Shown here: one piece after another, positions 1 through 64,000 of the stretch | Numbering within the stretch: the first letter of the stretch is position 1 | How the letters are laid out: every line of letters starts with the position of its first letter | The notes under the pieces: model-generated | What the model was told of the DNA's origin: nothing | The model's input: only the letters and a program-made list of their open reading frames with translations | Databases searched by the model: none | Source of the DNA: Planctomycetota bacterium | Lineage (GTDB): Bacteria > Planctomycetota > UBA8742 > UBA2392 | Assembly: GCA_003576915.1 (NCBI GenBank) | Contig: QEVF01000009.1 | Span: 17,638-81,637, forward strand | Direction: 5' to 3' | DNA length: 64,000 nucleotides | Translations under genes and position numbers: made by a program

Positions 1-1
1 C

Positions 2-1783
2 ATTGCCACCTCCCCCATTTCAAAGCTGCAGAAGTCGCTCTCCCTGCTCCTGAACCTGCTGCTGCTGGCCTGCCTCGTGCTGGCCCTCAGCGGTCTGAAG
101 ATTCCGGATGCGCGCCAGCGCGGGTTGCCGCTGGTGCTGATCATTGACACGACGGCCAGCATGCAGACACGCACGCTGGATGGCTCCCGGCTGGAACTGG
201 CCCTGGCTCGAGCCAGAGAGATCGTGGATGCCGCCGGTGACAGCCCCGTCACCCTCATGACCTGGAACGGCTCGCTGCTTCTCGCGGCCCCCGCCGACTG
301 CGAACCCTCCGTGGCCAAGGCTGCCTTGGGGCGCATTGAAGCAACGGACTTGGGCGCCGGAGACGAAGCGCTGCTGCTGGCGCTGCGCCCCCACTTCGAG
401 GCCAAGCGCGCCCAGCGTATTGCCCTGATCTCGGACCATCGCCCCGGAGCCGTATCGGCCGACTACCTGTTCGTCCCCGCCGGAGCCGCCGCCGCCAACG
501 TGGGCATCGTGGCCGCCGATGTTCACGACGCAGGCAAGGGACAGGCCGACCTGTTTTTCGGCCTCGAGCTCTTTGGCGAAGATCGCAGCCTGGTGTCGGT
601 CAAACTCGAGCGCCTGACGGCCGGCGAAGATCAGCCTCTGGTGGAAGTGGCCGACGTGCGCGAGCTGACCCTCGCCCGCGGGCCGCGCACGCCCGTGAGC
701 TTCAGGATCAGCCGGCCGGGTCTTTACCGCGCCCGCCTCGAAAGCGAGGACGCTCTGGCCCTCGACAGCCAGGCCTTCCTTCGCTACGCCCCTCCCGCCA
801 AGCTGGCCGTGGCGTGCGTCGGCCCTCTGCCGCGCTCTCTGGGAACGCTGCTGTCCGCGTTGGAGTTTGTCACGGTGGTCGATGCCGCGGACGCCGATGA
901 CTCCACCACCGCGTTTGTCTACACCGACGGCGCCAAGGCCCGTCGCACCCGCCTGCCGGCGGCCTATGTCGGACCCCAGTCCGGAGCTCCGGGCGTGCGG
1001 TTTTCGAGCGCGAGCGACGCCTCTGATTTCGCCGCCCGACCCGCGCGCAGCTTTCTCTGGCGTGGGGCGGGCGTGCCGGACCTCAGGCTGGGCGCAGTGT
1101 GCAACATCGAGAGTGCGGGCTTCTTTCAGCCGGTGCTGGAGGCGGGCACCGGGGTTTCGATATGCATGCTGTCGCGCGACAACGAGGCGCTGTCCGACCT
1201 GATTGTCGGTTTCGACCTCGACCACGAGGCCAACAACTTCCGCAACAAGTACGCCTTCGTGATTTTCTGGAGCAATTGGTTTGAACACGTGCGCTCCCTG
1301 CTTGAGCCCCTGCCCCGCGGCGCCGTACGCACCGTGGACACCCTCGAAGTGCGCAAGCTTGAGGGGCGCGGCGAGTTCAGTTACCGGCGCCCGGGCGCAC
1401 AGGAGGGCTGGCAGGCGTCCATGCCCGGCGACGTACTGTCCGCCGAACGCGTCGGGCTGCTTCACTTTCAGGGATTGCGCGAAACCTCGGAACCGCTGCT
1501 GGGCGTGAGCCTGCTCGACCCCGCCGAAAGCAACACCGCCGCCGTCAGCGATGCCGTCTGGGATTCAGCGGCCGCCAAAGAATTTCTCTCGGCCGCCAAT
1601 GCCAACGATGGAGATCAGGCCGACTACGACCTGCGGCCCTGGCTGGCTCTGGCTGCGCTGGCGCTGCTGTTGTTTGACTGGTTCTACTTCAGGCGGCGCT
1701 TTGCCCTGGGGCAGGGCCGGCCGTCCGTCCGGAAGACGGCGCGCGGCGCAACTGCGATTCGAAGGCGCCAAGCAGGCGCTTGA
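2..1783 (+). CDS. BatA-like membrane-anchored von Willebrand factor A (VWA) domain protein, 5' end cut by the window edge
   Basis: The frame is open from base 2 (..KSLSLLLNLLLLACLVLALSGLK reads as an N-terminal TM helix), so the Met at 77 is internal. LVLIIDTTASM is a typical VWA domain start. A C-terminal TM helix LALAALALLLFDWFYF is followed by RRR. Confidence 0.75.
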   Translation: MATSPISKLQKSLSLLLNLLLLACLVLALSGLKIPDARQRGLPLVLIIDTTASMQTRTLDGSRLELALARAREIVDAAGDSPVTLMTWNGSLLLAAPADCEPSVAKAALGRIEATDLGAGDEALLLALRPHFEAKRAQRIALISDHRPGAVSADYLFVPAGAAAANVGIVAADVHDAGKGQADLFFGLELFGEDRSLVSVKLERLTAGEDQPLVEVADVRELTLARGPRTPVSFRISRPGLYRARLESEDALALDSQAFLRYAPPAKLAVACVGPLPRSLGTLLSALEFVTVVDAADADDSTTAFVYTDGAKARRTRLPAAYVGPQSGAPGVRFSSASDASDFAARPARSFLWRGAGVPDLRLGAVCNIESAGFFQPVLEAGTGVSICMLSRDNEALSDLIVGFDLDHEANNFRNKYAFVIFWSNWFEHVRSLLEPLPRGAVRTVDTLEVRKLEGRGEFSYRRPGAQEGWQASMPGDVLSAERVGLLHFQGLRETSEPLLGVSLLDPAESNTAAVSDAVWDSAAAKEFLSAANANDGDQADYDLRPWLALAALALLLFDWFYFRRRFALGQGRPSVRKTARGATAIRRRQAGA

Positions 1784-4190
1784 AAGCGTCCTCAGCTTCC
1801 GATTGTTCGGCCGGCGGCCCGTAACGCAGGCGGTAGAACTGCTCTGTCAGTTCACGCACAGCTTCAAAGGTGCCCCCGCCGCGGCGGATCACACGCCATG
1901 CGAACTCGCGGGGCGTTTCAAATGGCCTCTTGTGAAAGCCGACGCGCGCCAATGCCAGCAGCAGCCGGACATAGAGTCCCTGCTGGCGCCGGTTCATGCC
2001 ACGCAATCCGGAGTCGACACCCATCTCATCCAGCACGCGCTTCTTGAGCCTGCGGCGTCCCCGGTGGCGCCACAGCATCCAAAGCACCAGCGCCGACAGG
2101 GGCGCGAGCACCAGCGAAGCCCGCGCCCAGGGAGACTGCGGCAGATAGTCCGGCATCCAGTCCGTCGCGACCGCCAGAGCCTCACGTAATTGCTCCACGC
2201 CGCGATCAAAACCATCTTCGATATCCCTGGCCAATTGCTCGCGCGCCTCGTTGCCATAGCCGATCAGGGGGTCCCTCGGCTGGCCGCCAGATGGCGTCTG
2301 CGGGTCCGTGCCCTGGGTTGCCGCGTCAGGCTCAGGGCCGGGGTCAGGGGTGACTTCAGGCTCGGGCGATGGCTCGGGATCGCTGCCCGCCGCGCTGGGC
2401 GGTGTCGGGTCAAAGGTGACCCAACCATAGCCCTGCACGTAGACCTCGACCCACGCATGGGCGTTGGAACCATAAACTTCAAACACACCGCGCTCTTCGT
2501 TGTAAGTCGTGGCGTGAAAACCAACCGCCAGCCGGCAGGGCACGCCCGAAGCGCGCAGCACGGCGCACATGGCCGACGCGAAGTACTCGCAATGGCCGTA
2601 GGGTTCCGTCGTAAGGAAGCGATAGATGCAATCCGCCCCGGGACGGGGCCGGCGCTGCAGCGAGTAACTGTACAGATTTTCCCCTGTGCGCTGCACCTTG
2701 GCCTCCGCAAAATACCGCACCAGCCAGCGGGCAGCAGCCACCGAGCTGAAGACCGGATTGTCCCCGCTGACGCGCCGCGAAGCGCGGTTGCGAACTTCCG
2801 CCACCACCGGCAGCGAATTGAGCTTCTCGGCAAGGCTCTTGGGCAACAGCCAGTACGCCCGTTCCGGCGTGCCCGGTGCAGGAGCGCCGTTCTCAGGCGG
2901 GGCGCGCGGCGGCGCCTTGCCCGCCAATCGTGCCTCCAGATCGCCGTAGTCCATGATGAACTCGACGCTCTCAAAGCCGTAGGTGGAACTGAGTTTCACG
3001 CCGGGAGCCCGCAGGATGCCGGCCTCCGGCGTCCAGATGGCTTCCGCGTCAAAGCCGGTCAGCGCGACGGGCTCGGCGGTCAGGGGCAGCTCTCCCAGTT
3101 CGCCCAGGCCGCCGCGCAGCAAGCTGACCTTGTAGCCGGCCAGTCGGAAGCCCTCGCCCGGATTGCGCGCACCCGGCAGGCGCCGCTTGCCGCGCTGGGC
3201 CTCGCCCAGCAACGTGCCGCTGGTGGATGAAGGGGAGGGGCTCCAACGTTCACCGTCAAAGGTGGAGTGAGTGAAACAACGCAGATAGAGGGGCGTGGGG
3301 ATGTATCGAGGCGTCTGAACGGTCAAGGGCCTGACCTCGAGCACCTTCTCCATCGACTGCTGAATCTCGCCGAACTCGCCCAACTCGACGCCGCGCGACA
3401 GCGAAGTGATGCCGGAGATGGACCTTTCGCCCCCTGTCCCGCCTGACTTCGTGCCGCCTCCCGACTTGCCCGGCGCGCCGTTCCCGGCCACGGGTAGCGC
3501 GCCGTCCTTGTGCCCGTCGTCGCGGCTGAACTCAATTCGCGGCATGGCAAAGAAGAGCACAAACGTAGCCGCCAGCATTGAAATCACGGCGCCCCAGAGC
3601 ACGGCGAAGAACGAGCCGCGCATCAGGCTGCCGGGCTGAGATGCCGCCACTCCCTGACTCCTTCCCTCGAGCGGAAAGAGCTGCAACTGCATGCGGGCCG
3701 GATAGGAAAACGCGACGTAAAGCGCAGCCAGGGTGCCCATGCCCAGAAGCCAGGGCCAGAGCACATCGTCCAGCGGGCGCCTCAGCCCCGCCACCACGAA
3801 AAAGAGCGTCAAGACCAGAACCAGGCTGGAGAGCCGCGCGCTTTCCCGCGTGTACAGCACCATGAGCTGCACGGGCAATATCAGTACCGGCAAGGGCGTA
3901 TTGAGGGCCAGGCCGATGGCATCGCCCCGATAGGGATCGATGCGATCCAGGGTCGCCAGCAGGAACATGGCCGGAAGCATCAGGTAAAACGCCAGCAGGT
4001 AGGGCCGAAAGCGCCTTAAGGCGGGCAGCACCAGAAAGGCTTCCTGCAGGCAGAGGCAGATGAGGATGAAGGCCGGTTCACGCCAGTCCATGAGGCCGCG
4101 CCGATGGAACAGCACGCCGGTCACCGAAAGAGCAATGCCCAACACCCGGGTGATGTGGCGGTAAAGGGCCCCCGTGGAGTGGATGCTCAT
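1689..4190 (-). CDS. Transglutaminase-like enzyme with N-terminal multi-pass membrane domain (TgpA/DUF3488-like)
   Basis: The N-terminal ~200 aa are hydrophobic helices. The transglutaminase core Cys-His-Asp is visible: GHCEYFASAMCAVLRASGVPCRLAVGF ... NAHAWVEVY ... GWVTFDPTP. The start overlaps the upstream DUF58 stop by 4 nt. Confidence 0.85.
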   Translation of the reverse strand: MSIHSTGALYRHITRVLGIALSVTGVLFHRRGLMDWREPAFILICLCLQEAFLVLPALRRFRPYLLAFYLMLPAMFLLATLDRIDPYRGDAIGLALNTPLPVLILPVQLMVLYTRESARLSSLVLVLTLFFVVAGLRRPLDDVLWPWLLGMGTLAALYVAFSYPARMQLQLFPLEGRSQGVAASQPGSLMRGSFFAVLWGAVISMLAATFVLFFAMPRIEFSRDDGHKDGALPVAGNGAPGKSGGGTKSGGTGGERSISGITSLSRGVELGEFGEIQQSMEKVLEVRPLTVQTPRYIPTPLYLRCFTHSTFDGERWSPSPSSTSGTLLGEAQRGKRRLPGARNPGEGFRLAGYKVSLLRGGLGELGELPLTAEPVALTGFDAEAIWTPEAGILRAPGVKLSSTYGFESVEFIMDYGDLEARLAGKAPPRAPPENGAPAPGTPERAYWLLPKSLAEKLNSLPVVAEVRNRASRRVSGDNPVFSSVAAARWLVRYFAEAKVQRTGENLYSYSLQRRPRPGADCIYRFLTTEPYGHCEYFASAMCAVLRASGVPCRLAVGFHATTYNEERGVFEVYGSNAHAWVEVYVQGYGWVTFDPTPPSAAGSDPEPSPEPEVTPDPGPEPDAATQGTDPQTPSGGQPRDPLIGYGNEAREQLARDIEDGFDRGVEQLREALAVATDWMPDYLPQSPWARASLVLAPLSALVLWMLWRHRGRRRLKKRVLDEMGVDSGLRGMNRRQQGLYVRLLLALARVGFHKRPFETPREFAWRVIRRGGGTFEAVRELTEQFYRLRYGPPAEQSEAEDAFKRLLGAFESQLRRAPSSGRTAGPAPGQSAA

Positions 4191-5431
4191 GCTTCGCCCT
4201 CCGCCTCGCCCCGTGCCAGTTCGCGGCTGGTGATGCTGCGCCGGCCCAGCACGTCAAAGGAAAGGTTGGAGCGGAAATCCGCGTCAGCCGCACCGATGAC
4301 GATGGCCCCTGACGTGCTTGGCAGGCGGGCCTCCGCGTGCTCTTTGGGGCCCAGCGTAAGCAAGATGGGCGTTTCCTGAGCGTCTCCGAGGCCCACTTGA
4401 TCAATCCAGCGGGCCAGGGGCACCTCCGAAAGTCCCACGTGCGCCAGACGCTCCATGATGGCGTGATACTGCGAGTCTCCGCGACCGTGCTGGCTCACCA
4501 GCAGCGTCTGGCCGAGATGGGCAAATCGGAAGTTCACGCTTTGGCGTGTGAGGAAAAACGTAATGCCGGCACACAGGCCCACCAGCGCTTCCAGACGCTC
4601 CCGCAGCGTGTTGGGGTCGCCGACGGGCGCGGTATTCAGGATGATCACGAAGTTTGCGTCACGCCTGCCCTCCAGTTCGAGGATCATCGGCTTGCCGGTG
4701 CGCGCCGTCGTGCGCCAGTGAATGCGCTTGAGGTTCTCCCCCTGCCGGTACTCGCGCACGCCAAACACTTCTTCATCGCCCCGGTGGGATGTCGATGACT
4801 CGCCAAAGTAGCGAGCCAAGTCCAGCAGGCGCTCTTCCAGCTCCCGCGACAGGCGAAGCGGCCTCGGGTAAGCCACGATATCGCTGCGGAAACTCAACGA
4901 CCGCGAAGCGGCCACCAGCCCGAACGGAAACGCCGAGGTCACGTTGATCTCGCGCAGCCGGTGGTTGCCGCGCCGCCTCAGGGAGGCCGCCACGGGCAGC
5001 CGCAGAACAAAGCGCGGCGAGACGGCCATGGCGAGCTGGAGCGGAAAGTCCCGCTGCAGATCCGGCAGGGCCGTGTCATCAAGAATCAGGGAGAAACTCG
5101 GCAGCCAGCGCTTGCGGTTGTGGACCAGAAGCTCGATCTCGAAGGTCTCTCCGACGTGCGCCGCGCCGGGATGCCTGCGCTTGACCTCGATGCCCCGGAT
5201 ATTGAGCCAAACCCAGACCGCATTGACCGCGGCCATGGCCACAGGCAGGCAGCCGAGCAGGAGGAAGGCGTTTTCCCCGGTGTGAGCGCCCGCCACGAAC
5301 AGGCCGATGCCTGAAAGAACAAAGTAGGCCCCCCAGCGCGTGGGGCGGGGCAGCACGCGCAGCCACGCCCAAAGTCGCTCTCTGCGGCGCCGAACCTGCC
5401 GGGTGGACTGGGTTGCCGCTTCGCCGCTCAT
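4187..5431 (-). CDS. DUF58 domain protein (Bat/MoxR-operon type)
   Basis: An N-terminal pair of TM helices is followed by the DUF58 hallmark FGVREYRQGENLKRIHWRTTARTGKPMILELE. Confidence 0.8.
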   Translation of the reverse strand: MSGEAATQSTRQVRRRRERLWAWLRVLPRPTRWGAYFVLSGIGLFVAGAHTGENAFLLLGCLPVAMAAVNAVWVWLNIRGIEVKRRHPGAAHVGETFEIELLVHNRKRWLPSFSLILDDTALPDLQRDFPLQLAMAVSPRFVLRLPVAASLRRRGNHRLREINVTSAFPFGLVAASRSLSFRSDIVAYPRPLRLSRELEERLLDLARYFGESSTSHRGDEEVFGVREYRQGENLKRIHWRTTARTGKPMILELEGRRDANFVIILNTAPVGDPNTLRERLEALVGLCAGITFFLTRQSVNFRFAHLGQTLLVSQHGRGDSQYHAIMERLAHVGLSEVPLARWIDQVGLGDAQETPILLTLGPKEHAEARLPSTSGAIVIGAADADFRSNLSFDVLGRRSITSRELARGEAEGEA

Positions 5432-5446
5432 GTTGGCTCGCGCTGA

Positions 5447-5818
5447 CTAATCGGACGGGGCAGTGGTATCGATGTCGGGCTTCTCGCCGCGGCCGCCCAG
5501 ATAACCCCACAGCATCAATGCCGTGGCAAACAGCCCAAGGCCAAGGCAGACCACCGCCAGCAACGTGAGCCACCCGCGATGCAGGCCCTGTTCGGCCACT
5601 ATTGAAACGAAGAAACTGCCGTGGAGTTCTGCCTGCTTCGCGGCCTGAGCCGCCAACTCGCGCTGGCTTCCACGACCGGGAAGCACCACCACCAACTCTT
5701 CGCGTCGGGCAAAGACGTTCTCGTAGCGTACGCCGGCCAGGTCCAGGGCGCGCCGCAGGGCCGCCACGGGTTCCGCGGAGCCGGCAGGATAGGCAGGTCG
5801 ATCCATAGGTTGGGTCAT
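5447..5818 (-). CDS. Hypothetical protein with C-terminal TM helix
   Basis: ORF with normal composition. The ATG at 5818 forms an ATGA overlap with the upstream stop at 5815-5817. LLAVVCLGLGLFATALMLWGYL is a TM helix. Confidence 0.5.
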   Translation of the reverse strand: MTQPMDRPAYPAGSAEPVAALRRALDLAGVRYENVFARREELVVVLPGRGSQRELAAQAAKQAELHGSFFVSIVAEQGLHRGWLTLLAVVCLGLGLFATALMLWGYLGGRGEKPDIDTTAPSD

Positions 5819-6807
5819 GGGCAGGGGAACCACGAAATGGCGCCGGAGCGCAAGCCTTGCACATAAATGCGACCCTGGGCAGGAGCGCCGGCCAGTTCCA
5901 GGGGATCCACCGTCATGGGGTGCTGGGCCACCACCCGCCGCTGCGCGGCATCGATCTCAACGACATCGCCCTGCAGCGGACGAGCCAGCAACGCGCGCGT
6001 CTGGGCGCGGTTGAAGGCCACGCCGCCCAGGAAGCCGCGGACACGCTCGCCTCGATGCCAGCGCAGGACGTCATCCACCACGATTTCCCCCACGAGCTTC
6101 AGGCTGGCGGTATCGTAAATGAAGATGCTGCCCTGGGCCGAGACCCAGGCCTCCTGGCGCGAAGCGCAAAAAGCCACCCGGGCCAGGCCCTTCTGTTCGG
6201 CGGGCCAGAACACATCACCCGCCAGGTCCATGTTTTCGTTGAGCACGAACAGGTGGCTGGAGTCGCTCACCGTGAGCCAGCAGCGGCGGCCATCAGGCTG
6301 AGCGTACAGCGCAGCCGGAATAGTCGTGGGCGGCAGGAATGTCAGCGCCTGCACATGAGCAGTGGCCGCCTGCCCGTCCATCACGTACACCGCGGGAACA
6401 GGGGGCAGGTCCGGCTCCATCTGCGCAAACCCGGGCACGCGGCAAACGCTGCCGCGCAGGGCTTCAAACAGCGCCGGCGAGAGCGCCCCATGTTCCCGGG
6501 TCAGGGCGGCAATTCTCGGCACATCCGTGAGCAGTTCGTGAAACTGGCGCGGCTGCTTTTCCAGCAGCGCGGCAATGCGCTGCGAGTCCAGCACGCTGAA
6601 GCTGAGATTGCCGTCGGGAAGGCGCGGCCAGCCGTCACACACCAGCACACAGCGGCCAAAGGGCCAGGCCATCAGCCGCCCCGGCGATGAAGCCAGCGCG
6701 GCATGGAACTCCCCCCGGGGGTGATCCGGCTGCCAGGCAAACAGCGTCTCCAGCCCGTCCACACGCCGGATGTAATAAAGGGTGTTGCCCGCGGCATCCA
6801 GAAACAC
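5815..6807 (-). CDS. Hypothetical protein
   Basis: A 330-aa ORF co-directional with and tightly packed against its neighbours. I recognise no family. Confidence 0.5.
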   Translation of the reverse strand: MFLDAAGNTLYYIRRVDGLETLFAWQPDHPRGEFHAALASSPGRLMAWPFGRCVLVCDGWPRLPDGNLSFSVLDSQRIAALLEKQPRQFHELLTDVPRIAALTREHGALSPALFEALRGSVCRVPGFAQMEPDLPPVPAVYVMDGQAATAHVQALTFLPPTTIPAALYAQPDGRRCWLTVSDSSHLFVLNENMDLAGDVFWPAEQKGLARVAFCASRQEAWVSAQGSIFIYDTASLKLVGEIVVDDVLRWHRGERVRGFLGGVAFNRAQTRALLARPLQGDVVEIDAAQRRVVAQHPMTVDPLELAGAPAQGRIYVQGLRSGAISWFPCP

Positions 6808-6808
6808 G

Positions 6809-7912
6809 TCAACCCTTCTTGTGGGACTTCACGTCGTCAATGGCGCGGCCGATGCGGGCCAAGCCCTCGCGCACCTCGGCGGGGTTGCTCTTGTACCCCA
6901 CGCGCAGGAATCCCGGTGACTGGAAGTATTCGCCGGCCACCACCAGCACTCCGTACTCATTGCGCAAAACGGTGGCCAGGTTGCCGGTTTCCTCAAGCCC
7001 CTTGACGCGCATCCAGCACACGAGGCCGCCCGGCGGCGTGAAGGCCTCGATGTCGGTGCGCGTCTTGAGCCATTCAGCGACGATGGGCCAGTTGCGTTCG
7101 TGCAGGCCCCGCGTGATGGCCCTGAGCCGCGAAAGATTGCCCAGTGCCTTCGCCGCCATGTTCTGGCACACCGGCGAAATCTCCGGATCGACGACGTCGG
7201 CCAGATCACACATTCGCGAGGCAATGCGCGCCGGCGCCAGCGCCCAGCCAAAGCGCAGGGCGGACAGGCCGTAAACCTTGGTCAGGCTGCTGGTCACGAT
7301 CACGTTGTCGCCATAGCCAAAGCAGGTGTCGTCTTCGGCGCCGATCTTCAGATGATCGAGGTAGACCTCATCCACCAGCACGGTCGTGCCGTTCTTGGCC
7401 GCCGCAGCGATCATGTCCTTGAGCAGGTCACGGGGCAGCTTGGCCATGCTGGGATTGTGCAGGTCCGTGAATACCGCCAGCCGCGTCTTGTCGTCCAGCA
7501 GGCGCTTGAACTCGCCGAGGTCGGGGGCAAATCCGTTTTCAAAGCGGCGCTTGAGCTGCACAGGGCGGCAACCCGCCAGCGTCGTGAGGCTGTTGAACTG
7601 GCCGTAGCCGGGCATCTCGATGATGACTTTGTCGCCGGGCTGCAGCACCGCCGAGAAGGCAAAGAAGTTCGCCTCGCTGCTGCCCGCCGTCAGCACGACA
7701 TTCTGGCCGCTGCACTTGTAGCGCGTGGCCAGCCAATCCACGTTGCGCGGGTCGCCGTAGCTGTTGCAGAGCGCATCGAGGTCGTAATCGTCAGCGCTGA
7801 AGTTCAGCTCGCCCGGCTTGGGCGGATACATGCCGCTGCCGGCCATGTAGATGCCGTCTGCGTATTCCAGCCGCTTGGCATGGCGCATGTACGAAAACGG
7901 TTCGAAGTCCAT
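6809..7912 (-). CDS. PLP-dependent aminotransferase, class I/II fold
   Basis: SSLTKVYGLSALRFGW is the Schiff-base lysine motif. ...VLVDEVY... and NPSMAKL are also typical. Start chosen at MDFEPF (7912); the ORF extends to 7960. Confidence 0.8.
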   Translation of the reverse strand: MDFEPFSYMRHAKRLEYADGIYMAGSGMYPPKPGELNFSADDYDLDALCNSYGDPRNVDWLATRYKCSGQNVVLTAGSSEANFFAFSAVLQPGDKVIIEMPGYGQFNSLTTLAGCRPVQLKRRFENGFAPDLGEFKRLLDDKTRLAVFTDLHNPSMAKLPRDLLKDMIAAAAKNGTTVLVDEVYLDHLKIGAEDDTCFGYGDNVIVTSSLTKVYGLSALRFGWALAPARIASRMCDLADVVDPEISPVCQNMAAKALGNLSRLRAITRGLHERNWPIVAEWLKTRTDIEAFTPPGGLVCWMRVKGLEETGNLATVLRNEYGVLVVAGEYFQSPGFLRVGYKSNPAEVREGLARIGRAIDDVKSHKKG

Positions 7913-7978
7913 GGGCACCCCCTTGCCTGCGTTTGTAGCGGAGGCTCTGCACCGAGGCAAGGCAAGTATTTGTACGCG

Positions 7979-9172
7979 TCAGGCTCCCGGCCGCCTCGAC
8001 GCGGCCTGGTCGGCGCGGCACTGATCCAGCCAGGCGTACAGGGCCGCCATCTGCTGGGCGAAGTCGTGCGTATGCCCGTCCAGCGGGTTTTTGAAGAAGG
8101 GCGCCAGTTGGGCCAGCATTCCGCTCTCGCCCCGTCGCCAGGCCAGCGAGGTCAGACGCACGAGGTCCAGCACCAGGGGGGCCGCCAGGGCGCTGTCGCA
8201 GCCCTGCCAGGTGAACGAGAAGGTCATCTCCGTGCCCAGGAAGCCCCGGAAATGGACCAGGTCCCAGGCGGTCTTCCAGTCTCCCAGACTCGGAACGTAT
8301 TTGATGTCGGTCTGCACCCAGGCGTCGCCCCCAAGCATCTCGCGCAGGGCGACGTCCTTCTGGCGCAGCTTGCTGTCCTTGGCGGCCGGGGCGTCCAGCG
8401 TGCGACCGTCGGAATTGCCCAGGAAGTTGTTTCCCACCCAACTCATCACACGCAGGTTGCGCGCAATGAACATGGGCCCCAGCACGGTCTTGAGCAGGGT
8501 TTCGCCCGTCTTGCCGTCCTTGCCGGCATGGGGCAGGCGCGCATCTCGGGCCAGGCGCCGCAGGGCCGGAAGTTCGCTCGCCTGGGACGGCGTGAAGTTG
8601 ATGAACGCGCAGTCCTGCCGCAGCGCCGCCAGGGCGTTGATCAGCGTCGATGTGCAGAACCCGGGCCCCGCCTTGGCCAGGGCCTGGAGCAGCGCCGCGG
8701 GGGCGTCGAAGTCGGCCGTTTCGGCGAAGTGCGGTTCGGTGCTGCTGACGTTGACGACAATCAGGCGCTCCACCCCATGCTCCGAGCGGAAGCGTGAAAG
8801 CCGCTCCTCGACCCGCGCCAGCTCTGCCAGGTAGCCGCCGCGTGGAAGCTTGCCGAACTCGAAGGAATCCACCCGGGCGATGCGGGCATCGGTTTCATCG
8901 AGCTGGCTCTTGAGGGACTCCGCCAGGTGAAGCGGCAGAATGCGGGCTTCGCCGGCTTCGCGCGCCCGCTGCCAAAGCGCCACCCGTGAAATGTCGCACC
9001 CGCCCAGCACCAGATCATTCAACAGGGGCAGGGCCAGGCCGCGGAACTCCGGACCTTCCGTCACCAGGCCCGTGCCGTCTGCCAGACCTCGCGCGACAGC
9101 GAGCGCGCCCACGATACTCGTGACTCCGACGTTGCCACAGGCGCCAATGAAGTAGACTCCGACCTTGCTCAT
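7979..9172 (-). CDS. ino1: myo-Inositol-1-phosphate (inositol-3-phosphate) synthase
   Basis: N-terminal Rossmann motif GACGNVG. Family-typical blocks are GKDGKTGETLLKTVLGPMF, GNNFLGNSDG, YVPSLGDWKTAWD, FTWQGCDSALAAPLVLDLVRL. Confidence 0.85.
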   Translation of the reverse strand: MSKVGVYFIGACGNVGVTSIVGALAVARGLADGTGLVTEGPEFRGLALPLLNDLVLGGCDISRVALWQRAREAGEARILPLHLAESLKSQLDETDARIARVDSFEFGKLPRGGYLAELARVEERLSRFRSEHGVERLIVVNVSSTEPHFAETADFDAPAALLQALAKAGPGFCTSTLINALAALRQDCAFINFTPSQASELPALRRLARDARLPHAGKDGKTGETLLKTVLGPMFIARNLRVMSWVGNNFLGNSDGRTLDAPAAKDSKLRQKDVALREMLGGDAWVQTDIKYVPSLGDWKTAWDLVHFRGFLGTEMTFSFTWQGCDSALAAPLVLDLVRLTSLAWRRGESGMLAQLAPFFKNPLDGHTHDFAQQMAALYAWLDQCRADQAASRRPGA

Positions 9173-9190
9173 GTGCTGTTTCCTCTGGCC

Positions 9191-10282
9191 CTACTTGCCC
9201 TGCCTGATTCTCGCCAGGGCGTCCACGGCCGACTGCGCCAGCGCCCTTCTCTCCGCCCCCTGACCCGCAAGCGTTTGGCCCTCTCCTTCAAAGCTCCGCG
9301 GGTTGTAGGCCGGCGCAACCTCCATCACCGCCGCCGACCGCACGGCCTCGCCCGTCGCGCCGCCTGAACCATCCACCGCTGCTCCGGCCCTGCCCTCTTC
9401 GGCGGCCCGGGCCCTGGCTCCCGCCGCCGCGGCCGCCTGCTCAACGCGGCGCGCCAGCTCTTCCTGCGCCGACACGTCCGCCGGCACCTTCTCCGGCAGA
9501 ATCTGATCAAGCGATTCACTGCGGCCTCCCTGAGACGCCCGTGCCTTCTCCAGTGCCGCCTGCCTTTCTTCCGCCGTCGCCCTCGGGTCGCGCAGCACCG
9601 ACGCCAGCTCCTTCATGCTTGCCTGCTCGCGGCGAAGTCCCATGGCCTGCTCAAAGGCCTTGAGGTCGTCCGCACTGCCGCTGCTGGCGGCCCCTGACGC
9701 AGTTCGGCCGGACACCGCCGGCGCGCCCGCGCCAGGCTTTGCGGCCACTTCCAACGGCAGCCGCGCCGCCGCAAGCCAGGCCACCAGGGCCAGGAGCGCC
9801 GCCAGGGGGCCCGCCACAAGCCAACGACTCGCCACGGCCGGAGGTAACTCCAGCGGCCCGCCTTCAGCCGCCCGCACCTGCGCAATGCCAAGCAGCGCGG
9901 GGCCGAAGGCTCCCGTGCCGGCAGCCGCAAGCGCCGTGGAAATGACAGCATCAGAATCTTTGCGCCCCATCTCCAACGCCAGCGCACAATCCGTGGCGTC
10001 TGGCAGGCGCCACCCCTTCATCGCGCGAACAAGCTCCACCAGCGCGCCCGCAGCCATGCCCGCAAAGGAAAGAGGCTGCCACAACGCCCAGGCCGAGCCA
10101 AAGGCCAGCCAGGGCAGCCAGGCGAGCAACACCACGGCGGACAGAGCACCGGCCGCACCGCCAGCCAGCAGGCGCGGCACCACGCGCGCAATCTGCCGCC
10201 CCACCAGGCGGGTTCGCATGGTCGCCAGGGCGCCCTTCAATGCGGGATTGAGTGCAACTCCGCCGGCCTGTGTCGTGCTCAC
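9191..10282 (-). CDS. Ala-rich membrane protein, unknown function
   Basis: Several hydrophobic helices in the N-terminal half and a coiled or low-complexity C-terminal half. The 3' end overlaps the MIPS region by spacing only. Confidence 0.45.
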   Translation of the reverse strand: MSTTQAGGVALNPALKGALATMRTRLVGRQIARVVPRLLAGGAAGALSAVVLLAWLPWLAFGSAWALWQPLSFAGMAAGALVELVRAMKGWRLPDATDCALALEMGRKDSDAVISTALAAAGTGAFGPALLGIAQVRAAEGGPLELPPAVASRWLVAGPLAALLALVAWLAAARLPLEVAAKPGAGAPAVSGRTASGAASSGSADDLKAFEQAMGLRREQASMKELASVLRDPRATAEERQAALEKARASQGGRSESLDQILPEKVPADVSAQEELARRVEQAAAAAGARARAAEEGRAGAAVDGSGGATGEAVRSAAVMEVAPAYNPRSFEGEGQTLAGQGAERRALAQSAVDALARIRQGK

Positions 10283-11046
10283 GGCTTCTCCGGCTCGAAA
10301 ACCAGCACGACATGGGCCCCGGCGCGCGGCAGGCCCGGTGCGTCGGGGTTGGGAGAGTAGACATCACTCACTGCGCCGTGTTTGGCGCGGTTGTCGATGA
10401 TGCAACTGGCGTCGTGCCAAACCGCTGCCATGTTCCCCAACTGGTCCGCGGCCACTACGCTGCGGTTGGCTTCGGGCATGTATTGCTCGATGCCGCCCGT
10501 AAATACAAACATTCCATACTCGGGCGGCCGCTTCTCCACCGCGTTCCACAGCCAGTCCTCCACGCGGGCCATGGTCACGTTGCCCGTGTCGCGGTGTGTG
10601 AAGCGCACCGAGATCCTTACGCCGTCGCCCTGGGGCACTTCGGGGTAGCCGCGCCCCTGGGCTTTGACCGCGGCCTCGGTCAGGCCGATAATCTCCAGAC
10701 CCCGCTTGACGTGCTCACTGCGCGCCGTGACGGTGAACAGGGCCTCGTGGGCCGAACCGCCGGGGCCCACAATCAGGAACTCCAGGGGGCGGCGCTGGCC
10801 GCCCAATAGCGTGGCCTCCAACTCCACCCGCTTGAGTGCGGGGTAAACCTTCAGCCCGCCCTCAAATGAAATGAACTCGTCGCTCTGCGATGGCAGCGTC
10901 ACTTTTTCGGGCGCGGCGGGAGCGGCCGTGTTGACTGCGGGTCCGTTCTGCGGCCTGCGCGGCGGCGGCGCATCGGCGGCGCGGCACCCGTGAAACAGGC
11001 AGGCAGCCGCGACGACCGCCATCACTGTTCTGAAGTCTCTTGCCAT
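10279..11046 (-). CDS. Lipoprotein, possibly YdjY-domain like
   Basis: The ATG at 11046 gives MARDFRTVMAVVAAACLFHGC, a signal peptide with a Cys. The family assignment rests on my recognition of LEFLIVGPGG..HEALF-type blocks only. Confidence 0.5.
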   Translation of the reverse strand: MARDFRTVMAVVAAACLFHGCRAADAPPPRRPQNGPAVNTAAPAAPEKVTLPSQSDEFISFEGGLKVYPALKRVELEATLLGGQRRPLEFLIVGPGGSAHEALFTVTARSEHVKRGLEIIGLTEAAVKAQGRGYPEVPQGDGVRISVRFTHRDTGNVTMARVEDWLWNAVEKRPPEYGMFVFTGGIEQYMPEANRSVVAADQLGNMAAVWHDASCIIDNRAKHGAVSDVYSPNPDAPGLPRAGAHVVLVFEPEKP

Positions 11047-11153
11047 GGCACCACCCGCAAAGTGTTCCCAAAGCTTCAGCATTCTGACGAGTTTAGCGGA
11101 GATTGGTTCGCCGGAAACGCTGATTTGACATTGACTTAGGTCCCCAGTGCCTC

Positions 11154-11771
11154 TCAAGGCCGTCGGGGTAGCCGCCCCAGAGCATCCATGAATTTGAACG
11201 TCATTTCATACTCGGGCATCCGGGCCTTCTTGCGGTCCTTGTTGACGGCATGAACCACGTCGATACCCAGCACCACAAAGGCCCAGGGCGCGGTCTGGCC
11301 TGAAGCGCCCTCACGGGCGCTGCCGGCAAAGCTGACTTCTATTTTCTCGATGACGGCTCCGCTCTGCATGATGCTGCGCTCGACGGCTTCCTTGACCGCG
11401 CCGAACACCCGCCGATAGGGCTCGCGGGAAGCGGCAACGCCCGCGTCGCGGCCGCTGCGCGGCAGCAGGTCAGAGAGAGCGACGCGGGAGTTCTCGACCA
11501 CGCGCCTGCCCCTGGACCCCAGCGCCACGACAAACTGGCCCTGGCCGGCCGCAGCGTCCCACTCGCAATAGAGGGTAACCTGCTCGCGCATGACGGGGGG
11601 TGCGCCGGTGAGCCCGTCCTTGGTGCTCAGGTTCGACTCCATGACCAGCTCCTCAGGCCTGAAGTGGGTGCAGACGATGAAGAAGATGAGCAACTGGAAC
11701 ACACAGTCGATCATCGGGGTCATGTCAAAGGTTGGGTGGCTTTCGCTGCGTCTTCTCCTGCGAACGAGCAT
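11154..11771 (-). CDS. exbD: ExbD/TolR-family protein with extended C-terminal domain (paralog 3)
   Basis: MLVRRRRRSESHPTFDMTPMIDCVFQLLIFFIVCT aligns residue-for-residue with the two upstream paralogs. GGAGA lies 6 nt upstream of the ATG at 11771. Confidence 0.8.
   Translation of the reverse strand: MLVRRRRRSESHPTFDMTPMIDCVFQLLIFFIVCTHFRPEELVMESNLSTKDGLTGAPPVMREQVTLYCEWDAAAGQGQFVVALGSRGRRVVENSRVALSDLLPRSGRDAGVAASREPYRRVFGAVKEAVERSIMQSGAVIEKIEVSFAGSAREGASGQTAPWAFVVLGIDVVHAVNKDRKKARMPEYEMTFKFMDALGRLPRRP
11670..11730. repeat. Copy 1 of a ~61-nt near-identical segment shared by the three exbD paralogs
   Basis: gcagacgatgaagaagatgagcaactggaacacacagtcgatcatcggggtcatgtcaaag differs at 2 positions from the copy at 12970-13030. 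Confidence 0.9.
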
Positions 11772-11893
11772 GGGAAGTCTCCATGTGGAAGGCCTCCCCG
11801 GGAAATGCTGCAAACGGCACCGCCGCCGGCCTGTTCGAAAAAAGCGGCGCGGGCGCGATGATCTCGCGCCCGCGCCCTCCCTGATTGCACGTG

Positions 11894-12538
11894 TTACTTC
11901 GCGGCGCCGCCGCCGCCGGGCTTCATGCCGGCGGTGCGTCCGTAGGCGTCAGCGAACTTGAAGGTCACGCTGAGTTCCGGCTTGTTGGCCGCCTTGCGCT
12001 TGGTGTTGATTTCGGAGGAGGCGTCAATGGCCATGGAGACGAACATCCACGGCGCCGTGCCCGAAGAGACGCCCGCCACGGCGTTCTTGGCGAAGCTGAT
12101 TTCCAGCTTCTCAATCTTGGCGCCGCTGCGCTCGATGTAGTTCTCAACGGCGTCCACGAGAGCCTTGTGCACCGTGCGGTAGCGGTTCTTCTTCTCGGCA
12201 ATGCTGCCCATGCCGTCGCCGTCCATCACCACGATATCCAGCAGGCCCATGCGGGTGCCCTCCACCACTTTGCGGCCGCGGGCGCCGATGGCAACGACGT
12301 ACTGGTTTGTGGCCGTGGCTTCATCCCAGTCGCAGTAAACCGTGATCTGCTCCTTGGGCAAAGCCGCCGCCGCGCTGAGACCTTCATCGGTGGGCAGGTC
12401 GGCGCGCATGGAGCGCTCCTCCTGTTTGAAGCGGGTACACACGATGAAGAAGATGAGCAACTGGAACACGCAGTCGATCATGGGCGTCATGTCGAACGTG
12501 GGTGTCTTGTCGTCGCGCCTTCTGCGTTTGAGTGCCAT
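11894..12538 (-). CDS. exbD: ExbD/TolR-family protein with extended C-terminal domain (paralog 2)
   Basis: MALKRRRRDDKTPTFDMTPMIDCVFQLLIFFIVCT. The C-terminal ~130 aa resemble those of paralog 3. Confidence 0.8.
   Translation of the reverse strand: MALKRRRRDDKTPTFDMTPMIDCVFQLLIFFIVCTRFKQEERSMRADLPTDEGLSAAAALPKEQITVYCDWDEATATNQYVVAIGARGRKVVEGTRMGLLDIVVMDGDGMGSIAEKKNRYRTVHKALVDAVENYIERSGAKIEKLEISFAKNAVAGVSSGTAPWMFVSMAIDASSEINTKRKAANKPELSVTFKFADAYGRTAGMKPGGGGAAK
12438..12496. repeat. Copy 2 of the exbD N-terminal nucleotide repeat
   Basis: The core acgatgaagaagatgagcaactggaacacgcagtcgatcat is identical to copy 3. Confidence 0.85.
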
Positions 12539-12565
12539 GTTCTGCTCCGGTTCTGAAGAAAGGAA

Positions 12566-13072
12566 TTACTCGTTCATTTCCTTCAGGACGTAAACCTTGA
12601 TTTTGTACATGCGCACTTCGACCATCAGCTCAATCAGCTTGGCGAACTCCCCGGCCGGTGCGCGGGCGTCCACGCGCACGGCAATGAGGTTCTCGCTGCG
12701 ATTGTCGGCCTCACTCCAGCCGGGAAGCTTGCGCGTTACATCCACCCGGCGGGCTTCCTGGTTCAGAATCGCCTTCATTTCGTCCGGCGACTTGGGCGTC
12801 GGCGCGCCGTAGCAGAACCACCCGAACTCTTTGGGCAGGTCTTCGTACGACCCCTGATTCACCGGCGCCACGTGGATGGTGAAGAGCTTGGGCGCGGACT
12901 TCTCTTCGGCCACAGCCGAGAGCGCGTCGGGCAGGCGCAACTGAACGTTCTCCTGCTGCGTGATCTGCGTGCAGACGATGAAGAAGATGAGCAACTGGAA
13001 CACGCAGTCGATCATCGGCGTCATGTCAAAGCCGATGGGCGGGTTCTCGTTCTTTTTGCGGTTCAGCGCCAT
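12566..13072 (-). CDS. exbD: ExbD/TolR-family protein (paralog 1, canonical length)
   Basis: MALNRKKNENPPIGFDMTPMIDCVFQLLIFFIVCT; 168 aa. Confidence 0.85.
   Translation of the reverse strand: MALNRKKNENPPIGFDMTPMIDCVFQLLIFFIVCTQITQQENVQLRLPDALSAVAEEKSAPKLFTIHVAPVNQGSYEDLPKEFGWFCYGAPTPKSPDEMKAILNQEARRVDVTRKLPGWSEADNRSENLIAVRVDARAPAGEFAKLIELMVEVRMYKIKVYVLKEMNE
12970..13030. repeat. Copy 3 of the exbD N-terminal nucleotide repeat
   Basis: See the copies at 11670-11730 and 12438-12496. Confidence 0.9.
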
Positions 13073-13102
13073 GGGTTACTCCGCTTTCCCTGAGTCGTTG
13101 AG

Positions 13103-13849
13103 TTAGCCCTGCTGCTGGGCGGCGTAACCCGAGATCGTGGTCAGCATCTCGTCCACCACCAACGCCACGGAGTTCACGATGTCGTTGGCCTTGTTCTTGA
13201 AGAACCAGTAAGCCACGATGCCGGGAATCGCGATGCAGAGACCCACAACGGTCGAGAGCAGCGCCAGGGCGATACCGCCCGACACCATCTTCGGGTTTAC
13301 CTGGCCGCCAGGCGCGTTCTCAATGGTGGCAAATGTATCCACCATGCCTGTCACCGTGCCGAACAGACCCATCATGGGGCCAATGGCCACACACACCGAA
13401 ATGGGGCCCAGATGGCGATCGAGCTTCTCGCCCTCAATGCTGAACTGGAACGAAGCTGCGTCCTTGGCGGCGTCAGGGCCGGCCGAAACCTTGTTCAGGG
13501 CCGCGGCAATGGAGCGCGTCAGCATGTTCGGGGTCGCCTCACAGTACTGCAGCGCACCCTCGAGGTCGCCTTCGTCGATGTAGTTCTGGAGCGCTGCAAT
13601 GCACTCCGGCGCCACCAGCTTGTCGCGGCGCACATTGACGAAGCACTCGATAATCCACCCGAACAGGAAGATGGACGTCAAGAGAATCATGCTCTGCGTC
13701 AGAATGCCGAACCAGCCCGACGGAATACCGAGCAGCTTCTCGCCCAGCGAATAGCTTGGCATTTCTTCCGCCAGCAGGGCGGGCGCAAAGGCCGACGCCA
13801 AGCCGAACGCGGCAATGACGAACAACGCGTGCTTGTGCTTCTGGAACAT
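13103..13849 (-). CDS. exbB: MotA/TolQ/ExbB proton-channel protein
   Basis: Three TM helices and the family block GPMMGLFGTVTGMVDTF. Confidence 0.85.
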   Translation of the reverse strand: MFQKHKHALFVIAAFGLASAFAPALLAEEMPSYSLGEKLLGIPSGWFGILTQSMILLTSIFLFGWIIECFVNVRRDKLVAPECIAALQNYIDEGDLEGALQYCEATPNMLTRSIAAALNKVSAGPDAAKDAASFQFSIEGEKLDRHLGPISVCVAIGPMMGLFGTVTGMVDTFATIENAPGGQVNPKMVSGGIALALLSTVVGLCIAIPGIVAYWFFKNKANDIVNSVALVVDEMLTTISGYAAQQQG

Positions 13850-14121
13850 GTGAGCCTCTCAGGCAGGGTTGACCATCGCCCAGGTACGGACGCCGTAGCC
13901 GGGCAAAATCAGGGATTACGATGACAAACGGCCAAGGCCGCGGGCGGTTCAAAAAAACTGCCTGGCAGAGCCGGAACCAGGGCCGCCCAAGACCTGGCTG
14001 GTCGTTGAAGACGTGGCATCGGCCACACTTTCAACCTGGTCGGGGCCTCGCTGAATCGGGCCCCACCTCTGATTCAAGCGGCGTTTCAGCCCCCTGAAAC
14101 GCGCAAGCCATCCATGGCCTG

Positions 14122-15453
14122 CTAGGATTTGAAGCGGTCGATAGCCTTGGTGATTTCCGCCACTTTGGGGTCGTTGGCGGCGTTCGTGTTGCCCAAAGTT
14201 GTGCGCAGCTCAAACATGTAACGTTCGGCCGTTTCCGCGTGGCGCTTGGCGACTTCCTTATCCTTGGCCAGCTTGGCCATCTCCGCGCAGGCATTGGCCG
14301 CGCCCAGCAGCGCGAGGCTTCGGAAGTCCGCGTCGCCCGCAAACACCGACAGGGAATTGGCGTAGCTTTGCAGCGCCAGCGCCCAGTCATCGGAATTCTT
14401 GGCGTTGGCCGAGCGCACCATGCCCATGCCGAGATAGGAACCACAAACCTGGTAGGCGGCATCCTGGGTGATCCAGTTGTTCTTGGGCGGGCTCTTTACC
14501 GCCTTCTGCTCGGCCTCCCACTCGCGGATCGGGGCCGAAAAGCGCGACTGGGCGCCCGTCGGATTGCCCTCCTGCACCAGCAGGAAACCCACCTTCAGAC
14601 CCGCCTGAATCGAATCACGGCTTGGCCGGCCGCCGTTGCGCTTGAGCGCAGCCGACGCCAGCTTCTCATAGATCTCACGGGCACGCTTCACGCCGTCCTT
14701 GCTGGCTTCCGCCAGCGCGCCCGCGGCGCGCAGGGCCCGGATGGACCAGTCAATGTATTCGGGCCGGGCCGACTTCTGATTGAGCGCGAGGGTCAGTTCC
14801 TCCAGCTTGCCGTACCCCTTGGAGAAGGCTTCATCGTTCTTGCCGTCGCGGGCCAGGGCGTCGCCCAGACCCTCCAGCGCATCCAGATACAGGCGGTGGA
14901 GGTTCCCGGCCTCCTTCACCGCGGCCCCGGTGGGCGACGCAAAAGCCACGCCGCGCACGGGGTTCGACGGGATGTTGGGCTTGTTGGCGCCCAGCGCCGC
15001 CGCCGCCTCTGCTTCCTTCAGGTAGGCCATGAACGCGGCAGCCGCGTCGGCAAACATGCCTTGAAGCAACTTGCCGCGCGCCACGAAGTAGAGAGAGCAG
15101 AGTTTGACGCGAAGTTTGTCGCCTTCGTCGGTCAGGCCCTTGGGCGGGTTGTCCAGGTAGCCCTGAGCGTCCTTTTCGAGGGCGTCGCCGCGGCCGGCGA
15201 GCAGCTTTTTGGCGAGGCCGTTGAACTGGTCCATGCCATTGAGCGTGTAACGCACCTGTTCGACGTCCCAGATGTCGATGCGCGAACCCGGCTGCCGGTT
15301 GGCGTCCTTCCACTCGATGCCGGACAGCGTCTCTGCCTCGATGGAGCGGAACGCGGTGGTGCTGCCATCTCTGCGCAGCACGGTGCCTTCTGCCGCAAAG
15401 AGGGCGGGCGAGAGTGCAAGGGCGCAGAGCGCGGTGAGTGCAAGCCTGTTCAT
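14122..15453 (-). CDS. Secreted helical/TPR-like repeat protein
   Basis: Signal peptide MNRLALTALCALALSPALFA. The rest is alpha-helical repeat-like (A/L/K/E rich). Confidence 0.6.
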   Translation of the reverse strand: MNRLALTALCALALSPALFAAEGTVLRRDGSTTAFRSIEAETLSGIEWKDANRQPGSRIDIWDVEQVRYTLNGMDQFNGLAKKLLAGRGDALEKDAQGYLDNPPKGLTDEGDKLRVKLCSLYFVARGKLLQGMFADAAAAFMAYLKEAEAAAALGANKPNIPSNPVRGVAFASPTGAAVKEAGNLHRLYLDALEGLGDALARDGKNDEAFSKGYGKLEELTLALNQKSARPEYIDWSIRALRAAGALAEASKDGVKRAREIYEKLASAALKRNGGRPSRDSIQAGLKVGFLLVQEGNPTGAQSRFSAPIREWEAEQKAVKSPPKNNWITQDAAYQVCGSYLGMGMVRSANAKNSDDWALALQSYANSLSVFAGDADFRSLALLGAANACAEMAKLAKDKEVAKRHAETAERYMFELRTTLGNTNAANDPKVAEITKAIDRFKS

Positions 15454-15488
15454 GATTCTTTCCCGTAAGAGTTTTCGCCTGGCGTCGG

Positions 15489-18400
15489 TCAGCGCATTTT
15501 GAGTTTCTTCGCCTCGGCCTCGAGCTGATCGGCGGCCTTGGTCAGCCCGGCCTTGAACTTCTTGGTGTCCTCGTCTTCAAAGCCCAGATTCGGCAGGGCC
15601 TTGTTGCGCAGCAAGGTCAGCGTGTCGTCGACCTCGCGCTTGACCAGGACTTCGCTGGCCAGCTCTTCAATGCCCATGGCCTGCTTTCCGTACTTGCGCA
15701 GCCAGTCCGTGGTGAGCTGTCCCCAGGCCAGGAGGCTCTTGCGGTACTCCGGACGGTAGGGATGGTCGTCCAGCTGCGCAAAGCTTGTCCACTGGTCGAG
15801 GTGAATGCGGCGAGCACGCCAGAGGTAGTCGGCCTCGCTCTTGGGCAGGGCCTGGACCTTCTTGGGGTCGGCCTCAAGCCACACGTTGAACTGGTCTACA
15901 AAGGGCGGATACTCGACAGCGGGCCCCTTGAGGGCATGCAGTTCAAGGAAGATGGCAATCAGCGTGTCAATGGTGTCGAGGTAATACAGTTCGATCTGCG
16001 CCTTGAAGGTCAGCTCGAACAGGACGCCGCCGCGCTGGCTCTTGGCCATTTCGTTGACGTTGCGGACGATCACGAAGCAGTAGGCGCGCCGCATCAGCAC
16101 TGCCGCCTTCTTGAGATCCTCCACGTTGCGGCTTTCCTTGTACTGCTCAAAGTAGGCGCGTCCGAGCTGGTACTTCAGCTCCAGCTCTTCGCCGCTCCTG
16201 GTTCCGCCGCACAGCGGAGGCTTGGCCTGGCGGTTGGTGGGAATCAGCAGCTCATTGCCGAAATACTTGCTCTTCTGGTGCAGGTCGAGGCACTGCTGGA
16301 GATAGAAGATGGCGCGCTTCCAGTCGCGGACACGGAAGTAGTTCTTGCCCAGAATCAGCAGGTCCGCCGGCGGCAACTCGGCGTTGCCGGAGCCGCGCGT
16401 TTCACGCCAGCGTTCGTAATAGGTGAGCACCTTGGTGAGCATGGGGCGCATGCGTTCATCGAGGCTGGCCGAAGTCTCCTCGAGAAAACCGCCGAAATCG
16501 TAGATGAAGGTCGTGCCCACGAAGTAGGCCAGGTGCGCGGTATTCAGGCTCACCTGGGTGTTCAGTGTGGCATACAGGCCGGCCTTGTCCGCGGGCAGCT
16601 TGGTGTCGCGGGCCTGGGCGTCCAGCCGGTCCAGCAGTTCCGTGTTGGCGCCGGTCGTCAGCTTCTGGGCGTCGGAACGGATGGAGTCATAGGCCTTGTC
16701 CTTGATCAGCGCGTCAAACTCGGCGCGCACGGCATCGCCCCAGCGCTTGGGGTAGGACTCCGCGTACTCCTTCCAGCGTTTCTCCAGGATGGGCAAGAGC
16801 TCCGGCGTCACCAGCGTGGCGACGTTCTTGTCCGTGCCCAGGGCGACTTTGACCAGCCACTCATCCCAGAAGTGCTGGGCGAGGAGGCGGTGCTTTTCGA
16901 GCGTGTTCTTGGCGGCGTTGTACTTGTCCAGCTTTTCCTTGTTGGAGCCCAAGGCGCCCTCAGACTTGAAAAGGCCGATCTTGAGCTGGTTGAACAGCGA
17001 GCGGAGATTGGTGGAGGCGTTGGTCAGTGCCTGGGTGCGCGGATTGAGGGTGTCGATGAAAATGGTGTAGATGCGGGCAATCATGTCCGCGATCTTCTTC
17101 TTCTGGTCGGGGAAGGCGGCCTCGTAGGCGCGCAGCAGTGCCTCGGCGCCGTCGCCGTCCTGCTCTTCCGCCAGGCCCCAGAAGGAAAGCTCGATGACCG
17201 CGCGCTGCACCTCCGCCGCCGAAGCGAAGTGGGAGCCAAACAGGTCCCAGTGGCGCTTGAGGATCGTGAGCGCCGTGGCGCGGTTGGCGTTGCGCAACTC
17301 GTCGCGCTTGGCGTCGGATTTGGCGGGATTGCGCATCAGAAAGGCGTACCAGTAGGCCGCACGGCCCATCATTTCCATTTCATCGCTGGGCTGCCGCGAA
17401 CGCTCGGGCTGCTGCTTCCAGCGCTCCTGCATGACTTCCGCGACGGCCAGGAAACACTGCACGAGGTTGTCCTTGTCGGGGCTGACGCGCTCCTTGATGT
17501 CGTCCCAGTTGCGCAGCACCACCACCAGCATGTACTTCTTGAAGTAATAGACGGCCTTGTGCCACATGGCGACATCGACCTTGAGGGCCGTGTCGGCCAT
17601 GGCGGCAAAGTGGGCTTCCTCCTGCTTCTCCCAGATCTGCTTGGGCAGGCCCTCGAAGTCGCGGGCGTGGCGGGCCTTCTGCTCCGCAAAGAACTCCGCC
17701 GTTTCCTGCTCATTGGCCTCGCCGGAGCGGCTGGGGTGGCGGGCGGCAGCGTCCTCAATCTGGTTGGCATAGGCCGTGGCCGCAAAATACATGGCGATGC
17801 GGAACTTCTTGTAGCGCACCGGCAGCGAGGCATAGCGCACGGCGGCCTGGGAGAACTTCTTGGCGTTGTAAAGCTTGCCGGCGTTGGCAAAGGCTAGGTC
17901 GTTGACGGCGTCTTCGCCGCCGAGCTTGGCCTTGAAGTCGTCAGCCTCGGTCTTGAGGCCTTCAAACGTCTTGTTGCCGGGCTCCCCGAACTTGCCGCTC
18001 ACCAGCCAGCCGGCGACCTTGGAGTAGGCCTTGGCCATTTCGCCGGGAAAGTCATAGGCCGACTTGGTGTCGGTGATCAGGTCGCACATGTTCTTCATGT
18101 GGTCCGGCACGGGCTGGCCCGCCTCGGGGGCGGTGTCGCCGTTGTCCTTGCCGAACTTGTAGACGAAGTACCACGTGCGCAGGCAGGCCTCACGATAGGC
18201 CATGGCGCCATCGACGTAACGATGCAGCAGATCAGAGTAGATCGTGGCGATCTTTGAGAAGCACTCGGGCGCATAGGTTTCAAACGACTGCACGCTGGTG
18301 CACTCCGCCAGCAGCAACTGGTAGGCGCGCAGCACCTTCAGGATGGGCCCGTAGCCCACGATCACCGCGTCCTTGATCACGGCCTTGCCGCAGCGCAGGC

Positions 18401-19511
18401 GCAGCTCCGGCGAAACGCCCTCGCCCGCGCCGATGTCCGCCAGCACGGAAAGGGCCTGGCGCTTGAAGTTCAGGTCATTGTCGGATGCCAGCTTGAACAG
18501 CTCGTCCAGGGCCTGATTGATGTTGGCTCCCAGCCGAATCTGGGCGCTGATGCGGAACAGGTTGAAACGCTTGAAATCCGTGGCCAGCTCGCGAATGGAG
18601 CCGTACTGGGTGAACGCCTTCTGATACTGGTCGATGCACTGCTGCAGGAAGCGCCTTTCGTAGCCCAGATCGCCGGTCTGGAGTTCGGCGGCGCGCAACC
18701 AGCCGCGCAGGGCCTGGGACCCGACGTCAGGTCCGGGCGGGTAGTCCGCCAGCAGGCTGGGAATCTCGAGATACTTGGCGACGGCCCCCTCCGGGTTGCG
18801 CAGGGCAAGTTCGATATCGCCCAGCAGCAATACCGCGTCGATCCACTCCACACAGATGTCGAAGCTGAACTGCAGCTCGCTGACCTCGTTGGACGCCTGG
18901 CGGAAGAAGCCCACGCGCTCACTGCTGCCTTCCGGGTAGGTCAAGCCCTTCACATACAGCGAAACACAGATGTTCAGGAATGCCTGGCGATAGTTGTGAG
19001 CCAGCCTGCTGTTGTCCCAGAAAGCCGTGCCCAGCTCATTGCGCTTGGTTTCAAGGGAGCCGCGCTCTTCCTTGAGCGTGCCCAGGGCCTTGTCAACCAG
19101 GACGCGCGCACCCTCGGCGTTGAGGCGGGCCTTGGCCCGTGCCAGCTCGATGCGCAGAATGGCCAGCTCGATGCGGCCGTCCTGGTCTTCAGGGTTGCCG
19201 TAGACTTCCTCGGCGCTTTCGTAGCCTTTGCTCCGGGCGTCGAGGTCGCCGCTGCGCGAAAACTCGTCGTCGGCCTTGGCCTTGAACACGCGCGCGAGCG
19301 CCGAGCGCGCCCGGGACTTTTCGTCGTCTGTGCCGCGGTCCATCTGGCGGCGCAAAAGCTTCTCGGCCTCGTCGTACATCTTGAGGCGAACGCCCAGATA
19401 ATAGCCATAGTCCGAGAGATCCCGGGCCTCGGCCTGGCCCGCGCAAGCCCCCAGCGTGAGCATCAGGGCGAGCGTCGAGAAGATCATCAGATAACTGCCG
19501 CGTGTGAACAT
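15489..19511 (-). CDS. Very large (1340 aa) secreted helical/TPR-like repeat protein
   Basis: Signal-like N-terminus MIFSTLALMLTLGACAG. Protein-like composition throughout; the antisense ORF at 15762-17897 is compositionally a shadow. Confidence 0.7.
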   Translation of the reverse strand: MFTRGSYLMIFSTLALMLTLGACAGQAEARDLSDYGYYLGVRLKMYDEAEKLLRRQMDRGTDDEKSRARSALARVFKAKADDEFSRSGDLDARSKGYESAEEVYGNPEDQDGRIELAILRIELARAKARLNAEGARVLVDKALGTLKEERGSLETKRNELGTAFWDNSRLAHNYRQAFLNICVSLYVKGLTYPEGSSERVGFFRQASNEVSELQFSFDICVEWIDAVLLLGDIELALRNPEGAVAKYLEIPSLLADYPPGPDVGSQALRGWLRAAELQTGDLGYERRFLQQCIDQYQKAFTQYGSIRELATDFKRFNLFRISAQIRLGANINQALDELFKLASDNDLNFKRQALSVLADIGAGEGVSPELRLRCGKAVIKDAVIVGYGPILKVLRAYQLLLAECTSVQSFETYAPECFSKIATIYSDLLHRYVDGAMAYREACLRTWYFVYKFGKDNGDTAPEAGQPVPDHMKNMCDLITDTKSAYDFPGEMAKAYSKVAGWLVSGKFGEPGNKTFEGLKTEADDFKAKLGGEDAVNDLAFANAGKLYNAKKFSQAAVRYASLPVRYKKFRIAMYFAATAYANQIEDAAARHPSRSGEANEQETAEFFAEQKARHARDFEGLPKQIWEKQEEAHFAAMADTALKVDVAMWHKAVYYFKKYMLVVVLRNWDDIKERVSPDKDNLVQCFLAVAEVMQERWKQQPERSRQPSDEMEMMGRAAYWYAFLMRNPAKSDAKRDELRNANRATALTILKRHWDLFGSHFASAAEVQRAVIELSFWGLAEEQDGDGAEALLRAYEAAFPDQKKKIADMIARIYTIFIDTLNPRTQALTNASTNLRSLFNQLKIGLFKSEGALGSNKEKLDKYNAAKNTLEKHRLLAQHFWDEWLVKVALGTDKNVATLVTPELLPILEKRWKEYAESYPKRWGDAVRAEFDALIKDKAYDSIRSDAQKLTTGANTELLDRLDAQARDTKLPADKAGLYATLNTQVSLNTAHLAYFVGTTFIYDFGGFLEETSASLDERMRPMLTKVLTYYERWRETRGSGNAELPPADLLILGKNYFRVRDWKRAIFYLQQCLDLHQKSKYFGNELLIPTNRQAKPPLCGGTRSGEELELKYQLGRAYFEQYKESRNVEDLKKAAVLMRRAYCFVIVRNVNEMAKSQRGGVLFELTFKAQIELYYLDTIDTLIAIFLELHALKGPAVEYPPFVDQFNVWLEADPKKVQALPKSEADYLWRARRIHLDQWTSFAQLDDHPYRPEYRKSLLAWGQLTTDWLRKYGKQAMGIEELASEVLVKREVDDTLTLLRNKALPNLGFEDEDTKKFKAGLTKAADQLEAEAKKLKMR

Positions 19512-19712
19512 GGAAACGTCTCCGTGTTGCCTCGGAGTGGTGCGAGGTAGCTAACCTCGGTAGGGCCCAGTCGAACGCCTTGGGGGGCGTTCGGTATAAC
19601 ATGGCAAACGGCTGAAACAACCCAAGGTTCAGGGGCCCTGACAAATTGGTGACGAAGCCTGAAAACAGTCAGGCCGGGCAGGAAGCCCGGCCTGAGTATC
19701 TGCGCCAAAGCA

Positions 19713-22418
19713 TCAGCGGTCGCGCGGCGCGGTTTCGCCCGACGGACGGTCACGCTCGATTTCTTCCTCGAGGTCGATGATGCGGGCCGTCACCACGATG
19801 ATGATGTCCTGGCGAACGGTGCTCTTGCCCTTGCGCTTGAAGAGCGAGCCGATCAGGGGCAGGTCCGAAAGGATGGGGATGCCGCTTTCCACGTCGGTTT
19901 CGCTCATGGTGCGCATGCCGCCGATGACGAAGCTGCCGCCGTCGGGCACCGTGACCGTGGTACGAATGCGCTGCAGGGTGAGCTGCGGCGTCTGGATGGC
20001 GACAGGCGAACCCACGCCCAGGGAGGTCACAAAGGTGGGAATCGGGCGCAGCAGCAGCGCCAGAGTCGGCCTCAGTTCCAGGGTGATGTAGCGGCGGTCA
20101 GCGCTGACCGTGGGCCGCACGTCCAGCACGATACCGTCGCGGATGATGCTGACCACAGGGTCCGCCACGGCAATACCCGTGGCCTGGCTGGTGTTGAAGT
20201 CCGAGATGTAGGCCACCTCATTGAGCACGCTGACGTGGGCGCGCTGGGTGTTGTGCACCGTGATGCGCGGTGCCGTGAGCAGCGTGGCACGCTCGCGCTT
20301 GCGCACGGCGCGGATGATGGCGTTGATCTCGGGGTTGTCCACGAAGGCGAGCTGGAATGAAGCGCCGCCCGAATTCGTCAGGCCAAATCCGCCGCGTGTT
20401 CCGCCCAGAGCCTTGTCGAACAGGTTCTCGACGCGGGCGCGCTGGTCAATGCGCACGTTGCCCGAAGGAGGCATGTCCTGAAAGAAGAAGCCCGCGTCGT
20501 TGCCCGTACCGCCGGGACCGGCGGGGTTGGCGTTGTTGCCGAACTGGATGTCGTCCAGCGCGGCAGGAACGGGCGGATTGCCCGGCGCCGGAATCTGCGG
20601 GCTTCCGCCCACGCCGCGGAAGTCGAGGCCGATGTCCTCGAGGAAATCGTCGCGGATCGTGATGAAGCGCGACTCCACGCTGACGGTCAGGCCCTGCGAG
20701 CGGCGCAGGTCGTTCAGCAGTTGCGCCACCTTCTCGATGTTGTCGGGGTTGTTCAGGATGATCAGTTCCTGCTGGCGCGTCGAGATGCCGTGCCCTTCCT
20801 TGCTCCAGCTGTCGGGGTCAATGGACTCCTCGATCACCCCCTGCAGGTCCTCAATCGTCAGGGGGTCGGCCTCGGGCCGGTCCTGATCCTGGGTGAAGCG
20901 GTCGGTGTCGTTGGCATCCGTGCGCAGGCGGGGCTCGTCGCCCTTGAAAGTCCGCAGGTTCACCAGCAAGTCGGCCACGTTGAACACGCGCCGCGCCACG
21001 TTGCGGCCTTCATCGGAGCCCTTGGCGCCGATGATGACCGCGCCGTTTTCCACCCGCCAAGACAACTCGATGGAATCGCAGATCAGGTTCAGTGCCTGGC
21101 GCAGCTTCACGCGGCCCACGTCGATCGTCACCGGGGTCTCCCCCGGAACGTCGCGGGCGCGCAGGATGTTGATCTTGCCGTCCGCCTTCAGCTTCTTGAT
21201 GACGTCGTCCAGGGTCTGCTCTTCAAAGCTCAGCAGCAGGTCCACCGTTTCCAGGGCGCTGCGGACAGCCAGGTCTTCCTTCGACAGCGGCGTCTTGCGC
21301 GAACGCTCCAGACGGTCCGCGCGCTGTTCCGTGCGCTGCCAGTCTTCGTAGTCGGGCAACTCCACCGTGCTCTTGGGAAACACGTTGGTGTGCACGATCT
21401 GGGCCATCACCTGCTTCCAGTTCTGGTTGAAGGCCTCCCAGGTGTCGCGGTCGGCCTTGCCGCGCTCAAGGTCGCGGGCGATGTTCTTCAGGCGGGCGAC
21501 CTCGGCGTTATAGGGGTCTTCACGCAGAATCTGGTTGAGCACCGTGATCGTCTCGCCGTACTCGCGGCGGTCAAAGAGCTCCTTGGCCTTCGAATAGAGA
21601 CTGCGAATCTGCTCGCGGTAGCGGTCGAGTTCTTCCTGCATCTCGAGCTCGCGGATACGGCGCTCCTGCTCCTGCGTCGTGACGTAGTCCTTGACCCGGG
21701 CCTCTTCGCGCTTCTGCCTCGCCTCTTCAATCATCAGGCGGGCCTCGCGCTCCTTGGCCTCGGTGTCGAGCATGTAGCCCGTCCAGCGGATCACATCAAG
21801 GACCTTTTCCAGCTCCGCTATGGCCTTGTTGTACTCGCCGTCGCGCATGAGGCGGTCGGCGCGGTCAAGGCCGGCGTCGATCTCATAGATGGCCTCGGCG
21901 CGCAGCGCCTGGTCTTCATTGCTGCGGGCGCGCGCCACGTTCGATGACTCGCCCCGCGAAAGGCCCAGCACGCGCTCCACATCGTCACGCACCTGGGCCG
22001 CCTTCACGTTGCCCGGGTCCATGTCCAGAGCGTCGTTGGCCAGCGCGCGCGCCTTGTCGTAGTTCGCCTCGCGATAGTACGTGTAGGCTTCCTGGGCGTA
22101 GTAGTCGGCCAGGGCCTTGAGCTCTCCCTCGTTGAACTTGCCGCCGCCCGCACGGCTGCCCCGACCGCCCTGCACTTCGCGGGCCGTGCCCTCACCCGAC
22201 GCGGCAGGCTTGGACGCCTCTTCGCGGGCTTCCTGACGGCCCGCGCGATCAGCGCTGCTTTCCTTGCCGTCGTCAAACTTCGCGACGTAGTCGTCCGTCG
22301 TCGGTTTCACCGAGACGTTGTCGACCGGCTTGGTCGAGGAGGCACAGGCGGCAATGAAGCCAAATGACGCGGCTACGGCAACGTACGCCAAGCGCTTCTG
22401 AAGCCTAAGCTTCTTCAT
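19713..22418 (-). CDS. Secretin-family outer-membrane channel lipoprotein with N-terminal TPR/coiled region
   Basis: Lipobox FGFIAAC. The C-terminal secretin signature is GGMRTMSETDVESGIPILSDLPLIGSLFKRKGKS...IIIVVTARI. Confidence 0.85.
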   Translation of the reverse strand: MKKLRLQKRLAYVAVAASFGFIAACASSTKPVDNVSVKPTTDDYVAKFDDGKESSADRAGRQEAREEASKPAASGEGTAREVQGGRGSRAGGGKFNEGELKALADYYAQEAYTYYREANYDKARALANDALDMDPGNVKAAQVRDDVERVLGLSRGESSNVARARSNEDQALRAEAIYEIDAGLDRADRLMRDGEYNKAIAELEKVLDVIRWTGYMLDTEAKEREARLMIEEARQKREEARVKDYVTTQEQERRIRELEMQEELDRYREQIRSLYSKAKELFDRREYGETITVLNQILREDPYNAEVARLKNIARDLERGKADRDTWEAFNQNWKQVMAQIVHTNVFPKSTVELPDYEDWQRTEQRADRLERSRKTPLSKEDLAVRSALETVDLLLSFEEQTLDDVIKKLKADGKINILRARDVPGETPVTIDVGRVKLRQALNLICDSIELSWRVENGAVIIGAKGSDEGRNVARRVFNVADLLVNLRTFKGDEPRLRTDANDTDRFTQDQDRPEADPLTIEDLQGVIEESIDPDSWSKEGHGISTRQQELIILNNPDNIEKVAQLLNDLRRSQGLTVSVESRFITIRDDFLEDIGLDFRGVGGSPQIPAPGNPPVPAALDDIQFGNNANPAGPGGTGNDAGFFFQDMPPSGNVRIDQRARVENLFDKALGGTRGGFGLTNSGGASFQLAFVDNPEINAIIRAVRKRERATLLTAPRITVHNTQRAHVSVLNEVAYISDFNTSQATGIAVADPVVSIIRDGIVLDVRPTVSADRRYITLELRPTLALLLRPIPTFVTSLGVGSPVAIQTPQLTLQRIRTTVTVPDGGSFVIGGMRTMSETDVESGIPILSDLPLIGSLFKRKGKSTVRQDIIIVVTARIIDLEEEIERDRPSGETAPRDR

Positions 22419-22611
22419 AATTGCTCCACAGCGTCGGGGAACCCGGGGACGCAGCGTGAGGGGATAGAGTTTCTTTGGGGGCCTTTAATGTAGCTGCGAG
22501 GGGCAGCCTGTCAACAACCTGCATGGCAATGCGCGTCATTGATGCGTCATGGCTCCAGACGAAGGGAGCCCCGCCACGGCGGGGCCCCGACCTCGTGAGA
22601 ACAACGCTCCA

Positions 22612-24561
22612 TCAGCGGTCGACGTAGTGGACGCCGAAGATGTCCATCTGGGCCGAGCCCAGTTTGACCACGCGCTTGTCCACGCCTTCGAACGTGAGGC
22701 CAGTCTCACTGGAAACGTCCAGAAGAGCCAGCTTGGCGATATCGGCGGGTCTCACTGCCACGCCGCCATCGGTGAAGCACTGCACCATGCCTGCCGTGCC
22801 GGCCAGTTTCTTGATGCCGGCGGCATCCAGGCCGATGGACTCCCCCTTCTTGACGTCATGCATCACCACGACGCGGTACCAGCGACTGTCCACCTGTTTC
22901 CAGATGGTCAGCTCAAAGCGGGCATTGCCGGCCTTGCCGTTGGCGGAGTAAACGCGCATGGCAATGGGGTTGGTCATGCCCGCGGGATCGGTGTTTTCGA
23001 TGGAGGGCGCGTCCTTGGTGTCACGAGGCAGCACAAAGCGCGTGCCCGAACGATCGGACAACTCGAGGTCCGAGCCGGAGAAACCGGAGAGGGCCCAGGG
23101 CGTCGTGAAGTCCAGGGTATCCTTCATGGAGGAAAGGGACTTGAGCAGGTCGGCGCTGGGTTTGCCCTCGGCATCGAGAACCCGTACTTCCCGCTCCTTG
23201 AGGGCTGCGAAGTTGTAGCGGCCGCCCAGTTGGTTGGCCCCATCAAGCACGAGCGACTCGACGATTTCCACACGGCGCCACTCGCCCCCCACCTCGGCAA
23301 ACCGGGAGAGGCGAACCTTGGCGTCCTGAGTGCCCTTGGACTGCCATGAGAGGTACACGCGGTTGTACAGCACCACGGGGCGGTGGGCCTGCTCGGCGCG
23401 CTCGGACGTCTTGAAGCCTTCCACGAACTTGTCGTCAGACTTCAAGCCGGCCTTCAGCTTCTCCTTGGTGGTGGCGCGCACCGCATAACGGTACGTCGTT
23501 TCGGTATTGAACGTGGTATCGACGAAGCTGGTCTCCGTCACGGGCGACGGCGTGATCAGCTCCCAGTCCGAAGGTTCCGGCGGACGCGTGGGCTTGGCAT
23601 CCTTGGTTTCGAGTTCGTAGTCGCGCTCTGATTTGCCCTTGTTGCCTTCGGTCTTCTGCCAGGCCGTAAAGCGAGCGCGCCACTTGCTTTCGGCGTCGCG
23701 GTAACGGGGCAGATCTTCCCGGTTATAGCGCGTCTTGCGGGCATCGGCGTCGGTGGGACTGAAGCGCTCAACCCAGTAGGCAAGGTCCGACGGAGCGTCT
23801 TTGATGCTGGGCGCATTCCAGGTGATCGTAATCTTGAAGTTACGGGCATCGGCCACGGCCACGACGCTATCCGGCGCAGCGAGGTCAAACTCCGTCACGG
23901 TGGGAGCAGCTCCGGCAATGAATTCGTCGAAATTCAGGAAGCTGTCGCCATCGGCGTCCTTGGACTTGAAATCGCTCTTGCCCGAGGCGGCATACTCGGA
24001 CTCGGTCAGCTTCCCGTCCTTGTTGCGGTCGAGATCGTCAAACTGCTTGCGGCGGGGGTCCACTTCACGCTCGTTGTACTCATCTTCGTCGAGCGAACCG
24101 ATGGGCGCGCGCTTGTCCAACTCATCGAAAGTGCGACCCTGACGGGCCTTCCTGGTCTTGTCGAACTCGTCGCGCGAGAGTTTGCCATCGCGGTTTTCAT
24201 CGGCTGCGGCGAAATCCAGCCCCTCCGTCGCGCCCAGCACTACGCGAAACTGCAGGGGCAGATCGAGCGCCTTACGCTCGTTCGCGACGGGACCGGCCAC
24301 GGGCACTTTGCCCGCGGGGCCGAGGCCCGCTGCCGCGCCGTCAATGCCCTGAGCCATGAACTTCACGTTGCCGGTCACCTTGGGGTCGTTGAGCTTGCTG
24401 TTGACCTGGGCCACGGTGTCGGCGATGGTCCGGGCGGGCTTGTCGGTGTCGCCGACGAGAAAGACCGCCAGAATGAAGACAATCATGAGCACGGCGCCGA
24501 GTACCGGCGCACCCATGGGTCCGTGCTTGATAAGGGCGCTGCTCTTGTTGGGTTCTGCCAT
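22612..24561 (-). CDS. Bitopic protein with three EF-hand-like Ca-binding loops and a large beta-rich C-terminal region
   Basis: AGGAGG lies 7 nt upstream of the ATG at 24561. TM helix GAPVLGAVLMIVFILAVFLV. The loops are DENRDGKLSRDEF, DRNKDGKLTESEY, DADGDSFLNFDEF. Confidence 0.7.
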   Translation of the reverse strand: MAEPNKSSALIKHGPMGAPVLGAVLMIVFILAVFLVGDTDKPARTIADTVAQVNSKLNDPKVTGNVKFMAQGIDGAAAGLGPAGKVPVAGPVANERKALDLPLQFRVVLGATEGLDFAAADENRDGKLSRDEFDKTRKARQGRTFDELDKRAPIGSLDEDEYNEREVDPRRKQFDDLDRNKDGKLTESEYAASGKSDFKSKDADGDSFLNFDEFIAGAAPTVTEFDLAAPDSVVAVADARNFKITITWNAPSIKDAPSDLAYWVERFSPTDADARKTRYNREDLPRYRDAESKWRARFTAWQKTEGNKGKSERDYELETKDAKPTRPPEPSDWELITPSPVTETSFVDTTFNTETTYRYAVRATTKEKLKAGLKSDDKFVEGFKTSERAEQAHRPVVLYNRVYLSWQSKGTQDAKVRLSRFAEVGGEWRRVEIVESLVLDGANQLGGRYNFAALKEREVRVLDAEGKPSADLLKSLSSMKDTLDFTTPWALSGFSGSDLELSDRSGTRFVLPRDTKDAPSIENTDPAGMTNPIAMRVYSANGKAGNARFELTIWKQVDSRWYRVVVMHDVKKGESIGLDAAGIKKLAGTAGMVQCFTDGGVAVRPADIAKLALLDVSSETGLTFEGVDKRVVKLGSAQMDIFGVHYVDR

Positions 24562-24617
24562 GTCCGGCCCTCCTGCGGGGCTTGCTGTTGCGTAAGTTCC
24601 TGTGGGCTGCGTGGGGC

Positions 24618-25652
24618 TTATTGGTCGGCCGGCGCGGCTTGGGCCTTGATGCCGGGCACCCACCGGGGATTGGCGCGCAGCGCTGACAACTTGAGTTCAA
24701 AGCGCATGGACACGCCGTAAACCGTTTCAGCCTCGAGCTTGCGGGCGACTTCCGCGCGCTTGGCGTTGTCCCACTGTTCATCGGTGACGTCCGGGGGAAT
24801 TTCCCACTTTGCGCGCTCTTCGGCCGAAATCTCGTAGCCCGTGTCATGGGCCCGCGACGACTGGAAGCCTGTCAGGGAGACCAGCTCAAGGGGCAGTCCT
24901 TCGCGTTTGCCGCCGCGGGACTCCATGGTGGCGTTTGAGGGCACGAGCAGGCTGTCCGTGATCGCCAGGGCCAGGCTCGGCGAAGCGTTGAACACGAACT
25001 GGAACTCGTGGCGCAGCCAGGGTTCCTTCTCTTCCGCCTGGGGTTCGTTGTTGAAGCTTCCGAACTCGAACTTCCTGAAGCTGAAGGGAGCTGAGGCGTA
25101 TTCCGGCATGGCCTTGAGGCACTCACACACCACGAGCACTTCGGCCATCACGCGCAGGCGCGCCTGCATCATCAGGATTTCAGGCTGCTGGATACGGCGC
25201 ATGTCCGAGGCGGTCTGCTCCCAGAAGCGCGCGCCCTCATTTTCTTCGGGCTGCATCTTGCGACCCAGCTTGACCAGCAAGTTAGGAAGAGGCCATTCCG
25301 CCTCCAGGGCCTGAAAGCGCATCTGCAATGCAGAGATGGTGCGCGAGGCGTCGTTGTTGAAGTCGTCAGGCGTGGCGTAGGTCTTGTCAAAACGCAGCAG
25401 GGCCTTGCCCTGGTTGCTTTCCCAGTCCGCGCGGAACTTCTCGACCTCCGCGATGAAGCGGGCCTGGCGAGCCTGGATGTCCTTGACGTCTCCCGCCGAA
25501 GGGATGGACTGCTTGGCCGCAGCCTGGAGCTTGCCGGCGGCCGCCGTCAGGTCGCTTTCGGCACCGGACTTGACCATGACCCCGACGCCCGTCATGACCA
25601 GGCCCAGGAAGCCGAGCACACCGAAGAGGATGAAATGCAGTGAGTCCTTCAT
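24618..25652 (-). CDS. Bitopic membrane protein (occupies the PilO/PilP position)
   Basis: AGGAG lies 8 nt upstream of the ATG at 25652. TM helix FILFGVLGFLGLVMTGVGVMV. No motif recognised. Confidence 0.55.
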   Translation of the reverse strand: MKDSLHFILFGVLGFLGLVMTGVGVMVKSGAESDLTAAAGKLQAAAKQSIPSAGDVKDIQARQARFIAEVEKFRADWESNQGKALLRFDKTYATPDDFNNDASRTISALQMRFQALEAEWPLPNLLVKLGRKMQPEENEGARFWEQTASDMRRIQQPEILMMQARLRVMAEVLVVCECLKAMPEYASAPFSFRKFEFGSFNNEPQAEEKEPWLRHEFQFVFNASPSLALAITDSLLVPSNATMESRGGKREGLPLELVSLTGFQSSRAHDTGYEISAEERAKWEIPPDVTDEQWDNAKRAEVARKLEAETVYGVSMRFELKLSALRANPRWVPGIKAQAAPADQ

Positions 25653-25692
25653 GAGTCCAACTCCTGTTTGCCGCTTCAGCAAAAGGTCCGGG

Positions 25693-27747
25693 TTACTGGT
25701 TTGATGCGTCCGCCGGAGGAGGCGGGGGCTCAATGGCGTCCAGCTTCAGCGTGACCTGAACGCGGAAGGGGGCAAAGAACCGCTTGTCCAGCTTCGTGCG
25801 ATCGCCCAGGGTGTCCAGCACGAACGGCTTGCCGGGAATGCCGGCGCCCAGCAACAGCGCGGTGTTGCCCGGCGTGACATCGGAGAGAACCTTGATGGTC
25901 AGGTTCTCCCACTTGATCTCCTTGATCACCTGCTCGCTCAGACCCTCAAGCTGGTTGCTGGCCTTGAGTTCAGCCAGCAGGGCCGCGGCCAGCTTCTGGG
26001 CCACCAGTCCGCCGTTGCCGTCGCGCCCGCCGACCAGCACTTCCGCCGCGCGATCCACCGCCGACGCCTGCTGCGAGGCCAGTTGAACCATGGCGCCCAG
26101 GGAGGCCTCGTAGCGAAGCTCCCGTTTGGCCGTGAAGTAGCGCGGCGCCTCGGGGTTCGCGGCTTCGCCCGCAGCGGGCGCCTGCAGGGGCACGAGGGCC
26201 GTTTCATAGAGCGTGGGCTTGAGCACCATGGCGGCGTTGCCGCTGCCTTCACCGGGATTGTTGATGCGCAGGACCCTGTCATCCTTGCTGGATTCGGCGT
26301 ACTCGGCGATGGCCGTGTCCACGGCCCGCGCCACCAGCCCCGGCAGCATGCGCACGGGCAACTCGAAGTATCGGGTTTCCTCCCGCGCCGGCTCGCCCTG
26401 CGTGCCCGGCACGGTGTACTTGACCATGCCCACGCGGCCCAGGGCCAGGTTCTTGAAGCTGCGCGCCCTCAACTCGTTTTCTTCGTTCTGCTGGGCCAGG
26501 GCCACGGCGCCGGTGGCTGCCGAAACGTCGGCCTCGGCCTTGGTGGCCGGCGCGATCTTCTCTTCCTTGCCGCCCGCGGCCCCCACACCCAGCACCAGGG
26601 CCACCAGTCCGCCCACGAACATCATGGCGCCCGCGGCAATCATGGGCACCTTGAGCTTGGCCTTTTCGCGAGCCTCCAGGCGCTCGCGCGGCATCAGGTT
26701 GATGGTGTTCAGGCCGGCCACGCCGAGGGCCTCCAGGCCCAGGCCAATGGCCACCGTGAGGCTCTGGATGTTGTCCTGGACTTCCGCGGGGTCCACGCTG
26801 CGCGAAAGCTGGAGCCTGGCCGGCGTTTCAACCTTGTGAACCTTGTATTGAAGCTGCTGCTCGAAGAACTTCTGGATGTTGATGAGCTTGGAGCCGTTGC
26901 CCATCATCACCAGCTGGTTGATGTTCGCGCTCTCGTTCTGGCTCTTGTAGAAGCCCACGGCGCGATAGATCTCACCCACCATTTCCTTCAGCGGCGGCTT
27001 CATGGCCTCGAACACCGCTGCCGCGTCTTTGCTCTTCGCTGCGCGGCGCTTGAGTTTTTCAGCGTCGTCGTCGGAGAGCTTGAAGCGGGCCTTCAGGGCC
27101 TTGGTGATGTCGTTGCCGGCCACGGGCACCACGCGCACATAGGTCTTCTGGCCGTCAATCACCACGAGGTCGGTGTTTTCCGCGCCGATGTCAATGGCAA
27201 CGCAGCAGGAGCTCACGCCCTCGTCGAGTTCGAACTTGATGTAGTTGTAGATGCCCAGGGGGGCCACCTGGATGCCCGTGATTTCGAGGCCCGCGGCCTC
27301 GCAGGCATCCACAATTTCCTCTACGGCCTGCTTCTTGGCCGCATACAGGTTGACCTTGCGCTCATCGACGGCGGTCGGATCGTCGATGGTCTGGTAGTCC
27401 CACACAGCCTGGTCCAGGGGAATCGGCACCTGAGACTTGGCTTCGTTTTCGATGGTCTCGCGGACCTTCTCGTCGCTCACGGGCGGCAGGCTGATGATGC
27501 GGCCCAGCGTGTTCTGGCCCTTGATCGAGACATACACCGGCTCGCCACGCTTGATGCCGTTGGCCACGCGGAATGCCGCCAGGGCCGCCGAGGTGGCATC
27601 CGCCACGCTGGCGCCGCCGGCCAAACCATAGTCATTGAGGCTGACAATGCTGATGGTATCGAGGGTGACTGTGCCGCGGTCCTCCGTGAGTCGAACCGCC
27701 TTGATGCTCGATGTGCCGAGCTCAATGCCCCAAGCTGTTTTCGCCAT
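25693..27747 (-). CDS. PilM-like actin-fold domain fused to a TM helix and a ~300-aa periplasmic domain (PilM/PilN-like fusion)
   Basis: WGIELGTSSIKAVRL and IDIGAENTDLVVIDG are the PilM/FtsA-like phosphate-binding motifs. TM helix MIAAGAMMFVGGLVALVLGVGAAG lies at about residue 365. Confidence 0.75.
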   Translation of the reverse strand: MAKTAWGIELGTSSIKAVRLTEDRGTVTLDTISIVSLNDYGLAGGASVADATSAALAAFRVANGIKRGEPVYVSIKGQNTLGRIISLPPVSDEKVRETIENEAKSQVPIPLDQAVWDYQTIDDPTAVDERKVNLYAAKKQAVEEIVDACEAAGLEITGIQVAPLGIYNYIKFELDEGVSSCCVAIDIGAENTDLVVIDGQKTYVRVVPVAGNDITKALKARFKLSDDDAEKLKRRAAKSKDAAAVFEAMKPPLKEMVGEIYRAVGFYKSQNESANINQLVMMGNGSKLINIQKFFEQQLQYKVHKVETPARLQLSRSVDPAEVQDNIQSLTVAIGLGLEALGVAGLNTINLMPRERLEAREKAKLKVPMIAAGAMMFVGGLVALVLGVGAAGGKEEKIAPATKAEADVSAATGAVALAQQNEENELRARSFKNLALGRVGMVKYTVPGTQGEPAREETRYFELPVRMLPGLVARAVDTAIAEYAESSKDDRVLRINNPGEGSGNAAMVLKPTLYETALVPLQAPAAGEAANPEAPRYFTAKRELRYEASLGAMVQLASQQASAVDRAAEVLVGGRDGNGGLVAQKLAAALLAELKASNQLEGLSEQVIKEIKWENLTIKVLSDVTPGNTALLLGAGIPGKPFVLDTLGDRTKLDKRFFAPFRVQVTLKLDAIEPPPPPADASNQ

Positions 27748-28165
27748 GGATACCCCTGTGACGCACGTCGACGGTCAAAACGGGCCCTGCAACTCCCGAT
27801 AAACGGCGCGGCACTGCCCAGAAAAACAGGCAGCACGCCGAACGATCGCAGGATACCTGGGGGAGCCCACAGCATGGCCAAGCGCGCGCTCAACGTCAAG
27901 CGTGCATTGCCGTTCCATCGGCCGGTGGTTCGACTCAGGTTCTCGTGATCGCGCTGCGGTTATACAAGACCCCCGCCTGATGCCTACTGCGAATTCCTTG
28001 CGCAAACATCACGGGTTTTTCACGGGTTGACGAAACCGACGCCCGAACTTTGCGTCCAAGGCCTGACTGGATCAATTCACGAAAACTTGCCGAAATTGCC
28101 TCTTTACGGGTTATCCTCATCAGATGCCCCGTTTTGACACGACGCTTATCACAAGGAGGCCCGCC

Positions 28166-29653
28166 ATGCTCCGACTCCGCATTTTCCTGTCCCTCCTTGC
28201 GGCCCTCGGCCTTGCCTGCGGCGCCTGGGCGCAGGAAGAGGGCGAAGGTTCCGAACCGGCCGCCCCCGGCCGCGCCATCAGGGAACGGGCCGCCGCCGAC
28301 GCCCGCCTGCTGCTGCCGCAACTGGGGCTGGGCGGCTCGGAGAAGGTGCCCCTGAACCCCGAACTGGGAGAGGTGAGGCAGGTCAAGGCGGCCTTCGAGG
28401 GTGAGGGCGCCGACAAGCTGAAGGCCTGGGCGGCCCTGCCGCCCAACGCCGACAAGTCCCGCAAGCACGCCCTGGTGTTCGCCTTTGTGGGCGCCGGCGA
28501 CGAAGACACCAAGGAAGCCGTCAAGCAGGTCGCCGCCATCAATCAGTCGCGCGACCCCGTGGTCGTATGCTCTCTGGAATATCGCTTTACGCGCCCCGTC
28601 GACGAACGCACGGCGGTGATCGAATTCTGCGCGCCGGCAGAAGTCCGTCAGGCCGCCTGCCTCAAGCTGCTCCAGACCATGCTCAAGGATTACAACGTCG
28701 ATCCCCAGCGCGTCTTTCTGGTCAGTGACTGGGCGGGCAGCGAAGCCCTTGCCTGGTCGCGCCAGCTCTGGGAGACGGACGCCGATGCCTTTCCCTTCCG
28801 GGCCATCATCATCAACGGCACCGTGACCGCGCAGGCCGAGGAGTTGCCCCCGGTGCCCTACGTATTCGGCATCGAGGAGGAGGTGCTCAAAAGGTTCAAG
28901 GGCGAGCAGGCCGACCTCAACCCCAAGAACCTCACCAATGCCCTCATGGCGCGCGGTTCGCCTTGCCAGTTTCACGCCTACAAGAGTGCCGTCATCGGGG
29001 TGACGCCGCGCTGGCAGATGATCGTGCGCGACGCCGTCAATCGCCTTGGCGGCCCGGGCGCGGTGGTCTACCCCGAGCAGCTTACGGGGGCCAACGTGGT
29101 GACGGAGGCCGACGCCGTTCCCTTTGGCGAATCCAAGGACCCGCATGTGTCCAAGGTCGTGGAGCTGGCCAGGGCTGAGCGCTGGTCGGAGGCCTGGAAA
29201 TACATGAAGGACACCCTGGCCGACAAGAATCTGAAGCCCAAGGACAAGAAGCCGCTTCAGGACTTCCAGAAGGAATGGGACAAATACCTGACCGGCGAAC
29301 TGGATCGACTCAACAAGTCCATCGAGGCCAGCATCAAGGCCAACATGTGGTCCCACAACCTGCACCGGGCAAGGCTCACGGCCATGGTGGAAGCCTTCAA
29401 GGATGAGAAGTGGTGCAAGGGCAAGCCCTACGCAGCCAACATCGAGAAGCTCAAGACCTATCCGCCGGCCGAGCGTGAAAAGGCGCGTCGCGAGAAGCTG
29501 ACCCAGGCCATTGACCTTGAAATCGCCGGAGAACGGGACAAGGCCAAGGCGCTGTATGCCGAGGTGGCCAAAGGCCTGAATGAAGATGGCGGGCACAGCG
29601 AAAGCGCCAAGGCCGCCAAATACCGGCTCGACTGGTGGACGGACGTCCGGTAG
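28166..29653 (+). CDS. Secreted hypothetical protein
   Basis: AAGGAGG lies 6 nt upstream of the ATG at 28166. Signal peptide MLRLRIFLSLLAALGLACGAWA. The overlapping 553-aa minus-strand ORF is a shadow. Confidence 0.65.
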   Translation: MLRLRIFLSLLAALGLACGAWAQEEGEGSEPAAPGRAIRERAAADARLLLPQLGLGGSEKVPLNPELGEVRQVKAAFEGEGADKLKAWAALPPNADKSRKHALVFAFVGAGDEDTKEAVKQVAAINQSRDPVVVCSLEYRFTRPVDERTAVIEFCAPAEVRQAACLKLLQTMLKDYNVDPQRVFLVSDWAGSEALAWSRQLWETDADAFPFRAIIINGTVTAQAEELPPVPYVFGIEEEVLKRFKGEQADLNPKNLTNALMARGSPCQFHAYKSAVIGVTPRWQMIVRDAVNRLGGPGAVVYPEQLTGANVVTEADAVPFGESKDPHVSKVVELARAERWSEAWKYMKDTLADKNLKPKDKKPLQDFQKEWDKYLTGELDRLNKSIEASIKANMWSHNLHRARLTAMVEAFKDEKWCKGKPYAANIEKLKTYPPAEREKARREKLTQAIDLEIAGERDKAKALYAEVAKGLNEDGGHSESAKAAKYRLDWWTDVR

Positions 29654-30487
29654 TCAGCGCCGCACCACGGGCTCAGACCCCAGGAGTTCAAGGGCCAGCA
29701 TGACGTCGGCGTGAACCTTCTTGCGCGTATCCAGCGTGTAGTTGCGCAGCAGATAGGCCGGGTGGTAGGTGCAGACCACGTGGCGGCCCTTGTATTCGAA
29801 GCGCCTGCCACGCAGTTGCCCGATGGGCTCCTGGCTGTTGCACAGCCACTGGGCCGGAAAGCGGCCCACGGCAAGCAGCACACTGGGGTTGATGATCTCA
29901 ATCTGGCGCTCGAGGTAGGGCCGGCACTGCGCGATCTCGTCGGGCTCGGGGTTGCGGTTGTCCGGGGGGCGGCACTTGAGCACGTTGCAGATGTACACGT
30001 CCTCCCGCCTGAGCTTCATGCCTTTTTCAATAATGTCTGTCAGCAGCGCCCCTGCCCGCCCCACAAAGGGCCGCCCCTGCTGGTCTTCGTCCGCGCCCGG
30101 CGCTTCGCCAATGATCATCAGGCGCGAATCCGGGTTGCCCGTTCCGAACACCGTCTGCTTGCGGGTGGCGCAGAGTCGGCAGGCCTCGCACACACGCACG
30201 GCCTCGGCCAACGGGGCAAGCAGGCCAGCGCGTTCGCCGCCAAAGCGCTTGAGCTCCTCCAAAGCCACGCTGGGCGCCATCACGCCGCGCGCGACCAGGG
30301 CGGGAGCCTTCACAGCCGGGGAGGGAGCCTTGGTCGCGGGCAGCGGGGGCGCGGGCGGCGCCGGCGCTTTCCTGGCCGCGGCGCCGGATTTCTTCTTGAG
30401 GCGCACATGGCTCAACCCGCCCGCCTGAAGCAACTCCAGGTGGCCGCGAATCTGCCTTGCCAGATCAGAGCGGGTAGGACGCGCCAT
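29654..30487 (-). CDS. udg: Uracil-DNA glycosylase, family 4
   Basis: Family 4 motif GEAPGADEDQQGRPFVGRAGALL plus the C-terminal HPAYLLRN block. Confidence 0.85.
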   Translation of the reverse strand: MARPTRSDLARQIRGHLELLQAGGLSHVRLKKKSGAAARKAPAPPAPPLPATKAPSPAVKAPALVARGVMAPSVALEELKRFGGERAGLLAPLAEAVRVCEACRLCATRKQTVFGTGNPDSRLMIIGEAPGADEDQQGRPFVGRAGALLTDIIEKGMKLRREDVYICNVLKCRPPDNRNPEPDEIAQCRPYLERQIEIINPSVLLAVGRFPAQWLCNSQEPIGQLRGRRFEYKGRHVVCTYHPAYLLRNYTLDTRKKVHADVMLALELLGSEPVVRR

Positions 30488-30489
30488 GC

Positions 30490-30798
30490 TTAGTGAACGA
30501 GCTTGGGTCCGCCGCCTTCCTTGCCCGGGCCCTTGCCGGGCTCTTCTTCGTGATCGTGAGGCATGGCCTGCAGCAGGCCCGACTGCTGGCCGAGCTGGAC
30601 GGCGACATCCAGGGTCTGCGAGGCGATGGCCAAAATGGCGTCGCAGGGCGTTGCCTGCCCGCCGGGCATGGTCAGGCGCGAGCGGTAAGGCGAAACGGCG
30701 ACGGCCGCGAGCCTCAGGTTGTTGATGGCGGACAAAAAGAGCTCAAGCGCTATGGACGCTGCGTGGTCTTGAGGAGTGATCTTCTGTTCTTCGGCCAT
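30490..30798 (-). CDS. Small hypothetical protein
   Basis: An ORF starting at MAEEQK, tightly packed between nrnA and udg. Confidence 0.4.
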   Translation of the reverse strand: MAEEQKITPQDHAASIALELFLSAINNLRLAAVAVSPYRSRLTMPGGQATPCDAILAIASQTLDVAVQLGQQSGLLQAMPHDHEEEPGKGPGKEGGGPKLVH

Positions 30799-30811
30799 GG
30801 TCTTCTTTCGT

Positions 30812-31855
30812 TCAACAGATGATGGCGCCGCCCGTGCGCCCAAGGGTTTGCGTCAATGCAACTTCGCAGGCCTCAATGATGGCCCGCTCCACCTCAGCCA
30901 CAGGACGACCGGCCACCTGCAGCCCGGCCGCGCGCTTGTGGCCGCCGCCGCCGAATTTCGCGGCGACCTCATTGACCGGCATCTGGCCTTCGCTGCGCAG
31001 CGAGCACTTGAGCAGCAGGGCCTCGATTTCGTGGAACATCAGGCAAACCATGCCCCCGCCCAGGGACTTGGGGATGGTCACCATTTCCGCGGCATCCATG
31101 GCATCGCAACCCGTCTTGAGCAGCATATCGGTGCTGACGCGGGCAATGACGATCCTGCCGTCCAGGCGCGTTTCGAGGGTTTCAGCCACCATGGCCTCAA
31201 GGCGGATGCGCCCCAGTGTCTTGCTGCGATACAGCCGCTGCGTGAGCTCCGAGACCTGCAGCCCGAAGTCCTCGATCAGCGAGGCCACGATGCGAAAGCT
31301 CTCCGGCGTGCTGTTGCTGTGGTTGAAGCGGCCGGTGTCGGTGACAACGGCCACGAACAGGGCCACGGCGGCCGCCTGATTGAGCGCCAGCTTGGCTTCC
31401 TTGAGCACGTGGTACACCACTTCGCCGGTACTGCTCGCATCAGGCAGCACCACGCTGGCGTCGCCAAAGCCGGGATTGTCCACGTGGTGGTCCAGGTTCA
31501 CCACGCGCGTGCCCGGCGCCAGGCGCTCCAGCACGCGCCGGGCACGCGACTGCGCCCCGACGTCAAGAATGACGGCCGTGTCATAGCCCGTCAGCGCAGC
31601 GGGCAGCTTCTCCAGAGGGCTGAGTTCTACGCCGTCCTGCAGGAATTCGTACTTGCCCGAACCGCCGTCCTGAGTCACGGCCAGCACTTCCTTGCCCGCG
31701 GCGCGCAGCGCGTGCACCAGCGTGAACATGCTGCCCACAGCGTCGCCATCCATCAGGGGATGGGCGCCCAGCACCACCCGCCTGGACTGCCGCAGCAATG
31801 CCGCGGCCGCCCGCACCTGGGCGTCCACGGTCTTCTCATGATAGAGGTCTTGCAA
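30812..31855 (-). CDS. nrnA: DHH/DHHA1 phosphoesterase (NrnA-like oligoribonuclease / pAp phosphatase)
   Basis: DGDAVGS, LDHHVDN (DHH) and GGGHKRAAG (DHHA1) motifs. Confidence 0.85.
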   Translation of the reverse strand: MQDLYHEKTVDAQVRAAAALLRQSRRVVLGAHPLMDGDAVGSMFTLVHALRAAGKEVLAVTQDGGSGKYEFLQDGVELSPLEKLPAALTGYDTAVILDVGAQSRARRVLERLAPGTRVVNLDHHVDNPGFGDASVVLPDASSTGEVVYHVLKEAKLALNQAAAVALFVAVVTDTGRFNHSNSTPESFRIVASLIEDFGLQVSELTQRLYRSKTLGRIRLEAMVAETLETRLDGRIVIARVSTDMLLKTGCDAMDAAEMVTIPKSLGGGMVCLMFHEIEALLLKCSLRSEGQMPVNEVAAKFGGGGHKRAAGLQVAGRPVAEVERAIIEACEVALTQTLGRTGGAIIC

Positions 31856-31891
31856 GCCGCGCCTTTCCAGCCCCGGGGTGCCCCACGAAGG

Positions 31892-32755
31892 TTATCGCTT
31901 CACCACGCGGTTGCGCAACAGGCCCACGCCCTCGATTTCGCACTCCACCAAATCGCCGTCCACGAGCTTGCCCACGCCCGCAGGCGTGCCCGTCGCGATC
32001 ACGTCGCCGGCCTCCAGCGTCATGTAGCGCGAAAGCACGGCAATCAGCTTGTCCACGGGATGAATCATGTGCCGGGTGTTCCCGTTCTGCCGCACTTCGC
32101 CGTTGACGCGGCAGGTGATTGCCAGAGCCTGGGGGTCCGCGATGGCATCCGCTGCCGCCAGCCAGGGGCCCATGGGCGTGAAGGTGTCGAAGTTCTTGCA
32201 GCGCAGCCAGGGGTGCTTGTTCTCCCGGTCGGCCTTCTGGAGATGCCGCGCGCTCACGTCGTTGAGCACCGAGTAGCCCGCCACGTAACTCAGGGCCCTT
32301 TCGCGGGGAATGTCCTTGCCGCTGCGCCCGAGAATGACCGCGAGTTCGACTTCGTGATCGACGCGGCTGTCCAGCCAGGCAGGCAGCACGATCTCGCCTT
32401 CGTGGGCAGTCAGGGAACTGGAGATCTTGCCGAACCAGACGGGCTCAGGCGGAGCCGTGGCCCCGAACTCCGCGGCGTGATCCTGATAGTTCTGGACCAG
32501 GGCAATGATCTTCGGCGGACGCTTCAGGGGCAGGCACCAGGTGAAGCCCGCAGGAATCTCCTTGAGGCGCTGGGCCTGGTCAGCCACGGATCTGGCGGCG
32601 TCGGAAAGGCGCCCGGTCTCCACCAGAGTCATGAGCGATTGGGCGCGGTAACGCTCGGCGAGAAACACCGTGGCGTCCAGCAACCGGCCGTCCACCTCGG
32701 CTCCAAGGCCGGGCTGGGCGCCGCGCTCAAAGGCAAACAGCCGGGCGAACTTCAA
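31892..32755 (-). CDS. Fumarylacetoacetate hydrolase (FAH) family protein
   Basis: HEVELAVILG, NDVSAR, and the GDVIATGTPAGVG C-terminal block. Confidence 0.85.
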   Translation of the reverse strand: MKFARLFAFERGAQPGLGAEVDGRLLDATVFLAERYRAQSLMTLVETGRLSDAARSVADQAQRLKEIPAGFTWCLPLKRPPKIIALVQNYQDHAAEFGATAPPEPVWFGKISSSLTAHEGEIVLPAWLDSRVDHEVELAVILGRSGKDIPRERALSYVAGYSVLNDVSARHLQKADRENKHPWLRCKNFDTFTPMGPWLAAADAIADPQALAITCRVNGEVRQNGNTRHMIHPVDKLIAVLSRYMTLEAGDVIATGTPAGVGKLVDGDLVECEIEGVGLLRNRVVKR

Positions 32756-33495
32756 GAATCACCCCCGCCTTCTCCGGCGATCTGCGAGGCGCGCCGGGCC
32801 GCCGCGCGTGTCTGGGGGGCGAAGCACTGGATCAGTTCGGGCTCCCTGCCGCCCAGAACGTCACTCAGCAGCGTCAGGAGCTGCTCGGCAAGTTCGGACT
32901 TCGTGGAAGGCGGAACCTCCTGGATGACGCCCTTGGCGTTGATCACGCGCACGGCCTCGCGGCTGTCGCCGAAGTGGGCCGGGGTGGTCACGACCATGAT
33001 GTCGCAGTTCTTGCGCTGGAGCTTCTCGCGCGCGTACTCGAGCGCGTTGTTCACTTCCAGCGAGAATCCGATCACGTACTGGCCGGGCTGGCGCCGCTTG
33101 CCCATGCGTTTGAGCACGTCAGGATTGCGCAGCAGCCGCAGGGTTATCTTGTCTTTCTTCTTCTTGATCTTGCCGCTCTCGCGCTTCTCCGGCCGGTAGT
33201 CGCTGACGGCGGCAGTGGCGATGAACACATCGCAGTCGCCAAAGCGCTCATCGACCGCGGCGAGCATGTCCTCGGCGCTGATCACAGGCACAAACCGCAC
33301 GCCCGCCGGCGGCGCGAGATGTGTAGGGCCGCACACCACCGTGACCTGCGCGCCCATGCGCTGGGCCACGCGCGCGACCTCCAGCCCCATGCGGCCCGTG
33401 CTCGGGTTGCCTATGAAGCGCACGTCGTCGATGTACTCGTGGGTCGGGCCCGCCGTCACCAGCAGCCTCACTCCCGCAAGGGACTGGCGCGGCAT
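32752..33495 (-). CDS. coaB: Phosphopantothenate-cysteine ligase, stand-alone CoaB domain
   Basis: LLVTAGPTHEYIDDVRFIGNPSTGRMG ... AAVSDYRP. The ATG at 33495 shares its A with the asparaginase TGA (TGATG). An alternative ATG is at 33519. No CoaC flavoprotein domain is present. Confidence 0.8.
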   Translation of the reverse strand: MPRQSLAGVRLLVTAGPTHEYIDDVRFIGNPSTGRMGLEVARVAQRMGAQVTVVCGPTHLAPPAGVRFVPVISAEDMLAAVDERFGDCDVFIATAAVSDYRPEKRESGKIKKKKDKITLRLLRNPDVLKRMGKRRQPGQYVIGFSLEVNNALEYAREKLQRKNCDIMVVTTPAHFGDSREAVRVINAKGVIQEVPPSTKSELAEQLLTLLSDVLGGREPELIQCFAPQTRAAARRASQIAGEGGGDS

Positions 33496-34481
33496 CAGGG
33501 TTCGTGTCTGGCGAGCCATGTCGAGATCTCTTCCTTGTTCATTCCCGCGCCCAAAGCCGCCATCAGCAGCAGCCTGACTTTGTGTCCCGGCAGACCCGGC
33601 GCGAACAGCAGGCCCGCCTCCTTGAGCCGGGCGCCGCCGCCATCGTAGCCGTAGGCGCCGGAAACACGGCCTCCCCAACAGCGGGTGGTCAGCGCCACCA
33701 GCAGGCCGCGTTCAACAGCCCCGGCAGCCGAGCGCGCCATGGCGGGCGGCAGGTTGCCGCGCCCCAGGGCCTCTATCACTATGGCCTTTTCGCCTCGCTC
33801 GACCAGATAGTCAATCATGCGCCCGTCCGTACCTGCGGCGGCAATGACGAGCGCGACGTCATGTTCCAGGCGCGCCGTCTCGATGCGCCGGTAAGAGACT
33901 GGCCCGCGATAAAACAGCACCTCGCCGCCATCGATAATGCCAAGGGGCCCCGTGTCCGGCGACTGGAAGGTGTCCAGCGCCTCGGTGTAGGTCTTGGTGA
34001 CTTCCCAGGCGGCGTTGATGGTCGAATTCATCACCACCATGACCCCCTTGCCGCGGCATTTGGGATGGGCGGCCACCTGACAGGCCTGAAACAGATTGAT
34101 GGGGCCGTCCCAGGACAGCATGGAGCTGGTGCGCATGGCACCCACGAACACCACGGGCTGCTCGTGGCGGTGCAGCAGGTCCACAAGGAAGGCGCTTTCC
34201 TCCAGCGTGTCGGTGCCGTGGGTGATCACGACGCCGTCAAAGCCGTCGCTGCAGGTCTTGTCCACCAGCCGCGCCAGCTCGAACATGCGCGCCGGCGTCA
34301 TGTGCGGGCCGGGCAACTGGCCAAAGTCATGCACCTTGGGCTGGCAGAAGTCCTCCAGGCCGGGCACGTCGCGCAGAATGTCGGCCCCGGCCAGCTTGGG
34401 CACGGCGCCGCGCCCCCCGTCATCAAGCATGGAGATGGTGCCGCCCGTAAAAATCAGCTTGAGTCTGGGAAGATGGGCCAT
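33495..34481 (-). CDS. ansA: L-asparaginase (type I family)
   Basis: IFTGGTISM active-site threonine motif, [10 protein letters not shown], and [10 protein letters not shown]. Confidence 0.85.
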
Positions 34482-34570
34482 GGGATGCCGCGCCTTGAGG
34501 GTGCCGCGGGCACTTTAGCGAAGGAAAAGGTAAAAGCTAACGCCGCACTCACGCAACGTTCAAGGTCCAC

Positions 34571-35603
34571 CATGACACGCGTCTCCGACTTCCGCTCCGA
34601 CACCGTGACCCGGCCCACGGCCGAAATGTACGAAGCCATGGCCAGGGCCGAACTGGGTGACGATGTGCTGGGCGACGACCCCACAGTCAACCGCCTGGAG
34701 GCCCTGGCCGCGGACATGCTCGGCAAGGAAGCAGGACTCTTCGTCACCAGCGGCACCCAGGGCAACCAGATCGGCATTGCCCTGCACTGCAAACGCGGCG
34801 ACGAACTGATCTGCGAGTTCGGGGCCCACACCTACAACAATGAAAGCGGCGCCATGGTGGTCATTGCCGGCGCCCAGCCCCGCCCCGTCAAGGGCAAGGC
34901 GGGCGTCATGGATCCGGCGGAAGTCGAAAGCCTGATCCGCCCCACCAACATCCACAATCCGCGCACGGCGCTGATCACGGTGGAGAACACCCATAACGGC
35001 GCGGGCGGCACCATCGTTCCGCTGGAGAACGTTCGCGCTCTGGGCGAAGTCGCCCGCCGCCACAAGCTCAAGTTCCACCTCGACGGGGCGCGCCTCTGGA
35101 ACGCCCATGTTGCCACGGGCATCTCGCTCAAGGACTGGTGCCGGGACTTCGATACGGTGTCTGTCTGCCTGAGCAAGGGCCTGTGCAGCCCCGCGGGAAG
35201 CATTCTCGTGGGCAGCAGGGCCGACATCGAGCGGGGCCGCTACCTGCGCAAGCAGTTGGGCGGCGGCATGCGGCAGGCCGGCATTCTGGCCGCCTGCGGC
35301 CTTGTGAGCCTGACGAAAATGGTCAGCCGCCTCGCAGAAGACCACCGCAACGCCCGGACCCTGGCGCAAGGCCTGGCCAAGCTGCCGGGCGTGACCGTGG
35401 ACCTTGCGACGGTACAGACCAACATCGTGTTCTTCGCCCTGCCCAACCGGGAGAAAGAGCTGCCTCAGCTTCTGGCGCGGCTGTCGGACAAGGGCGTGCT
35501 GGCTCTGGCCCTGGGCGGGCGCGTACGCATGGTCACGCACCACGACGTCAGCCACGAGGATGTCGCTTTGGCGCTCGACGCCTGGAAGTCCGTGATCGGT
35601 TGA
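34571..35603 (+). CDS. ltaE: Low-specificity L-threonine aldolase
   Basis: The ATG at 34571 gives [16 protein letters not shown]...[16 protein letters not shown]...[10 protein letters not shown]...VCLSKGL (PLP lysine). The upstream 355 codons of the 699-aa ORF are antisense to ansA. Confidence 0.85.
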
Positions 35604-35616
35604 CGGGACCCGGAAA

Positions 35617-36423
35617 CTATTCGAGGGCCAGGGAAACGGCCTGCATGCCTTCTCCGCAGACCACGCGCCCGACGTGGCGCTCGCGCAACGCCTGTTCAAG
35701 GGCGGCCACGTAGGTCAGGCCGTAGCCCTCGGGGCCTGCCGCAAGCGTCCGGCCGGCCGCGACGCCGTAGCGCACATCACCCATTCTCGCAAGGCCTCCA
35801 TCTTCAGCTGAGAGCAGCCAGGCGCTGGCACCAGATGTGCCGCGCACATGGAGGTCGAGCTCGCCGGCAAAGGCCCCCACAGCCTCCACGCCCACGGCCA
35901 GGGCGCCGGGGGCCCGGCCGCGCTCCACGAGTCGCACGGCGTTGGCGAGGGCGGCCACGGCACTGGTAGCGCCCGTACTGATCAGCGATGTGCGCCCGCG
36001 CAGGCCAAATCGTATGGCAATCTCGCCCAGAAACATGCTGGGCAGGGTGTACACAAACAGCGCAGGGGAGGCGCCCTGGGGGCCGCCCTTGAGCAGCGTG
36101 TCGTGGTACAGGCCATCGACTTCCAGGCAGCCGAGCATCGAGCCCCCGACCAGGGCCAGATCCTCGGGCCGGGTGATGGATACCTTGGCCAGACACAGCT
36201 CGGCGGCTGCCAGGGCAAGCTTGCAGAGTTCATCCATGCGGCCAAAGCGCGGCGACGGCGTGGCCGAAAAATAGCGGCCCTTGAGCGCAGGAATCCCTTC
36301 GCCTGAGGGCGCCCCGAGTTCAGGCCAGGAGGCCTCGCGCCAAAGCGAAGCGCCGACGCTTGGGCCTCCCTGCACGATGCCCCGGGCCGAGATGCGCGCA
36401 TAGCTCACGAGGCCCACAGTCAT
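35617..36423 (-). CDS. Beta-ketoacyl-synthase-like protein lacking an obvious active-site Cys context (chain-length-factor-like partner)
   Basis: A 268-aa protein with ATGA overlap to the upstream KS stop. It looks thiolase-fold-like but has no C-H-H triad that I can place. Confidence 0.55.
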   Translation of the reverse strand: MTVGLVSYARISARGIVQGGPSVGASLWREASWPELGAPSGEGIPALKGRYFSATPSPRFGRMDELCKLALAAAELCLAKVSITRPEDLALVGGSMLGCLEVDGLYHDTLLKGGPQGASPALFVYTLPSMFLGEIAIRFGLRGRTSLISTGATSAVAALANAVRLVERGRAPGALAVGVEAVGAFAGELDLHVRGTSGASAWLLSAEDGGLARMGDVRYGVAAGRTLAAGPEGYGLTYVAALEQALRERHVGRVVCGEGMQAVSLALE

Positions 36424-37547
36424 GCAACCTCCGGCGGGCCCACCAGCAGGGCCGTGTTCATGCCGCCAAATCCGGAGTTGGTGCTCAGCACCAGGCCCGG
36501 GCCGACATCACGCGGGCGACCACGCACGACATCGAGAGCCGGTTCGTCGGCCGCCTGGCCCGAAAACCCCGCCGTAGGCGGAATGACGCCGCGCCCGGCC
36601 ACCAGGGCGGACACCAGCAGCTCCACCACGCCGGCGGCCCCCAGCGTGTGCCCGATACTGCCTTTGATCGAGAACACGGGCGGAATGCGGCGGCCGAACA
36701 CCCGCTCAAAGGCGTGAGCTTCCATGGCGTCGTTGTAGCGCGTGGCGGTGCCGTGCGCGCAGATGGCCTTGATTCGGCCAGCGTCCTGCCCCTTCAGGCA
36801 GCGTTCGATGGCAAGCGCCAGCCCCAGGCCGTCGCGGGAGGGGCCGCTGATGTGGTTGGCGTCGTTGCTCGCCCCAAAGGACACCAGGCGGCCCAGGGCG
36901 CCGCGCGGGGCCTGCAGGCTCAGGCGCGCGGCGGCCCCGGCCTCCCCCAGCGTCAATCCGTCGCGGGTGGTGTCAAAGGGCCTTGCCCCGGCAAGGGACA
37001 CAGCCTTGAGCGATCCAAAGCCATGCTCGATGAAGAGCGAAAGCGCGTCTGCCCCGATGACCAGGGCCTCGTCGGCGTCGCCATCTTCGAGCATCTCGGC
37101 GGCCTCGATGGCCGCAAAGGAGCCTGAAGCGCAGGCAGTGCTGGTGGCCTGCACGCGGCCCGCAATGCCCAGGCGCCGTGCGAGTTCTGATGCCATTTCG
37201 CTCAGAACAATGCCGGGCTCCAGGGGCTTCACACGCAACGCGCGCTGAAGTTCCCACTGGTCCAACTCGCCCTTGGTGCTGGCAAACACCAAAGCGCAGC
37301 GATCCGACCTTGCACTCCCGGGGCCAAGCTCGCGGGTGCTTTCCAGGGCCAGCGCCATGCAGCGCCGCATGGAAAGCTCGGGGTCGCGCGCGGGAATCTC
37401 GCAGTGGGCCGCGACGTAGGGTCGGCTGCGGCCCGCGGGCTTGAAGGCCACGCGACCCTCCAGCAGGCCGCGCCAGAGCGCCTCCAGGTCGCCCAGAGGC
37501 GTAATGGCGCCGCCTTTCACCACGAAAATGGCCCGCGACGGTTTCAT
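36420..37547 (-). CDS. Beta-ketoacyl-ACP synthase (FabF/KAS II-like)
   Basis: STACASGSFAAIEAA (Cys), HGTATRYND (His) and KGSIGHTLGAAG (His). Confidence 0.85.
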   Translation of the reverse strand: MKPSRAIFVVKGGAITPLGDLEALWRGLLEGRVAFKPAGRSRPYVAAHCEIPARDPELSMRRCMALALESTRELGPGSARSDRCALVFASTKGELDQWELQRALRVKPLEPGIVLSEMASELARRLGIAGRVQATSTACASGSFAAIEAAEMLEDGDADEALVIGADALSLFIEHGFGSLKAVSLAGARPFDTTRDGLTLGEAGAAARLSLQAPRGALGRLVSFGASNDANHISGPSRDGLGLALAIERCLKGQDAGRIKAICAHGTATRYNDAMEAHAFERVFGRRIPPVFSIKGSIGHTLGAAGVVELLVSALVAGRGVIPPTAGFSGQAADEPALDVVRGRPRDVGPGLVLSTNSGFGGMNTALLVGPPEVA

Positions 37548-38032
37548 GCAAAGGGAGAAGGCTGCGCCGCTCCGCCCTTGATTTCACCGCGCAGCCAGGC
37601 CTGGCGCACCTTGTCAAAGAAGGGCGGGAAATTGAGCACCAGTTCGCCCTGCCGGGTGGTCAGCACCTGGGTGGTCTCAGCCGTGGCCAGCAGCGCGCCA
37701 TCTTTGGCGCGCCGCAATTCGTAGCGGGTGACGAGCTTGGGCACCTCGGCATAGTGCATGGCGGCCGTGACGTCCAGCTTGTCGCCGTAGCGCGCGGGCG
37801 CCTTGTACTGAATCTTCAGGTCCACGAGCGGGGCGAAGTAGCCGTGCTCAAGAAAGTCCTCATAGGAAAGTCCGATGCGCGCGCCCAATTCCTGCCGGGC
37901 GTCCTCCAGGTAGGTCACGTAGTTGCCGTGCCAGACGATGCCCAGGGCGTCGGCCTCCTTGAAGCGAACGGTCACTCGCGTCGTGTGAGTCAGGGGGGCC
38001 GGCTGGCCCTCTTGCGGTTTCTTGGCGGTCAT
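37544..38032 (-). CDS. 4HBT/YbgC-like acyl-CoA or acyl-ACP thioesterase
   Basis: VRFKEADALGIVWHGNYVTYLEDAR is the hotdog-fold motif. The stop overlaps the KS start (ATGA). Confidence 0.8.
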   Translation of the reverse strand: MTAKKPQEGQPAPLTHTTRVTVRFKEADALGIVWHGNYVTYLEDARQELGARIGLSYEDFLEHGYFAPLVDLKIQYKAPARYGDKLDVTAAMHYAEVPKLVTRYELRRAKDGALLATAETTQVLTTRQGELVLNFPPFFDKVRQAWLRGEIKGGAAQPSPFA

Positions 38033-38081
38033 GGCGGGAATCTAGCGAAGGGGCCGCGCCCCGGCAGGGGGTAGTGGCGGG

Positions 38082-39653
38082 CTACTTCGTGGCCGGCTTG
38101 TCAAAGTCGTAGCGCCGCGCGTTTTCTTCGCGCACTTCCTCTTTGCCCGCCAGTTTGTAGGCGTCAATCCACGGCGAGAGGTTGTTCACCAGGGCGCGCG
38201 AGGTGCGCCCCCCACCGTGACTCTCGCCCGGCTCGTCATACTGAAAGAACAGGTAGCGGGCGCTGGTGCCGACTTCGTTCACCGTGGCATCGACGGGAAC
38301 CCACCGTCCCAACCAGACCTCGCTCCAGGCGTGATAGCCCCAGAACCCCTCGCTTCCGCCGCTGACATAAACCACGCCGCTGACGTTGCGAGCGGGCAGG
38401 CCTGCTGCCCGCGCCAGGGCCACGAAAAGCGCCGAGTGCTCCGTGCAGTCGCCCTTTTTTTCGTCGAAGGCCTGGCGCGCCGTAGCCGACCCGGAGTTTC
38501 CGGATTCCTTCTTGAGGTAGCGGTAAACGAACCGGCAAAGCGCCTCGGCGGCGGCGCGGCTGTCCTTGGCGCCCTTGACCAGTTCCTGAGCTTTCTTGGC
38601 CAGGACGTCGTCGTGGCTCTCGCATTGGGGCGTGGGTTCAAGCAGGGCTTTGACGGTGTCATCCACCTGGGTCAATGGATAGGCCGGAGCCTTGAAGTCA
38701 GCCCCCAGACGGCGGGACCTGAGACGGGCCGCATAGCCGGTTTCCTTGCCCTTTTCGTAGCGCACGACGTCGTGGTACTCGTTGGTCTCGATGAGCGGGA
38801 GAATTCCGTCGCCGTCGTCCACAGGGAAGCGGAAGTGGATCTCCATGCGCTCGATGTTCTCGTTCTTGCCGGGGACAACGATGTTGGCTTCCATCGAAGT
38901 TTTCAGCGCCGGGACATCCTCCACGGTGAAGGGCTCGGGGATGGCGTCCACCTTCTCCACGAGAATCAGGCCGCCGGACTGAATCCACAGCGGGTTGGCT
39001 TCGAGGTCAAAGAGGGCCTCGCTGCGTTCGCCGCCCTCGATCAGGTGGATAACCATGCCCGTCAGCTTGGCGCCGGTGCGGGTCTTGCGGGTACCTTCAC
39101 CCTGTATCATCCAGGTGGACTGTTCGAGCGCCATGTCGCTGAGGTCAAAGCGGGTGAAGGTAAAGCGCTCACCGGCCTTGAGCTTTCCCTGCGCCTTGAG
39201 CTGCATGAACGCCTGCCGGTCCGAGAGGATGTTGCCGTCGTGCTTGACCTCGAGGCTGGTCTTCTTGCCGCCATTGCTGACAACGACCGCCACACGCTTT
39301 TCCTCGAAAGTGTACTCGCAATCGAGCGTCTGGGCGCCGTCGGTCTTGGACAGCTTGGCGGAAATCTGGCGGAAGTCGCTGTCGAAGATCTCCTCGCTGC
39401 GGCTGCCGATCTCGAATGTCGATTTGTCCCAGCTGCGCTTGATGATCAGGTGCTGCACATCCGTGGTGCGGATGCGCTCGGATTCACCGTCCTTGAAGCG
39501 CTCGACGGTGGACTTCATGTACCCCACGCGGGCATTGCTCATGTAAGCCAGATACAGAAACGTACTGGGCTCGGAGGCCTTGGGGGTCTCCTGCGCCGCG
39601 GCAGACGCATAGGCCAGAAGCAACAACAGCAACGCAGAGCCAAGTCGGCGCAT
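38082..39653 (-). CDS. Secreted transglutaminase-like cysteine protease domain protein
   Basis: Signal peptide MRRLGSALLLLLLAYASAAA. Core: GDCTEHSALFVALARAAGLPARNVSG ... GYHAWSEVWLGRWVPVDAT. Confidence 0.8.
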   Translation of the reverse strand: MRRLGSALLLLLLAYASAAAQETPKASEPSTFLYLAYMSNARVGYMKSTVERFKDGESERIRTTDVQHLIIKRSWDKSTFEIGSRSEEIFDSDFRQISAKLSKTDGAQTLDCEYTFEEKRVAVVVSNGGKKTSLEVKHDGNILSDRQAFMQLKAQGKLKAGERFTFTRFDLSDMALEQSTWMIQGEGTRKTRTGAKLTGMVIHLIEGGERSEALFDLEANPLWIQSGGLILVEKVDAIPEPFTVEDVPALKTSMEANIVVPGKNENIERMEIHFRFPVDDGDGILPLIETNEYHDVVRYEKGKETGYAARLRSRRLGADFKAPAYPLTQVDDTVKALLEPTPQCESHDDVLAKKAQELVKGAKDSRAAAEALCRFVYRYLKKESGNSGSATARQAFDEKKGDCTEHSALFVALARAAGLPARNVSGVVYVSGGSEGFWGYHAWSEVWLGRWVPVDATVNEVGTSARYLFFQYDEPGESHGGGRTSRALVNNLSPWIDAYKLAGKEEVREENARRYDFDKPATK

Positions 39654-39717
39654 GGTCCAAACCCTCCGGTTTCACCCCGGACATGCTAGCGAATCACGCG
39701 CCTGACACTGCGGCAAA

Positions 39718-41805
39718 TCAGCGGATGCGCAAAATGCCGCGCGCGTGCAGGCCCCGTTCTTCAAAGGCCGTGAAGACCGTGAGGTCCTTGAAGAAAGAAA
39801 GGCCGCGCGCGTCGCTGATCAGGCTGTTGACGTACTTGTCGCCCTCGACGCGGCAGGTCTCAACCCAGGCGTTCTTGCGGCGGTCATACTCGGCGCTGAC
39901 CCGGGGATCGGAAAGGGACGTGACGTCCTGGGGGTTGAGGCCGAAGGACTGGGCGATTTCGCGGCGCAAAGCGCCGGGGTCTCTCCCCTCCACGAGGTTG
40001 ACGTTGTACTTGGCATCACGCAGGGTCTTGAGCAGGTTGCCCTCGGTGATGAAGGCGCCGACGCGCTCGAACTCGGCGTAAATGGTGGCATGGGCCGACG
40101 GCGGCAGGTCGGCCATGGGCAGGGCGCCGGGCCGCCCGATGCTGCCCTGGGGACGAGTCCTGGCCGTCAGGGCAAACTCCAGCAGGCGGCGCGAGTTCGT
40201 GATCACCAGCCACTCCCCCACCATGGCCGAGACCGTCTGCAGAGTCAGGCGCGTGGAGTTGCTCTGCCGCTCCGCTTCGTCGCCTGTGAAGTCCAGGCCG
40301 TAGACGGTCTGCCCCGCCAGTGTCTCCGTGCGCACGCTGCGCGTGGTCTTGCGCGGCGGATCGCCGGGGTTCTGGGGCTTGCGGCCAAACAGGTTGTCCA
40401 GAAAGCCGTTGAGCAGGGTGCCGGCAGACTCGGGCGCGGCGCCGGGGGTGCGGAAGGCAAACACGAAAGCGGGCAGTGGCACGCCGGAAATCTCCGTGAC
40501 GTCGGGCTGGTAGCTGCGCGGCGCCACGCCCATCACGATCTCCTCGGCCTTGATGGTCTGCAGGACCCGGGTGAAATCACCGATGAAACTCATGCGCGAA
40601 GCGTCATCAAGCACCTGGTTATTGATGACCTCAAGGGATTGCCGGTAGCTGACCTGCATCACGAGGTCCTCCGGCAGAATCTGGAGCTGCGTGGGCCTCG
40701 CCCCCGGCTGCGCCCAGGTCTGGCGCAGGTGGGAGTACTGTGGCAAGCGCAGGCGCTCTTCGTCGGCCAGCAGGTACTGGTCAAAGGTGATGGCGCTCGT
40801 GTCCGACAGGTCGACGCCATAGTACGCCGCCGTAAACGGCCGGGTATCGAGGTCCTTTTCGACGATGCGATTGATGGGCCCCAGCACGTCATAGTTCAGC
40901 TTGACCACGTTCTGCGGCAGGCCGTTGTAGGCGTCCACCGGATTGACCATCTGGCCGTTGCGCTCAATGGGCTTGAGGCGCAAACGCAGCCGGTCCAGGT
41001 CGAGGTAGACGCTCAATGAATGGCGGGCCCGGGCGTCGTCGTCGGCCATGTCGCGGGCCGCCTTGAAGCGCGCCACCTTGCCCAGCCCCTGAACCTCGCC
41101 GCGGTGGGCCAGAATACAGGCATTGAGCAGGCGCGGGCTGTCACTGATGACGAGCACGTCATCGAGCAGCGTCACCAGCAGGTCCTGAGCCTTGGGCGCT
41201 GCCTCGCCCTCAGGCGACGGCGCGGCCGGCAGCTTGACGCGCATGACGCCGCCGTCGAACTCCATCTGCGGGCTCGAGGGGCCGCCGGGCGCAAAGGTCG
41301 GCGCAAAGCCCGCAAACTGCCAGTAAAAGCGGACTTTGCGGCTCACGCGCGACAGGGCCACAAAGCGCGACGTATCGCCCTCCATATCCGTGCACAGCAG
41401 GAGTTCGCCCGCCAACACGTCGCGAAACAGGGCCAGATTCCCCGCATCGCGCAACTGCGCCTCGCTGCGCTTGAGCCCGCTGTCAATGGTCTTTTCCTTG
41501 AAGTCGGCCAGGCTCGGCCCGACGGTCTTGCCGAGATTGTCGCGCCAGACTGAGGCCTGCTCCAACTGGCCAAAGCGCGGGCGCGACACAAAGCCATCGT
41601 CCAGGAATTCGCGGATTTCTTTCTGCCGCTTGCCCAGGTCGTCAATGCGAAGCACCGAGCAAAGCTCGGCCGGGGCCAAATCCTCCAGCTTGCCCTCAAA
41701 TTCGCTGCCCGAAGACGCATAGCGCGTGGCGACAAAGCCCGCCAGCGCGGCCAGCACCACACCTGCAGCCAGGCCAGACCACTTCGCAACCTTGACCACC
41801 TGCAT
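39718..41805 (-). CDS. Membrane-anchored hypothetical protein (~695 aa)
   Basis: The ATG at 41805 gives MQVVKVAKWSGLAAGVVLAALAGFVATRY, an N-terminal TM anchor. The ORF extends to 42102 but that region is Arg/Pro rich. Confidence 0.6.
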   Translation of the reverse strand: MQVVKVAKWSGLAAGVVLAALAGFVATRYASSGSEFEGKLEDLAPAELCSVLRIDDLGKRQKEIREFLDDGFVSRPRFGQLEQASVWRDNLGKTVGPSLADFKEKTIDSGLKRSEAQLRDAGNLALFRDVLAGELLLCTDMEGDTSRFVALSRVSRKVRFYWQFAGFAPTFAPGGPSSPQMEFDGGVMRVKLPAAPSPEGEAAPKAQDLLVTLLDDVLVISDSPRLLNACILAHRGEVQGLGKVARFKAARDMADDDARARHSLSVYLDLDRLRLRLKPIERNGQMVNPVDAYNGLPQNVVKLNYDVLGPINRIVEKDLDTRPFTAAYYGVDLSDTSAITFDQYLLADEERLRLPQYSHLRQTWAQPGARPTQLQILPEDLVMQVSYRQSLEVINNQVLDDASRMSFIGDFTRVLQTIKAEEIVMGVAPRSYQPDVTEISGVPLPAFVFAFRTPGAAPESAGTLLNGFLDNLFGRKPQNPGDPPRKTTRSVRTETLAGQTVYGLDFTGDEAERQSNSTRLTLQTVSAMVGEWLVITNSRRLLEFALTARTRPQGSIGRPGALPMADLPPSAHATIYAEFERVGAFITEGNLLKTLRDAKYNVNLVEGRDPGALRREIAQSFGLNPQDVTSLSDPRVSAEYDRRKNAWVETCRVEGDKYVNSLISDARGLSFFKDLTVFTAFEERGLHARGILRIR

Positions 41806-41987
41806 GCTTGACTCCGTTGCCGCCTGGCCCGCCGAGCCCAGTTCGAGGGGGCGTAACCATGAACGCCCGACTGATTTTATACGCCCCAGGGCAGCGGAGA
41901 GCGGGTAATTAGGCGTGCGGGCTTGCAATAATTCCATAAAACTATATAATTCATAAAAGCCGCGGTCGATCCAAGGCAGGCGGGAAC

Positions 41988-44900
41988 ATGAAAAGCATCC
42001 GAGACAAGTGGTGGCTTCACGCAGGGGTCCTGGGCGCCCTGCTGGGCGGGCTGCTGCTTGCCTGGGTGGCCTTGGGCGCCCATGAAGTTGAACACGCCGC
42101 ACTGCTCAATGACCTGCGCCGCAGCAAGACTGCCGCGGCTCAGGAGACGCCCTTGCAGGCCGGGCGCCGCTTTGGCGGCCTGGCGACGGAAATCGAACAT
42201 CGCCTCGAGGCAGCCAGCCTCGACGAGCGCAACGTGCCCACGGCGCGGTTTCTGGCCGCCCTCCTCAGGCTCTGGCAGGCCGAACGGGAGCTGGATCACC
42301 ATGCCAATACCGCCGACACCCATACCTTCGGGCAGGCGCGAGCCTACGAACGGTTGCTGGCAGCGATGGGCAATGAAGCGCTGACGACCGGAGAGGAATC
42401 TCTGGGCGAAGAACGGGCGGAGGCCGTGCGGCAGGCGCTGGGCGAGGAGTTGCCCACGCGTGAAGGGCTTTCGCGGCGCCTGGAGGCCCTGCACTGGAAG
42501 CTGGCCGCGCGCTGCCTTCGTGAAGGGGACCATCTTGCCGCCTGGCAATATCTGCGCCTGCTGCATGAACCGTTGAGCATCCGCTCCGGGCAGGGCGACG
42601 AACTCTGGGTCTTGCCCTCCCTGGGCGCCCGCGCAGCCGAAAGCATGCAGGCGTTCATGGAGTCCCTGGCGCAGGGGGCCGTCGGCGGCCCGGCGCCCGA
42701 CCTGGCTCAGCAACAGAGGGACTGCGCGGCCATCCTGGACCGATTGGGTTCACTGTGCCGCCTGGCGGCGAGCAGCGCCAAGCCGGCGGGCGAGGAGTTT
42801 GCCCGAAAATCCGAAGAACTGACCAAGCGGGAAAGCGTGCTGGAAGCCGACATCGCCGCCCTGAGCCGGCCGGCGCTCTCGGCGGCGCAGGAGCGCGAGC
42901 ACCTGTCCCGCTATTACCCGGACTCAGCTTCCCTGGAGGCCGCCCTCAAGGACACCGCGCAGCACCGCCTCGACCGTCTGGCCGAGCGCCGCCTGGCGCT
43001 CAAGGTCGAGGTCGAGCGCTACAAATCAGCCCAGGAGGCCCTGCAGGGGTTTCTGCAATACCCCTCCAAACTGGTCCGCGAGGTTGTCAACGCGCCAAGG
43101 GCGCGGGAGGCACTCCGGCAATCCATCGCCGCCGCCCTTGCCGCGCGCCGACCCTGGCTCTTGCCCCTTCCGGGCGCGGCAAGGCAGCCCCTTCCGGAGG
43201 CCGCGCAACTGGCGCAACTGGCCCAGCAGGCCCTGGCCGCGGAGTTGTACCTTTGTGCGGCCCAATGTGCCCGGCTCGCGGGGCGAAAAGATGACGCTTC
43301 GGCGGCGCTGAAGGACATGCAGTCGCACTTTGAGGCCTGGGCTGATCTGGTTCAATTTGAACCGGCCGCAGCGGAAGCGGAATCCGGCCGCGGGCACCTG
43401 GGCGTGAGCCTGCTGGCCGCGGCCAGAGCCCAGATCCAGTCCCGTGTTCAGGGGAGCGCTGGCGAGTCGGCCCAGGTGCAACTGGAGTGGGTGCGGCGCA
43501 TGGAGGCCGCCCTGCTGACCGGCAGTTCCGAACACTCGGCGCTGGCCCTGGACGAGGCCCTGGGGGTCCTGCGCACGCTCAGCGGCCCGCGGCGCCCGGC
43601 GGCGGGCCAGAAGGACGAACAGGGAGAGCCCGAACTGCCCCGGCTGGAAGCACGCTACGAGAGTCTGCGCGATGCCGCGCTGGCCATGCTTGCCCGTGAT
43701 GCGGGCTCGGACCAGCCCGAGGTGCGTGACCTAGGGGAACTGGGTCTGGCACACCTGATGCTCGCGGACGCCGGGTACCGGTTCGACTTCCTCTTCTGGC
43801 AGGATACGGAGCATCTGTCTGCCTTCGCGCGCCCCGGGGAGGGCGCGAAGGCGGCCAGAGCCCGCTGGCTGGAGGGTCCGCCGCGCGAGGCCCGGCGCCA
43901 GGTCGCCGAGATTCTGGCGCGCCTTGAGCAGCGCACCCAGTTTTCGCAGCAACCCCGCCTCTACATCGAAACCAGGCTGCTCAAGGGCCGCCTGCGGGAG
44001 CTTTCGCCGGCCCCCAACTCCCCATCGGGCCTGCTGGGGGACTGGGCGGGGGCCCTGCGGGACATCTATCTGCCCCTGTGCCAGAGTTCAGAACTGCGCA
44101 CCCTGGACCCCTCTGAACAGGGCGCCCTGGACAGCCTGTCCGAGTTCGCCGCGCAGTACCTCCAGAGGCTCGACCGCGTGCTGGCCCTGGCCCCGCAACC
44201 GGATGCCCTTCAGGCGGCCCGCTGGGCCGCCGCCGACGCCTGCAGGCGCGTGCTGGCCGAACTGGGGGCGGTCACCGATCACGTGGCCATGCTCGACCAA
44301 CTGGCGCAGCTTCGGGTTCTGCCGCCCGCGGCACACCGCCGGGCCTATGAACTGCTGGCCCACGTGGCAGGCCTCGAACAGCATCTGGCGCAGGAAGCCC
44401 AGGCCCAGCGCCAGAGCGACAAGGCCCGCAGCTACGCCACGGAAGCCCGCAAGCACTACCGGCTGGCGGCCGCACGCCTGATGGATGACCTCAAGAACCT
44501 TCCCCCCGGCGCCTCGGAAGCCGCCCTCATGTGCTCCCTGGGGCTGTGCTTTGAACAGGGAGGTGAACCCCTGCTGGCGGTGGCCGCCCTTCGCCGCTAC
44601 TTCGCCGCCCGCGATGTTCTGGATCGCGCCGAGGGCAGGGGCAACCATTTCGAGGCCGCCAATGCCATGGCGCGCTCCTTTGAGGCCCTGGAGAACTACA
44701 GCGACGCCGGCAGCGGCAGTGAATTCGGCGGTGCCGTGGCCGCGTGGCGCTGGTCCGTCATGCAGTCCCGGCGCGTGATTGAACGCAGCGGCAAGCTGCC
44801 GCCCCACTCCCTTGAGGCTTTCATCGGCCTGGCGCGCTCGCGCAGGCACCTGGCGCTGGCCAGGCAGGATGCGACGCAACTGACCCTTGCCATGGAGGAG

Positions 44901-45722
44901 CTGGAAGACCACATCCTGCTGGCGCGCATCTTCAAGGTTCCGCCGCGCGACCTCGACCAGACCTCGGCCTGGCGCGACGCCCAGTTCGAGCGTGGCCTCT
45001 GTGCCCTGGAACTGGCCCGCATCGAGCGCGCCTCGGAGGGATTTGTCCCGCACCGCGCGCGCCGCTGGCTGGATCTGGCCCGCCGTTCCTTTGACGACGT
45101 CGTCCAGCGCTTCCACGACGAGGAAAGCGAGCCTGTGCTGCGCGCACAACTGGAACTGGCCCGCGCTGAATGGATGGACGGCGTCTACGTGCCCTCGCCC
45201 CTGTCCGATGCGAGCCTCGATCCCCTCAAGCGCGCCGCCGCCCGCATGCAGGCCCTGACGGCGCAACTCGAAACCCAGCGCGCCCGCAGCGACTCCGCAC
45301 AGATGCCCTTTGAACACGAGGTGCTGGAGCGTGATGCCCTGTGCCTCCAGGGAGACGTGCTGGAACTGCTGGGGCGCCGCCTTGAGGCCATTGCCGCGGC
45401 CCCCCTGGGGCAGCCACAGGACTGGCTGGAGGCCCGCAAACGACTGGAGGGCGCCCTGGCCGCCTATGAGCGCCTTGAGCGCCTGTATGGACAATCCCAC
45501 CTCAGCGCCTGGGCCCTGGCCCAGCGCATCGAGATTCTGCGGCTGCTGGGCACCCGCGCTCCCGTGGACCGCGAACGGGCCCAGGAACTCCTCGACGGCG
45601 CCGAGCGCGCCCTCGAACGCATCACAGAGTCCCAATGGGCTCAGGCCCCCGCCAGCATGGGCAAAGCCTACTGGGAGCAGTGGTTCCGCTGGTATCGCCA
45701 AAGCCGCGCACTGGAGCGCTGA
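41988..45722 (+). CDS. Very large (1244 aa) membrane-anchored helical-repeat protein
   Basis: N-terminal TM helix WWLHAGVLGALLGGLLLAWVALGA. The rest is A/L/E/R-rich helical and TPR-like. Confidence 0.65.
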   Translation: MKSIRDKWWLHAGVLGALLGGLLLAWVALGAHEVEHAALLNDLRRSKTAAAQETPLQAGRRFGGLATEIEHRLEAASLDERNVPTARFLAALLRLWQAERELDHHANTADTHTFGQARAYERLLAAMGNEALTTGEESLGEERAEAVRQALGEELPTREGLSRRLEALHWKLAARCLREGDHLAAWQYLRLLHEPLSIRSGQGDELWVLPSLGARAAESMQAFMESLAQGAVGGPAPDLAQQQRDCAAILDRLGSLCRLAASSAKPAGEEFARKSEELTKRESVLEADIAALSRPALSAAQEREHLSRYYPDSASLEAALKDTAQHRLDRLAERRLALKVEVERYKSAQEALQGFLQYPSKLVREVVNAPRAREALRQSIAAALAARRPWLLPLPGAARQPLPEAAQLAQLAQQALAAELYLCAAQCARLAGRKDDASAALKDMQSHFEAWADLVQFEPAAAEAESGRGHLGVSLLAAARAQIQSRVQGSAGESAQVQLEWVRRMEAALLTGSSEHSALALDEALGVLRTLSGPRRPAAGQKDEQGEPELPRLEARYESLRDAALAMLARDAGSDQPEVRDLGELGLAHLMLADAGYRFDFLFWQDTEHLSAFARPGEGAKAARARWLEGPPREARRQVAEILARLEQRTQFSQQPRLYIETRLLKGRLRELSPAPNSPSGLLGDWAGALRDIYLPLCQSSELRTLDPSEQGALDSLSEFAAQYLQRLDRVLALAPQPDALQAARWAAADACRRVLAELGAVTDHVAMLDQLAQLRVLPPAAHRRAYELLAHVAGLEQHLAQEAQAQRQSDKARSYATEARKHYRLAAARLMDDLKNLPPGASEAALMCSLGLCFEQGGEPLLAVAALRRYFAARDVLDRAEGRGNHFEAANAMARSFEALENYSDAGSGSEFGGAVAAWRWSVMQSRRVIERSGKLPPHSLEAFIGLARSRRHLALARQDATQLTLAMEELEDHILLARIFKVPPRDLDQTSAWRDAQFERGLCALELARIERASEGFVPHRARRWLDLARRSFDDVVQRFHDEESEPVLRAQLELARAEWMDGVYVPSPLSDASLDPLKRAAARMQALTAQLETQRARSDSAQMPFEHEVLERDALCLQGDVLELLGRRLEAIAAAPLGQPQDWLEARKRLEGALAAYERLERLYGQSHLSAWALAQRIEILRLLGTRAPVDRERAQELLDGAERALERITESQWAQAPASMGKAYWEQWFRWYRQSRALER

Positions 45723-46181
45723 ATGAGCCTCACGGACCTCGAGGTAGCGACCTTCCTCGACCTGCTGGCGCAACAACGCCGGCAGTACGAGCGCATGCGC
45801 GAAAATGCCCTGGGCGATGCCGAATTCTTCCGCACCATGCCCCAACCCCATGAGCTGGCCGCCCTGCTCGATCGCAAGCGCCTTGCCATGGAGGACCTGT
45901 CGGCCCTTGAAGCCTTGCTGGCGCCCTGGGCCCGTCGCTGGGTCGAGCATCGTGGAGACGCGGCGGCCGGAGGGGCGCAAGCCGTGGAAGAGGCCCTTGG
46001 CGCCGTCCAGGAGGCCCTGAAGTCTCTGATTGCGGCGGAAGACGCCGCGAACAAAGTAGCGGAAGAAACTATGCTGGGCGCGCGAAGGCGGTTGCGCGCG
46101 CTGGCCTCATCGGGTCAGGCGGCCCGGGCCTATGGGGCCAGGGCGCCTTCGCAGGCACACTTCGTTGATGAGCGCCCATGA
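45723..46181 (+). CDS. Hypothetical helical protein
   Basis: The ATG directly abuts the upstream TGA (TGAATG). The 3' end overlaps mutT by 4 nt. Confidence 0.5.
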   Translation: MSLTDLEVATFLDLLAQQRRQYERMRENALGDAEFFRTMPQPHELAALLDRKRLAMEDLSALEALLAPWARRWVEHRGDAAAGGAQAVEEALGAVQEALKSLIAAEDAANKVAEETMLGARRRLRALASSGQAARAYGARAPSQAHFVDERP

Positions 46182-46591
46182 GCCCTGCCAAAGTTTCGCA
46201 AGTTGCCGTGGTCATCCTGTTCGACGGCGAGAAGATGCTGATCAACCTGAGGCCCAAACAGACGTACTTCGGCGGCTGGTGGGAGTGGCCGGGGGGCAAA
46301 GTGGAACCCGGCGAAGGACCCGAACAGTGCGCGCGGCGCGAACTGCGCGAGGAAATCGGCCTGGAGGCCGGCCCCCTCACGGAACTGGAAAGACGCGTGG
46401 TGCAGCATCCCGACCGCGAGGTCCAGCTCACATTCTTCATGGGGCGCGTGCTGCCCGGGCAGCAGGCCCGCGAGGGCGCCCTGCTGCACCGCTGGGTCTC
46501 GCCCGCGGAGGCACTGGAGTACAAGTTTCTGGAGGGGAGCCTGCCTACGCTCAAGCGCATCATCGAGGAAGGCATATTGCCGCCCGCATAG
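46178..46591 (+). CDS. mutT: NUDIX hydrolase (MutT-like)
   Basis: Nudix box GGKVEPGEGPEQCARRELREEIGL. Confidence 0.85.
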   Translation: MSPAKVSQVAVVILFDGEKMLINLRPKQTYFGGWWEWPGGKVEPGEGPEQCARRELREEIGLEAGPLTELERRVVQHPDREVQLTFFMGRVLPGQQAREGALLHRWVSPAEALEYKFLEGSLPTLKRIIEEGILPPA

Positions 46592-46723
46592 GACAAACCG
46601 GCCCCCGCGCAAAAATCCGGGTTTCCTTGACACCCCCCACTTCAGTCATACCATCTTGCGGCACTTCGGGAGCAGCCGGCCTCTGACGGGCCGTTTAGGC
46701 GGCTCCTACAGCGGGAGAGCATC

Positions 46724-47317
46724 ATGGCGAAGAGTCCCTCAACCAAGAAGAAGGTCGTGAAGAAGGCCGGCGCCAAGGCGGGCAAGGCGGCCAAGTCCGG
46801 CAAGCCGGACAAGCTCGACAAGAAGGCCGACAAGGCTGTGGCCGTGGCTGAGAAGCCGAAGGCGCGGGAGTTCGAGGAGAAGTCCAAGGGCGCCACACCG
46901 GTCACCCTTCACCACCGCAAGCTCAAGAAGGAAGAACTTGAGGAGTTCCGCCAGATGCTGCTGGCCCGCCGCCGCCAGCTTCAGGGCGACGTCGAGGAAA
47001 TGGAGAAGGAAGCCTTCTCCGACGAAACCAAGACCCTGTCCATGAACCACATCGCGGACAGCAGCTCCGAGCAGTACGAGCAGGATTTCACGCTGCACCA
47101 GATCGAGAACGAAACCGAGGAACTGCGTGAAATCAACCGCGCGCTCGACAAGATCGAGGCCGGCACCTACGGCATCTGCGAGGCCACCGGCGAATACATC
47201 AGCATCGAGCGCCTGAGGGCCATGCCCTACACCCGCATCACCATGGCCGCGCGCCGCAAGTTCGAAGAGCAGGGCGGAGGTGAGGAGTTCGGCGTGTTCC
47301 CCGAGCACCGCTTCTAG
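46724..47317 (+). CDS. DksA/TraR-family protein with Lys-rich N-terminal tail and degenerate zinc finger
   Basis: The coiled-coil and C-terminal block LDKIEAGTYGICEATGEYISIERLRAMPYTRI align to DksA GYCESCG...LCIDCK, but only 1 of the 4 Cys is retained. The N-terminal 45 aa are KKxxK/A-rich. Confidence 0.7.
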   Translation: MAKSPSTKKKVVKKAGAKAGKAAKSGKPDKLDKKADKAVAVAEKPKAREFEEKSKGATPVTLHHRKLKKEELEEFRQMLLARRRQLQGDVEEMEKEAFSDETKTLSMNHIADSSSEQYEQDFTLHQIENETEELREINRALDKIEAGTYGICEATGEYISIERLRAMPYTRITMAARRKFEEQGGGEEFGVFPEHRF

Positions 47318-47420
47318 CCTGCTGTTTGCCACAATTCGGGCACGGCCTTGGCCGTGCCCTTTTGCTTGGGCGGGCAGACCGGCTTGCCTGTACAATCAGG
47401 GGGCCTGGGCCGGCAAAGCT

Positions 47421-49451
47421 ATGCGCATCGTGATGCTCAGCCTTCTGTGGATTGCACCGGCCCTGATGGCCCAGTCGCCGGCGCCTGTCGATTTTTTCGG
47501 CCCGGAGCACTTCGCGGCGGCCAGCGAAGACCCTCGGCGCGGCGCGCTGACGGTAAGTTTCGTCAGCGAGATTCCGCCGTTTCTAGATCTGAACAACTCC
47601 GACCCCCTGCCCGCCTCAAACCGCTTTGAGTCCACTCAGACGGGCCTGGTGCTCACGGCCGCGGGCAAAGGCCAGAGCTGCGAGGCGGAACTGGATGCCG
47701 GCTTCGTGCATGCCCTGGGCACGCTGAGCATTGTGGAATTGGACTCCGGAGCCTCGGTCGCGTTTCACCTTCGCTCCCTCAGTTCCGAGGCCACGGGCAC
47801 GCCGCCGGAGTACCTCCTGCTCCTCGCCCGCGACGGGGCTGACTCAGGCCGCCTGCGCCTGCTCACCCGCACTCGAAACGGCTTCTCCGAGACTGCGGCC
47901 GCCCGCCTCGAGAACCACGACTTCAGCGCCGCCGCGACCTTCAGCCTGGCGGCCGGTGCTGACAAAGTCGAGGCCGCCTTCGGCGGCGCTTCGGTCCAGG
48001 GCGCAGCCCGCCTCAAGTCCGGATTCACCCTGGCACTGGCGGCCAGCGACGGACGCTGCCGCGTCCGCGACCTTTCGCTTCAGTGCGAACTTCACGCCCT
48101 CTGGTGGCAGGACGCCCTGGCGCGGCTGGAAGCCAAGCGAACCCTGGCGCGATTGAAGGAATACACCACGCAGGGGCTGCTTTCCGGAGTGTGCCAGGGC
48201 AGCCTGAGGGACGAAGCCGAGGATCTGCGCGCCTACCCGCCCGCCCTGGAACAGGCCCGCCGTGATGCGCTGCAGAATCCCGACTTCGTGCGCCGCTTCA
48301 ACCTGCTGCGCGAGATTGCGGCGGCGCACCCCAAGCTCGCCCTGGCGCAGCACGAGGCAGGCGTTGCTGCCCTGCTCGCGGGCTTTTCGCAGGCCGCCCG
48401 CGACTCCCTGCGCGCCGCCCTGGCCCTGCGCTCCGATTCCCTGACGCGCCTGGCGCTGGCGGAAGCCTGCCTGCGACAGCGCGACTTTGACGCCGCAGGC
48501 CGCCACCTCGAGCAGGCGCGCGACGGGCTGGACGCGAAATTGCTGCCCGACATGGCCCTGTTGAGCGCGCGCCTGGCCGCGGCACGCGGCAACATGGCGC
48601 TGGCCGCGCGGGACCTGACATTGGCGCGCGCACGCTGGCCCGAGCACGCGGCCCTGGCGGCCTTTGCCGCGTCGGCGGAAGAACTTGTCGCTCCTTTGGG
48701 CCTAGCGAAATGGAGCCGGCCGGGCCCCCTTGGCCTGACCGTGGTCAGCGACCTCGACGACGCCGCTCTGGAGAAGCTGCTGGCCCGCCTGGGGCCATAC
48801 ATTGACCGCATCCGCCACTGGCTGCCGGGGCTGGCGCAGAAGCTGGAGGGGTCCATCGCCGTCTACTCGACACCGACGGGCTACCTGCGCGCGGCCCTGC
48901 TGGTGGCGGGCGAGAGCCTCGACAACGTGGCGGGCATGTTTCTGCCCGCAGGCATCGGGGGCGGCCCCAGCGTGGTGGCATGCCGCGCGTTCGGCGAGGA
49001 TGAACTGGCGCGTACGCTGGTGCATGAACTGTGGCACCTTGCCGTGTACTCGCTCAAGGGCAGCGCCATGGCCCCCTGGCTCAACGAGGGCATGGCTGTC
49101 TACCTGTCGGCGGGCCAGGCCGACAAAGACGGCACGCTGCGCTTTGTGCGCCTGCCCAGCGAGTTTTCGCGCATGTCGGAGCAACTGGTCGAGGCGCTCA
49201 GCGATCCCCAGGCCGCCCGGCGTGCGCTCGGCGCGGGTCTGGACTCCTTCTACAGCCCCGATGTGCAGCGCATGAACTATGCCCTGGCCTGGGCCCTGGT
49301 CTGGTATCATTGCGAACATTCGGTGGCGCAGGAGAATGTCCTGCGCGGGCTGCTGGCGGGGGATGCCGCCACCCTGGCTCAATTGCAGGAGGGCCTGCCG
49401 GCGCTGCTCGCGGCCATGGTCCGGGCGCTGAAGGAGCGCAAGCTCGCATGA
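47421..49451 (+). CDS. Secreted TPR-containing putative zinc metallopeptidase (HExxH)
   Basis: The ATG at 47421 gives signal peptide MRIVMLSLLWIAPALMA. LVHELWHLAV is an HExxH motif. Central Ala-rich TPR-like repeats. Confidence 0.6.
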   Translation: MRIVMLSLLWIAPALMAQSPAPVDFFGPEHFAAASEDPRRGALTVSFVSEIPPFLDLNNSDPLPASNRFESTQTGLVLTAAGKGQSCEAELDAGFVHALGTLSIVELDSGASVAFHLRSLSSEATGTPPEYLLLLARDGADSGRLRLLTRTRNGFSETAAARLENHDFSAAATFSLAAGADKVEAAFGGASVQGAARLKSGFTLALAASDGRCRVRDLSLQCELHALWWQDALARLEAKRTLARLKEYTTQGLLSGVCQGSLRDEAEDLRAYPPALEQARRDALQNPDFVRRFNLLREIAAAHPKLALAQHEAGVAALLAGFSQAARDSLRAALALRSDSLTRLALAEACLRQRDFDAAGRHLEQARDGLDAKLLPDMALLSARLAAARGNMALAARDLTLARARWPEHAALAAFAASAEELVAPLGLAKWSRPGPLGLTVVSDLDDAALEKLLARLGPYIDRIRHWLPGLAQKLEGSIAVYSTPTGYLRAALLVAGESLDNVAGMFLPAGIGGGPSVVACRAFGEDELARTLVHELWHLAVYSLKGSAMAPWLNEGMAVYLSAGQADKDGTLRFVRLPSEFSRMSEQLVEALSDPQAARRALGAGLDSFYSPDVQRMNYALAWALVWYHCEHSVAQENVLRGLLAGDAATLAQLQEGLPALLAAMVRALKERKLA

Positions 49452-49726
49452 ACGACCTTCCGCCCCTGCCCCCGGTTTCACCCCAGAGCACAGCCGAAGT
49501 GGCCGGCGCCCGAAGGGTGCAGGACCCCCTGGCGCGGGCCGGCGCGATTTCCGGAGAAGTCAAGGATGCCGCCGCAACTTCGCCCGACCGCGACGCCGAC
49601 GGCCACCAGGCGCCCGGCCACGATGGGGGCAAGGCCGCCCCGGACGAAAAGCCCGGTGCGGACGAAGACCCGACAGGCAGAGACCGGCGGCCCTCGCTGG
49701 GCATCGTGATTGACGTGGAGGCTTGA
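49448..49726 (+). CDS. Small acidic/Pro-rich ORF translationally coupled on both sides
   Basis: ATGA overlap with the upstream stop and TGATG overlap with the surE start. Low-complexity sequence. Confidence 0.35.
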   Translation: MNDLPPLPPVSPQSTAEVAGARRVQDPLARAGAISGEVKDAAATSPDRDADGHQAPGHDGGKAAPDEKPGADEDPTGRDRRPSLGIVIDVEA

Positions 49727-50526
49727 TGCGGATTCTGGTGACCAACGACGACGGTATGAACGCCAGCGGGCTGGTGACGCTGGAAAAGGCGGTGCAACGC
49801 CTGGGCGGCGAGGTCTATGTCGTCGCCCCGGAGCAGGAGCACAGCGCGCAAAGCCACGCCATTACCGTGCGCCAGCCCGTATTCGCGCGCACACTGCCCC
49901 TGACGCACGGCGAGAAGCAGCGCATCGCCATCAGCGGGACGCCCTGCGACTGTGTGCGCCTGGCCTGCATCAAGCTTCTTGAGCACAAGCCCGATCTCTG
50001 CGTTACCGGCATCAACCACGGCGCCAACCTGGGCTGGGACGTGTTCTTTTCAGGCACCGTTTCGGCCGCGGCCGAGGCGCACAGCTTCGGCATTCCAGCC
50101 ATTGCCTTTTCACTGGCCACCTGGAGCAAGCCGGACTGGACCAACCTCGACCTGCTCGTGGCGGACCTGCTGCGCTCGCTGCTGGCCGCGCGCCACACCC
50201 AGCGCAACTTTCTGTACAGCGTGAACATACCCCCCATCCCGCCGGCGAAGATGCAGGGCGCGAAGATCACCCGGCTCGAGCCCCTGGTCAAGGGCGACAA
50301 CTTTGAAGAGCGCGAAGCTCCCGACGGGCGGCGCTACTACTGGCCCACCTGGGACGAACGCAAGGCCGCGCGCGACAGGATTACCGATGAGCGCTATGAC
50401 AGCGCCGCCGTGCGCGCCGGCTACATCAGCATTACGCCGCTGCGCTATGACGTCAGCGCCATCGAGGATGCGGCGCTGACGCCGGTGTTCTCCGACTACA
50501 AGCCGGGCCGGGCCCTTGAAGCCTGA
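49726..50526 (+). CDS. surE: 5'/3'-nucleotidase SurE
   Basis: MRILVTNDDGMNASGL and GINHGANLG motifs. Confidence 0.9.
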   Translation: MRILVTNDDGMNASGLVTLEKAVQRLGGEVYVVAPEQEHSAQSHAITVRQPVFARTLPLTHGEKQRIAISGTPCDCVRLACIKLLEHKPDLCVTGINHGANLGWDVFFSGTVSAAAEAHSFGIPAIAFSLATWSKPDWTNLDLLVADLLRSLLAARHTQRNFLYSVNIPPIPPAKMQGAKITRLEPLVKGDNFEEREAPDGRRYYWPTWDERKAARDRITDERYDSAAVRAGYISITPLRYDVSAIEDAALTPVFSDYKPGRALEA

Positions 50527-50543
50527 GAAGCGTTCATGCGCCT

Positions 50544-50903
50544 TCAGGCCCGCCTGAACTTCTCGCAGGCGTAGGGCTGGTCTTTCAGCGCTTTGCACAG
50601 CGCGTCTTCGGTCAGCTCGCAACCCGCCTTCATGGTGATGGTCAGCGTTTCGTGTTTCTCGTCCAGGCTCACCTCGTCCACACCGTCCAGTGCGAGCACC
50701 AGCTTCCTGAGGGCGGCTGCGCCTTCGGCGTCCTTGACTCCGCTGACCGAAACTTCATATTTCGCTGCCTTCACGGGCAGGTTGCGCGGGCCTCAGCCCG
50801 CTCACAGAAAGTCGGGCGTTGCGCCCCCGGCGCCAAAGGGCGCCGCCGACAGCGCGCCGCAGGACAGTGCGGCCAGCAAAACCAGCGTGAGCATCCTGTG
50901 CAT
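50544..50903 (-). CDS. Exported protein with N-terminal UAGU motif (two in-frame TGA) followed by an HMA-like ferredoxin-fold domain; putative selenoprotein A
   Basis: GAGGAG lies 6 nt upstream of the ATG at 50903. Signal peptide MHRMLTLVLLAALSCGALSA. The TGAs at 50802-50804 and 50793-50795 are in frame with the 76-aa ORF at 50544-50774, reading ..DFL-U-AG-U-GPRNLPVKAAKYEVSVSGV.. The listed ORF starts only at an internal GTG. Confidence 0.6.
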
Positions 50904-50960
50904 GGCATTCTCCTCAGGCCCCGATTGGGACGCCGGCGCGGCCGTCGAGGTTCCGCCAAT

Positions 50961-51272
50961 TCAGGGACCGGCAGGCGTCAGGGGGCTCAACTGGCGCAGG
51001 GTTACCCCCTGTTCGAGGGCCAACCGCTCAAGGGCAGCGCGCAGGGCCTGCTCCGTGCCAAGCCAGGTGATGTGAAACTCGCCCTGGGGCTCTTCGTATA
51101 CGCTTTGGACGCCATCCAGGCGCGCGATCATCTGATCGAAACCGGGTCAGTCCTCGCCTCACTGCCCGTAATCGAGCCAGGCGAGATAGTGGTGGGGCGG
51201 GGGCGCCTGCGGTTTGGGCGGGGCCGCACAGGCGGCGAGCAGCAGCAAGGACGTGAGCCACATCAAGCGCAT
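50961..51272 (-). CDS. Lipoprotein with HMA-like domain carrying UGEDU at the metal-binding loop (two in-frame TGA); putative selenoprotein B
   Basis: The ATG at 51272 gives MRLMWLTSLLLLAAC (lipobox). The TGAs at 51159-51161 and 51147-51149 are in frame. My manual translation downstream is stop-free to the TGA at 50961: ..YLAWLDYGQ-U-GED-U-PGFDQMIARLDGVQSVYEEPQGEFHITWLGTEQALRAALERL.. I see no clear SD. Confidence 0.55.
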
Positions 51273-51283
51273 GTCATAGAATA

Positions 51284-51315
51284 GAAAACCGGGCAACTGG
51301 CGTCGCCCGGTTTTC
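51284..51315 (-). terminator. Intrinsic terminator-like hairpin downstream of selenoprotein C
   Basis: On the minus strand, GAAAACCGGGC-GACGCCAGTT-GCCCGGTTTTC is followed by TATTCT. Confidence 0.6.
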
Positions 51316-51333
51316 GTATTGCGGCGGAGGATG

Positions 51334-51753
51334 CTACTTGCCGGAGCCCTTGTTCCCGTCAGTTCCGTCCTTCTTTTCTTCCTTCTTTTCTTCCTTGGTC
51401 TCCTCGCCTTCCTTGGCGAAAGAGCGGACGCTGAACTTGCTGTCCTCGAAGGCCTTGACGACCGCATCCTTCTCGATCGTCTTGCCTTCCTTCATCGTGA
51501 CGGTGGCTTCCTGCTTCTTCTTGTCCCACGTTGCTTTTTCCACGCCTTCCAGGCTGGAGAGGGTCTTGACGACCGCAGGTCCTCACGTCGCTCACGTCGC
51601 GCCGTCGATGCCAACCTTGTAAACCGTGGGTGCTGCCTTGGCCGGCTGCTCGGCCTTCTTTTCTTCGCCCTTGCTCTCCTGGGCCTGGCAGGCCACGCCC
51701 GCCACACTGACCGAGAGCAGGAGCGCGGCAGCGACGAATCCCATCTGACGCAT
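51334..51753 (-). CDS. Exported HMA/MerP-like protein with GAT-U-AT-U-G at the GMTCxxC position (two in-frame TGA); putative selenoprotein C
   Basis: AGGAGG lies 6 nt upstream of the ATG at 51753. Signal peptide MRQMGFVAAALLLSVSVAGVAC. TGAs at 51592-51594 and 51583-51585. The readthrough product VYKVGIDGATUATUGPAVVKTLSSLEGVEKATWDKKKQEATVTMKEGKTIEKDAV aligns with the Cys paralog VVTIEGMTCIKCAKAVEKAIAAIDGVESVKVCDKSGKALVTMKEGKTLDKTAV. Confidence 0.7.
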
Positions 51754-51825
51754 GTGCATCCTCCTGTTAGAGAAATGGAAACAACCCTTCCATATGGAAC
51801 TACGGAGGGCAGCTTAGCATTCCGC

Positions 51826-51858
51826 AAAAAAAGAGGGAGCGGCGCAGGCCGCTCCCTC
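51826..51858 (-). terminator. Strong rho-independent terminator after the Cys-type HMA gene
   Basis: On the minus strand, GAGGGAGCGGC-CTGC-GCCGCTCCCTC (11-bp stem) is followed by TTTTTTT. Confidence 0.8.
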
Positions 51859-51877
51859 GGCATGCGGGCGCAGAAGA

Positions 51878-52360
51878 CTAGCCCTTGGACTTCTCTGCCG
51901 TCTTCGCTTCCTTGTTCTCGTCCTTCTTGGGTTCGGCCTTCACGACGGACTTGGTCTTGAACTCCGTCTCCTTGAGGGCCGTCTCGACGGCGGTCTTGTC
52001 AAGGGTCTTGCCTTCCTTCATGGTGACCAGCGCCTTGCCGGACTTGTCGCAGACCTTGACGGACTCAACACCGTCAATGGCGGCAATGGCCTTCTCCACG
52101 GCCTTGGCGCACTTGATGCAGGTCATGCCTTCAATCGTCACGACAAAGCTGTTGGCCTTGACCTCGCCGCAGCCGCCACAATCCTTGGCATCGCCCTTGT
52201 CACAGCAGCCCTTGCCTTCTTCTTCACAGCACTTCTCGCCGTCCTTCTTCTCGCTCTTCTTGTCGCCGCAGCTATCACAGCCCTTGCACTGGGCCATCAG
52301 CGGGGCGCCGGCGAAAGCCAGGCCGAGGAAGAGCATCAAAGCAGTCAGGAACTTCGTCAT
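51878..52360 (-). CDS. Exported Cys-rich HMA domain protein (MerP/CopZ-like, canonical GMTCxxC)
   Basis: The ATG at 52360 gives signal peptide MTKFLTALMLFLGLAFAGAPLMA. A Cys-rich linker follows (CKGCDSCG..CCEEEGKGCCDKGDAKDCGGCG), then VVTIEGMTCIKCAKAVEKAI. Confidence 0.85.
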   Translation of the reverse strand: MTKFLTALMLFLGLAFAGAPLMAQCKGCDSCGDKKSEKKDGEKCCEEEGKGCCDKGDAKDCGGCGEVKANSFVVTIEGMTCIKCAKAVEKAIAAIDGVESVKVCDKSGKALVTMKEGKTLDKTAVETALKETEFKTKSVVKAEPKKDENKEAKTAEKSKG

Positions 52361-52459
52361 GTCGTCTCCGTTCATTAGTGCGGGGCAAGGCCCCATCGTG
52401 GTTGTCGTAAGCGGCCCATTATAGACGAACGGGCCGGGTCCGTCCTTACATCAAAATGG

Positions 52460-52936
52460 TCATTTCACCTTGTGTCGCGCCTTGAGCGCCTTCCAGTCTC
52501 CCTGCAGGTCCTCCTTGAAGCTGAAGACCTCATAGCCGAAGTCCTTGTAGATGAAGTCTGTGACAGTCTTCTCGTCCAGCCGGATCTGGGGCTTGCACAG
52601 GACGAAAAGCGTGAATTCCTCGATCACGGTGAAGCTGTCCAGCAACCCATACTGGGTGGTGAGGGCGTCCACGACGCCCGTGGTTCAGCCGCCTCAGTCG
52701 ATGCCCTTGAGGCCGATGGCGTAGATCACCTCCCTGATTTCCGGCCTGGCTTCCGGTTCCGCCTTGGGTTCAACCTTCGGCTCGGCCTTGGGCTGGGGCC
52801 TCGCGCCGCAGCCGGAGTCAACGGAAGCAGGCTCGCCGCCGCCCTTGCGCAGATGCACGGGCTGGAAGTCTTCTTTGGTGAGCTGGCAGCCGCCCGTCAG
52901 GGCCAGCAGCAACAGGGCCAGGAGTCCGCGGTTCAT
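52460..52936 (-). CDS. Lipoprotein with HMA-like domain carrying UGGU at the metal-binding loop (two in-frame TGA); putative selenoprotein E
   Basis: GAGGAG lies 6 nt upstream of the ATG at 52936. Lipobox LALTGGC. The TGAs at 52694-52696 and 52685-52687 join the listed ORFs 52694-52936 and 52460-52672 in one frame: ..EVIYAIGLKGID-U-GG-U-TTGVVDALTTQYG.. Confidence 0.65.
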
Positions 52937-52946
52937 AGCCTTCTCC

Positions 52947-53834
52947 TCAAATCAGGTAGCTGAACATCAGCATGAATTCGCCTTCATGGTAGAACTGCTT
53001 GCCGAACAGATAGCGATAAACCGGCAGGTTCAGCCCGAACTTGCACTCGATGCGGTTGGTGATGTTCATCTGCATGCCAAGCGCCAGATGTACGAAATAG
53101 CCGCCGCTGTTGTCATCGCGGTCGCCGTGCATGCGTCCGCGGTGCTCAAAGCGGGCGTCGGCCTCCACCAGCAGAATCAGGTCAAAATCGCGGTAATCCG
53201 TAAGCTGGAACACGCGATAGGCGTAGGCCAGGTGGGCCTGGGCTTCGGGGCCCGCGCCGCTGCCGTCAATCTGGGTGCTGCCGCGCCCCGCCAGGTCAAA
53301 CCAGAGGTAGTGGCGTGTGGTGCTGGTGGAAGCTGAGAGGCCGAACGTGAACGTCCAGTTGTCGTCAAACTCGTCGCCCATGGGCTCGCCGTGGCGCCGC
53401 GTGGCCGTGGGCATGTCGATCGTGGCAAACCACGACGCCTTGGTGGAACCGCCCTCAAACACGTTGTTGAGGAAGCGGTAAGTGCCGGCCAGAGAGAACT
53501 TGCGGGCGCCGGAGTAGACCTCGCTCCCGTCCTTGCTGTGTTCGCGCATGTAGAAGTAGGGCGTCTTGATCCGCATGGCGAAGTCGCGCGAGAACCCGTA
53601 GGTGACGCCGGGCTCGATGGTGTGCATGAACATGCGGCGGTCGCGCCCGTTGGAATCGGGGTTGTCGCCGCTGAAATAGCGGAAGGCCCAGTCGAACTCC
53701 TGCTCGAGTTCAAGTTCGAGGCCCTTGTTCCAGATGGTTCTGGGTCCCAGTCCGAACATGGTTTCGTGGGCGCTCACGGCGCCCGCGCCCAGAACTCAGA
53801 CCAGTGCCAGCAAAGCCAGGTGCTTCAGCGTCAC
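52947..53834 (-). CDS. Putative outer-membrane beta-barrel protein with one in-frame TGA inside the signal peptide
   Basis: The GTG at 53834 is preceded by AAGGAG with a 6-nt spacer and overlaps the merR stop (GTGA). The N-terminus MTLKHLALLALV-[TGA 53796-53798]-VLGAGAVSA|HE is a signal peptide. The body has alternating beta-strand-like sequence and ends ..MLMFSYLI. Confidence 0.6.
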
Positions 53835-54274
53835 GCCGGACTCCTTTTCTTGCCCTTGGGGGCCCTGGTTGGACCGCCTTCTATGCCTTGGAGGATGCTG
53901 CAGCATTCGGTGCTCTTGTCGCCGCCGGGGCAGCGTTCAATGAGGTCAGCGAGGTGATCGCGCATCTCGGTCAGCAGCTCGATTTTGCGAGTAATCTCGA
54001 TGAGCTTGCGCGAGGCAAGCTCGCTGACGTCTCCGCAGGTGGCGAGGTCGGAGGTGCGCAGGAACAGCAGGTCCTGAATCTCTTTGAGCGTGAAGCCGAC
54101 ATCCTTGGCGCGCTGGATGAAGCGCAGGCGCGCGACGTCGTCGTCGCCGTAGAGGCGATGGCCGCCGGCGCTGCGCTCGGGTTTGGGCAACAGACCCTCG
54201 CGCTCATAAAAGCGCACGGTTTCGATGTTGATGCCCGTGGACTCGGCCAGCTTGCCTACCGTCATGGTGGTCAT
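53831..54274 (-). CDS. merR: MerR-family regulator with the mercury-type Cys triad
   Basis: The HTH is KLAESTGINIETVRFYEREGLL. Cys80, Cys115 and Cys124 have the same spacing (35 residues, then C-x8-C) as Cys82, Cys117 and Cys126 of Tn501 MerR as I recall it. Confidence 0.85.
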   Translation of the reverse strand: MTTMTVGKLAESTGINIETVRFYEREGLLPKPERSAGGHRLYGDDDVARLRFIQRAKDVGFTLKEIQDLLFLRTSDLATCGDVSELASRKLIEITRKIELLTEMRDHLADLIERCPGGDKSTECCSILQGIEGGPTRAPKGKKRSPA

Positions 54275-54291
54275 GTGGCACCTCGGGGAAC

Positions 54292-54322
54292 AAGTTACCT
54301 CCGTAGCTTACTACGGGTTCAA
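54292..54322 (-). promoter_or_regulatory. MerR-type promoter/operator: -35 TTGAAC, 19-bp spacer containing dyad CCGTAG-N4-CTACGG, -10 TAACTT
   Basis: The minus strand reads TTGAAC CCGTAGTAAGCTACGGAGG TAACTT. The spacer counts to 19 nt. The dyad resembles the Tn501 mer operator (TCCGTAC-N4-GTACGGA). It lies ~18 nt upstream of the merR ATG. Confidence 0.75.
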
Positions 54323-54363
54323 GGGAATTGGCAGGAATCAGAACGGCAGCAACTGCGCAGAGT

Positions 54364-54391
54364 CTGGAAGCTGGTGGTCAGGGCCGGACTT
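54364..54391. repeat. Direct repeat of the tRNA-Phe 3' end (copy distal to the tRNA)
   Basis: ctgGaagctggtggtcagggccggactt matches 54525-54552 at 27 of 28 positions, with 24 contiguous identities. Confidence 0.9.
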
Positions 54392-54494
54392 CGAGCAGCC
54401 GCTGCGCGGCTGCGAGACAGCGCAGCAGCCCGGCCCACAGGCCGGGCGTAAGCGTAGCGGCGGCGAGCGCAGCGAGACGAAAACCTCACGAAAT

Positions 54495-54518
54495 GACCCC
54501 GGCAGGTCGCCCGGGGTC
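54495..54518 (-). terminator. Hairpin terminator downstream of tRNA-Phe
   Basis: GACCCCGG-N8-CCGGGGTC is followed on the minus strand by ATTTCGTGAGGTTTTCG. Confidence 0.55.
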
Positions 54519-54524
54519 ACTGTG

Positions 54525-54552
54525 CTGAAAGCTGGTGGTCAGGGCCGGACTT
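54525..54552. repeat. Direct repeat copy overlapping the 3' end of tRNA-Phe
   Basis: See 54364-54391. Confidence 0.9.
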
Positions 54553-54608
54553 GAACCGGCGACCCATGCATTTTCAGTGCATTGCTCTACCAACTGAGCT
54601 ACCTGACC
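54533..54608 (-). tRNA. tRNA-Phe (anticodon GAA), CCA encoded
   Basis: The minus strand reads GGTCAGG TA GCTC AGTTGGTA GAGC A ATGCA CTGAAAA TGCAT GGGTC GCCGG TTCAAGT CCGGC CCTGACC A CCA. This gives a complete cloverleaf. Confidence 0.9.
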
Positions 54609-54717
54609 CTGTGCCGCGTCTTGCCGCGGCAGGCGCGAAAAGGTAGCAGCAATCGGGACTACGTCAACCCGCTGGCGGCGTTTAGTATGCCGGCGGCACA
54701 TCGCACGCGGAGGCACC

Positions 54718-55905
54718 GTGAAAATCTCGGACATCGTCATCACCCACGCCCGGCGCACCCCCATTGGCAAGTACTCCGGGGCGCTGGCACCCCTGAACGC
54801 CGTCCAGCTTGGCACCCACGCCGTCAGCGCTGTGCTCAGGCAAAGCGCCATCGACCCCGGCCTCGTGGGCCAGGTAATCATGGGCCACGGGCGGCAGGCG
54901 GGCAACGGCCCCAACACGGCGCGCCAGGTGGCCATTCGCGCCGGTCTGCCTGAAACCTGCATCGCGTACACCATCAACATGGCCTGCGCTTCGGGCCTCA
55001 AGGCCATTGTCAACGCCGCCCTCGCCATCACCAGCGGCGAATGCGAAGCGGCCATTGCCGGCGGCATGGAAAGCATGACCAACGTGCCCTTCATGCTCAC
55101 CTCAGACGCCCGCAACGGCTGGCGCATGGGGCACCACGAAGTCACCGACCTCATGTATCGCGACGGATTCCTCTGCCCCCTGGCCGACCAGCTCATGGGC
55201 CGCACGGCCGAGACTTTGCGCATCCAGTACAACATCAGCCGCGCCGAGCAGGACGAATTCGCCGCAGCCTCCCACAACAAGGCCGAAGCAGCCCTCAAGG
55301 CAGGCCGCTTCAAGGATGAAATCGCGCCCGTGACCCTGCGCGACAAGAAGGGCGAAACCCTGCTGGACCGCGACGAAGGCGTACGCGAGGGCTGTACCCC
55401 CGACCAGATGGCCAAGCTCAAGCCCGTGTTCATGGACGACGGCACCGTCCACCCCGGCAACGCCTCGGGCATCACAGACGGCGGCAGCGCACTCCTGCTC
55501 ATGAGCGCGGAAAAGGCCTCAAAGCTCGGCTTCAAGCCCCTGGCGCGGCTGGAAGGTTATGCCTTTGCCGGCGTGGACCCCAAAGTCATGGGGCTGGGGC
55601 CCGTGCCGGCCACCGCGGACATCAACCGCAAGCTGGGACTCAGCATCGACCAGTATGACCTCGTTGAACTCAATGAAGCTTTTGCGGCCCAGGTGCTGGC
55701 CTGCGACCGCGAGATGAAGATCCCCCGCGACCGGCTCAACGTCAATGGCGGCGCCATTGCCCTGGGTCACCCCATCGGCAACACGGGGGCCCGCATCGTG
55801 ACCACTCTGGCCCATGAACTGCGCCGGCGCGGCGGCAGGCGCGGCCTGGCCACGCTCTGCGTCAGCGGCGGCCTGGGCGCCTCCCTGGCCATCGCTGCGG
55901 TGTGA
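54718..55905 (+). CDS. Acetyl-CoA C-acetyltransferase (thiolase II)
   Basis: GTG start. NMACASGLKAI (Cys), NGGAIALGHPIGNTGARI, CVSGGLGASLAI. Confidence 0.9.
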   Translation: MKISDIVITHARRTPIGKYSGALAPLNAVQLGTHAVSAVLRQSAIDPGLVGQVIMGHGRQAGNGPNTARQVAIRAGLPETCIAYTINMACASGLKAIVNAALAITSGECEAAIAGGMESMTNVPFMLTSDARNGWRMGHHEVTDLMYRDGFLCPLADQLMGRTAETLRIQYNISRAEQDEFAAASHNKAEAALKAGRFKDEIAPVTLRDKKGETLLDRDEGVREGCTPDQMAKLKPVFMDDGTVHPGNASGITDGGSALLLMSAEKASKLGFKPLARLEGYAFAGVDPKVMGLGPVPATADINRKLGLSIDQYDLVELNEAFAAQVLACDREMKIPRDRLNVNGGAIALGHPIGNTGARIVTTLAHELRRRGGRRGLATLCVSGGLGASLAIAAV

Positions 55906-56054
55906 CCGGCCGCGGTATGGGGAAAAGCCCGCCACGAAGTCGCCCGTGCTGCCACGCGGGCCGGCGGACTTTGAGGCCCCCCGGCAAGGCGGGATGCCCC
56001 GCGGGCCTGGTGCTGCTAACATGTCAGGGCGCGCCGGATCAGGAACCTCAAGCC

Positions 56055-56972
56055 ATGGCCGTTAAACTCAGTCGCGAGCCCGGGCTGTTCTCCGTGCTGC
56101 TAGGCAAGGCGGCGGCGCCGGACGTGGGCCTGCTGGCCCCCCTTCTGGCGCGCAAGATCTCCATCACCCGCTCCGATGCCGTACGCGCCCTGCGCCAGCA
56201 GCGCGGCATCATCCTGGAGGGCTTGAGCGCCGAGAGAGCGGAGGCAGCCCGCGAGCTGCTCGCTTCGGAGGGCATGGAGCCAAACGTGGTCGCCGATGCC
56301 GAGGTGCCGGCCCAGAGCAAAGCGCTGGAAATCGCCCTGGCGCGGCTGGATGAACACTGCTTCGAGACGCCGTCGCTGCAGGGCGCGGGGCTGCCGCAGT
56401 TGTGGCCCTGGGAGCATCTGGTGCTGGCCGTGGGCGGCCTGATCATCGACCCCAGGGCCCAGGCCGAACGCCTGACCAGCGGCCTGGAAAAGGGGCTGAT
56501 CCACGAAGCGGAAGTGCGCAAGGCCCAGGCCCAGCGCATGCTGGAGAAGTCGCGCCACCGGGTGTTCCCTCTCTCCACGGAACTGGGCCGCGACGAGCCG
56601 CAACTGGCCGAAGCCCTGGCCAGCGCCCAGCGCGCCCGCCTTGCGCGGGCCAAGGGCGAAAAGCCCGCCGAGCCCGCGCTGGAAGGTGAGTTCGGCCGCA
56701 TCGCGACGCGCCTTGACCTGTTCTTCTCCCGGCCCTTTGAGCGTCTGCGCGTCACCGAGAAGACCCATGTGCAGGAGTTGACGCGCAGCGCCCTGCCCGC
56801 CAAGCAGCTTCACACCCTGGCGGCCACCCTGGCGCGCAAGGTGCCGGCCGAAAGGCTGGCTCCTTCCACCTGGATGCTGGCCGCGGGCAGCGACTCCGGC
56901 GAGTATCTGTTTGACGACGCGCCGCAGTTCGACGATTACTGCCGCTGGTGCCTTTGGCGCGTGCAGCAATAA
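56055..56972 (+). CDS. Hypothetical protein
   Basis: Start chosen at MAVKLSREPG; the upstream part of the 356-aa ORF is Arg/Pro/Cys-rich. No family recognised. Confidence 0.5.
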   Translation: MAVKLSREPGLFSVLLGKAAAPDVGLLAPLLARKISITRSDAVRALRQQRGIILEGLSAERAEAARELLASEGMEPNVVADAEVPAQSKALEIALARLDEHCFETPSLQGAGLPQLWPWEHLVLAVGGLIIDPRAQAERLTSGLEKGLIHEAEVRKAQAQRMLEKSRHRVFPLSTELGRDEPQLAEALASAQRARLARAKGEKPAEPALEGEFGRIATRLDLFFSRPFERLRVTEKTHVQELTRSALPAKQLHTLAATLARKVPAERLAPSTWMLAAGSDSGEYLFDDAPQFDDYCRWCLWRVQQ

Positions 56973-57059
56973 GCCGCAACGCGCCGGCCGTTCGTTCGTT
57001 ACATTGCAGGCCATGGCGCCGTGTTGTGCGGCATGCCGGACCTGAGCGGGGAATCCTTG

Positions 57060-57584
57060 ATGAGCGCCGCAGCGTTTCGCTTTCTGTTGCTGGGCCTGTT
57101 TGCCCTTTGCGCCGCATGCAGTTCAACGCAGCCGCCGCCGGACGACCTTTTGCCTCCGCAGGCAGACCGGCAGGCTGAATTGACCCGCCTGTTCGACCGT
57201 TTCGCCGGGCCGGAGCTGCCGGCCCGCGCTGCCGCAGCCGAAGCGGCCAAAGCCAACGAGAAGGACCGTCGCTTCCTGGCCAGCCTTTGGGGCACGCGCT
57301 CCAGCGCCCCGCTCTGCGCCCGGCGCTACGCCGACGCATTGTCCGCCGCCGGCAAGCATCTTGAAGCCTTCGAGTGGTACCAGCGGGCCTTCATGCAGAC
57401 TGCGGCCCGTGACGCCTCGCGCCACGAGCTGCGCTATGAAATGGCCGAGGAGTACTACGCGCTGGGGCGGCACCAGGACTGCATTGCCCTGCTGGCCAAC
57501 CGCCTCTCCCTTGAGCCGTTGCCTGCCGCAATGCGCGTCAAGTACGATGCCCTGCAGGAAGCCGCCGCCAAGGCCGCCCGCTGA
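57060..57584 (+). CDS. Lipoprotein with TPR-like helices
   Basis: The ATG at 57060 gives MSAAAFRFLLLGLFALCAAC (lipobox). Confidence 0.6.
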   Translation: MSAAAFRFLLLGLFALCAACSSTQPPPDDLLPPQADRQAELTRLFDRFAGPELPARAAAAEAAKANEKDRRFLASLWGTRSSAPLCARRYADALSAAGKHLEAFEWYQRAFMQTAARDASRHELRYEMAEEYYALGRHQDCIALLANRLSLEPLPAAMRVKYDALQEAAAKAAR

Positions 57585-57624
57585 CCGGGCCCCATGAGCG
57601 GCCGCACAGAGGCGGACCTGGGCC

Positions 57625-58497
57625 ATGAGACACCGGATGGACGACACGCTGCTGATGCTCGCGCGTCAGCTTGCCAAAGTCGCGTTGCAGGAAGACATCG
57701 GGCCCGGAGACATCACCGGTCAATCCCTGCTCAGCGCCTCGGCTCCTGCCACGGCCTCCATCAAGTTCAAGCAGGATGGCGTGCTGGCCGGCATTCAATG
57801 GGCCCAGCTTGTGCTCAGTGAACTCGACCCCGGGGCCGGCGTTGAACTTCTGGCCCAGGACGGCGACCGCATCCGCGAAGGCACGGTGGTGGCCCGCGCA
57901 CGCTCGACCCAGCAGGCGCTCGTCGCCGCCGAGCGCACCATCCTCAACCTGCTGCAGCGCCTGTGCGGCATCGCCACCCTTACGGCGCGCATGGCCGAGC
58001 TGTGTACCGGAACCCGGGCCATGGTGCTGGACACCCGCAAGACCACGCCGGGGCTTCGTGCCTTCGAGAAGTATGCCGTGCGCTGCGGCGGCGGCGTGAA
58101 CCACCGCATGGGCCTGTACGACGAGGCCATGATCAAGGACAACCATCTCTACATCAGCGGGCTCGATCTCAAGGAGGCCGTGGCGCGCATCCGGCGGCAG
58201 AAACCTGACGTCTACCTGACGGCCGAAGCCGAAAGCGTGGAACAAGCCAGACTGGCCATGGAAGCCGGAGCCAACGTTGTCATGTTGGACGATTTCTCGA
58301 TGGACGAAATCCGGCAGGCCGTGGAAATGCGCAATCAGGAGAAGCGCTTTGCCCGGGTACAACTTGAGATTTCCGGCGGTGTGAACCTCTCCAACATTGA
58401 ACAGTACGCCCAGACCGGGGTGGAACGCATCAGTGTCGGCGCGCTTACGCACAGCGCCGCCGCCCTCGACATCTCGATGAAGGTGGACCGGCCCTGA
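57625..58497 (+). CDS. nadC: Nicotinate-nucleotide diphosphorylase (carboxylating), quinolinate phosphoribosyltransferase
   Basis: ALQEDIGPGDITG, ERTILNLLQRLCGIAT, LDTRKTTPGLRAFEKYAVRCGGGVNHR, MIKDNH. Confidence 0.9.
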   Translation: MRHRMDDTLLMLARQLAKVALQEDIGPGDITGQSLLSASAPATASIKFKQDGVLAGIQWAQLVLSELDPGAGVELLAQDGDRIREGTVVARARSTQQALVAAERTILNLLQRLCGIATLTARMAELCTGTRAMVLDTRKTTPGLRAFEKYAVRCGGGVNHRMGLYDEAMIKDNHLYISGLDLKEAVARIRRQKPDVYLTAEAESVEQARLAMEAGANVVMLDDFSMDEIRQAVEMRNQEKRFARVQLEISGGVNLSNIEQYAQTGVERISVGALTHSAAALDISMKVDRP

Positions 58498-58717
58498 GGC
58501 GAACACCCTGCCCGCCGGGGCACATTTTGAACCAGCGTCCAACGATGTTCGATTTGCCGTAGCCGCGCGGCGAGGCGAAGGTCTCAGGGCCGGGGCCGGC
58601 GCGGAACTTTTATGACTTTTTGAAAGCTATAAATGTGATGTTTACTTCTTCGGCATCGTACACTGTCTTCGCAATGGTTTATCGGTGACAAAACAAGGTC
58701 AAAACGTACTATTTTTA

Positions 58718-58746
58718 TTGACACTTTGTGTTTGATGCTGTAAAGT
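58718..58746 (+). promoter_or_regulatory. Sigma-70-like promoter: TTGACA, 17-nt spacer, TAAAGT, with an A/T-rich UP-like tract
   Basis: atttttaTTGACActttgtgtttgatgctgTAAAGT lies in a conspicuously AT-rich patch (58600-58760) of an otherwise GC-rich window. Confidence 0.6.
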
Positions 58747-58798
58747 TCAGGGGTCTCAGCAATCTAACCAATCTCTTCGGCCAGTGAAGTGTCATCGT

Positions 58799-58852
58799 GG
58801 CCGGGAGGCAATCAGCGGCGCCTACCGTCACCGCCGTTGTTGCTTCCCGGCC
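58799..58852 (+). other. Long imperfect hairpin in the 5' leader of the P-domain lipoprotein gene
   Basis: GGCCGGGAGGCAA...TTGCTTCCCGGCC forms a 13-bp outer stem with one G-T pair. CAGCGGCG...CGCCGTTG forms the inner stem. It is followed by CGTGTTTGTTG. Confidence 0.5.
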
Positions 58853-58935
58853 CGTGTTTGTTGACGACCCCGAAGAAAACGTTATCGTGCGCCTAAACTG
58901 CTTTCAGTTCTAACTTTCGAAAGACGGAGGCCGTA

Positions 58936-59997
58936 ATGCGCGCTCCCAGATTGATGCTGTTGGGCGTCGTCCTTGGTTCCATGGTTTTGCTCAGCGCCGC
59001 CTGCGAGGACAACGACGACGAAGAACGCCCCCTGCCCCAGCGCGCCCCCGCGGCCACGCCTCTGCTGCGTACCTACTACCTGACCCAGACCACGCCTAAG
59101 GACATGCGGGCCATCAAGATCCCCGAGGGCGACGCCTTCGACAAGGACGAGCTGACCCTCGAATTCCAGATGGCCGGCAATGAACTCGTCACGGACGTCG
59201 AAGTCGGCGTCACCGTCGGCGGCGGACGCAATCCTGTCAATTACGACCTGTACATGCGGCTGATCTCGCCGCGCGGCACGACTTCCGCCTGGAAGCCCGT
59301 CGACCTGGCCACGGGCAACGTCTACTACCCCAAGCAGGTGATTCCCTTCCTCTACGAATTTGACGGCGAAAACAGCACCGGCACCTGGAAGGTGCAGCTG
59401 CGCGACCCGATCAAGGACAACGACGGCCGCCTGCTGTTCCGCAACGCCACGCTGCGCATCAACGACGGCGAGATTTCCACGGTGCGGGGCCTGGCCAACA
59501 ACGCCAACGAAACGGTCTCGCTCGACGCAACCCAGGGCCGCTATGACGTGCTGCCGGAGGTGTGGACCACGCTGTTCACCGGCGACTTCGGATACTTCGG
59601 CGTCAACGCCATGCTGCTCAACCAGTTCACCTTCACCCAGAGTTTCTCCGTGCGCTCCCTGGCGCTCAACTTCAGCATTCTGCAGCGCGAGGAAGCCAAG
59701 GACGAAGACGTGATATTCCTTGTGATGTCCCCCTCGGGCAACTACGCCTTCTACCAGCTGGGCGACGCCGGCCTTTCCGTGGATGTCGGAGTCGGCAAGC
59801 TGCGCTCGGTGAGTTACGCCCTGACCGAGTTCCTGGGCGAACCCTCCCAGGGAACCTGGACGGTGGCCCTGGTGGACAAGCTCATCGACTCCAACACCTT
59901 TGAGCTGCGCGTCAACGGCCCCGTGGACATCGGCGGCGGGACCATTGCAGTCCAGAGCAACCCCATCACCCTCACGCTCAACGGACGCACGTACTAG
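58936..59997 (+). CDS. Lipoprotein with two proprotein-convertase P-domain-like modules
   Basis: Lipobox LLSAAC. Two occurrences of the P-domain-like block: FDGENSTGTWKVQLRD and FLGEPSQGTWTVALVD. GGAGG lies upstream of the ATG. Confidence 0.65.
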   Translation: MRAPRLMLLGVVLGSMVLLSAACEDNDDEERPLPQRAPAATPLLRTYYLTQTTPKDMRAIKIPEGDAFDKDELTLEFQMAGNELVTDVEVGVTVGGGRNPVNYDLYMRLISPRGTTSAWKPVDLATGNVYYPKQVIPFLYEFDGENSTGTWKVQLRDPIKDNDGRLLFRNATLRINDGEISTVRGLANNANETVSLDATQGRYDVLPEVWTTLFTGDFGYFGVNAMLLNQFTFTQSFSVRSLALNFSILQREEAKDEDVIFLVMSPSGNYAFYQLGDAGLSVDVGVGKLRSVSYALTEFLGEPSQGTWTVALVDKLIDSNTFELRVNGPVDIGGGTIAVQSNPITLTLNGRTY

Positions 59998-60063
59998 CAG
60001 GGTGTTCTAAGGCGGCCCCAGGGCCTCCTTGTTCAACGGCCTGCTGCCCGGGATTTTGCTTCG

Positions 60064-60091
60064 AAAACGGCCCGCTGAAGCGGGCCGTTTT
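60064..60091 (+). terminator. Rho-independent terminator
   Basis: AAAACGGCCCGC-TGAA-GCGGGCCGTTTT. Confidence 0.85.
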
Positions 60092-60106
60092 CGTGGGCGC
60101 TGAAAT

Positions 60107-60142
60107 TTTGCAATTGCGACCAATTCTCATTTGCTATTGCGA
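60107..60142 (+). promoter_or_regulatory. Two 13-nt direct repeats (TTTGCAATTGCGA / TTTGCTATTGCGA), 23 nt apart, upstream of the porin gene
   Basis: The repeats are at 60107-60119 and 60130-60142. TATACA at 60154-60159 could be the -10. Confidence 0.4.
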
Positions 60143-60192
60143 ACGAGTCTCAGTATACAACGCCTATACAGCCCTGTTTATCCGGAGAAACC

Positions 60193-61476
60193 ATGAGACC
60201 TCTTGCCCTGACACTCCTCGCCGCAATGCTCGCCGCACCCCTGGCCTGCCAGGACCGCACCGACGAAATCCGACGCGCCATGGAACCCGCCGATGCAGCC
60301 TCCCCCGCCAAGCCCGCCGCTCCCTCCGCCCAAGCCCACGACACCGGCCCCGGCGAAAACTTCATCCGCCGCTGGGAGCGCGGCGCCGGAGAAATTGACA
60401 GCCCCGCGGGCAAGTTCCGCCTCGGCGGTTATGCCTCGCTCCACCACAAGACCATCGAGAAGTACAACGGCGGCAACTCGACCAACTTCTTTGATTCCAT
60501 CCGAGTCGTTCCGCAGATGGACTGGGAGGTCACGGACTGGCTCGAGTTCGCCATCGAGATCGAGTTCGAAGGCGGCGGCGCCGGCGCCCCCTACCTTACC
60601 AACAACTACATCGTGCTCGAGTACGCCGAGGCCCGCGCCACGCCCCTGGACGAACTCAACTTCAAGGCCGGCATCCTGCTCGTGAACTGGGGCCGCTACA
60701 ACCGCAACCACGACGACATCCTCTGGGACCTCGCCGACCGTCCCTTCGCCACGCGCCTGATCGTGCCCGGCACCTTCATGCAGCCCGGCGCCGGCGTCTA
60801 CGGCAGCTTCAATCAGGTCCCCTTCATCAGCTTCAATTACGACATCGCCGTCACCCAGGGCCTCAACAGCAACTTCAGCAGCAACGACGGCTCACGCAAC
60901 GCGCGCACCTCCTTCCGTGTCGACAACAACGACAACAAGGCGCTGTGGTTCCATTTCGGCATGATGCCCGATTTCGGGACCGACATGGTCACCGCCGATG
61001 TCGGCGCTTCCTTCACCTATCAGCAGATTGCCGTGGGCAACCGCGAATCCCTGCGCGGCGTCGGCGTGGACGGCGGCCTGAAGTTCAAGGTCGTCGAGCG
61101 CTTCGGCATTGACGTCACCGGTGAGTTCAGCCGCATGTGGATCAACCGCTCGTCCTCGCCCACCGTACCCAACGGCCTCTGGGGCTGGTTCGCTGACGTG
61201 CTCTTCAAGTTTGACCCCTTCCCCGCCGCCTGGCGCGAGAAGGTCTTTGGCGCCAACCCCTACATCGGCCTCATTTTCCGCCTCGAGCAGAACGACCTCA
61301 ACGACGACTACAAAGGCGCGGCCGCCAACGACGACCGCTTCGCCGTCACCATCGGCCTGAGCTTCCGCCCCATCTCCAAGCTCGTGCTGCGTCTTGAGTG
61401 GAAGAACACCCAGGCCCGTAACCGTGACGATGGCGATGAAAACACCTACGTCATCAGCACCTCCATCGGCTTCTAG
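60193..61476 (+). CDS. Outer-membrane porin-like beta-barrel
   Basis: Signal peptide MRPLALTLLAAMLAAPLAC. Alternating strand pattern and a C-terminal ...YVISTSIGF with terminal Phe. Confidence 0.65.
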   Translation: MRPLALTLLAAMLAAPLACQDRTDEIRRAMEPADAASPAKPAAPSAQAHDTGPGENFIRRWERGAGEIDSPAGKFRLGGYASLHHKTIEKYNGGNSTNFFDSIRVVPQMDWEVTDWLEFAIEIEFEGGGAGAPYLTNNYIVLEYAEARATPLDELNFKAGILLVNWGRYNRNHDDILWDLADRPFATRLIVPGTFMQPGAGVYGSFNQVPFISFNYDIAVTQGLNSNFSSNDGSRNARTSFRVDNNDNKALWFHFGMMPDFGTDMVTADVGASFTYQQIAVGNRESLRGVGVDGGLKFKVVERFGIDVTGEFSRMWINRSSSPTVPNGLWGWFADVLFKFDPFPAAWREKVFGANPYIGLIFRLEQNDLNDDYKGAAANDDRFAVTIGLSFRPISKLVLRLEWKNTQARNRDDGDENTYVISTSIGF

Positions 61477-61522
61477 CAGGCCGCTGAAACGCAGTCTGTA
61501 AGCCCTCAACCACAGGGACGCC

Positions 61523-61897
61523 ATGAAACCAACCTCGAAAGTGGGCCTCTCTCTCCCCCACCAGCCGCGCGTCTGGACTTTCGTGGCGTCCCTGCTGCTT
61601 CTCTGCCTTCTGGGCCTCAGCGCCGCCTGTTCAGCCACGGGGCAGACCCAGGCAGCAGGCCAGGCCGAGCCGCCCAGGCCCGCTGCGCAGCCGGTTGCCC
61701 TTTCGCCCGAATATGAGGAAGGGCGCAGCCTTTACAATCGCAAGTGCGGCACCTGCCACGAACTCTACGCCCCCAGGGAATTCGCACCCCACGAATGGCC
61801 GCGCTACGTCAAGCGCTACGGCCCCCGCAGCGGCCTGAGACCCGCCGACCGCGAGAAGGTCACGGCCTACCTGCAATGGGCGGCCGCCCAGCCCTGA
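61523..61897 (+). CDS. Small mono-haem c-type cytochrome, lipoprotein-like
   Basis: The signal/lipobox is LLGLSAAC. There is a single CGTCH (CxxCH) haem-binding motif. Confidence 0.65.
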   Translation: MKPTSKVGLSLPHQPRVWTFVASLLLLCLLGLSAACSATGQTQAAGQAEPPRPAAQPVALSPEYEEGRSLYNRKCGTCHELYAPREFAPHEWPRYVKRYGPRSGLRPADREKVTAYLQWAAAQP

Positions 61898-62054
61898 CTT
61901 CTGCCCGCGCCCAAACGAGCTACACTCGCGGCCTGCCCGGCCCGCGCGGCTGCACGGACCGGATTCATCACAGGCTTTGGCTGCCACTGCGGCCTTGGCC
62001 CCGGGGCTGGAAGAGTCGGAATTTCGGCCTTTCAGCGGCCTGCCAAGAGGGCCC

Positions 62055-62903
62055 ATGCGTTTTGCCGACGTCACCGGCCAGGTCATCGAGCTCGCCGCGC
62101 CACCGAGACGGGTCATCAGCCTTGTGCCCAGCGTGACGGAGACGCTGTTTGCCATCGGCGCGGGGGCCTCGCTCGTGGGCCGCACCCGCTATTGCGTTTC
62201 TCCCGACCCTGACGTGCGGGCCATTGAGCGCGTGGGCGGAACCAAAGACCCCGACCTCCAGCGCATCCAGGCGCTGAACCCCGACCTGGTGCTTGCCAAC
62301 CGCGAGGAAAACCGCAAGCCCGACGTCGAGGCCCTGCGAGCGCGCGGCATCCCGATCTACGTCGAGGAACCCGTCACGGTGGTGGAGGGGCTGGAAACCG
62401 TCAGCCGCCTGGGGCAGATGTTCGCCGTCGAAGCGGCCGCAGACGCCATCGTGCGCAGGGGCGCGCAGGCCCTTTCCGACGTCAAGGCGCGGCGGGCGGA
62501 CCTTGAGGCGCAGAACGCGCTGAAGTTGACGCCCCGCAAGAGCGTGCGGCCGCGCGTCGTGGCCTTCATCTGGAAAGATCCGTGGATGGTGGTGGGCTCG
62601 CGCACTTTCATGGGCGACATGATCGAAACCCTGGGCGGCGAGCACCTGTTCAGGTCCGCGGCGCAGCGTTACTTCACCGTGGAGCCCGACGAAGTAGCCG
62701 CGGCAAACCCCGACATCCTGCTCTTCCCCGACGAGCCCTATGCCTTCTCGGAGCCCGACCTGAACTTCTGGCTCGAGCGCTTCCCGGCCCTGAGTGCGGT
62801 CAGGCACTCGCGCCTGCGCCCGTGCAGCGGCCAGGACCTGGCCTGGTACGGCGCACGCATTCCCGGCGCGCTGGCGCGGCTTCAGCCCGCGGTGGCCTGG
62901 TGA
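62055..62903 (+). CDS. BtuF/TroA-like (helical-backbone) periplasmic-binding-fold protein, cobalamin or Fe-siderophore type
   Basis: RVISLVPSVTETLFAIGAGASLVGRTRYC...DPDLQRIQALNPDLVLAN. No signal peptide from either candidate start (62055 or 61977). Confidence 0.7.
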   Translation: MRFADVTGQVIELAAPPRRVISLVPSVTETLFAIGAGASLVGRTRYCVSPDPDVRAIERVGGTKDPDLQRIQALNPDLVLANREENRKPDVEALRARGIPIYVEEPVTVVEGLETVSRLGQMFAVEAAADAIVRRGAQALSDVKARRADLEAQNALKLTPRKSVRPRVVAFIWKDPWMVVGSRTFMGDMIETLGGEHLFRSAAQRYFTVEPDEVAAANPDILLFPDEPYAFSEPDLNFWLERFPALSAVRHSRLRPCSGQDLAWYGARIPGALARLQPAVAW

Positions 62904-62979
62904 TTTGGTTTGAAGTGGGATGGTTTGCTCCCTAACCTTCGCGCCCGTTTCGGGGGCGGGCATCTTTGCAGGAGCAAGC

Positions 62980-64000
62980 ATGAAGAGTTTGGCGAGTGTG
63001 ATGCTGTCGGCTTTGCTGGCGCTGTGCGCCGGCGCGCTGACGGCCCAGGACGCGGACAGGCTGACCACCACGGGCGGAGACGTCCTGATCGGCAAGTTCA
63101 TCAAGCTCGAAGGCGGCAAGGTTCACTTCGAGGCGGCCAAGGTGGGCAACGTGCAGGTGGCCCCCGCGGACATCAAGGAGATCAGCCTGGCCTCGGCGCG
63201 CGAGGTGAAGTGGCGCACGGGAGACGACGTCCAGCGCCAGGAAAGCGGCACGCTCTCCTCGCGTGACGGAAAACTGGTGCTCAAGGATGCCTCAGGCGAG
63301 CGCGAGATTGACCTTTCCAGGTTCAAGGGCATCAATGAAACGGTGCCCGACGAGCGGCCCCAGTGGGATATCGGCGCGCGCCTCTTCTTCGGCTGGACGG
63401 AGGGCAACACCGAAACCTACTCCATGGGTTTCCGCTTCGACATCAAGCGCACGACCAAGCACAACCAGAACATCCTCTACGGCGAGGGCAACTACCTGCA
63501 GGACCGCCTGCTGGATGAAGACCAGGTGCGCCGCCGCGACTTCGCCTTCGGCTACGCCTACCGCTACATTTTTGATTTCAACCTGACCATCGACGTCACG
63601 GAAGACCTCTACTTCAACGAGCTGGCGGGCTTCCACTGGCGCAGCGTCACGGGCGTGGGCCCCGGCTACTTCATTGTGCGCCAGCCCAAGACCACGCTGC
63701 ACGCGGGCGCCCACCTTACTTACACCTATGAAGACCAGATGAACGGCGCCGAAGATCGCGGCTACATCGGCGCGCGCGCCCGCGGCGAGTTCGAGACCTT
63801 TCAGCTCGACGACAACCTGCACATCAAGGCCGTCAGCGAGATTCTGTTCGACTTCGACGAGACGAAGAACCTCGTCGTGAACAACTCGCTGCTGGTCGAG
63901 TACAAGTTCGCCGGCTACTTCACCGCGGGCATGCTGCTCCGTCACACCTGGGACAACATCCCGCCCGAGGGTTTCCGCCACCACGACTTCAATTTCCTGT
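62980..64000 (+). CDS. DUF481-like outer-membrane protein, 3' end cut by the window edge
   Basis: Not in the ORF track because it has no stop. My manual translation from the ATG at 62980 is open to base 64000. Signal peptide MKSLASVMLSALLALCAGALTA. FFGWTEGNTETYSMGF... is typical of DUF481/YdiY-like proteins. Confidence 0.7.
   Translation, partial: MKSLASVMLSALLALCAGALTAQDADRLTTTGGDVLIGKFIKLEGGKVHFEAAKVGNVQVAPADIKEISLASAREVKWRTGDDVQRQESGTLSSRDGKLVLKDASGEREIDLSRFKGINETVPDERPQWDIGARLFFGWTEGNTETYSMGFRFDIKRTTKHNQNILYGEGNYLQDRLLDEDQVRRRDFAFGYAYRYIFDFNLTIDVTEDLYFNELAGFHWRSVTGVGPGYFIVRQPKTTLHAGAHLTYTYEDQMNGAEDRGYIGARARGEFETFQLDDNLHIKAVSEILFDFDETKNLVVNNSLLVEYKFAGYFTAGMLLRHTWDNIPPEGFRHHDFNFL

What the first reader, a model, noticed from the sequence alone, without database searches (positions are those of the whole stretch)
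11154..27747. Secretin plus PilM/N/O-like scaffold co-linear with an ExbB and 3x ExbD proton-motive motor and giant TPR proteins, with no ATPase, pilin or TonB
Ten co-directional genes are closely spaced, with three intergenic gaps of about 190-270 nt:
- PilM-PilN-like fusion
- bitopic protein
- EF-hand protein
- lipoprotein secretin with an N-terminal TPR region
- 1340-aa helical-repeat protein
- 443-aa helical-repeat protein
- ExbB
- three ExbD paralogs

Known secretin machines (T2SS, T4P, T3SS, competence, filamentous phage) are powered by cytoplasmic ATPases. Known ExbBD/TolQR/AglRQS/GldLM motors energise TonB, Tol, gliding or T9SS, not secretins. I see no GspE/PilB/PilT-type ATPase, no prepilin (no G|F-x-x-x-E N-terminus) and no TonB C-terminal domain in the cluster. 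From gene order I infer a PMF-driven secretin-based envelope machine (secretion, uptake or surface-structure assembly) that may be a distinct system type.
Basis: inference. Interest (0 to 1): 0.75.

Follow-up and report, generated by a model that had tools for sequence, protein, structure and literature searches.

The report
Conserved secretin plus ExbBD-motor gene cluster
An uncultured group of Planctomycetota keeps the genes for an outer-membrane secretin channel and its PilM/PilN scaffold next to giant periplasmic TPR proteins and an ExbB/ExbD proton motor, which resembles a fused version of the two Akkermansia "mucin utilization" loci and points to a proton-powered, secretin-based transport machine that has not been shown biochemically.

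Summary
All ten genes are present on the minus strand with the stated domains. No T4P/T2SS ATPase, PilC, prepilin or TonB domain occurs anywhere in the 64-kb window.

- **Extent.** The block is larger than reported. It continues through a YdjY-domain lipoprotein, a membrane protein and myo-inositol-1-phosphate synthase.
- **Conservation.** The order of all 13 genes is the same in every related locus that is long enough (19 species-level Planctomycetota MAGs plus one metagenome contig). The flanks differ.
- **Second clade.** In a clade whose ExbB is about 40% identical, TPR-secretins flank a TPR-TPR-ExbB-ExbD-ExbD core.
- **Transcription.** This is not one operon. Each 120-270-nt gap holds a hairpin plus a conserved promoter. 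The promoters are sigma-70-like before PilMN and the secretin. They are ECF-like (TGAACC-N14-CCGTT) before T1340, ExbB and ExbD3.

PilM and the secretin score best against the Akkermansia Amuc_1101 and Amuc_1098 families (MUL2). Akkermansia MUL1 carries ExbB/ExbD next to mul1A. The two modules are therefore already linked genetically to glycan import.

ATPase independence is unproven. A more distant relative places the same TPR-ExbBD module directly behind pilB-pilB-pilT-pilC.

Verdict: a new variant of a known kind, interest about 0.6.

The parts
27871..27900 (-). P1: conserved sigma-70-like promoter (CTTGACG-N..-GGCCATGCT) ahead of PilMN, followed by a conserved 5'UTR
   Evidence: Alignment of upstream regions from 19 loci. 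It is the only exact match in the window.
25693..27747 (-). PilM-PilN fusion: cytoplasmic PilM actin-like domain, INLMP PilN motif, TM 370-388, about 300-aa periplasmic domain
   Evidence: Best NCBIfam hit is Amuc_1101_fam (E 1.7e-59, below cutoff). TIGR01175 PilM is above its cutoff.
24618..25652 (-). g371: bitopic inner-membrane protein (344 aa from ATG 25652) with an invariant K-x-x-L-H at the TM edge, long helices and a C-terminal alpha/beta domain. It occupies the PilO / Amuc_1100 position.
   Evidence: The Foldseek lead to Amuc_1100 and PilO is not significant.
22612..24561 (-). EFh: bitopic protein with four conserved periplasmic EF-hand Ca2+-binding loops
22558..22597 (-). GC-rich hairpin just after EFh (dG -28 kcal/mol). 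Position-conserved in relatives.
22487..22514 (-). P2: sigma-70-like promoter TTGACA-N16-TACATT ahead of the secretin, conserved in all loci, followed by a C-rich conserved 5'UTR
19713..22418 (-). Lipoprotein secretin with N-terminal TPR region, STN and a C-terminal secretin domain
   Evidence: Best NCBIfam hit is Amuc_1098_fam (126 bits, cutoff 750).
19665..19704 (-). Hairpin / terminator-like element after the secretin. A GC-rich hairpin is found in the secretin-to-T1340 gap of 18 of 19 relatives examined.
19607..19631 (-). P3: ECF-type promoter motif TGAACC-N14-CCGTT ahead of T1340
   Evidence: (two matches in 64 kb against 0.08 expected)
15489..19511 (-). T1340: 1340-aa periplasmic lipoprotein, alpha-helical/TPR. 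The family is restricted to Planctomycetota MAGs.
14122..15453 (-). T443: secreted protein with an N-terminal segment that Pfam does not assign and a C-terminal TPR region
13927..13951 (-). P4: ECF-type promoter motif TGAACC-N14-CCGTT ahead of ExbB, inside the 272-nt gap
13103..13849 (-). ExbB/TolQ/MotA-family proton-channel subunit with an N-terminal signal-like helix and three TM helices
12566..13072 (-). ExbD1 (short type, 168 aa) with the TM Asp
11894..12538 (-). ExbD2 (long type, 214 aa) with the TM Asp and a divergent, strongly conserved periplasmic domain
11841..11880 (-). Strong intrinsic-terminator-like hairpin (13-bp stem, dG -34 kcal/mol, T-tract) after ExbD2
11812..11837 (-). P5: ECF-type motif CGAAC-N16-CCGTTT ahead of ExbD3 (exact TGAAC in the 95% relative L003)
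11154..11771 (-). ExbD3: second long-type (ExbD2-like) paralog. Start corrected to the ATG at 11771.
10279..11046 (-). YdjY-domain lipoprotein, always present after the ExbD genes
9191..10282 (-). g363: membrane protein overlapping the YdjY stop. tblastn detects it in 12 of the 17 distinct lineage loci that extend that far.
7979..9172 (-). myo-inositol-1-phosphate synthase. It is the last conserved gene of the block and is tightly coupled to g363.

Best explanation
The block encodes one envelope-spanning apparatus built from two co-evolving modules.

**Module A (sigma-70-like promoters).** This is a type-IV-pilus-like alignment complex without pilus genes. It has four parts:
- a PilM-PilN fusion;
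- a PilO-position bitopic protein;
- a bitopic Ca2+-binding EF-hand protein;
- a lipoprotein secretin carrying its own TPR region, which I read as pilotin-like.

**Module B (ECF-like promoters).** This is a 5:2-type proton motor with periplasmic partners. It has three parts:
- ExbB with a short and a long ExbD type. Every lineage locus that extends past the ExbD genes has at least one of each, which suggests an ExbD1/ExbD2 heterodimer;
- two periplasmic TPR proteins (T1340 lipoprotein and T443);
- a YdjY lipoprotein and a membrane protein.

**Proposed mechanism (inferred).**
- Proton flow through ExbB/ExbD is transmitted to the periplasmic face of the secretin.
- The route would be the long ExbD periplasmic domains and the TPR scaffold.
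- The effect would be to gate the channel or pull substrate through it.
- The secretin would thus play the part that a TonB-dependent barrel plays in Ton systems.
- By analogy with the Akkermansia MUL1/MUL2 loci, the most likely job is uptake of large glycans or other macromolecules into the periplasm.

**Shown versus inferred.** Shown here: domain identities, topology, conserved gene order and promoter architecture. Inferred: physical coupling, the direction of transport and independence from ATPases.
For: **Component identities and topology**
-.

**Conserved gene order in the lineage**
- The order PilMN-g371-EFh-secretin-T1340-T443-ExbB-ExbD(2-4)-YdjY-g363-Ino1 is the same in all 20 distinct lineage loci, as far as each contig extends.
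- Identity is as low as 23-44% (g371) and 34-57% (T1340).
- Flanks on both sides are not conserved.

**A second arrangement of the same association**
- The second clade has ExbB 39-44% identical.
- Its layout is UDG-[three small genes, optional]-TPR-secretin-~945-aa TPR-~350-aa TPR-ExbB-ExbD-ExbD-second secretin.
- Five contigs show it (TPR hits).

**No Ton or Tol partners**
- No TonB_C, TolA/TolB/Pal or TonB-dependent receptor is found in the cluster or the window.
- ExbB fails the NCBIfam TolQ cutoff (70 against 221 bits) and the ExbB cutoff (54 against 206 bits).

**Shared promoter motif in module B**
- T1340-T443, ExbB-ExbD and ExbD3-YdjY-g363 carry the same rare promoter motif.
- There are two exact matches in 64 kb against 0.08 expected. 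Both lie in the right gaps and are conserved across loci.
- This ties the giant TPR proteins to the motor.

**Link to Akkermansia**
- PilMN and the secretin score best against Amuc_1101 and Amuc_1098.
- A. muciniphila Amuc_0543-0548 holds mul1A plus ExbD and ExbB, next to a UDG-family gene, as here.
- MUL genes (pili plus a periplasmic complex) are reported to be needed for mucin transport.

**Family size**
- The T1340 family has only 27 hits among 1.84 billion representatives.
- Every hit for which a source name was retrieved is a Planctomycetota MAG.
Against: - There is no experimental or structural evidence here for contact between motor and secretin. The single-sequence AlphaFold models of g371 and T443 had pLDDT 52-54 and were uninformative.
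- The halves use different promoter types and are separated by hairpins, so they can be expressed independently.
- In the sister clade with the most similar ExbB (51-55% identity), ExbB-ExbD-ExbD sits beside fliS with no secretin within 10 kb. A T1340-like protein appears to lie elsewhere on the same 90.7-kb contig.
- Conservation within one lineage is partly inherited synteny. The housekeeping-looking Ino1 is conserved in the block too.
- Sequence homology between the TPR proteins of the two clades was not significant (hhalign E >= 0.004).
- Homology of T1340, T443, YdjY or g363 to Mul1A/Mul1B could not be tested.
- PilM usually partners PilB/PilT/PilC. One relative has those genes immediately upstream of the TPR-ExbBD module.
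Confidence: 0.45

Rival explanations
1. This is an ATP-driven type-IV-pilus-like or competence-like machine. Its PilB/PilT/PilC, pilins and prepilin peptidase are encoded elsewhere in the genome. The ExbBD/TPR module is only an accessory, for example for retraction-coupled uptake, secretin gating or regulation.
For: - The N-terminal domain is a genuine PilM, fused to the PilN motif that normally organises the ATPase and platform.
- Locus L025 has pilB-pilB-pilT-pilC followed directly by a 1363-aa TPR protein, a small TPR protein and ExbB-ExbD-ExbD.
- Akkermansia MUL2 is described as a type-IV-like pilus locus with a pilin-like Amuc_1102.
Against: - No ATPase, PilC, pilin or peptidase occurs in 64 kb here, nor in the +/-10 kb around the cluster in 20 related loci.
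- The L025 ExbB is only 34% identical, and its TPR proteins show no significant sequence match to T1340 or T443.
Confidence: 0.25
2. These are two unrelated envelope systems that happen to be neighbours. One is a secretin system. The other is a Ton/Tol-like ExbBD system serving outer-membrane integrity or receptors encoded elsewhere. They are kept adjacent by inherited synteny.
For: - The transcription units and promoter classes are separate.
- Ino1, an unrelated enzyme, is equally conserved in the block.
- UDG adjacency recurs in both clades and in Akkermansia, which suggests old inherited synteny.
- In the sister clade ExbBD is unlinked from a secretin.
- The ~360-aa TPR protein of the second clade weakly resembles the Tol-Pal protein YbgF/CpoB (E 4e-10, below cutoff).
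Against: - Two different gene arrangements in two deep clades both keep secretins touching the TPR-ExbBD core.
- Flanks turn over while the block does not.
- No TonB, TolA, TolB or Pal is found.
- Akkermansia genetics link the two modules to one phenotype.
Confidence: 0.2
3. This is a proton-powered, secretin-based export or surface-assembly system, for example for a fibre, an adhesin or polysaccharide, rather than an importer.
For: - Secretins characteristically export folded substrates or fibres (established knowledge).
- PMF motors drive export and surface movement in T9SS/GldLM and Agl-Glt (my knowledge).
- A secreted 509-aa protein gene lies divergently upstream.
Against: - No candidate substrate gene is conserved in the block. 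The 509-aa gene is absent from the close relative L004.
- The nearest studied analogue, MUL, is linked to uptake.
Confidence: 0.1

Closest known systems
Akkermansia muciniphila mucin utilization loci. MUL2 = Amuc_1098-1102 (secretin, Amuc_1099/1100, PilM-like Amuc_1101, pilin-like Amuc_1102). MUL1 = Amuc_0543-0548 (mul1A/B plus ExbD and ExbB).
   Same: - PilMN and the secretin score best against the Amuc_1101 and Amuc_1098 family models.
- The gene order PilM-like, two bitopic or unknown proteins, then secretin mirrors Amuc_1101-1100-1099-1098.
- MUL1 combines unannotated proteins with ExbB/ExbD and lies next to a UDG-family gene, as here.
- Both MUL loci are reported to be required for mucin transport.
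   Different: - Here the two modules are fused into one conserved block in Planctomycetota.
- Scores are far below the equivalog cutoffs (202 against 650 bits; 126 against 750 bits).
- There is no Amuc_1102-like pilin and no Amuc_1099/1100 family hit.
- This cluster adds an EF-hand protein, a 1340-aa TPR lipoprotein, three ExbD paralogs, YdjY and Ino1.
- Homology to Mul1A/B could not be tested.
- The primary paper (Davey 2023) was not readable here.
Type IVa pilus alignment subcomplex PilMNOP-PilQ, with a TPR lipoprotein pilotin of the PilF/Tgl kind
   Same: - True PilM fold and PilN N-terminal motif.
- Bitopic partners in the PilO/PilP positions.
- A secretin.
- A TPR lipoprotein element, here fused to the secretin.
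   Different: - No PilB/PilT/PilC, pilins or prepilin peptidase in the cluster or the window.
- PilO and PilP are not detectable by sequence.
- An ExbBD motor is attached.
TonB-ExbB-ExbD and Tol-Pal (TolQRA-TolB-Pal-CpoB) systems
   Same: - An ExbB/TolQ-family channel plus ExbD/TolR-family subunits with the essential TM Asp.
- Periplasmic TPR partners reminiscent of CpoB/YbgF.
   Different: - No TonB/TolA-type transducer, TolB, Pal or TonB-dependent barrel.
- The ExbB/TolQ equivalog cutoffs are not met.
- ExbD paralogs have a novel periplasmic domain; only the TM region matches known ExbD/TolR.
- The outer-membrane partner would be a secretin.
Other accessory uses of 5:2 proton motors: Myxococcus Agl-Glt gliding complex (AglRQS with large TPR proteins GltD/GltE) and Bacteroidota GldLM/PorLM of the T9SS. 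Comparison from my own knowledge, not tested.
   Same: - One TolQ-like subunit with two or more TolR-like paralogs, together with giant periplasmic or cytoplasmic TPR scaffolds.
- PMF is used to power an outer-membrane machine.
   Different: - No Glt, Gld or Por family hits, apart from a weak PorW/SprE match in the second clade (E 4e-5).
- Those systems use beta-barrel or Sov/SprA translocons, not secretins.

Membership tests
Type IV pilus / T2SS-class secretin machine | Outer-membrane secretin (Secretin domain) | tested here: met
   PF00263 E 2.4e-30, above the gathering score. No PilQ, GspD, MshL or SctC equivalog cutoff is reached.
Type IV pilus / T2SS-class secretin machine | PilM actin-like protein bound to the PilN N-terminal motif | tested here: met
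   TIGR01175 scores 151 bits against a cutoff of 133. PDB PilM matches at E 1e-22. A conserved INL(I/M)P motif and TM helix are fused after PilM.
Type IV pilus / T2SS-class secretin machine | PilO / PilP (or GspL/M/C) partners | tested here: inconclusive
   Two bitopic proteins occupy the right positions. There are no Pfam, NCBIfam or PDB sequence hits. PilO and Amuc_1100 appear only as non-significant Foldseek hits to a low-confidence model.
Type IV pilus / T2SS-class secretin machine | Cytoplasmic hexameric ATPase (PilB/PilT/GspE) and platform protein (PilC/GspF) | tested here: not met
   No T2SSE/T2SSF hit in any sizeable ORF of the 64-kb window, nor in the called genes within +/-10 kb in related loci. 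The rest of the genome is not testable here.
Type IV pilus / T2SS-class secretin machine | Prepilin(s) with a class III signal peptide, and a prepilin peptidase | tested here: not met
   A six-frame regex search gave only one match, which is antisense and spurious. No pilin or peptidase Pfam hits. The rest of the genome is not testable here.
TonB system | ExbB and ExbD with the conserved TM Asp | tested here: met
   PF01618 E 4e-25. PF02472 E 1e-16, 7e-12 and 2e-8. The Asp in MIDCVF is invariant. The ExbB equivalog TIGR02797 scores 54 bits against a cutoff of 206, so that is not met.
TonB system | TonB (N-terminal anchor, Pro-rich spacer, TonB_C domain) and TonB-dependent receptors | tested here: not met
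   No TonB_C or TBDT hit in the cluster or the window. g371 has an invariant His at its TM edge but not the SHLS spacing.
Tol-Pal system | TolA, TolB and Pal alongside TolQ/TolR | tested here: not met
   TolQ TIGR02796 scores 70 bits against a cutoff of 221. TolR scores 21 bits against 127. No TolA, TolB or Pal hits.
Akkermansia MUL system (MUL2 part) | Amuc_1101-family PilM-like protein and Amuc_1098-family secretin | tested here: not met
   Both are the best-scoring NCBIfam families but lie far below the equivalog cutoffs: 202 against 650 bits and 126 against 750 bits. These are related proteins, not members.
Akkermansia MUL system (MUL2 part) | Amuc_1102 pilin-like, Amuc_1100 and Amuc_1099 proteins | tested here: not met
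   No NCBIfam hits for g371 or EFh. The gene upstream of PilMN is divergent and unrelated. There is only a non-significant fold lead to Amuc_1100.
Akkermansia MUL system (MUL1 part) | ExbB/ExbD genes beside Mul1A/Mul1B | not testable with these tools
   Akkermansia annotation comes from the supplementary table of PMC11480725 and from PMC12570417. The Akkermansia sequences could not be fetched, so homology of T1340, T443, YdjY or g363 to Mul1A/B is unknown.

The most novel reading that the evidence does not exclude
The cluster is a self-sufficient trans-envelope machine that needs no ATPase and no pilus. An ExbB5-ExbD2-type proton motor, acting through long ExbD paralogs and giant periplasmic TPR lipoproteins, opens or pulls substrate through a secretin. 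A PilMN/EF-hand cage anchors the secretin to the inner membrane. This would be a new class of PMF-energised secretin transporter. It could be a PVC-superphylum alternative to TonB-dependent/SusCD uptake of macromolecules. The two Akkermansia MUL loci would be the split version of the same machine.
Probability: 0.25. Interest if true: 0.85.

Novelty: new variant of a known kind. Interest (0 to 1): 0.62.

Why it matters
- **A mechanistic gap.** Secretins are known only as ATP-dependent conduits, and ExbBD motors only as drivers of TonB, Tol, gliding or T9SS. A conserved genomic pairing of the two would supply a missing link for how Akkermansia MUL1 (ExbBD) and MUL2 (PilM/secretin) could act as one importer.
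- **A candidate for macromolecule uptake.** PVC bacteria that lack SusCD-type systems still take up large glycans. This block is a concrete candidate for how they do it.
- **A testable set of partners.** The fused, strictly syntenic Planctomycetota version, with two TPR proteins, two ExbD types, an EF-hand protein and a YdjY lipoprotein, gives a defined list of proteins for complex prediction, pull-downs and cryo-ET.
- **A regulon marker.** The promoter map suggests a testable regulatory split: sigma-70-like for the conduit and ECF-like for the motor and scaffold. The motif TGAACC-N14-CCGTT can be used to search for further regulon members.

Tried and rejected
- **Primary literature.** Davey 2023 and Hughes 2025 are not held in the library. 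MUL composition was therefore taken from secondary papers and a supplementary table.
- **Literature search.** A search for secretin + ExbB + Planctomycet* found nothing relevant.
- **Profile comparison between clades.** hhalign of window-lineage profiles against the accessory proteins of the second clade and of L025 gave no significant match. The best was T1340 against the 946-aa TPR protein, E 0.004, N-terminus only.
- **PDB searches.** Sequence or profile searches for g371, T443, EFh, ExbD2 and the secretin N-terminus returned only generic or non-significant hits.
- **Structure prediction.**
  - Single-sequence AlphaFold2 of g371 and T443 gave pLDDT 54 and 52.
  - Foldseek on g371 gave no significant hit.
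- **Exhaustive search with T1340 (aa 1-1200).** Only 27 relatives were found. Every hit for which a source name was retrieved is a Planctomycetota MAG.
- **Metagenome scans.** Two scans for the distant T1340-like tier found nothing.
- **Antisense ORF.** The 553-aa ORF at 27935-29596 (minus strand) was rejected as an artefact of the real plus-strand gene.
- **Secretin 5'UTR.** It has no consensus RNA structure, and Rfam finds nothing in the cluster.
- **Hairpins as operon boundaries.** This was not accepted as proof. Equally strong hairpins sit between ExbB and ExbD1 in several relatives, so they may tune stoichiometry instead.

Full report
**1. Observation**

ORF listing and a GC3-guided gene call show an unbroken run of minus-strand genes from 27747 down to 1689. 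Pfam and NCBIfam scans of the ten reported proteins confirm every domain call.

| Gene (window coordinates) | Finding |
|---|---|
| 25693-27747 | PilM: PF11104 E 6e-39; TIGR01175 151 bits against cutoff 133; PDB PilM 3jc8 E 1e-22 |
| 22612-24663 | EF-hand protein |
| 19713-22418 | Secretin with TPR and STN domains and a lipobox |
| 15489-19511 | 1340-aa protein, weak TPR hits |
| 14122-15453 | 443-aa protein, no hit on its own |
| 13103-13849 | ExbB |
| three genes, 11154-13072 | ExbD paralogs |

- **PilM-PilN fusion.** The family alignment shows that the PilM domain is followed by the PilN-type INL(I/M)P motif. A TM helix (370-388) and about 300 periplasmic residues come next. 'PilM-PilN fusion' is therefore literally correct.
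- **Bitopic proteins.** g371 and EFh are bitopic. EFh keeps four DxDxDG loops across the family.
- **Periplasmic proteins.** T1340 and the secretin have lipoboxes. T443 has a signal peptide, and TPR is detected in 8 of its 15 family members.
- **ExbD paralogs.** All three keep the TM Asp.
- **Absences.** No T2SSE, T2SSF, pilin, peptidase, TonB_C, TolA/TolB/Pal or TBDT hit appears in any sizeable ORF of the window. A six-frame search for a prepilin-type N-terminus gave only an antisense artefact.
- **Corrected starts.** g371 starts at 25652, EFh at about 24561, ExbD3 at 11771 and YdjY at 11046.

**2. The block is larger and strictly conserved**

Downstream of ExbD3 lie three more genes:
- a YdjY-domain lipoprotein (NF040466, 80 bits against a cutoff of 50);
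- a 363-aa membrane protein;
- myo-inositol-1-phosphate synthase.

Homologues of T1340 exist only in uncultured Planctomycetota MAGs. An exhaustive search of 1.84 billion representatives found 27 relatives.

A scan of GTDB species representatives returned 19 loci. A metagenome contig was added. tblastn of the window proteins shows the same order in every locus, as far as each contig reaches:

PilMN - g371 - EFh - secretin - T1340 - T443 - ExbB - ExbD (2 to 4 copies, always at least one short and one long type) - YdjY - g363 - Ino1

| Protein | Identity range to the window protein |
|---|---|
| Secretin | 63-81% |
| ExbB | 60-88% |
| PilMN | 50-69% |
| T1340 | 34-57% |
| T443 | 36-59% |
| EFh | 27-47% |
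| g371 | 23-44% |

Sequence outside the block is not conserved. The exception is a UDG gene upstream in the closest full-length relative, L004. This pattern is what selection on the block would produce. Shared ancestry within one lineage also contributes.

**3. Beyond the lineage**

The secretin family drops sharply from at least 62% identity to a single full-length hit at 28%. Neighbourhoods of that hit and of more distant ExbB relatives fall into three patterns.

- **(a) A second clade, ExbB 39-44% identical, five contigs.**
  - The layout is UDG - [three unannotated genes, optional] - TPR-secretin - ~945-aa TPR protein - ~350-aa TPR protein - ExbB - ExbD - ExbD - (0 or 1 gene) - second secretin - HAD hydrolase (TPR hits).
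  - The secretin/TPR/ExbBD association therefore recurs in a different arrangement.
  - The TPR proteins of the two clades could not be linked by sequence profile. They do share architecture: a signal peptide, an N-terminal segment that reads as beta-rich (by eye, with a shared xxDGSxxxGxI pattern), and C-terminal TPR.
- **(b) Sister clade, ExbB 51-55% identical.**
  - ExbB-ExbD-ExbD plus a small gene lies beside fliS, with no secretin within 10 kb.
  - A T1340-like protein (27% identity) is recorded on an NCBI contig of the same length, 90,677 bp, so it is probably unlinked.
- **(c) L025, ExbB 34% identical.**
  - pilB-pilB-pilT-pilC is followed directly by a 1363-aa TPR protein, a 249-aa TPR protein, ExbB-ExbD-ExbD and a 509-aa membrane protein.

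Pattern (a) supports functional coupling. Pattern (b) shows that coupling does not require adjacency. Pattern (c) warns that the TPR-ExbBD module can accompany classical pilus ATPases.

**4. Transcription architecture**

- **Hairpins.**
  - GC-rich hairpins follow EFh (22597-22558), the secretin (19704-19665) and ExbD2 (11880-11841; 13-bp stem, T-tract).
  - A hairpin is found in the secretin-to-T1340 gap in 18 of 19 relatives.
  - Hairpins also occur after EFh, after ExbD2 and, in several loci, between ExbB and ExbD1.
- **Conserved promoters (upstream alignments across 18-19 loci).**

| Promoter | Motif | Window position |
|---|---|---|
| P1, before PilMN | CTTGAC(G/C)TTG-N11-GGCCATGCT | 27900-27871; unique in the window |
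| P2, before the secretin | GTTGACA-N16/17-TAnATT | 22514-22487 |
| P3, before T1340 | TGAACC-N14-CCGTT | 19631-19607 |
| P4, before ExbB | TGAACC-N14-CCGTT | 13951-13927 |
| P5, before ExbD3 | CGAAC-N16-CCGTTT | 11837-11812; exact TGAAC in L003 |

P3 and P4 are the only two matches to their motif in 64 kb, against 0.08 expected.

An 'AAC' -35 element with a 'CGT' -10 element is the hallmark of ECF sigma-factor promoters. That is my own knowledge, not something tested here.

I therefore read the block as five tandem units:
- U1: PilMN-g371-EFh
- U2: secretin
- U3: T1340-T443
- U4: ExbB-ExbD1-ExbD2
- U5: ExbD3-YdjY-g363-Ino1

The conduit half has sigma-70-like promoters. The scaffold and motor half has ECF-like promoters.

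The unit contains no TonB, however, and it shares its promoter class with the giant TPR genes. Hairpins between ExbB and ExbD1 in relatives show that hairpins alone do not prove operon boundaries. They may instead set stoichiometry.

**5. Comparison with known systems**

- **NCBIfam ranking.**
  - The Akkermansia families rank first for both PilMN (Amuc_1101_fam, E 1.7e-59) and the secretin (Amuc_1098_fam, E 1.3e-36).
  - Both scores are far below the equivalog cutoffs.
- **MUL2 in the literature.**
  - MUL2 (Amuc_1099-1102, adjacent to the secretin Amuc_1098) is described as a type-IV-like pilus locus.
  - It is needed, together with MUL1, for mucin transport and uptake.
  - mul1A is Amuc_0544.
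- **MUL1 annotation.** A supplementary expression table lists the following:
  - Amuc_0543, Amuc_0544 and RS02980: hypothetical proteins;
  - Amuc_0546: ExbD/TolR;
  - Amuc_0547: hypothetical protein;
  - Amuc_0548: MotA/TolQ/ExbB;
  - Amuc_0549: endonuclease III;
- **What this means.**
  - The two modules, PilM/secretin and periplasmic proteins plus ExbBD, are already tied genetically to one uptake phenotype in a PVC bacterium.
  - UDG also borders the module in the window (29654-30487), in L004 and in the second clade.
  - The window cluster is best described as a fused, elaborated relative of MUL1 plus MUL2.
- **Limits on membership.** Membership is not established:
  - the equivalog cutoffs fail;
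  - there are no Amuc_1099, Amuc_1100 or Amuc_1102 hits;
  - Mul1A/B homology could not be tested;
  - the primary paper was unavailable.
- **Ton and Tol.** Membership fails, because there is no TonB, TolA, TolB or Pal and the ExbB/TolQ cutoffs are not met.
- **Type IV pilus.** Membership is partial. PilM, the PilN motif and the secretin are met. ATPase, platform protein and pilins are not found in the window.

**6. Mechanism and confidence**

- **Best-supported reading (0.45).**
  - A two-module envelope machine in which the ExbB/ExbD motor acts on the secretin conduit, most likely for uptake of macromolecules.
  - Every locus that extends past the ExbD genes has a short and a long ExbD type, which suggests a heterodimer.
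  - The long type has a strongly conserved, novel periplasmic domain; only its TM region matches known ExbD/TolR.
  - The action on the secretin would pass through the periplasmic TPR lipoprotein scaffold.
  - The secretin conduit would be held by PilMN, g371 and EFh.
- **Shown.** Parts, topology, synteny and promoter motifs.
- **Inferred.** Contacts, direction of transport and the energy source.
- **Rivals.**
  - An ATP-driven pilus-like machine with ExbBD as an accessory (0.25).
  - Two independent neighbouring systems (0.20).
  - A PMF-driven exporter (0.10).
- **Structure prediction.** It could not help, because only single sequences were allowed and the models had pLDDT of about 53.

**7. 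Verdict**

It is also less unprecedented than claimed, because of the Akkermansia MUL loci.

- Novelty: new variant of a known kind.
- Interest: about 0.6.
- If ATPase independence and physical coupling were shown, it would rate much higher.

Noticed in passing
window 22419-22486 (5'UTR of the secretin gene): The leader is strongly conserved at the sequence level across 16-19 loci. It has four C-rich boxes (CCCCTCC, GACCCC, CGTCCCC, CCCCGACGGATGAGGAG). RNAalifold finds no consensus structure and Rfam has no hit. It could be a protein-binding or anti-Shine-Dalgarno element.
   Followed up: partly
window 27803-27870 (5'UTR of PilMN): Downstream of promoter P1 there is a conserved CCCCC box and a conserved short stem (ATTGGC-N4-GCCAAT in relatives). 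In the window this region folds at -20.8 kcal/mol. Function unknown.
   Followed up: partly
window 7979-9172: myo-inositol-1-phosphate synthase is the last gene of the conserved block in every locus that reaches that far. In many relatives it is separated from the membrane protein g363 by -4 to +28 nt. This suggests a possible link to inositol-containing lipids or glycans, or simply inherited synteny.
   Followed up: partly
window 29654-30487; L004, L024, L026, L027; A. muciniphila Amuc_0551: A uracil-DNA-glycosylase-family gene borders the cluster in the window, in the second clade and, by annotation, next to Akkermansia MUL1. This hints at very old shared synteny across PVC bacteria.
   Followed up: partly
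window 28124-29653 (+): A 509-aa secreted protein with no family hit lies between UDG and PilMN, divergent from the cluster. It is absent from the close relative L004, where UDG abuts PilMN. It looks like a lineage-specific insertion.
   Followed up: partly
L025:1-13308: pilB-pilB-pilT-pilC is followed, in the same orientation, by a 1363-aa TPR protein, a 249-aa TPR protein, ExbB-ExbD-ExbD and a 509-aa membrane protein. This is a type IV pilus ATPase set physically joined to a TPR-ExbBD module. The organism is unknown.
   Followed up: partly
L023:8365-13808 and L028:8664-12672: The ExbB proteins most similar to the window's outside its lineage (51-55% identity) sit divergently next to fliS. 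In L028 they are also near flhA and an SRP54-family (FlhF-like) gene. In L023 they are followed by an ECF sigma factor gene. L028 carries a CGAACC-N15-CCGTT motif upstream of ExbB.
   Followed up: partly
L024, L026, L029 and the P0069 contig: Loci of the second clade carry two different secretin genes flanking the TPR-ExbBD core. The window's secretin is most like the downstream one over its full length.
   Followed up: no
window 1689-5431 and 38082-39653: A DUF58 plus TgpA-like transglutaminase pair lies at the downstream end of the minus-strand gene run. A second transglutaminase-core protein lies elsewhere in the window. Neither is conserved next to the cluster in relatives.
   Followed up: no
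window 54536-54608 (-): A single tRNA gene, the only Rfam hit in the window. It lies next to a MerR-family regulator at 53831-54274.
   Followed up: no

What the first reader, a model, noticed from the sequence alone, without database searches (positions are those of the whole stretch)
50544..54322. Mercury-type MerR locus encoding five exported HMA/MerP-like proteins, four of which have paired in-frame TGA (selenocysteine) codons at the metal-binding cysteine positions
Seen in sequence:
- Nine in-frame TGA codons are concentrated in 3.3 kb.
- Eight of them occur as four pairs, spaced 2, 2, 2 and 3 codons apart: UGGU, UATU, UAGU, UGEDU.
- Three pairs sit exactly where an HMA domain has its GMTCxxC loop. 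The fourth sits in an N-terminal tail.
- Each interrupted gene has a start with a signal peptide or lipobox upstream of the TGAs, and three of the four have a Shine-Dalgarno. Each also has a stop-free, HMA-fold-compatible continuation downstream in the same frame.
- A canonical Cys version (GMTCIKC) lies in the same cluster.

Established knowledge:
- A Cys/Sec homolog pair with the UGA aligned to a redox or metal-binding Cys is the classical signature of a bacterial selenoprotein.
- Selenolates bind Hg(II) and other soft metals far more tightly than thiolates.

Inference: this is a MerR-controlled periplasmic or outer-membrane soft-metal capture system built from diselenide/diselenolate MerP-like proteins. 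I cannot check databases. To my knowledge UxxU HMA proteins clustered under a MerR are not a characterised system.
Basis: partly seen in the sequence, partly recalled or inferred. Interest (0 to 1): 0.95.

Follow-up and report, generated by a model that had tools for sequence, protein, structure and literature searches.

The report
Selenocysteine metal-binding protein operon, Planctomycetota
A Planctomycetota chromosome carries a mercury-sensor-type regulator followed by an outer-membrane channel and five exported metal-binding-type proteins, four of which use pairs of selenocysteines in place of the usual cysteines; such proteins were already predicted, but not this dense, conserved operon.

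Summary
All nine in-frame TGAs sit at the stated coordinates on the minus strand and recur in ten independent assemblies.

They are almost certainly selenocysteine codons:
- Eleven diverged Planctomycetota lineages keep the TGA pairs while the residues between them change.
- Sequence on both sides evolves as coding sequence in one frame (dN/dS 0.03-0.24 downstream).
- Two independent Cys/Sec pairs exist: g1 LLUAGU vs LICACC, and an HMA lipoprotein GMHUANC vs GMHCDGC.
- Hairpins downstream of the TGAs covary.
- TGA also ends five genes in the cluster, so the genetic code is not reassigned.

g3 is an HMA domain by Pfam. g5 and g2 are remote HMA-like, with the U pair on the CxxC loop. g1 is an HMA domain with its UxxU in an N-terminal tail.

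The regulator best matches Hg-MerR, with all three Hg-ligand cysteines and a mer-like 19-bp-spacer operator. g6 is a 12-strand-class outer-membrane channel.

Caveats:
- UxxU HMA selenoproteins are already catalogued (NCBIfam NF041115; GOS "MerP"), so the kind is known.
- Terminators follow g4 and g3, so MerR control of g3, g2 and g1 is only inferred.
- No merT or merA is nearby.
- Sec machinery could not be checked.
- Metal specificity is unknown.

New here are the multi-paralog operon, three unmodelled families, and a Sec codon in the g6 signal peptide.

The parts
54292..54322 (-). MerR-type promoter/operator: -35 TTGAAC (54322-54317), perfect dyad CCGTAGTAAGCTACGG (54316-54301), -10 TAACTT (54297-54292), 19-bp spacer
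   Evidence: Read from the sequence. It is the only copy of the dyad in the window at up to 3 mismatches. -35 TTGAAY and the dyad CCGTAGTAARCTACRG are conserved in W, L017, L011, L013 and L022.
53831..54274 (-). merR: 147-aa MerR-family metal sensor with Cys80, Cys115 and Cys124/125
   Evidence: Pfam MerR_1, MerR-DNA-bind and MerR. Best NCBIfam hit is TIGR02051 MerR at 132 bits, below its cut-off of 150.85. Best solved match is Hg-MerR 4UA1 (E 4e-28) with the query's three metal-site cysteines aligned to cysteines in 4UA1, then Tn501 MerR 5CRL, then CadR.
52947..53834 (-). g6: outer-membrane beta-barrel channel, 295 aa. The GTG start overlaps the merR stop (GTGA). A single internal TGA (53798-53796) lies in the signal peptide MTLKHLALLALV-U-VLGAGAVSA|HE. 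Hairpin GGGCGC-CGUGA-GCGCCC at 53784-53768.
   Evidence: AF2 model pLDDT 77.8. Foldseek top matches are FapF (5o65, TM 0.67) and the COG4313 channel (4rl8, TM 0.70). Fifteen homologs at 40-96% identity. dN/dS between W and L017 is 0.05 for the whole gene; the signal peptide has 6 synonymous and 0 nonsynonymous differences. Orthologs have L, M or F at the TGA position. Hairpin energy is -11.1 kcal/mol, top 5% of background.
52460..52936 (-). g5: 158-aa lipoprotein (conserved Cys17-Gln lipobox, Pro/Glu/Lys linker) with a remote HMA-like domain, GID-U-GG-U. TGAs at 52696-52694 and 52687-52685. Tandem hairpins at 52679-52663 and 52659-52643.
   Evidence: U pair conserved in 11 lineages as UGGU or UGQU. 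hhalign vs HMA 96.4%, E 1e-9. Profile vs PDB finds CopZ 6ff2, E 2e-4. No Pfam or NCBIfam family. Exhaustive HMMER over 1.84e9 proteins finds only three fragment clusters of 55-70 aa and no Cys form. Hairpins 95% paired over 10 lineages with compensatory changes; 0 of 500 shuffles reach the score.
51878..52360 (-). g4: 160-aa secreted all-Cys HMA protein (GMTCIKC) with a Cys-rich N-terminal region
   Evidence: Pfam HMA 36.7 bits. Orthologs in L013, L016 and L017; absent in L011.
51826..51858 (-). Intrinsic terminator after g4 (11-bp GC-rich stem followed by T7)
51334..51759 (-). g3: 141-aa secreted HMA protein, DGAT-U-AT-U-GP. TGAs at 51594-51592 and 51585-51583. Short hairpin GGUC-GUCAA-GACC at 51574-51562.
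   Evidence: Pfam HMA 31.7 bits, above gathering. NF041115 33.5 bits, below the cut-off of 95. Orthologs carry UATU, UGSU, UAGU, UASU or UGMU. dN/dS downstream is 0.03. The hairpin is weak, -4.5 kcal/mol.
51278..51315 (-). Terminator-like hairpin after g3 (14 pairs followed by a T-rich tail)
   Evidence: A hairpin lies at this position in all five lineages compared.
50961..51272 (-). g2: 103-aa lipoprotein (LLAAC lipobox), remote HMA-like, YGQ-U-GED-U-PGFD (U-x3-U). TGAs at 51161-51159 and 51149-51147. Hairpin CGAUC-AGAU-GAUCG at 51138-51125.
   Evidence: Orthologs carry UGEDU, UGESU or UGEGU. hhalign vs HMA 81.8%, E 1e-5. No Pfam or NCBIfam family. The hairpin is weak, -4.2 kcal/mol.
50544..50903 (-). 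g1: 119-aa secreted protein with N-terminal tail FL-U-AG-U, followed by an HMA domain whose canonical loop lacks Cys. TGAs at 50804-50802 and 50795-50793. Hairpin CUGCC-CGUGAA-GGCAG at 50780-50765.
   Evidence: hhalign vs HMA 99.2%, E 8e-20. Orthologs carry LLUAGU or LLURGU; the Cys form LICACC occurs in L016 and lacks the hairpin. The hairpin is 100% paired in 5 lineages, with 3 pair types at the closing pair although the stem codons encode L, G or M.

Best explanation
This is a chromosomal gene cluster conserved in one Planctomycetota clade.

Components:
- A Hg-type MerR sensor.
- g6, a 12-strand-class outer-membrane channel whose start is translationally coupled to merR.
- Five exported HMA-type proteins: lipoproteins g5 and g2, and soluble g4, g3 and g1.

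Four of these proteins are true selenoproteins, each carrying two selenocysteines.
- In g5, g3 and g2 the two Sec replace the two metal-ligand cysteines of the HMA GMxCxxC loop.
- In g1 they sit in an N-terminal tail.

How the UGAs are decoded. Each UGA is decoded by SelB and Sec-tRNA(Sec), guided by hairpins within the coding sequence just downstream.
- In g5, two tandem hairpins could each serve one UGA (21 nt and 32 nt to the apical loop).
- In g1, one hairpin lies 26 nt and 17 nt from the two UGAs and could serve both.

Proposed function (inferred, not shown). When a thiophilic divalent metal such as Hg(II), or possibly Cd, Zn or Pb, binds MerR, the 19-bp-spacer promoter is activated. The envelope then fills with very high-affinity, kinetically labile diselenolate metal sites alongside a Cys-rich HMA protein (g4). 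Together with the channel, these sites capture or relay the metal in the periplasm or at the outer membrane.

A ninth Sec codon lies in the g6 signal peptide. It occurs only in the window's own sub-lineage and is also read through.
For: Shown:
- The TGAs reproduce in independent assemblies.
- The pairs are conserved in 11 lineages while the intervening residues vary.
- Differences are biased to third codon positions on both sides of the pairs. dN/dS downstream is 0.03-0.24.
- Cys/Sec pairs exist in g1 (L016 CACC) and in the HMA lipoprotein (L025 UANC vs L028 CDGC).
- TGA also serves as the true stop codon.
- HMA homology is shown.
- Hairpin covariation is shown. The hairpin is absent in the Cys-form g1.
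- Every internal TGA has a hairpin that fits the published bSECIS model (PMC13188914), and the g5 and g6 hairpins fall in the top 3-5% of background.
- MerR: the query's three metal-site cysteines align to cysteines in Hg-bound MerR 4UA1, and the operator is conserved.
- g6 has a beta-barrel channel fold and is under purifying selection.
- Some Planctomycetes are known to use Sec (PMC4807772).

Inferred:
- Export and lipidation (signal peptides and lipoboxes read by eye).
- Metal binding by the U pairs (by analogy with MerP and CopZ CxxC).
- The identity of the metal.
- Which hairpin serves which UGA.
Against: - The Sec machinery (selA, selB, selC, selD) could not be looked for in these MAGs, and none lies in the 64-kb window.
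- The g2 and g3 hairpins are weak (-4 kcal/mol). About 32% of random TGAs in this GC-rich window do as well.
- The g5 hairpin-1 stem never varies, so it shows no covariation.
- Terminators after g4 and g3, together with a single operator, leave MerR control of g3, g2 and g1 unproven.
- No merT, merA or metal pump is adjacent.
- MerR scores below the TIGR02051 cut-off, with ZntR close behind.
- In an oxidising periplasm a UxxU pair may rest as a very stable diselenide, which would not bind metal without prior reduction (established chemistry, not tested here).
Confidence: 0.65

Rival explanations
1. These are real selenoproteins, but the UxxU pairs act as redox-active diselenide/diselenol centres rather than metal ligands. 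They would form a periplasmic oxidoreductase or selenium-handling set, for example reducing or trafficking selenium or sulfur species.
For: - Most bacterial selenoproteins are redox proteins, and a UxxU motif is listed for the Prx-like family (PMC2398784, PMC13188914).
- From my own knowledge, fish SelL is a UxxU protein with a diselenide bond; here it appears only as a title in the PMC2398784 reference list.
- g1 carries its UxxU outside the HMA metal loop.
- g2 has a non-canonical U-x3-U spacing.
- No metal transporter or reductase is adjacent.
Against: - Three of the four pairs sit exactly on the HMA metal loop.
- The cluster starts with a metal-sensing MerR that has a complete three-Cys site.
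- It includes a Cys-rich canonical HMA paralog.
- The HMA fold is not a known thiol-oxidoreductase fold.
Confidence: 0.15
2. The architecture and Sec usage are as in the best explanation, but the physiological metal is not mercury. It is Cd(II), Zn(II) or Pb(II), or a monovalent coinage metal, and the system is a general soft-metal buffer.
For: - The MerR score is below the TIGR02051 cut-off, and ZntR scores nearly as well (132 vs 127 bits). CadR structures rank third in the PDB search.
- There is no merA, merT or merB nearby.
- HMA hits are as good to CopZ as to MerP.
- The locus is chromosomal, syntenic and housekeeping-flanked rather than a mobile mer element.
Against: - The best solved match is Hg-MerR, with the ERCP motif and the 35/9 Cys spacing.
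- The operator dyad resembles merO (from memory of Tn501 merO, not tested).
- By the published Ser77/Cys79 rule (from memory), Cys at the position-79 equivalent argues against monovalent Cu, Ag or Au.
Confidence: 0.3
3. The TGAs are genuine stops. The genes would then be split or decaying pseudogenes, or TGA would be reassigned to another amino acid in this lineage.
For: - Gene callers split every one of these genes at the TGAs.
- Sec machinery has not been demonstrated.
- Rfam finds no SECIS.
Against: - The frame and protein sequence are conserved right across the TGAs in 11 lineages that have diverged to about 40% identity.
- Purifying selection acts downstream of the TGAs.
- Cys aligns with U in two families.
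- The downstream pieces have no conserved start codons.
- TGA terminates merR, g6, g5, g2 and g1, which excludes reassignment.
Confidence: 0.03

Closest known systems
NCBIfam NF041115 'UxxU_metal_bind' metal-binding (seleno)protein, called 'putative mercuric reductase' in selenoproteome reviews (the 2022 review PMC9312934 cites its ref 63; that reference was not opened)
   Same: An HMA-type domain in which both cysteines of the CxxC loop are selenocysteine. It is a predicted metal ligand and has not been characterised experimentally.
   Different: - The proteins here score 33-41 bits against a cut-off of 95, so they are not members of that equivalog.
- They carry signal peptides or lipoboxes.
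- They occur as four or five paralogs in one operon with a MerR and an outer-membrane channel.
- g5, g2 and g1 match no model at all.
MerP (TIGR02052), the periplasmic Hg(II)-binding protein of mer operons, and the 'MerP' selenoprotein listed from the GOS metagenome (PMC2398784)
   Same: An exported HMA fold with a two-ligand loop, in a locus headed by a MerR-type regulator.
   Different: - g3 scores 33 bits against a cut-off of 92.55.
- No MerT or MerA is present to receive and reduce the metal.
- merR is co-directional and translationally coupled to a beta-barrel gene.
- The ligands are Sec/Sec rather than Cys/Cys.
SAO system (Haft, bioRxiv 10.1101/2022.07.06.499078) and the MerT / MerT-CopZ selenoproteins (NF045683)
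   Same: Operons in which several proteins that handle a soft metal outside the cytoplasm use Sec at presumed metal-contact positions.
   Different: There is no sequence relationship. The SAO system is an ABC-transport and MerB-like system with CU motifs, mostly in Firmicutes. Here there are no transporter ATPases or lyases, the motifs are UxxU in HMA folds, and the phylum is Planctomycetota.
Prx-like UxxC/UxxU and FmdB-family UxxU bacterial selenoproteins (listed in PMC13188914); eukaryotic SelL, a UxxU diselenide protein (my own knowledge)
   Same: Two Sec residues separated by two residues. In bacteria this raises the same question of how two adjacent UGAs are decoded.
   Different: Those proteins have thioredoxin-like or zinc-ribbon folds and redox or regulatory roles, not HMA folds. 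The eukaryotic SECIS is in the 3' UTR, so it has no spacing problem.
FapF and COG4313 outer-membrane channels (PDB 5o65, 4rl8), compared with g6
   Same: A 12-strand-class monomeric beta-barrel of about 270 residues (Foldseek TM 0.65-0.70).
   Different: Identity is only 10-14%. There is no Pfam or NCBIfam match and no amyloid or hydrocarbon-uptake gene context. The substrate is unknown.

Membership tests
Bacterial selenoprotein (Sec decoded at UGA) | In-frame UGA conserved in orthologs, with protein conservation on both sides in the same frame | tested here: met
   Eleven lineages keep the pairs. Differences are biased to third codon positions on both sides. dN/dS downstream is 0.03-0.24.
Bacterial selenoprotein (Sec decoded at UGA) | Cys-containing homologs aligned at the Sec position | tested here: met
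   g1: LICACC in L016 against LLUAGU/LLURGU. HMA lipoprotein: GMHCDGC in L028 against GMHUANC in L025. For g5, an exhaustive search found no Cys form anywhere.
Bacterial selenoprotein (Sec decoded at UGA) | [quoted passage not shown] | tested here: inconclusive
   All nine TGAs have a fitting hairpin, but only g5 (-11.6 kcal/mol) and g6 (-11.1) stand out from background. Covariation supports the g1 hairpin and g5 hairpin 2. The g2 and g3 hairpins are weak. Rfam gives no match.
Bacterial selenoprotein (Sec decoded at UGA) | selA, selB, selD and tRNA-Sec present in the genome | not testable with these tools
   None lies in the 64-kb window or the fetched loci. The rest of the MAGs could not be read. 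Sec use is documented in other Planctomycetes (PMC4807772).
HMA domain (Pfam PF00403) | Score at or above the gathering threshold of 24.8 bits | tested here: met
   g3 scores 31.7 and g4 36.7. g1 scores 20.9, below threshold, but hhalign gives 99.2%. g5 and g2 have no Pfam hit; hhalign gives 96.4% and 81.8%, and the g5 profile finds CopZ 6ff2. They are remote relatives rather than formal members.
NF041115 UxxU_metal_bind (equivalog) | Score at or above the curated cut-off of 95 bits | tested here: not met
   g3 scores 33.5, g4 35.8 and the L013 extra HMA 40.6 bits. g5, g2 and g1 have no hit.
MerP (TIGR02052) | Score at or above 92.55 bits, and a partner MerT/MerA | tested here: not met
   g3 scores 33.4 bits. 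No MerT or MerA domains appear among about 40 window ORFs scanned.
Hg(II)-responsive MerR (TIGR02051) | Score at or above the cut-off of 150.85 bits | tested here: not met
   The score is 132.2 bits. It is the best hit, ahead of ZntR at 126.6.
Hg(II)-responsive MerR (TIGR02051) | Three Hg-ligand cysteines (C79/C114/C123 in B. megaterium MerR numbering) and a promoter with a 19-20 bp spacer containing a dyad operator | tested here: met
   C80, C115 and C124 align to the three cysteines of 4UA1. The promoter reads TTGAAC, 19 bp containing CCGTAGTAAGCTACGG, then TAACTT, and is conserved in five lineages.

The most novel reading that the evidence does not exclude
This may be a selenium-dependent envelope system dedicated to capturing mercury-like metals as Hg-(Se)2 complexes, with several features without precedent:
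- A Sec-only protein family (g5) that has no cysteine form anywhere in 1.84 billion proteins.
- Pairs of UGA codons 6-9 nt apart, each decoded with the help of its own tandem SECIS hairpin.
- In the window's own lineage, a selenocysteine codon in the cleaved signal peptide of the outer-membrane channel. It would act as a translational checkpoint, so that the channel is made only when Sec-tRNA (that is, selenium) is available.

A resting diselenide might even capture Hg(0) by oxidative addition. That chemistry is recalled from memory and was not tested.
Probability: 0.15. Interest if true: 0.85.

Novelty: new variant of a known kind. Interest (0 to 1): 0.65.

Why it matters
- Selenolate ligands bind Hg and other soft metals far more tightly, and exchange faster, than thiolates. 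A regulated operon of exported di-Sec HMA proteins would be a natural example of selenium used for metal handling rather than redox catalysis, and it is relevant to Hg-Se antagonism and bioremediation.
- It packs nine Sec codons into 3.4 kb. That gives a compact natural test bed for an open mechanistic question: how bacterial SelB and SECIS decode two UGAs only 2-3 codons apart.
- Standard pipelines miss all of these genes. Every caller splits them, and g5 has no Cys homolog to anchor a Sec/Cys search. Selenoproteomes of Planctomycetota and similar MAG-only lineages are therefore probably under-counted.

Tried and rejected
- A word-indexed homolog search with g3 (U replaced by C) found nothing. 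The same search with the Cys-form g1 of L016 found only itself.
It was rerun with the exact C-terminal segment.
HMA likeness was therefore tested by hhalign and a PDB profile search instead.
- Rfam at gathering and at permissive thresholds gave no SECIS or tRNA-Sec, only chance hits.
- ARAGORN on the window and eight loci found only tRNA-Phe.
- Pfam scans of about 40 window ORFs found no selA, selB, selD, merA or merT.
- A window-wide scan for other read-through TGAs found no further convincing candidate.
- No second MerR operator was found upstream of g3 or g2.
- The assembly accession GCA_008363065 appears in no paper.
- Considered and rejected: assembly error, pseudogenes or split genes, and genetic-code reassignment.
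- No single loop consensus shared by all the hairpins emerged. CGUGA-like loops occur only in g1, g6 and the window's g5.

Full report
**Observation.** The region 50544-54322 encodes seven genes on the minus strand:
- merR (54274-53831)
- g6 (53834-52947)
- g5 (52936-52460)
- g4 (52360-51878)
- g3 (51759-51334)
- g2 (51272-50961)
- g1 (50903-50544)

Eight internal in-frame TGAs form four pairs: g5 UGGU, g3 UATU, g2 UGEDU and g1 UAGU. A ninth lies in g6. TGA is also the real stop of merR, g6, g5, g2 and g1, so the genetic code is not reassigned. Ten independent assemblies from different sequencing runs are 99.7-100% identical over the locus, which rules out an assembly artefact.

**Are the TGAs translated?** Using the g6 protein as an anchor, I recovered syntenic clusters from diverged Planctomycetota:
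- L011, L013/L018, L016/L019, L017/L020, L022, L023 and L024
- a more distant clade, L025, L027 and L028

In every lineage the gene callers split these genes, but read-through translation restores conserved proteins.
- g5 keeps GID/GMD-U-G-G/Q-U in all eleven lineages.
- g3 shows UATU, UGSU, UAGU, UASU and UGMU.
- g2 shows UGEDU, UGESU and UGEGU.
- g1 shows UAGU and URGU.

So the residues between the TGAs drift while the TGAs themselves do not.

Nucleotide differences concentrate at third codon positions both upstream and downstream of the pairs. For g5 the counts at positions 1/2/3 are 94/96/242 upstream and 207/167/421 downstream. Between the window and L017, dN/dS downstream of the pairs is 0.03-0.24.

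Two independent Cys/Sec pairs exist:
- The g1 ortholog of L016 has LICACC where the others have LLUAGU or LLURGU.
- The HMA lipoprotein next to g5 is GMHUANC in L025 and GMHCDGC in L028.

This is the classical signature of selenoproteins. Pseudogenes, split genes and recoding are effectively excluded.

[quoted passage not shown] Every internal TGA has a hairpin that fits it. In this 65% GC sequence the model is permissive: 32% of all 1834 TGA trinucleotides reach -4 kcal/mol and 5% reach -10. Only g5 (-11.6) and g6 (-11.1) stand out on energy.

Comparative evidence is better.
- The g1 hairpin (loop CGUGAA) is paired in 100% of cells in five lineages. It has three pair types at the closing pair, although the stem codons encode Leu, Gly or Met. 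It is absent from the Cys-form ortholog.
- g5 has two tandem hairpins, 95% paired across ten lineages. Hairpin 2 shows compensatory changes (A-U, U-A and G-C at one position), and none of 500 shuffles reaches the observed score.
- In g5 hairpin 1 the stem is almost invariant even at four-fold degenerate sites, while the loop third position varies freely.
- The g2 and g3 hairpins are short and unconvincing on their own.
- Rfam has no match.

Spacing suggests that g5 hairpin 1 (21 nt) serves the first UGA and hairpin 2 (32 nt) serves the second. The single g1 hairpin lies 26 nt and 17 nt from its two UGAs. This assignment is inference.

**What the proteins are.**
- With U replaced by C, g3 and g4 pass the Pfam HMA threshold (31.7 and 36.7 bits against 24.8).
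- Profile-profile comparison against the clear HMA members gives 96.4% for g5 (E 1e-9, UGGU on CxxC), 81.8% for g2 (E 1e-5) and 99.2% for g1. In g1 the canonical loop has no Cys and the UxxU lies in the N-terminal tail.
- A g5 profile finds CopZ 6ff2 in the PDB, with UGGU aligned on CGHC.
- By inspection, g5 and g2 carry lipoboxes with a conserved +1 Cys, while g1, g3 and g4 carry type-I signal peptides.
- g5 has a Pro/Glu/Lys-rich tether.
- g6 has no family match, but its AlphaFold model (pLDDT 77.8) is a beta-barrel closest to FapF and the COG4313 channel (TM 0.65-0.70).

**Regulator.**
- The MerR protein's best NCBIfam hit is Hg-MerR TIGR02051, at 132 bits against a cut-off of 150.85. ZntR is close behind at 127 bits.
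- Its best solved relative is Hg-bound B. megaterium MerR 4UA1 (E 4e-28). The query's three metal-site cysteines and the ERCP motif align there (C80, C115, C124). Tn501 MerR and CadR follow.
- The promoter reads TTGAAC, then 19 bp containing the perfect dyad CCGTAGTAAGCTACGG, then TAACTT. It is conserved across lineages.
- merR's stop overlaps the g6 start (GTGA).
- There is only one operator in the window. Strong intrinsic terminators follow g4 and g3, and hairpins occupy the same positions in other lineages.
- MerR control is therefore directly supported only for merR-g6-g5-g4.
- No merT, merA, metal pump or sel gene lies among about 40 ORFs of the window. The flanks are housekeeping genes (SurE, thiolase, NadC, tRNA-Phe).

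**The ninth TGA.**
- g6's TGA lies in the hydrophobic core of its signal peptide. It occurs only in the window, L017 and L020. More distant orthologs have Leu, Met or Phe there, never Cys.
- g6 is under strong purifying selection (dN/dS 0.05).
- The 24 signal-peptide codons spanning the TGA differ by six synonymous and no nonsynonymous changes.
- No alternative start would leave a signal peptide.
- A strong hairpin with the same CGUGA loop follows at model-compatible spacing.

The TGA is therefore most likely read as Sec at a non-catalytic position that is later cleaved off. Whether that is a tolerated accident or a selenium checkpoint is open.

**Comparison with what is known.**
- HMA-type selenoproteins are already catalogued: NCBIfam NF041115 'UxxU_metal_bind' (UxxU, 2 Sec; 'putative mercuric reductase'), NF045683 MerT/CopZ fusion selenoprotein, and a 'MerP' selenoprotein from the GOS data (PMC13188914, PMC9312934, PMC2398784).
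- The proteins here are not members of those models. They score 33-41 bits against a cut-off of 95, and g5, g2 and g1 match nothing.
- An exhaustive HMMER search with the g5 C-terminal segment found only three clusters among 1.84 billion representatives, all fragments of 55-70 aa. g5 is a rare family with no cysteine form.
- New here are the conserved MerR-channel-multi-HMA operon in Planctomycetota, three unmodelled di-Sec families, the density of Sec codons, and the signal-peptide Sec.
- I classify the finding as a new variant of a known kind.

**Confidence.**
- That these are genuine selenoproteins: about 0.9.
- That the U pairs are soft-metal ligands in an envelope capture or relay system induced by a Hg-like metal: about 0.6. 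This rests on homology and context only.
- Main caveats: the Sec machinery is unchecked, metal specificity is unknown, the resting state may be a diselenide, and transcription past the terminators is uncertain.

Noticed in passing
window 53796-53798 (minus strand), with hairpin 53784-53768: A TGA lies inside the hydrophobic core of the g6 signal peptide. It is shared by W, L017 and L020 only. All six differences in the signal-peptide codons are synonymous, and the gene has dN/dS 0.05. Orthologs have Leu, Met or Phe there, never Cys. This is probably a non-catalytic Sec in a cleaved peptide.
   Followed up: yes
window 51826-51858 and 51278-51315 (minus strand): Strong intrinsic-terminator-like hairpins lie after g4 and after g3, and hairpins occupy the same positions in other lineages. 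The cluster may be three transcription units, with differential expression or mRNA stabilisation.
   Followed up: partly
window 51788-51809: A perfect 12-bp palindrome, TTCCATATGGAA, lies next to a CCTCCGTAG stretch that matches one arm of the MerR dyad plus flank. It sits about 30 nt upstream of the g3 Shine-Dalgarno sequence. It is present in W and L017 but not in more distant lineages. It could be a second regulator's site.
   Followed up: partly
window 54533-54608 (minus strand); also L013, L014, L016-L019: tRNA-Phe(GAA) lies within about 350 bp upstream of merR in W and in L013, L014 and L016-L019, on either strand relative to merR. No integrase or mobile-element genes were seen. GC content is slightly lower across the cluster (61-63%, against about 65% for the window).
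   Followed up: partly
L013 8841-9194; L022 7951-8331: An additional HMA lipoprotein with GMS-U-GIK-U (U-x3-U on a canonical HMA loop) is inserted between g2 and g1 in these lineages. It is absent from the window.
   Followed up: partly
L025 about 7360-7760; L028 7168-7575: The distant clade has a minimal cluster of merR, channel, g5 (UGQU) and one HMA lipoprotein. That lipoprotein is UxxC in one genome and CxxC in another. So CxxC, UxxC and UxxU states all occur in this system. A conserved 299-aa protein with no Pfam match precedes merR there.
   Followed up: partly
window 52400-52458 (minus strand, after the g5 stop): A 9-bp GC-rich hairpin, CGGCCCGUU-CGUCUAU-AAUGGGCCG (-13.4 kcal/mol), lies in the g5-g4 intergenic region with no T tract. 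Its function is unknown.
   Followed up: no
window 1689-5431 and 38082-39653: Two transglutaminase-core proteins are present, together with DUF58 and VWA genes. One paper notes a transglutaminase-core gene in a planctomycete Sec-insertion operon (PMC4807772), but no sel genes are adjacent here. This is probably coincidence.
   Followed up: partly

What the first reader, a model, noticed from the sequence alone, without database searches (positions are those of the whole stretch)
50544..50903. Fourth Sec pair (UAGU) sits in a post-signal-peptide tail while the HMA loop itself is degenerate; a perfect hairpin presents the second UGA in its loop
Signal peptide, then ..ATPDFL-U-AG-U-GPRNLP.., then an HMA-like domain whose usual GMTCxxC position reads GVKDAEGAA (no Cys or Sec). 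The metal-binding pair thus appears relocated to a flexible N-terminal arm. The mRNA segment GCGGGC UGAG GCCCGC (50786-50801) is a perfect 6-bp GC stem. It starts immediately after the first UGA and has the second UGA in the tetraloop. Three Cys also occur in the C-terminal third (AGCELTEDALCKALKDQPYAC).
Basis: partly seen in the sequence, partly recalled or inferred. Interest (0 to 1): 0.7.

Follow-up and report, generated by a model that had tools for sequence, protein, structure and literature searches.

The report
Two-selenocysteine tail on Cys-less metal-binding domain

Summary
On the minus strand, 50903-50544 reads signal peptide, ..PDFL-UGA-AG-UGA-GPRNLPVK.., then a domain with an HMA (heavy-metal-associated) fold whose usual CxxC loop has no Cys or Sec.

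I found the same layout in about 10 sequence variants from Planctomycetota genomes and metagenomes, at 40-82% protein identity. All keep the signal peptide, an invariant L-U-x-G-U, both codons as TGA, and the reading frame. All 16 database clusters are 64-78 aa fragments cut just after the UGA pair. No Cys form was found.

The 6-bp hairpin is real but ordinary. The window holds 38 such hairpins, and folding is not better than shuffles (z = -1.4). In relatives it only decays or is absent. Its loop lies 6 nt from the first UGA, too close for a bacterial SECIS (selenocysteine insertion signal).

A second hairpin (50780-50765, loop CGUGAA) is present in every lineage. It shows compensatory changes (C-G, A-U, U-A, G-C) and lies 17 and 26 nt from the two UGAs. 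It fits the bacterial SECIS model, and the "internal GTG start" sits in its loop.

The gene closes a cluster of five HMA genes, four with Sec pairs, behind a Hg-type MerR regulator and operator. The selenocysteine machinery of the organism could not be checked.

Verdict: a new variant of the known UxxU metal-binding selenoproteins.

The parts
50544..50903 (-). Gene E: full reading frame of 119 codons with two in-frame UGA codons, ending in TGA at 50546-50544
   Evidence: The frame, the length (357-366 nt, always a multiple of 3) and both TGAs are conserved in about 10 sequence variants.
50910..50915 (-). Shine-Dalgarno-like GAGGAG, 6 nt upstream of the ATG
   Evidence: Sequence. It is invariant between the window and the BroJett014 lineage.
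50841..50903 (-). Predicted Sec-type signal peptide (MHR, hydrophobic core, then LSAA followed by P); the cleavage site is inferred
   Evidence: Read directly from the sequence. Every orthologue has a basic N-terminus, a hydrophobic core and an AxA-like end. Substitutions upstream of PV in four close pairs fall 30/17/46 on codon positions 1/2/3 (counts, summed by hand).
50793..50804 (-). U-A-G-U motif: UGA1 at 50804-50802, GCG GGC, UGA2 at 50795-50793
   Evidence: L-U-x-G-U is invariant in the 7-sequence alignment. Both codons are TGA in all 12 distinct DNA sequences.
50786..50801 (-).
   Evidence: Across lineages 78% of cells are paired, five of six pairs vary only by disruptions, and the energy ranges from -12.3 to -1.5 kcal/mol.
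50765..50780 (-). Hairpin 2, the SECIS candidate: CUGCC-CGUGAA-GGCAG, starting 12 nt after UGA2. The GTG used by gene callers (50774-50772) lies in its loop
   Evidence: The five core pairs are paired in all 12 sequences. The outer core pair reads AU in 7, CG in 2, GC in 2 and UA in 1. The loop bases CGUG are invariant. Energy is -7.2 to -10.3 kcal/mol. It fits the bSECIS model quoted in PMC13188914.
50547..50765 (-). HMA-fold domain (beta-alpha-beta-beta-alpha-beta) without Cys or Sec in the beta1-alpha1 loop (SGVKDAEGAA)
   Evidence: Pfam HMA 20.9 bits; AlphaFold2 pLDDT 84; Foldseek matches to ATP7B, Atx1, ZntA and MerP.
50961..52936 (-). Upstream paralogues. Gene A 52936-52460 (GID-U-GG-U), gene B 52360-51878 (GMTCIKC, the Cys form), gene C 51759-51334 (GAT-U-AT-U), gene D 51272-50961 (GQ-U-GED-U)
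   Evidence: All eight TGAs are conserved in the BroJett014 lineage and in more distant loci.
53831..54322 (-). merR-like regulator gene (54274-53831) and its MerR-type promoter/operator (54322-54292): TTGAAC-CCGTAGTAAGCTACGGAGG-TAACTT
   Evidence: Cys80, Cys115 and Cys124 have the spacing I recall for Tn21 MerR Cys82/117/126. The dyad-bearing promoter-like motif is kept upstream of merR in all five lineages checked.

Best explanation
Gene E (50903-50544, minus strand) encodes a secreted selenoprotein of about 119 residues. It belongs to a small family that I found only in Planctomycetota.

Architecture: after a cleavable signal peptide comes a short flexible tail with the invariant motif L-U-x-G-U. 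A proline-rich linker (xPRxxPV) follows, and then an HMA-fold domain that has lost its own metal-binding cysteines.

Recoding: both UGA codons are read as selenocysteine by SelB with Sec-tRNA. They are directed by one SECIS hairpin (50780-50765, loop CGUGAA) that starts 12 nt after the second UGA. Its loop lies 17 nt from UGA2 and 26 nt from UGA1, so both fall inside the 16-37 nt window of the bacterial SECIS model. The GC hairpin that holds UGA2 in its loop is a side-effect of coding Ala-Gly-Sec-Gly-Pro-Arg in a 65% GC genome. The ribosome would melt it before either UGA is decoded.

Function: the gene is the last in a cluster headed by a Hg-type MerR regulator and a MerR-type promoter. The cluster also encodes a 276-aa protein of unknown family and four other exported HMA proteins, three of them with Sec pairs. 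The two selenolates of the tail most likely bind Hg(II), or another soft metal ion, as a two-coordinate chelate. The Cys-less HMA body would serve as a docking scaffold towards the paralogous HMA proteins.

Shown: the anatomy, conservation, fold, covariation and regulator features. Inferred: Sec insertion itself, one SECIS serving both codons, export, and the identity of the metal.
For: (1) Frame and both TGAs are conserved. The window and the 82%-identical BroJett014 lineage share the ATG, the Shine-Dalgarno sequence, both TGAs and the frame. The two codons after UGA2 differ only synonymously (GGC to GGG, CCG to CCC).

(2) More distant orthologues (40-47% identity) found by HMMER, genome and metagenome scans all read signal peptide, L-U-(A/R/C)-G-U, x..PV(K/T/L)A, Cys-less HMA. 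Gene length is 357, 360 or 366 nt.

(3) All 16 strong clusters among 5.8 billion proteins are 64-78 aa. Gene callers therefore cut every member just after the UGA pair, and no full-length Cys form appears.

(4) Paralogues in the same cluster carry U-x-x-U at the canonical HMA CxxC position. Gene B has CxxC there, and a relative has U-x-x-x-C. A UxxU HMA selenoprotein family is already curated as NF041115 (PMC13188914).

(5) Hairpin 2: its five core pairs are paired in all 12 sequences. The outer core pair is A-U in 7, C-G in 2, G-C in 2 and U-A in 1, produced by non-synonymous changes on both sides. The next pair is U-A in 10, G-C in 1 and G-U in 1. No shuffle of 500 reached the covariation score, although that score is for both helices together. 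The loop has an invariant G at position 2 followed by U. Stem is 5-6 bp, loop 6 nt, energy -7.2 to -10.3 kcal/mol. These match the bSECIS constraints quoted.

(6) The upstream ORF shows codon periodicity: substitutions fall 30/17/46 at positions 1/2/3 in four close pairs (counts, summed by hand).

(7) The HMA fold is confirmed.

(8) The MerR regulator scores best against the Hg-type model TIGR02051 (131.9 bits, below its 150.85 cut-off). It has a Cys80/115/124 triad and a promoter-like motif with a 19-nt spacer and a CCGTAG/CTACGG dyad, kept in five lineages.

(9) Some Planctomycetes have complete Sec-insertion gene sets (PMC4807772).
Against: - No selA, selB, selC or selD was seen in the window. 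The only tRNA is tRNA-Phe, and the 43 ORFs scanned against Pfam gave no Sec-pathway hit. The rest of the genome could not be searched.
- No Cys-containing homologue aligns with the tail motif. This removes the usual Sec/Cys criterion for this particular site.
- Hairpin 2 in the window folds at -7.2 kcal/mol, just short of the model's -7.5.
- Its inner three pairs and its loop are also fixed by the conserved residues P-V-K/T-A. The structural evidence therefore rests on two variable pairs and about five independent lineages.
- Rfam gives no hit.
- One SECIS serving two UGAs 9 nt apart is only proposed in the literature, not demonstrated (PMC13582414).
- No merA or merT was seen in the ORFs scanned, so the metal is inferred from the regulator alone.
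- Two selenols in an exported protein would easily oxidise to a diselenide (own knowledge).
- Terminator-like hairpins after genes B and C make co-transcription with merR uncertain.
Confidence: 0.7

Rival explanations
1. There are two separate products. A 33-aa upstream ORF ends at the first TGA, and the HMA domain is made from the internal GTG (50774), or from ATG in relatives. This would give a 76-78 aa cytoplasmic protein with no selenium. Hairpin 2 would then display the start codon in its loop.
For: Gene callers annotate every member this way. GUG is invariant, and many lineages also have AUG two codons earlier. Sec machinery is unverified.
Against: - No consistent Shine-Dalgarno sequence precedes the GTG. 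The candidate start differs between lineages: CUG, AUG, UUG or GGG, followed by CCC GUG.
- A signal peptide with no mature part has no obvious use.
- Two in-frame TGAs, never TAA or TAG, in an invariant L-U-x-G-U, with the frame kept despite indels, are unexplained by this model.
- The same TGA-x-x-TGA pattern sits exactly at the CxxC position of paralogues.
- The codons between and after the TGAs show synonymous variation (GCG/GCC/GCU, GGC/GGU, CCG/CCC/CCA, CGC/CGU).
Confidence: 0.1
2. The UGA pair is recoded with the help of the SECIS, but one or both positions receive cysteine. This would happen through a SelC*/tRNA-ReC-type tRNA, giving a CxGC or mixed tail.
For: PMC13582414 reports tRNA-ReC-like tRNAs in about 56% of genomes with UxxU hydrogenases, against about 2% of other Sec-type genomes. 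These tRNAs decode UGA as Cys in the presence of a SECIS.
Against: No such tRNA is in the window. If Cys were acceptable, some ordinary TGY forms would be expected among roughly 16 clusters, and none was found.
Confidence: 0.08
3. Hairpin 1 (50801-50786) is itself a functional recoding element. It might slow the ribosome or shield UGA2 from release factor 2.
For: A hairpin of 4-6 bp can be drawn in most lineages. In L066 a GGC to GGU change creates a U-A pair opposite AAC. The Ala codon is GCG wherever the stem exists, and GCC or GCU in the lineage that lacks it.
Against: - Five of its six pairs vary only by disruptions.
- In the closest relative, two synonymous changes break it without compensation.
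- It is absent in L021/L055 (-1.5 kcal/mol).
- Its loop is 6 nt from UGA1, outside the 16-37 nt rule.
- It is not unusual for this genome.
- It must be unwound when UGA1 is in the A site (inference).
Confidence: 0.07
4. The gene is a decaying pseudogene, or the stops come from assembly or sequencing errors.
For: Two stops interrupt a short frame, and the HMA loop is degenerate.
Against: The sequence is identical on 9 independent contigs of the window lineage. Both stops, the frame and the length are conserved across lineages at 40-82% identity. The model of the domain is confident.
Confidence: 0.01

Closest known systems
NCBIfam NF041115 'UxxU_metal_bind' metal-binding (seleno)protein, listed as 'putative mercuric reductase' in the reviews PMC9312934 and PMC13188914
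   Same: An HMA-fold protein with two selenocysteines three codons apart, presumed to bind a soft metal. Predicted from genomes only.
   Different: In NF041115 the UxxU replaces the CxxC of the beta1-alpha1 loop. Here that loop has no Cys or Sec, and the pair lies in a tail about 10 residues before beta-1. Gene E gives no NF041115 match even at E up to 1. Genes B and C reach only 34-36 bits against a 95-bit cut-off. No Cys form of the tail was found.
MerP (TIGR02052), the periplasmic Hg(II)-binding protein of mer operons
   Same: Signal peptide plus a single HMA fold, encoded under a MerR-type regulator. Two chalcogen ligands spaced x-x. MerP structures are among the fold matches (1osd, 1afi).
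   Different: MerP binds Hg through GMTCxxC in the loop and uses Cys. Gene E scores 15.8 bits against a 92.55-bit cut-off. No merT or merA lies next to it.
C-terminal Cys pair of mercuric reductase MerA (own knowledge, not tested here)
   Same: A vicinal chalcogen pair on a flexible terminal segment that would capture Hg(II) and hand it on.
   Different: That pair is part of a flavoenzyme, is cytoplasmic, uses Cys and sits at the C-terminus. The resemblance is one of mechanism only.
Two-domain relative P0009 (L018, about 2302-2955): a GMT-U-GS-U HMA domain followed by a Cys-less HMA domain
   Same: The second domain is one of the nearest relatives of gene E's domain (42% identity). A Sec pair precedes a Cys-less HMA domain.
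   Different: In P0009 the Sec pair sits in a complete first HMA domain. In gene E only a tail remains. Descent of gene E by reduction of such a protein is my inference.
Bacterial SECIS consensus (bSECISearch model, as quoted in PMC13188914)
   Same: Hairpin 2 has a 6-nt loop, a 5-6 bp stem and G then U at loop positions 2-3. Its loop lies 17 and 26 nt from the two UGAs.
   Different: In the window the energy is -7.2 kcal/mol, against the model's -7.5 or lower. There is no lower stem or bulge. One element would have to serve two codons.

Membership tests
Bacterial selenoprotein gene (UGA read as Sec) | In-frame UGA conserved among orthologues, with coding sequence continuing in frame on both sides | tested here: met
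   Both TGAs and the frame are kept in 12 distinct DNA sequences from about 10 sequence variants.
Bacterial selenoprotein gene (UGA read as Sec) | Cys-containing homologues that align Cys with the UGA positions | tested here: not met
   No full-length Cys form of the tail appeared among 5.8 billion proteins; all 16 strong clusters are 64-78 aa fragments. The criterion is met only for the paralogues with a canonical loop (gene B CxxC, L024 U-x-x-x-C).
Bacterial selenoprotein gene (UGA read as Sec) | Downstream stem-loop that fits the bSECIS model: loop 3-9 nt, stem 4-16 bp, G in loop position 1 or 2, 16-37 nt from the UGA, MFE -7.5 kcal/mol or lower | tested here: met
   Hairpin 2 has a 6-nt loop CGUGAA, a 5-6 bp stem, and lies 17 and 26 nt from the UGAs. 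Energy is -7.2 kcal/mol in the window (marginal) and down to -10.3 elsewhere, with covariation. Hairpin 1 fails the spacing rule at 6 nt.
Bacterial selenoprotein gene (UGA read as Sec) | selA, selB, selC (tRNA-Sec) and selD present in the same genome | not testable with these tools
   None is in the 64-kb window. Some Planctomycetes do have the complete set (PMC4807772).
HMA domain (Pfam PF00403) | Ferredoxin-like beta-alpha-beta-beta-alpha-beta fold | tested here: met
   AlphaFold2 pLDDT 84.4 with elements E-H-E-E-H-E. Top Foldseek matches are ATP7B, Atx1, CsoZ, ZntA and MerP, with probability 1.00 and TM 0.7-0.8.
HMA domain (Pfam PF00403) | Score at or above Pfam's gathering threshold | tested here: not met
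   20.9 bits against 24.8 for the window protein. Most orthologues carry a precomputed PF00403 hit.
HMA domain (Pfam PF00403) | GMxCxxC metal-binding loop between beta-1 and alpha-1 | tested here: not met
   The loop reads SGVKDAEGAA. No Cys or Sec occurs there in any orthologue.
NF041115 UxxU_metal_bind | Score at or above the 95-bit cut-off, with UxxU in the HMA loop | tested here: not met
   Gene E gave no match at E up to 1. Its UxxU lies outside the domain.
MerP (TIGR02052) | Equivalog score of 92.55 bits or more | tested here: not met
   15.8 bits.
mer-type (MerR-controlled) metal-response cluster | MerR-family regulator with the three Hg-binding Cys, and a promoter with a 19-nt spacer carrying a dyad operator | tested here: met
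   TIGR02051 is the best hit at 131.9 bits, below its 150.85 cut-off. Cys80/115/124 are present. The site TTGAAC-N19(CCGTAG..CTACGG)-TAACTT is kept as a motif in five lineages. The comparison with Tn21 rests on my own knowledge.
mer-type (MerR-controlled) metal-response cluster | merT or merA next to the regulator | tested here: not met
   The cluster holds only merR, a 276-aa ORF of unknown family and five HMA genes. None of the 43 window ORFs scanned against Pfam gave a MerT or MerA-type hit.

The most novel reading that the evidence does not exclude
Gene E represents an obligate-selenium protein family with no cysteine counterpart. In it the metal site has moved off the HMA domain onto a diselenolate N-terminal 'fishing arm' served by its own newly evolved SECIS. 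Together with three other Sec-pair HMA proteins and a Hg-type MerR, it would form a selenoprotein-based periplasmic system for capturing mercury or other soft metals. That system would work without MerA or MerT.
Probability: 0.3. Interest if true: 0.75.

Novelty: new variant of a known kind. Interest (0 to 1): 0.55.

Why it matters
HMA proteins with a UxxU loop are already catalogued, but only as in-silico predictions. This family differs in three ways:
- the Sec pair is outside the domain;
- the domain's own metal site is gone;
- no Cys version was found, which is unusual because almost all selenoprotein families have Cys homologues.

All the database entries I found for it are truncated fragments, and those that carry a name are called "hypothetical protein", "CopZ" or "cation transporter". 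Annotation pipelines therefore miss it.

The family also offers a compact natural test case for an open question: can one bacterial SECIS decode two UGA codons 9 nt apart? Four neighbouring genes place their candidate hairpins at different distances from the UGA pair.

If the MerR link holds, it would point to selenium-based mercury handling in anaerobic Planctomycetota.

Tried and rejected
- A single-sequence word-index search with U replaced by C found only the window's own fragment and one orthologue.
It was run with the 76-aa fragment instead.
- Rfam gave only a tRNA at gathering thresholds. On the cluster at E up to 10 it gave only two chance snoRNA matches.
- Pooled pairwise pN/pS on the short tail segments was uninformative. 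Even the certainly coding segment gave about 1, because divergence is saturated. I used codon-position counts in close pairs instead.
- MAFFT on 78-nt segments introduced spurious gaps in the 3' arm. I realigned gap-free 54-nt segments.
- The metagenome pattern scan returned 38 stretches, of which only 4 were real family members; the rest were chance matches.
- A screen of the window for other single in-frame TGAs flanked by coding-like sequence found nothing convincing.
- The 276-aa neighbour has no Pfam, NCBIfam or PDB sequence match.
- A lipoprotein reading of 'LSCG' was rejected, because that Cys is not conserved and the lipobox is poor.
- A role for the three C-terminal Cys was rejected, because they are not conserved.
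Full report
OBSERVATION

The feature lies on the minus strand. Translating 50903-50544 gives MHRMLTLVLLAALSCGALSAAPFGAGGATPDFL*AG*GPRNLPVKAAKYEVSVSGVKDAEGAAALRKLVLALDGVDEVSLDEKHETLTITMKAGCELTEDALCKALKDQPYACEKFRRA*. Both internal stops are TGA, at 50804-50802 and 50795-50793. The segment GCGGGC-UGAG-GCCCGC occupies 50801-50786, directly after the first UGA and with the second UGA in its loop. The ordinary ORF list shows only a 33-aa ORF and a 76-aa ORF starting at GTG 50774.

CONTEXT IN THE WINDOW

The window is 65% GC, and TGA is used as a normal stop, including by this gene and by the convergent surE gene. Five HMA-like genes lie head to tail on the minus strand:
- gene A, 52936-52460: ..GLKGID-U-GG-U-TTG..
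- gene B, 52360-51878: GMTCIKC, the Cys form
- gene C, 51759-51334: ..DGAT-U-AT-U-GP..
- gene D, 51272-50961: ..YGQ-U-GED-U-PGF..
- gene E, the target

Genes B and C hit Pfam HMA. They also hit, below threshold, the NCBIfam model NF041115 'UxxU_metal_bind, metal-binding (seleno)protein'. Gene E hits HMA at 20.9 bits over residues 51-92 and gives no NF041115 match. HMA proteins with a UxxU loop are therefore a known predicted selenoprotein family (PMC13188914 and PMC9312934).

Upstream of gene A lie a 276-aa ORF with no family match and a MerR-family regulator at 54274-53831. Its best model is the Hg-type MerR TIGR02051, at 131.9 bits and below the 150.85 cut-off. It has Cys80, Cys115 and Cys124/125. 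From my own knowledge, that is the spacing of the Hg-binding Cys82/117/126 of Tn21 MerR.

In front of it sits TTGAAC-CCGTAGTAAGCTACGGAGG-TAACTT, a 19-nt spacer with a perfect CCGTAG/CTACGG dyad, at 54322-54292. The motif is kept upstream of merR in all five lineages checked. No Sec-pathway gene, merA or merT appeared among the 43 window ORFs scanned against Pfam. The only tRNA is tRNA-Phe.

IS THE READING FRAME REAL?

The 76-aa fragment occurs on 13 contigs. Its nearest relative, at 82% identity, is a Planctomycetota genome bin named BroJett014 and occurs on 51 contigs. Nine contigs of the window lineage, from different samples, are identical across the tail region, so this is not a sequencing error.

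Against the BroJett014 lineage, the ATG, the Shine-Dalgarno sequence, both TGAs and the frame are all kept. The stretch PDFL-U-AG-U-GPRNLPVKAAKYE is identical at the protein level, with two synonymous changes right after UGA2. All eight TGAs of genes A, C, D and E are conserved.

An exhaustive HMMER search with the fragment returned short 'truncated' proteins, and I read the DNA upstream of them. A genome scan, a DNA-pattern scan of metagenomes and a profile search followed. Together they gave 12 distinct DNA sequences from about 10 sequence variants, at 40-82% identity. Those with an organism name are Planctomycetota.

Every one reads the same way: a signal peptide, then [L/Y]L-U-(A/R/C)-G-U, then five residues and PV(K/T/L)A, then a Cys-less HMA domain. 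In the alignment L33, U34, G36, U37, P43, V44 and A46 are invariant. Gene length is 357, 360 or 366 nt.

In four close pairs, substitutions between the ATG and the PV motif fall 30, 17 and 46 times on codon positions 1, 2 and 3. These are the counts summed by hand. A hand chi-square against equal thirds gives about 13.6 with 2 degrees of freedom. The upstream ORF is therefore translated in the frame of the domain. The codons between and after the TGAs vary synonymously: Ala GCG/GCC/GCU, Gly GGC/GGU, Pro CCG/CCC/CCA, Arg CGC/CGU.

All 16 strong clusters in the 5.8-billion-protein collection are 64-78 aa long. Every member is therefore cut just after the UGA pair, and no Cys form of the tail was found.

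THE DOMAIN

An AlphaFold2 model of residues 38-119 with the orthologue alignment gives pLDDT 84.4. It has beta-alpha-beta-beta-alpha-beta topology and a low-confidence first ten residues, which I read as the linker. Foldseek against the PDB returns HMA domains: ATP7B, Atx1, CsoZ, ZntA and MerP, with probability 1.00 and TM 0.7-0.8. The beta1-alpha1 loop has no Cys or Sec in any member. The three C-terminal Cys are specific to the window lineage.

The nearest non-family relatives are Cys-less HMA domains in multi-domain proteins. One is a two-domain protein whose first domain carries GMT-U-GS-U. Gene E could be a reduced form of such a protein; this is my inference.

THE TWO HAIRPINS

- It folds at -11.2 kcal/mol in the window, but the 61-nt region folds no better than shuffles (z = -1.38).
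- The window contains 38 perfect 6-bp stems with 4-nt loops. Random synonymous coding of A-G-U-G-P-R with the window's codon usage gives the full stem 6.5% of the time.
- Across lineages it is perfect in L067 and L069, and L066 has a 6-bp variant with one U-A pair. It is shortened to 5 bp in L063 and L065. It is bulged or mismatched in BroJett014, L017, L020 and L023, and absent in L021 and L055.
- On the alignment 78% of cells pair. Five of the six pairs vary only by disruptions, and one cell shows a U-A replacement.
- Its loop is 6 nt from UGA1, whereas the bacterial SECIS model requires 16-37 nt (PMC13188914). With UGA1 in the A site, its 5' arm would lie inside the ribosome (inference).

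Hairpin 2 (CUGCC-CGUGAA-GGCAG, 50780-50765) starts 12 nt after UGA2 in every lineage.
- Its five core pairs are paired in all 12 sequences. Counting a sixth, outer pair that is kept in 8 of 12, the helix is 94% paired.
- The outer core pair is A-U in 7, C-G in 2, G-C in 2 and U-A in 1. The next pair is U-A in 10, G-C in 1 and G-U in 1.
- These changes are non-synonymous on both sides (Leu/Met/Leu/Gly against Ala/Ser/Thr/Leu), which points to an RNA constraint rather than a protein one.
- The loop bases CGUG are invariant, giving a G at position 2 followed by U. The loop is 6 nt and the stem 5-6 bp. The loop lies 17 nt from UGA2 and 26 nt from UGA1. Energy is -7.2 to -10.3 kcal/mol.
- This satisfies the published bSECIS constraints, marginally for energy in the window itself.
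- The GTG that gene callers use as the start is the G-U-G of this loop.

Caveats apply. The inner three pairs and the loop are also fixed by the conserved residues P-V-K-A. The covariation rests on about five independent lineages. The metagenome pattern fixed the loop and part of the inner stem, although it added only near-duplicates of lineages already in hand.

The other Sec-pair genes have different candidate hairpins at other distances. This is expected if moving the Sec pair into the tail required a SECIS of its own.

HOW IT MOST LIKELY WORKS

The steps shown are the anatomy, conservation, fold, covariation and regulator features. The inferred steps are these:
- SelB with Sec-tRNA, bound to hairpin 2, decodes UGA1 and then UGA2. 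A single SECIS for UxxU motifs has been proposed elsewhere but not demonstrated (PMC13582414).
- The protein is exported and its signal peptide is cut after ..SAA.
- The tail's two selenolates chelate Hg(II) or another soft metal, as the CxxC of MerP does.
- The Cys-less HMA body docks on the paralogous HMA proteins.

The same paper notes that tRNA-ReC-type tRNAs, which insert Cys at SECIS-linked UGA codons, are enriched in genomes with UxxU genes. Cys at one or both positions is therefore a rival that I cannot exclude.

VERDICT

The gene is very probably a genuine two-Sec selenoprotein, and the tail location of the pair is a conserved family trait. The emphasised hairpin is probably incidental, and the functional element is more likely hairpin 2.

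It is a new variant of the known HMA/UxxU selenoprotein kind. It is currently annotated only as truncated fragments.

Missing pieces are the Sec machinery of the organism, any Cys homologue, and all experimental evidence.

Noticed in passing
window 54292-54322 (minus strand): A MerR-type promoter/operator: TTGAAC, a 19-nt spacer holding the perfect dyad CCGTAG-TAAG-CTACGG, then TAACTT. It lies just upstream of the merR-like gene, which points the same way as the HMA genes rather than divergently. The motif is kept in L001, L023, L063 and L067.
   Followed up: partly
window 53831-54274 (minus strand): The MerR-family regulator has Cys80, Cys115 and Cys124/125, the spacing I recall for the Hg-binding triad of Tn21 MerR. 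Its best NCBIfam model is Hg-MerR TIGR02051, below cut-off, with ZntR and CueR close behind.
   Followed up: partly
window 52947-53777 (minus strand): A 276-aa ORF is conserved as the second gene of the cluster in every lineage that has enough flanking sequence. It has no Pfam, NCBIfam or PDB sequence match. Its alternating pattern and aromatic C-terminus suggest an outer-membrane barrel, but this is a guess.
   Followed up: partly
window 50961-51272 (gene D, minus strand); also L018, L023 and L024: Some paralogues carry U-x-x-x-U instead of U-x-x-U: gene D Q-U-GED-U-P, L018 GMM-U-GVS-U and GMD-U-GVG-U, L023 GMS-U-GIK-U. L024 has a mixed U-GVG-C next to U-GGG-U. Gene D has no Pfam hit at all.
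   Followed up: no
window 51334-51759 (gene C); hairpin about 24 nt after its second UGA: The stretch UCC AGC CUG GAN GGC GUG GA, coding SSL(E/D)GV(E/D), is identical at synonymous sites in all gene C orthologues. It is also identical in the distant L018 and L024 genes. It folds as UCCAGCC-UGGAN-GGC(G)UGGA and is a likely SECIS for that gene type. It never varies, so covariation cannot be tested.
   Followed up: partly
window 52460-52936 (gene A); 5 nt after its second UGA: A conserved 7-bp hairpin GGGCGUC-GUN-GACGCCC lies only 12 nt (to the loop) from UGA2 and 21 nt from UGA1. The candidate recoding hairpins of genes A, C and E thus sit at quite different distances from their UGA pairs.
   Followed up: no
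window 51833-51858 and 51284-51315 (minus strand): Terminator-like hairpins lie right after gene B (11 bp followed by a run of seven T) and after gene C. Genes C, D and E may therefore not be simply co-transcribed with merR.
   Followed up: no
L018, about 2302-2955: A two-domain exported protein: a GMT-U-GS-U HMA domain followed by a Cys-less HMA domain (KKAARYSVTLEGLKADEG). The second domain resembles gene E's and may be an evolutionary intermediate.
   Followed up: partly
Protein clusters P0001, P0002, P0006, P0007, P0013 and P0017-P0027: All public gene calls for this family that I retrieved are fragments of 64-78 aa. Those with a name are called 'hypothetical protein', 'copper chaperone CopZ' or 'cation transporter'. 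The 33-35-aa signal-peptide ORFs are called separately.
   Followed up: yes
window 54533-54608 (minus strand): tRNA-Phe (GAA) lies immediately upstream of the merR promoter region. It is the only tRNA in the window.
   Followed up: no
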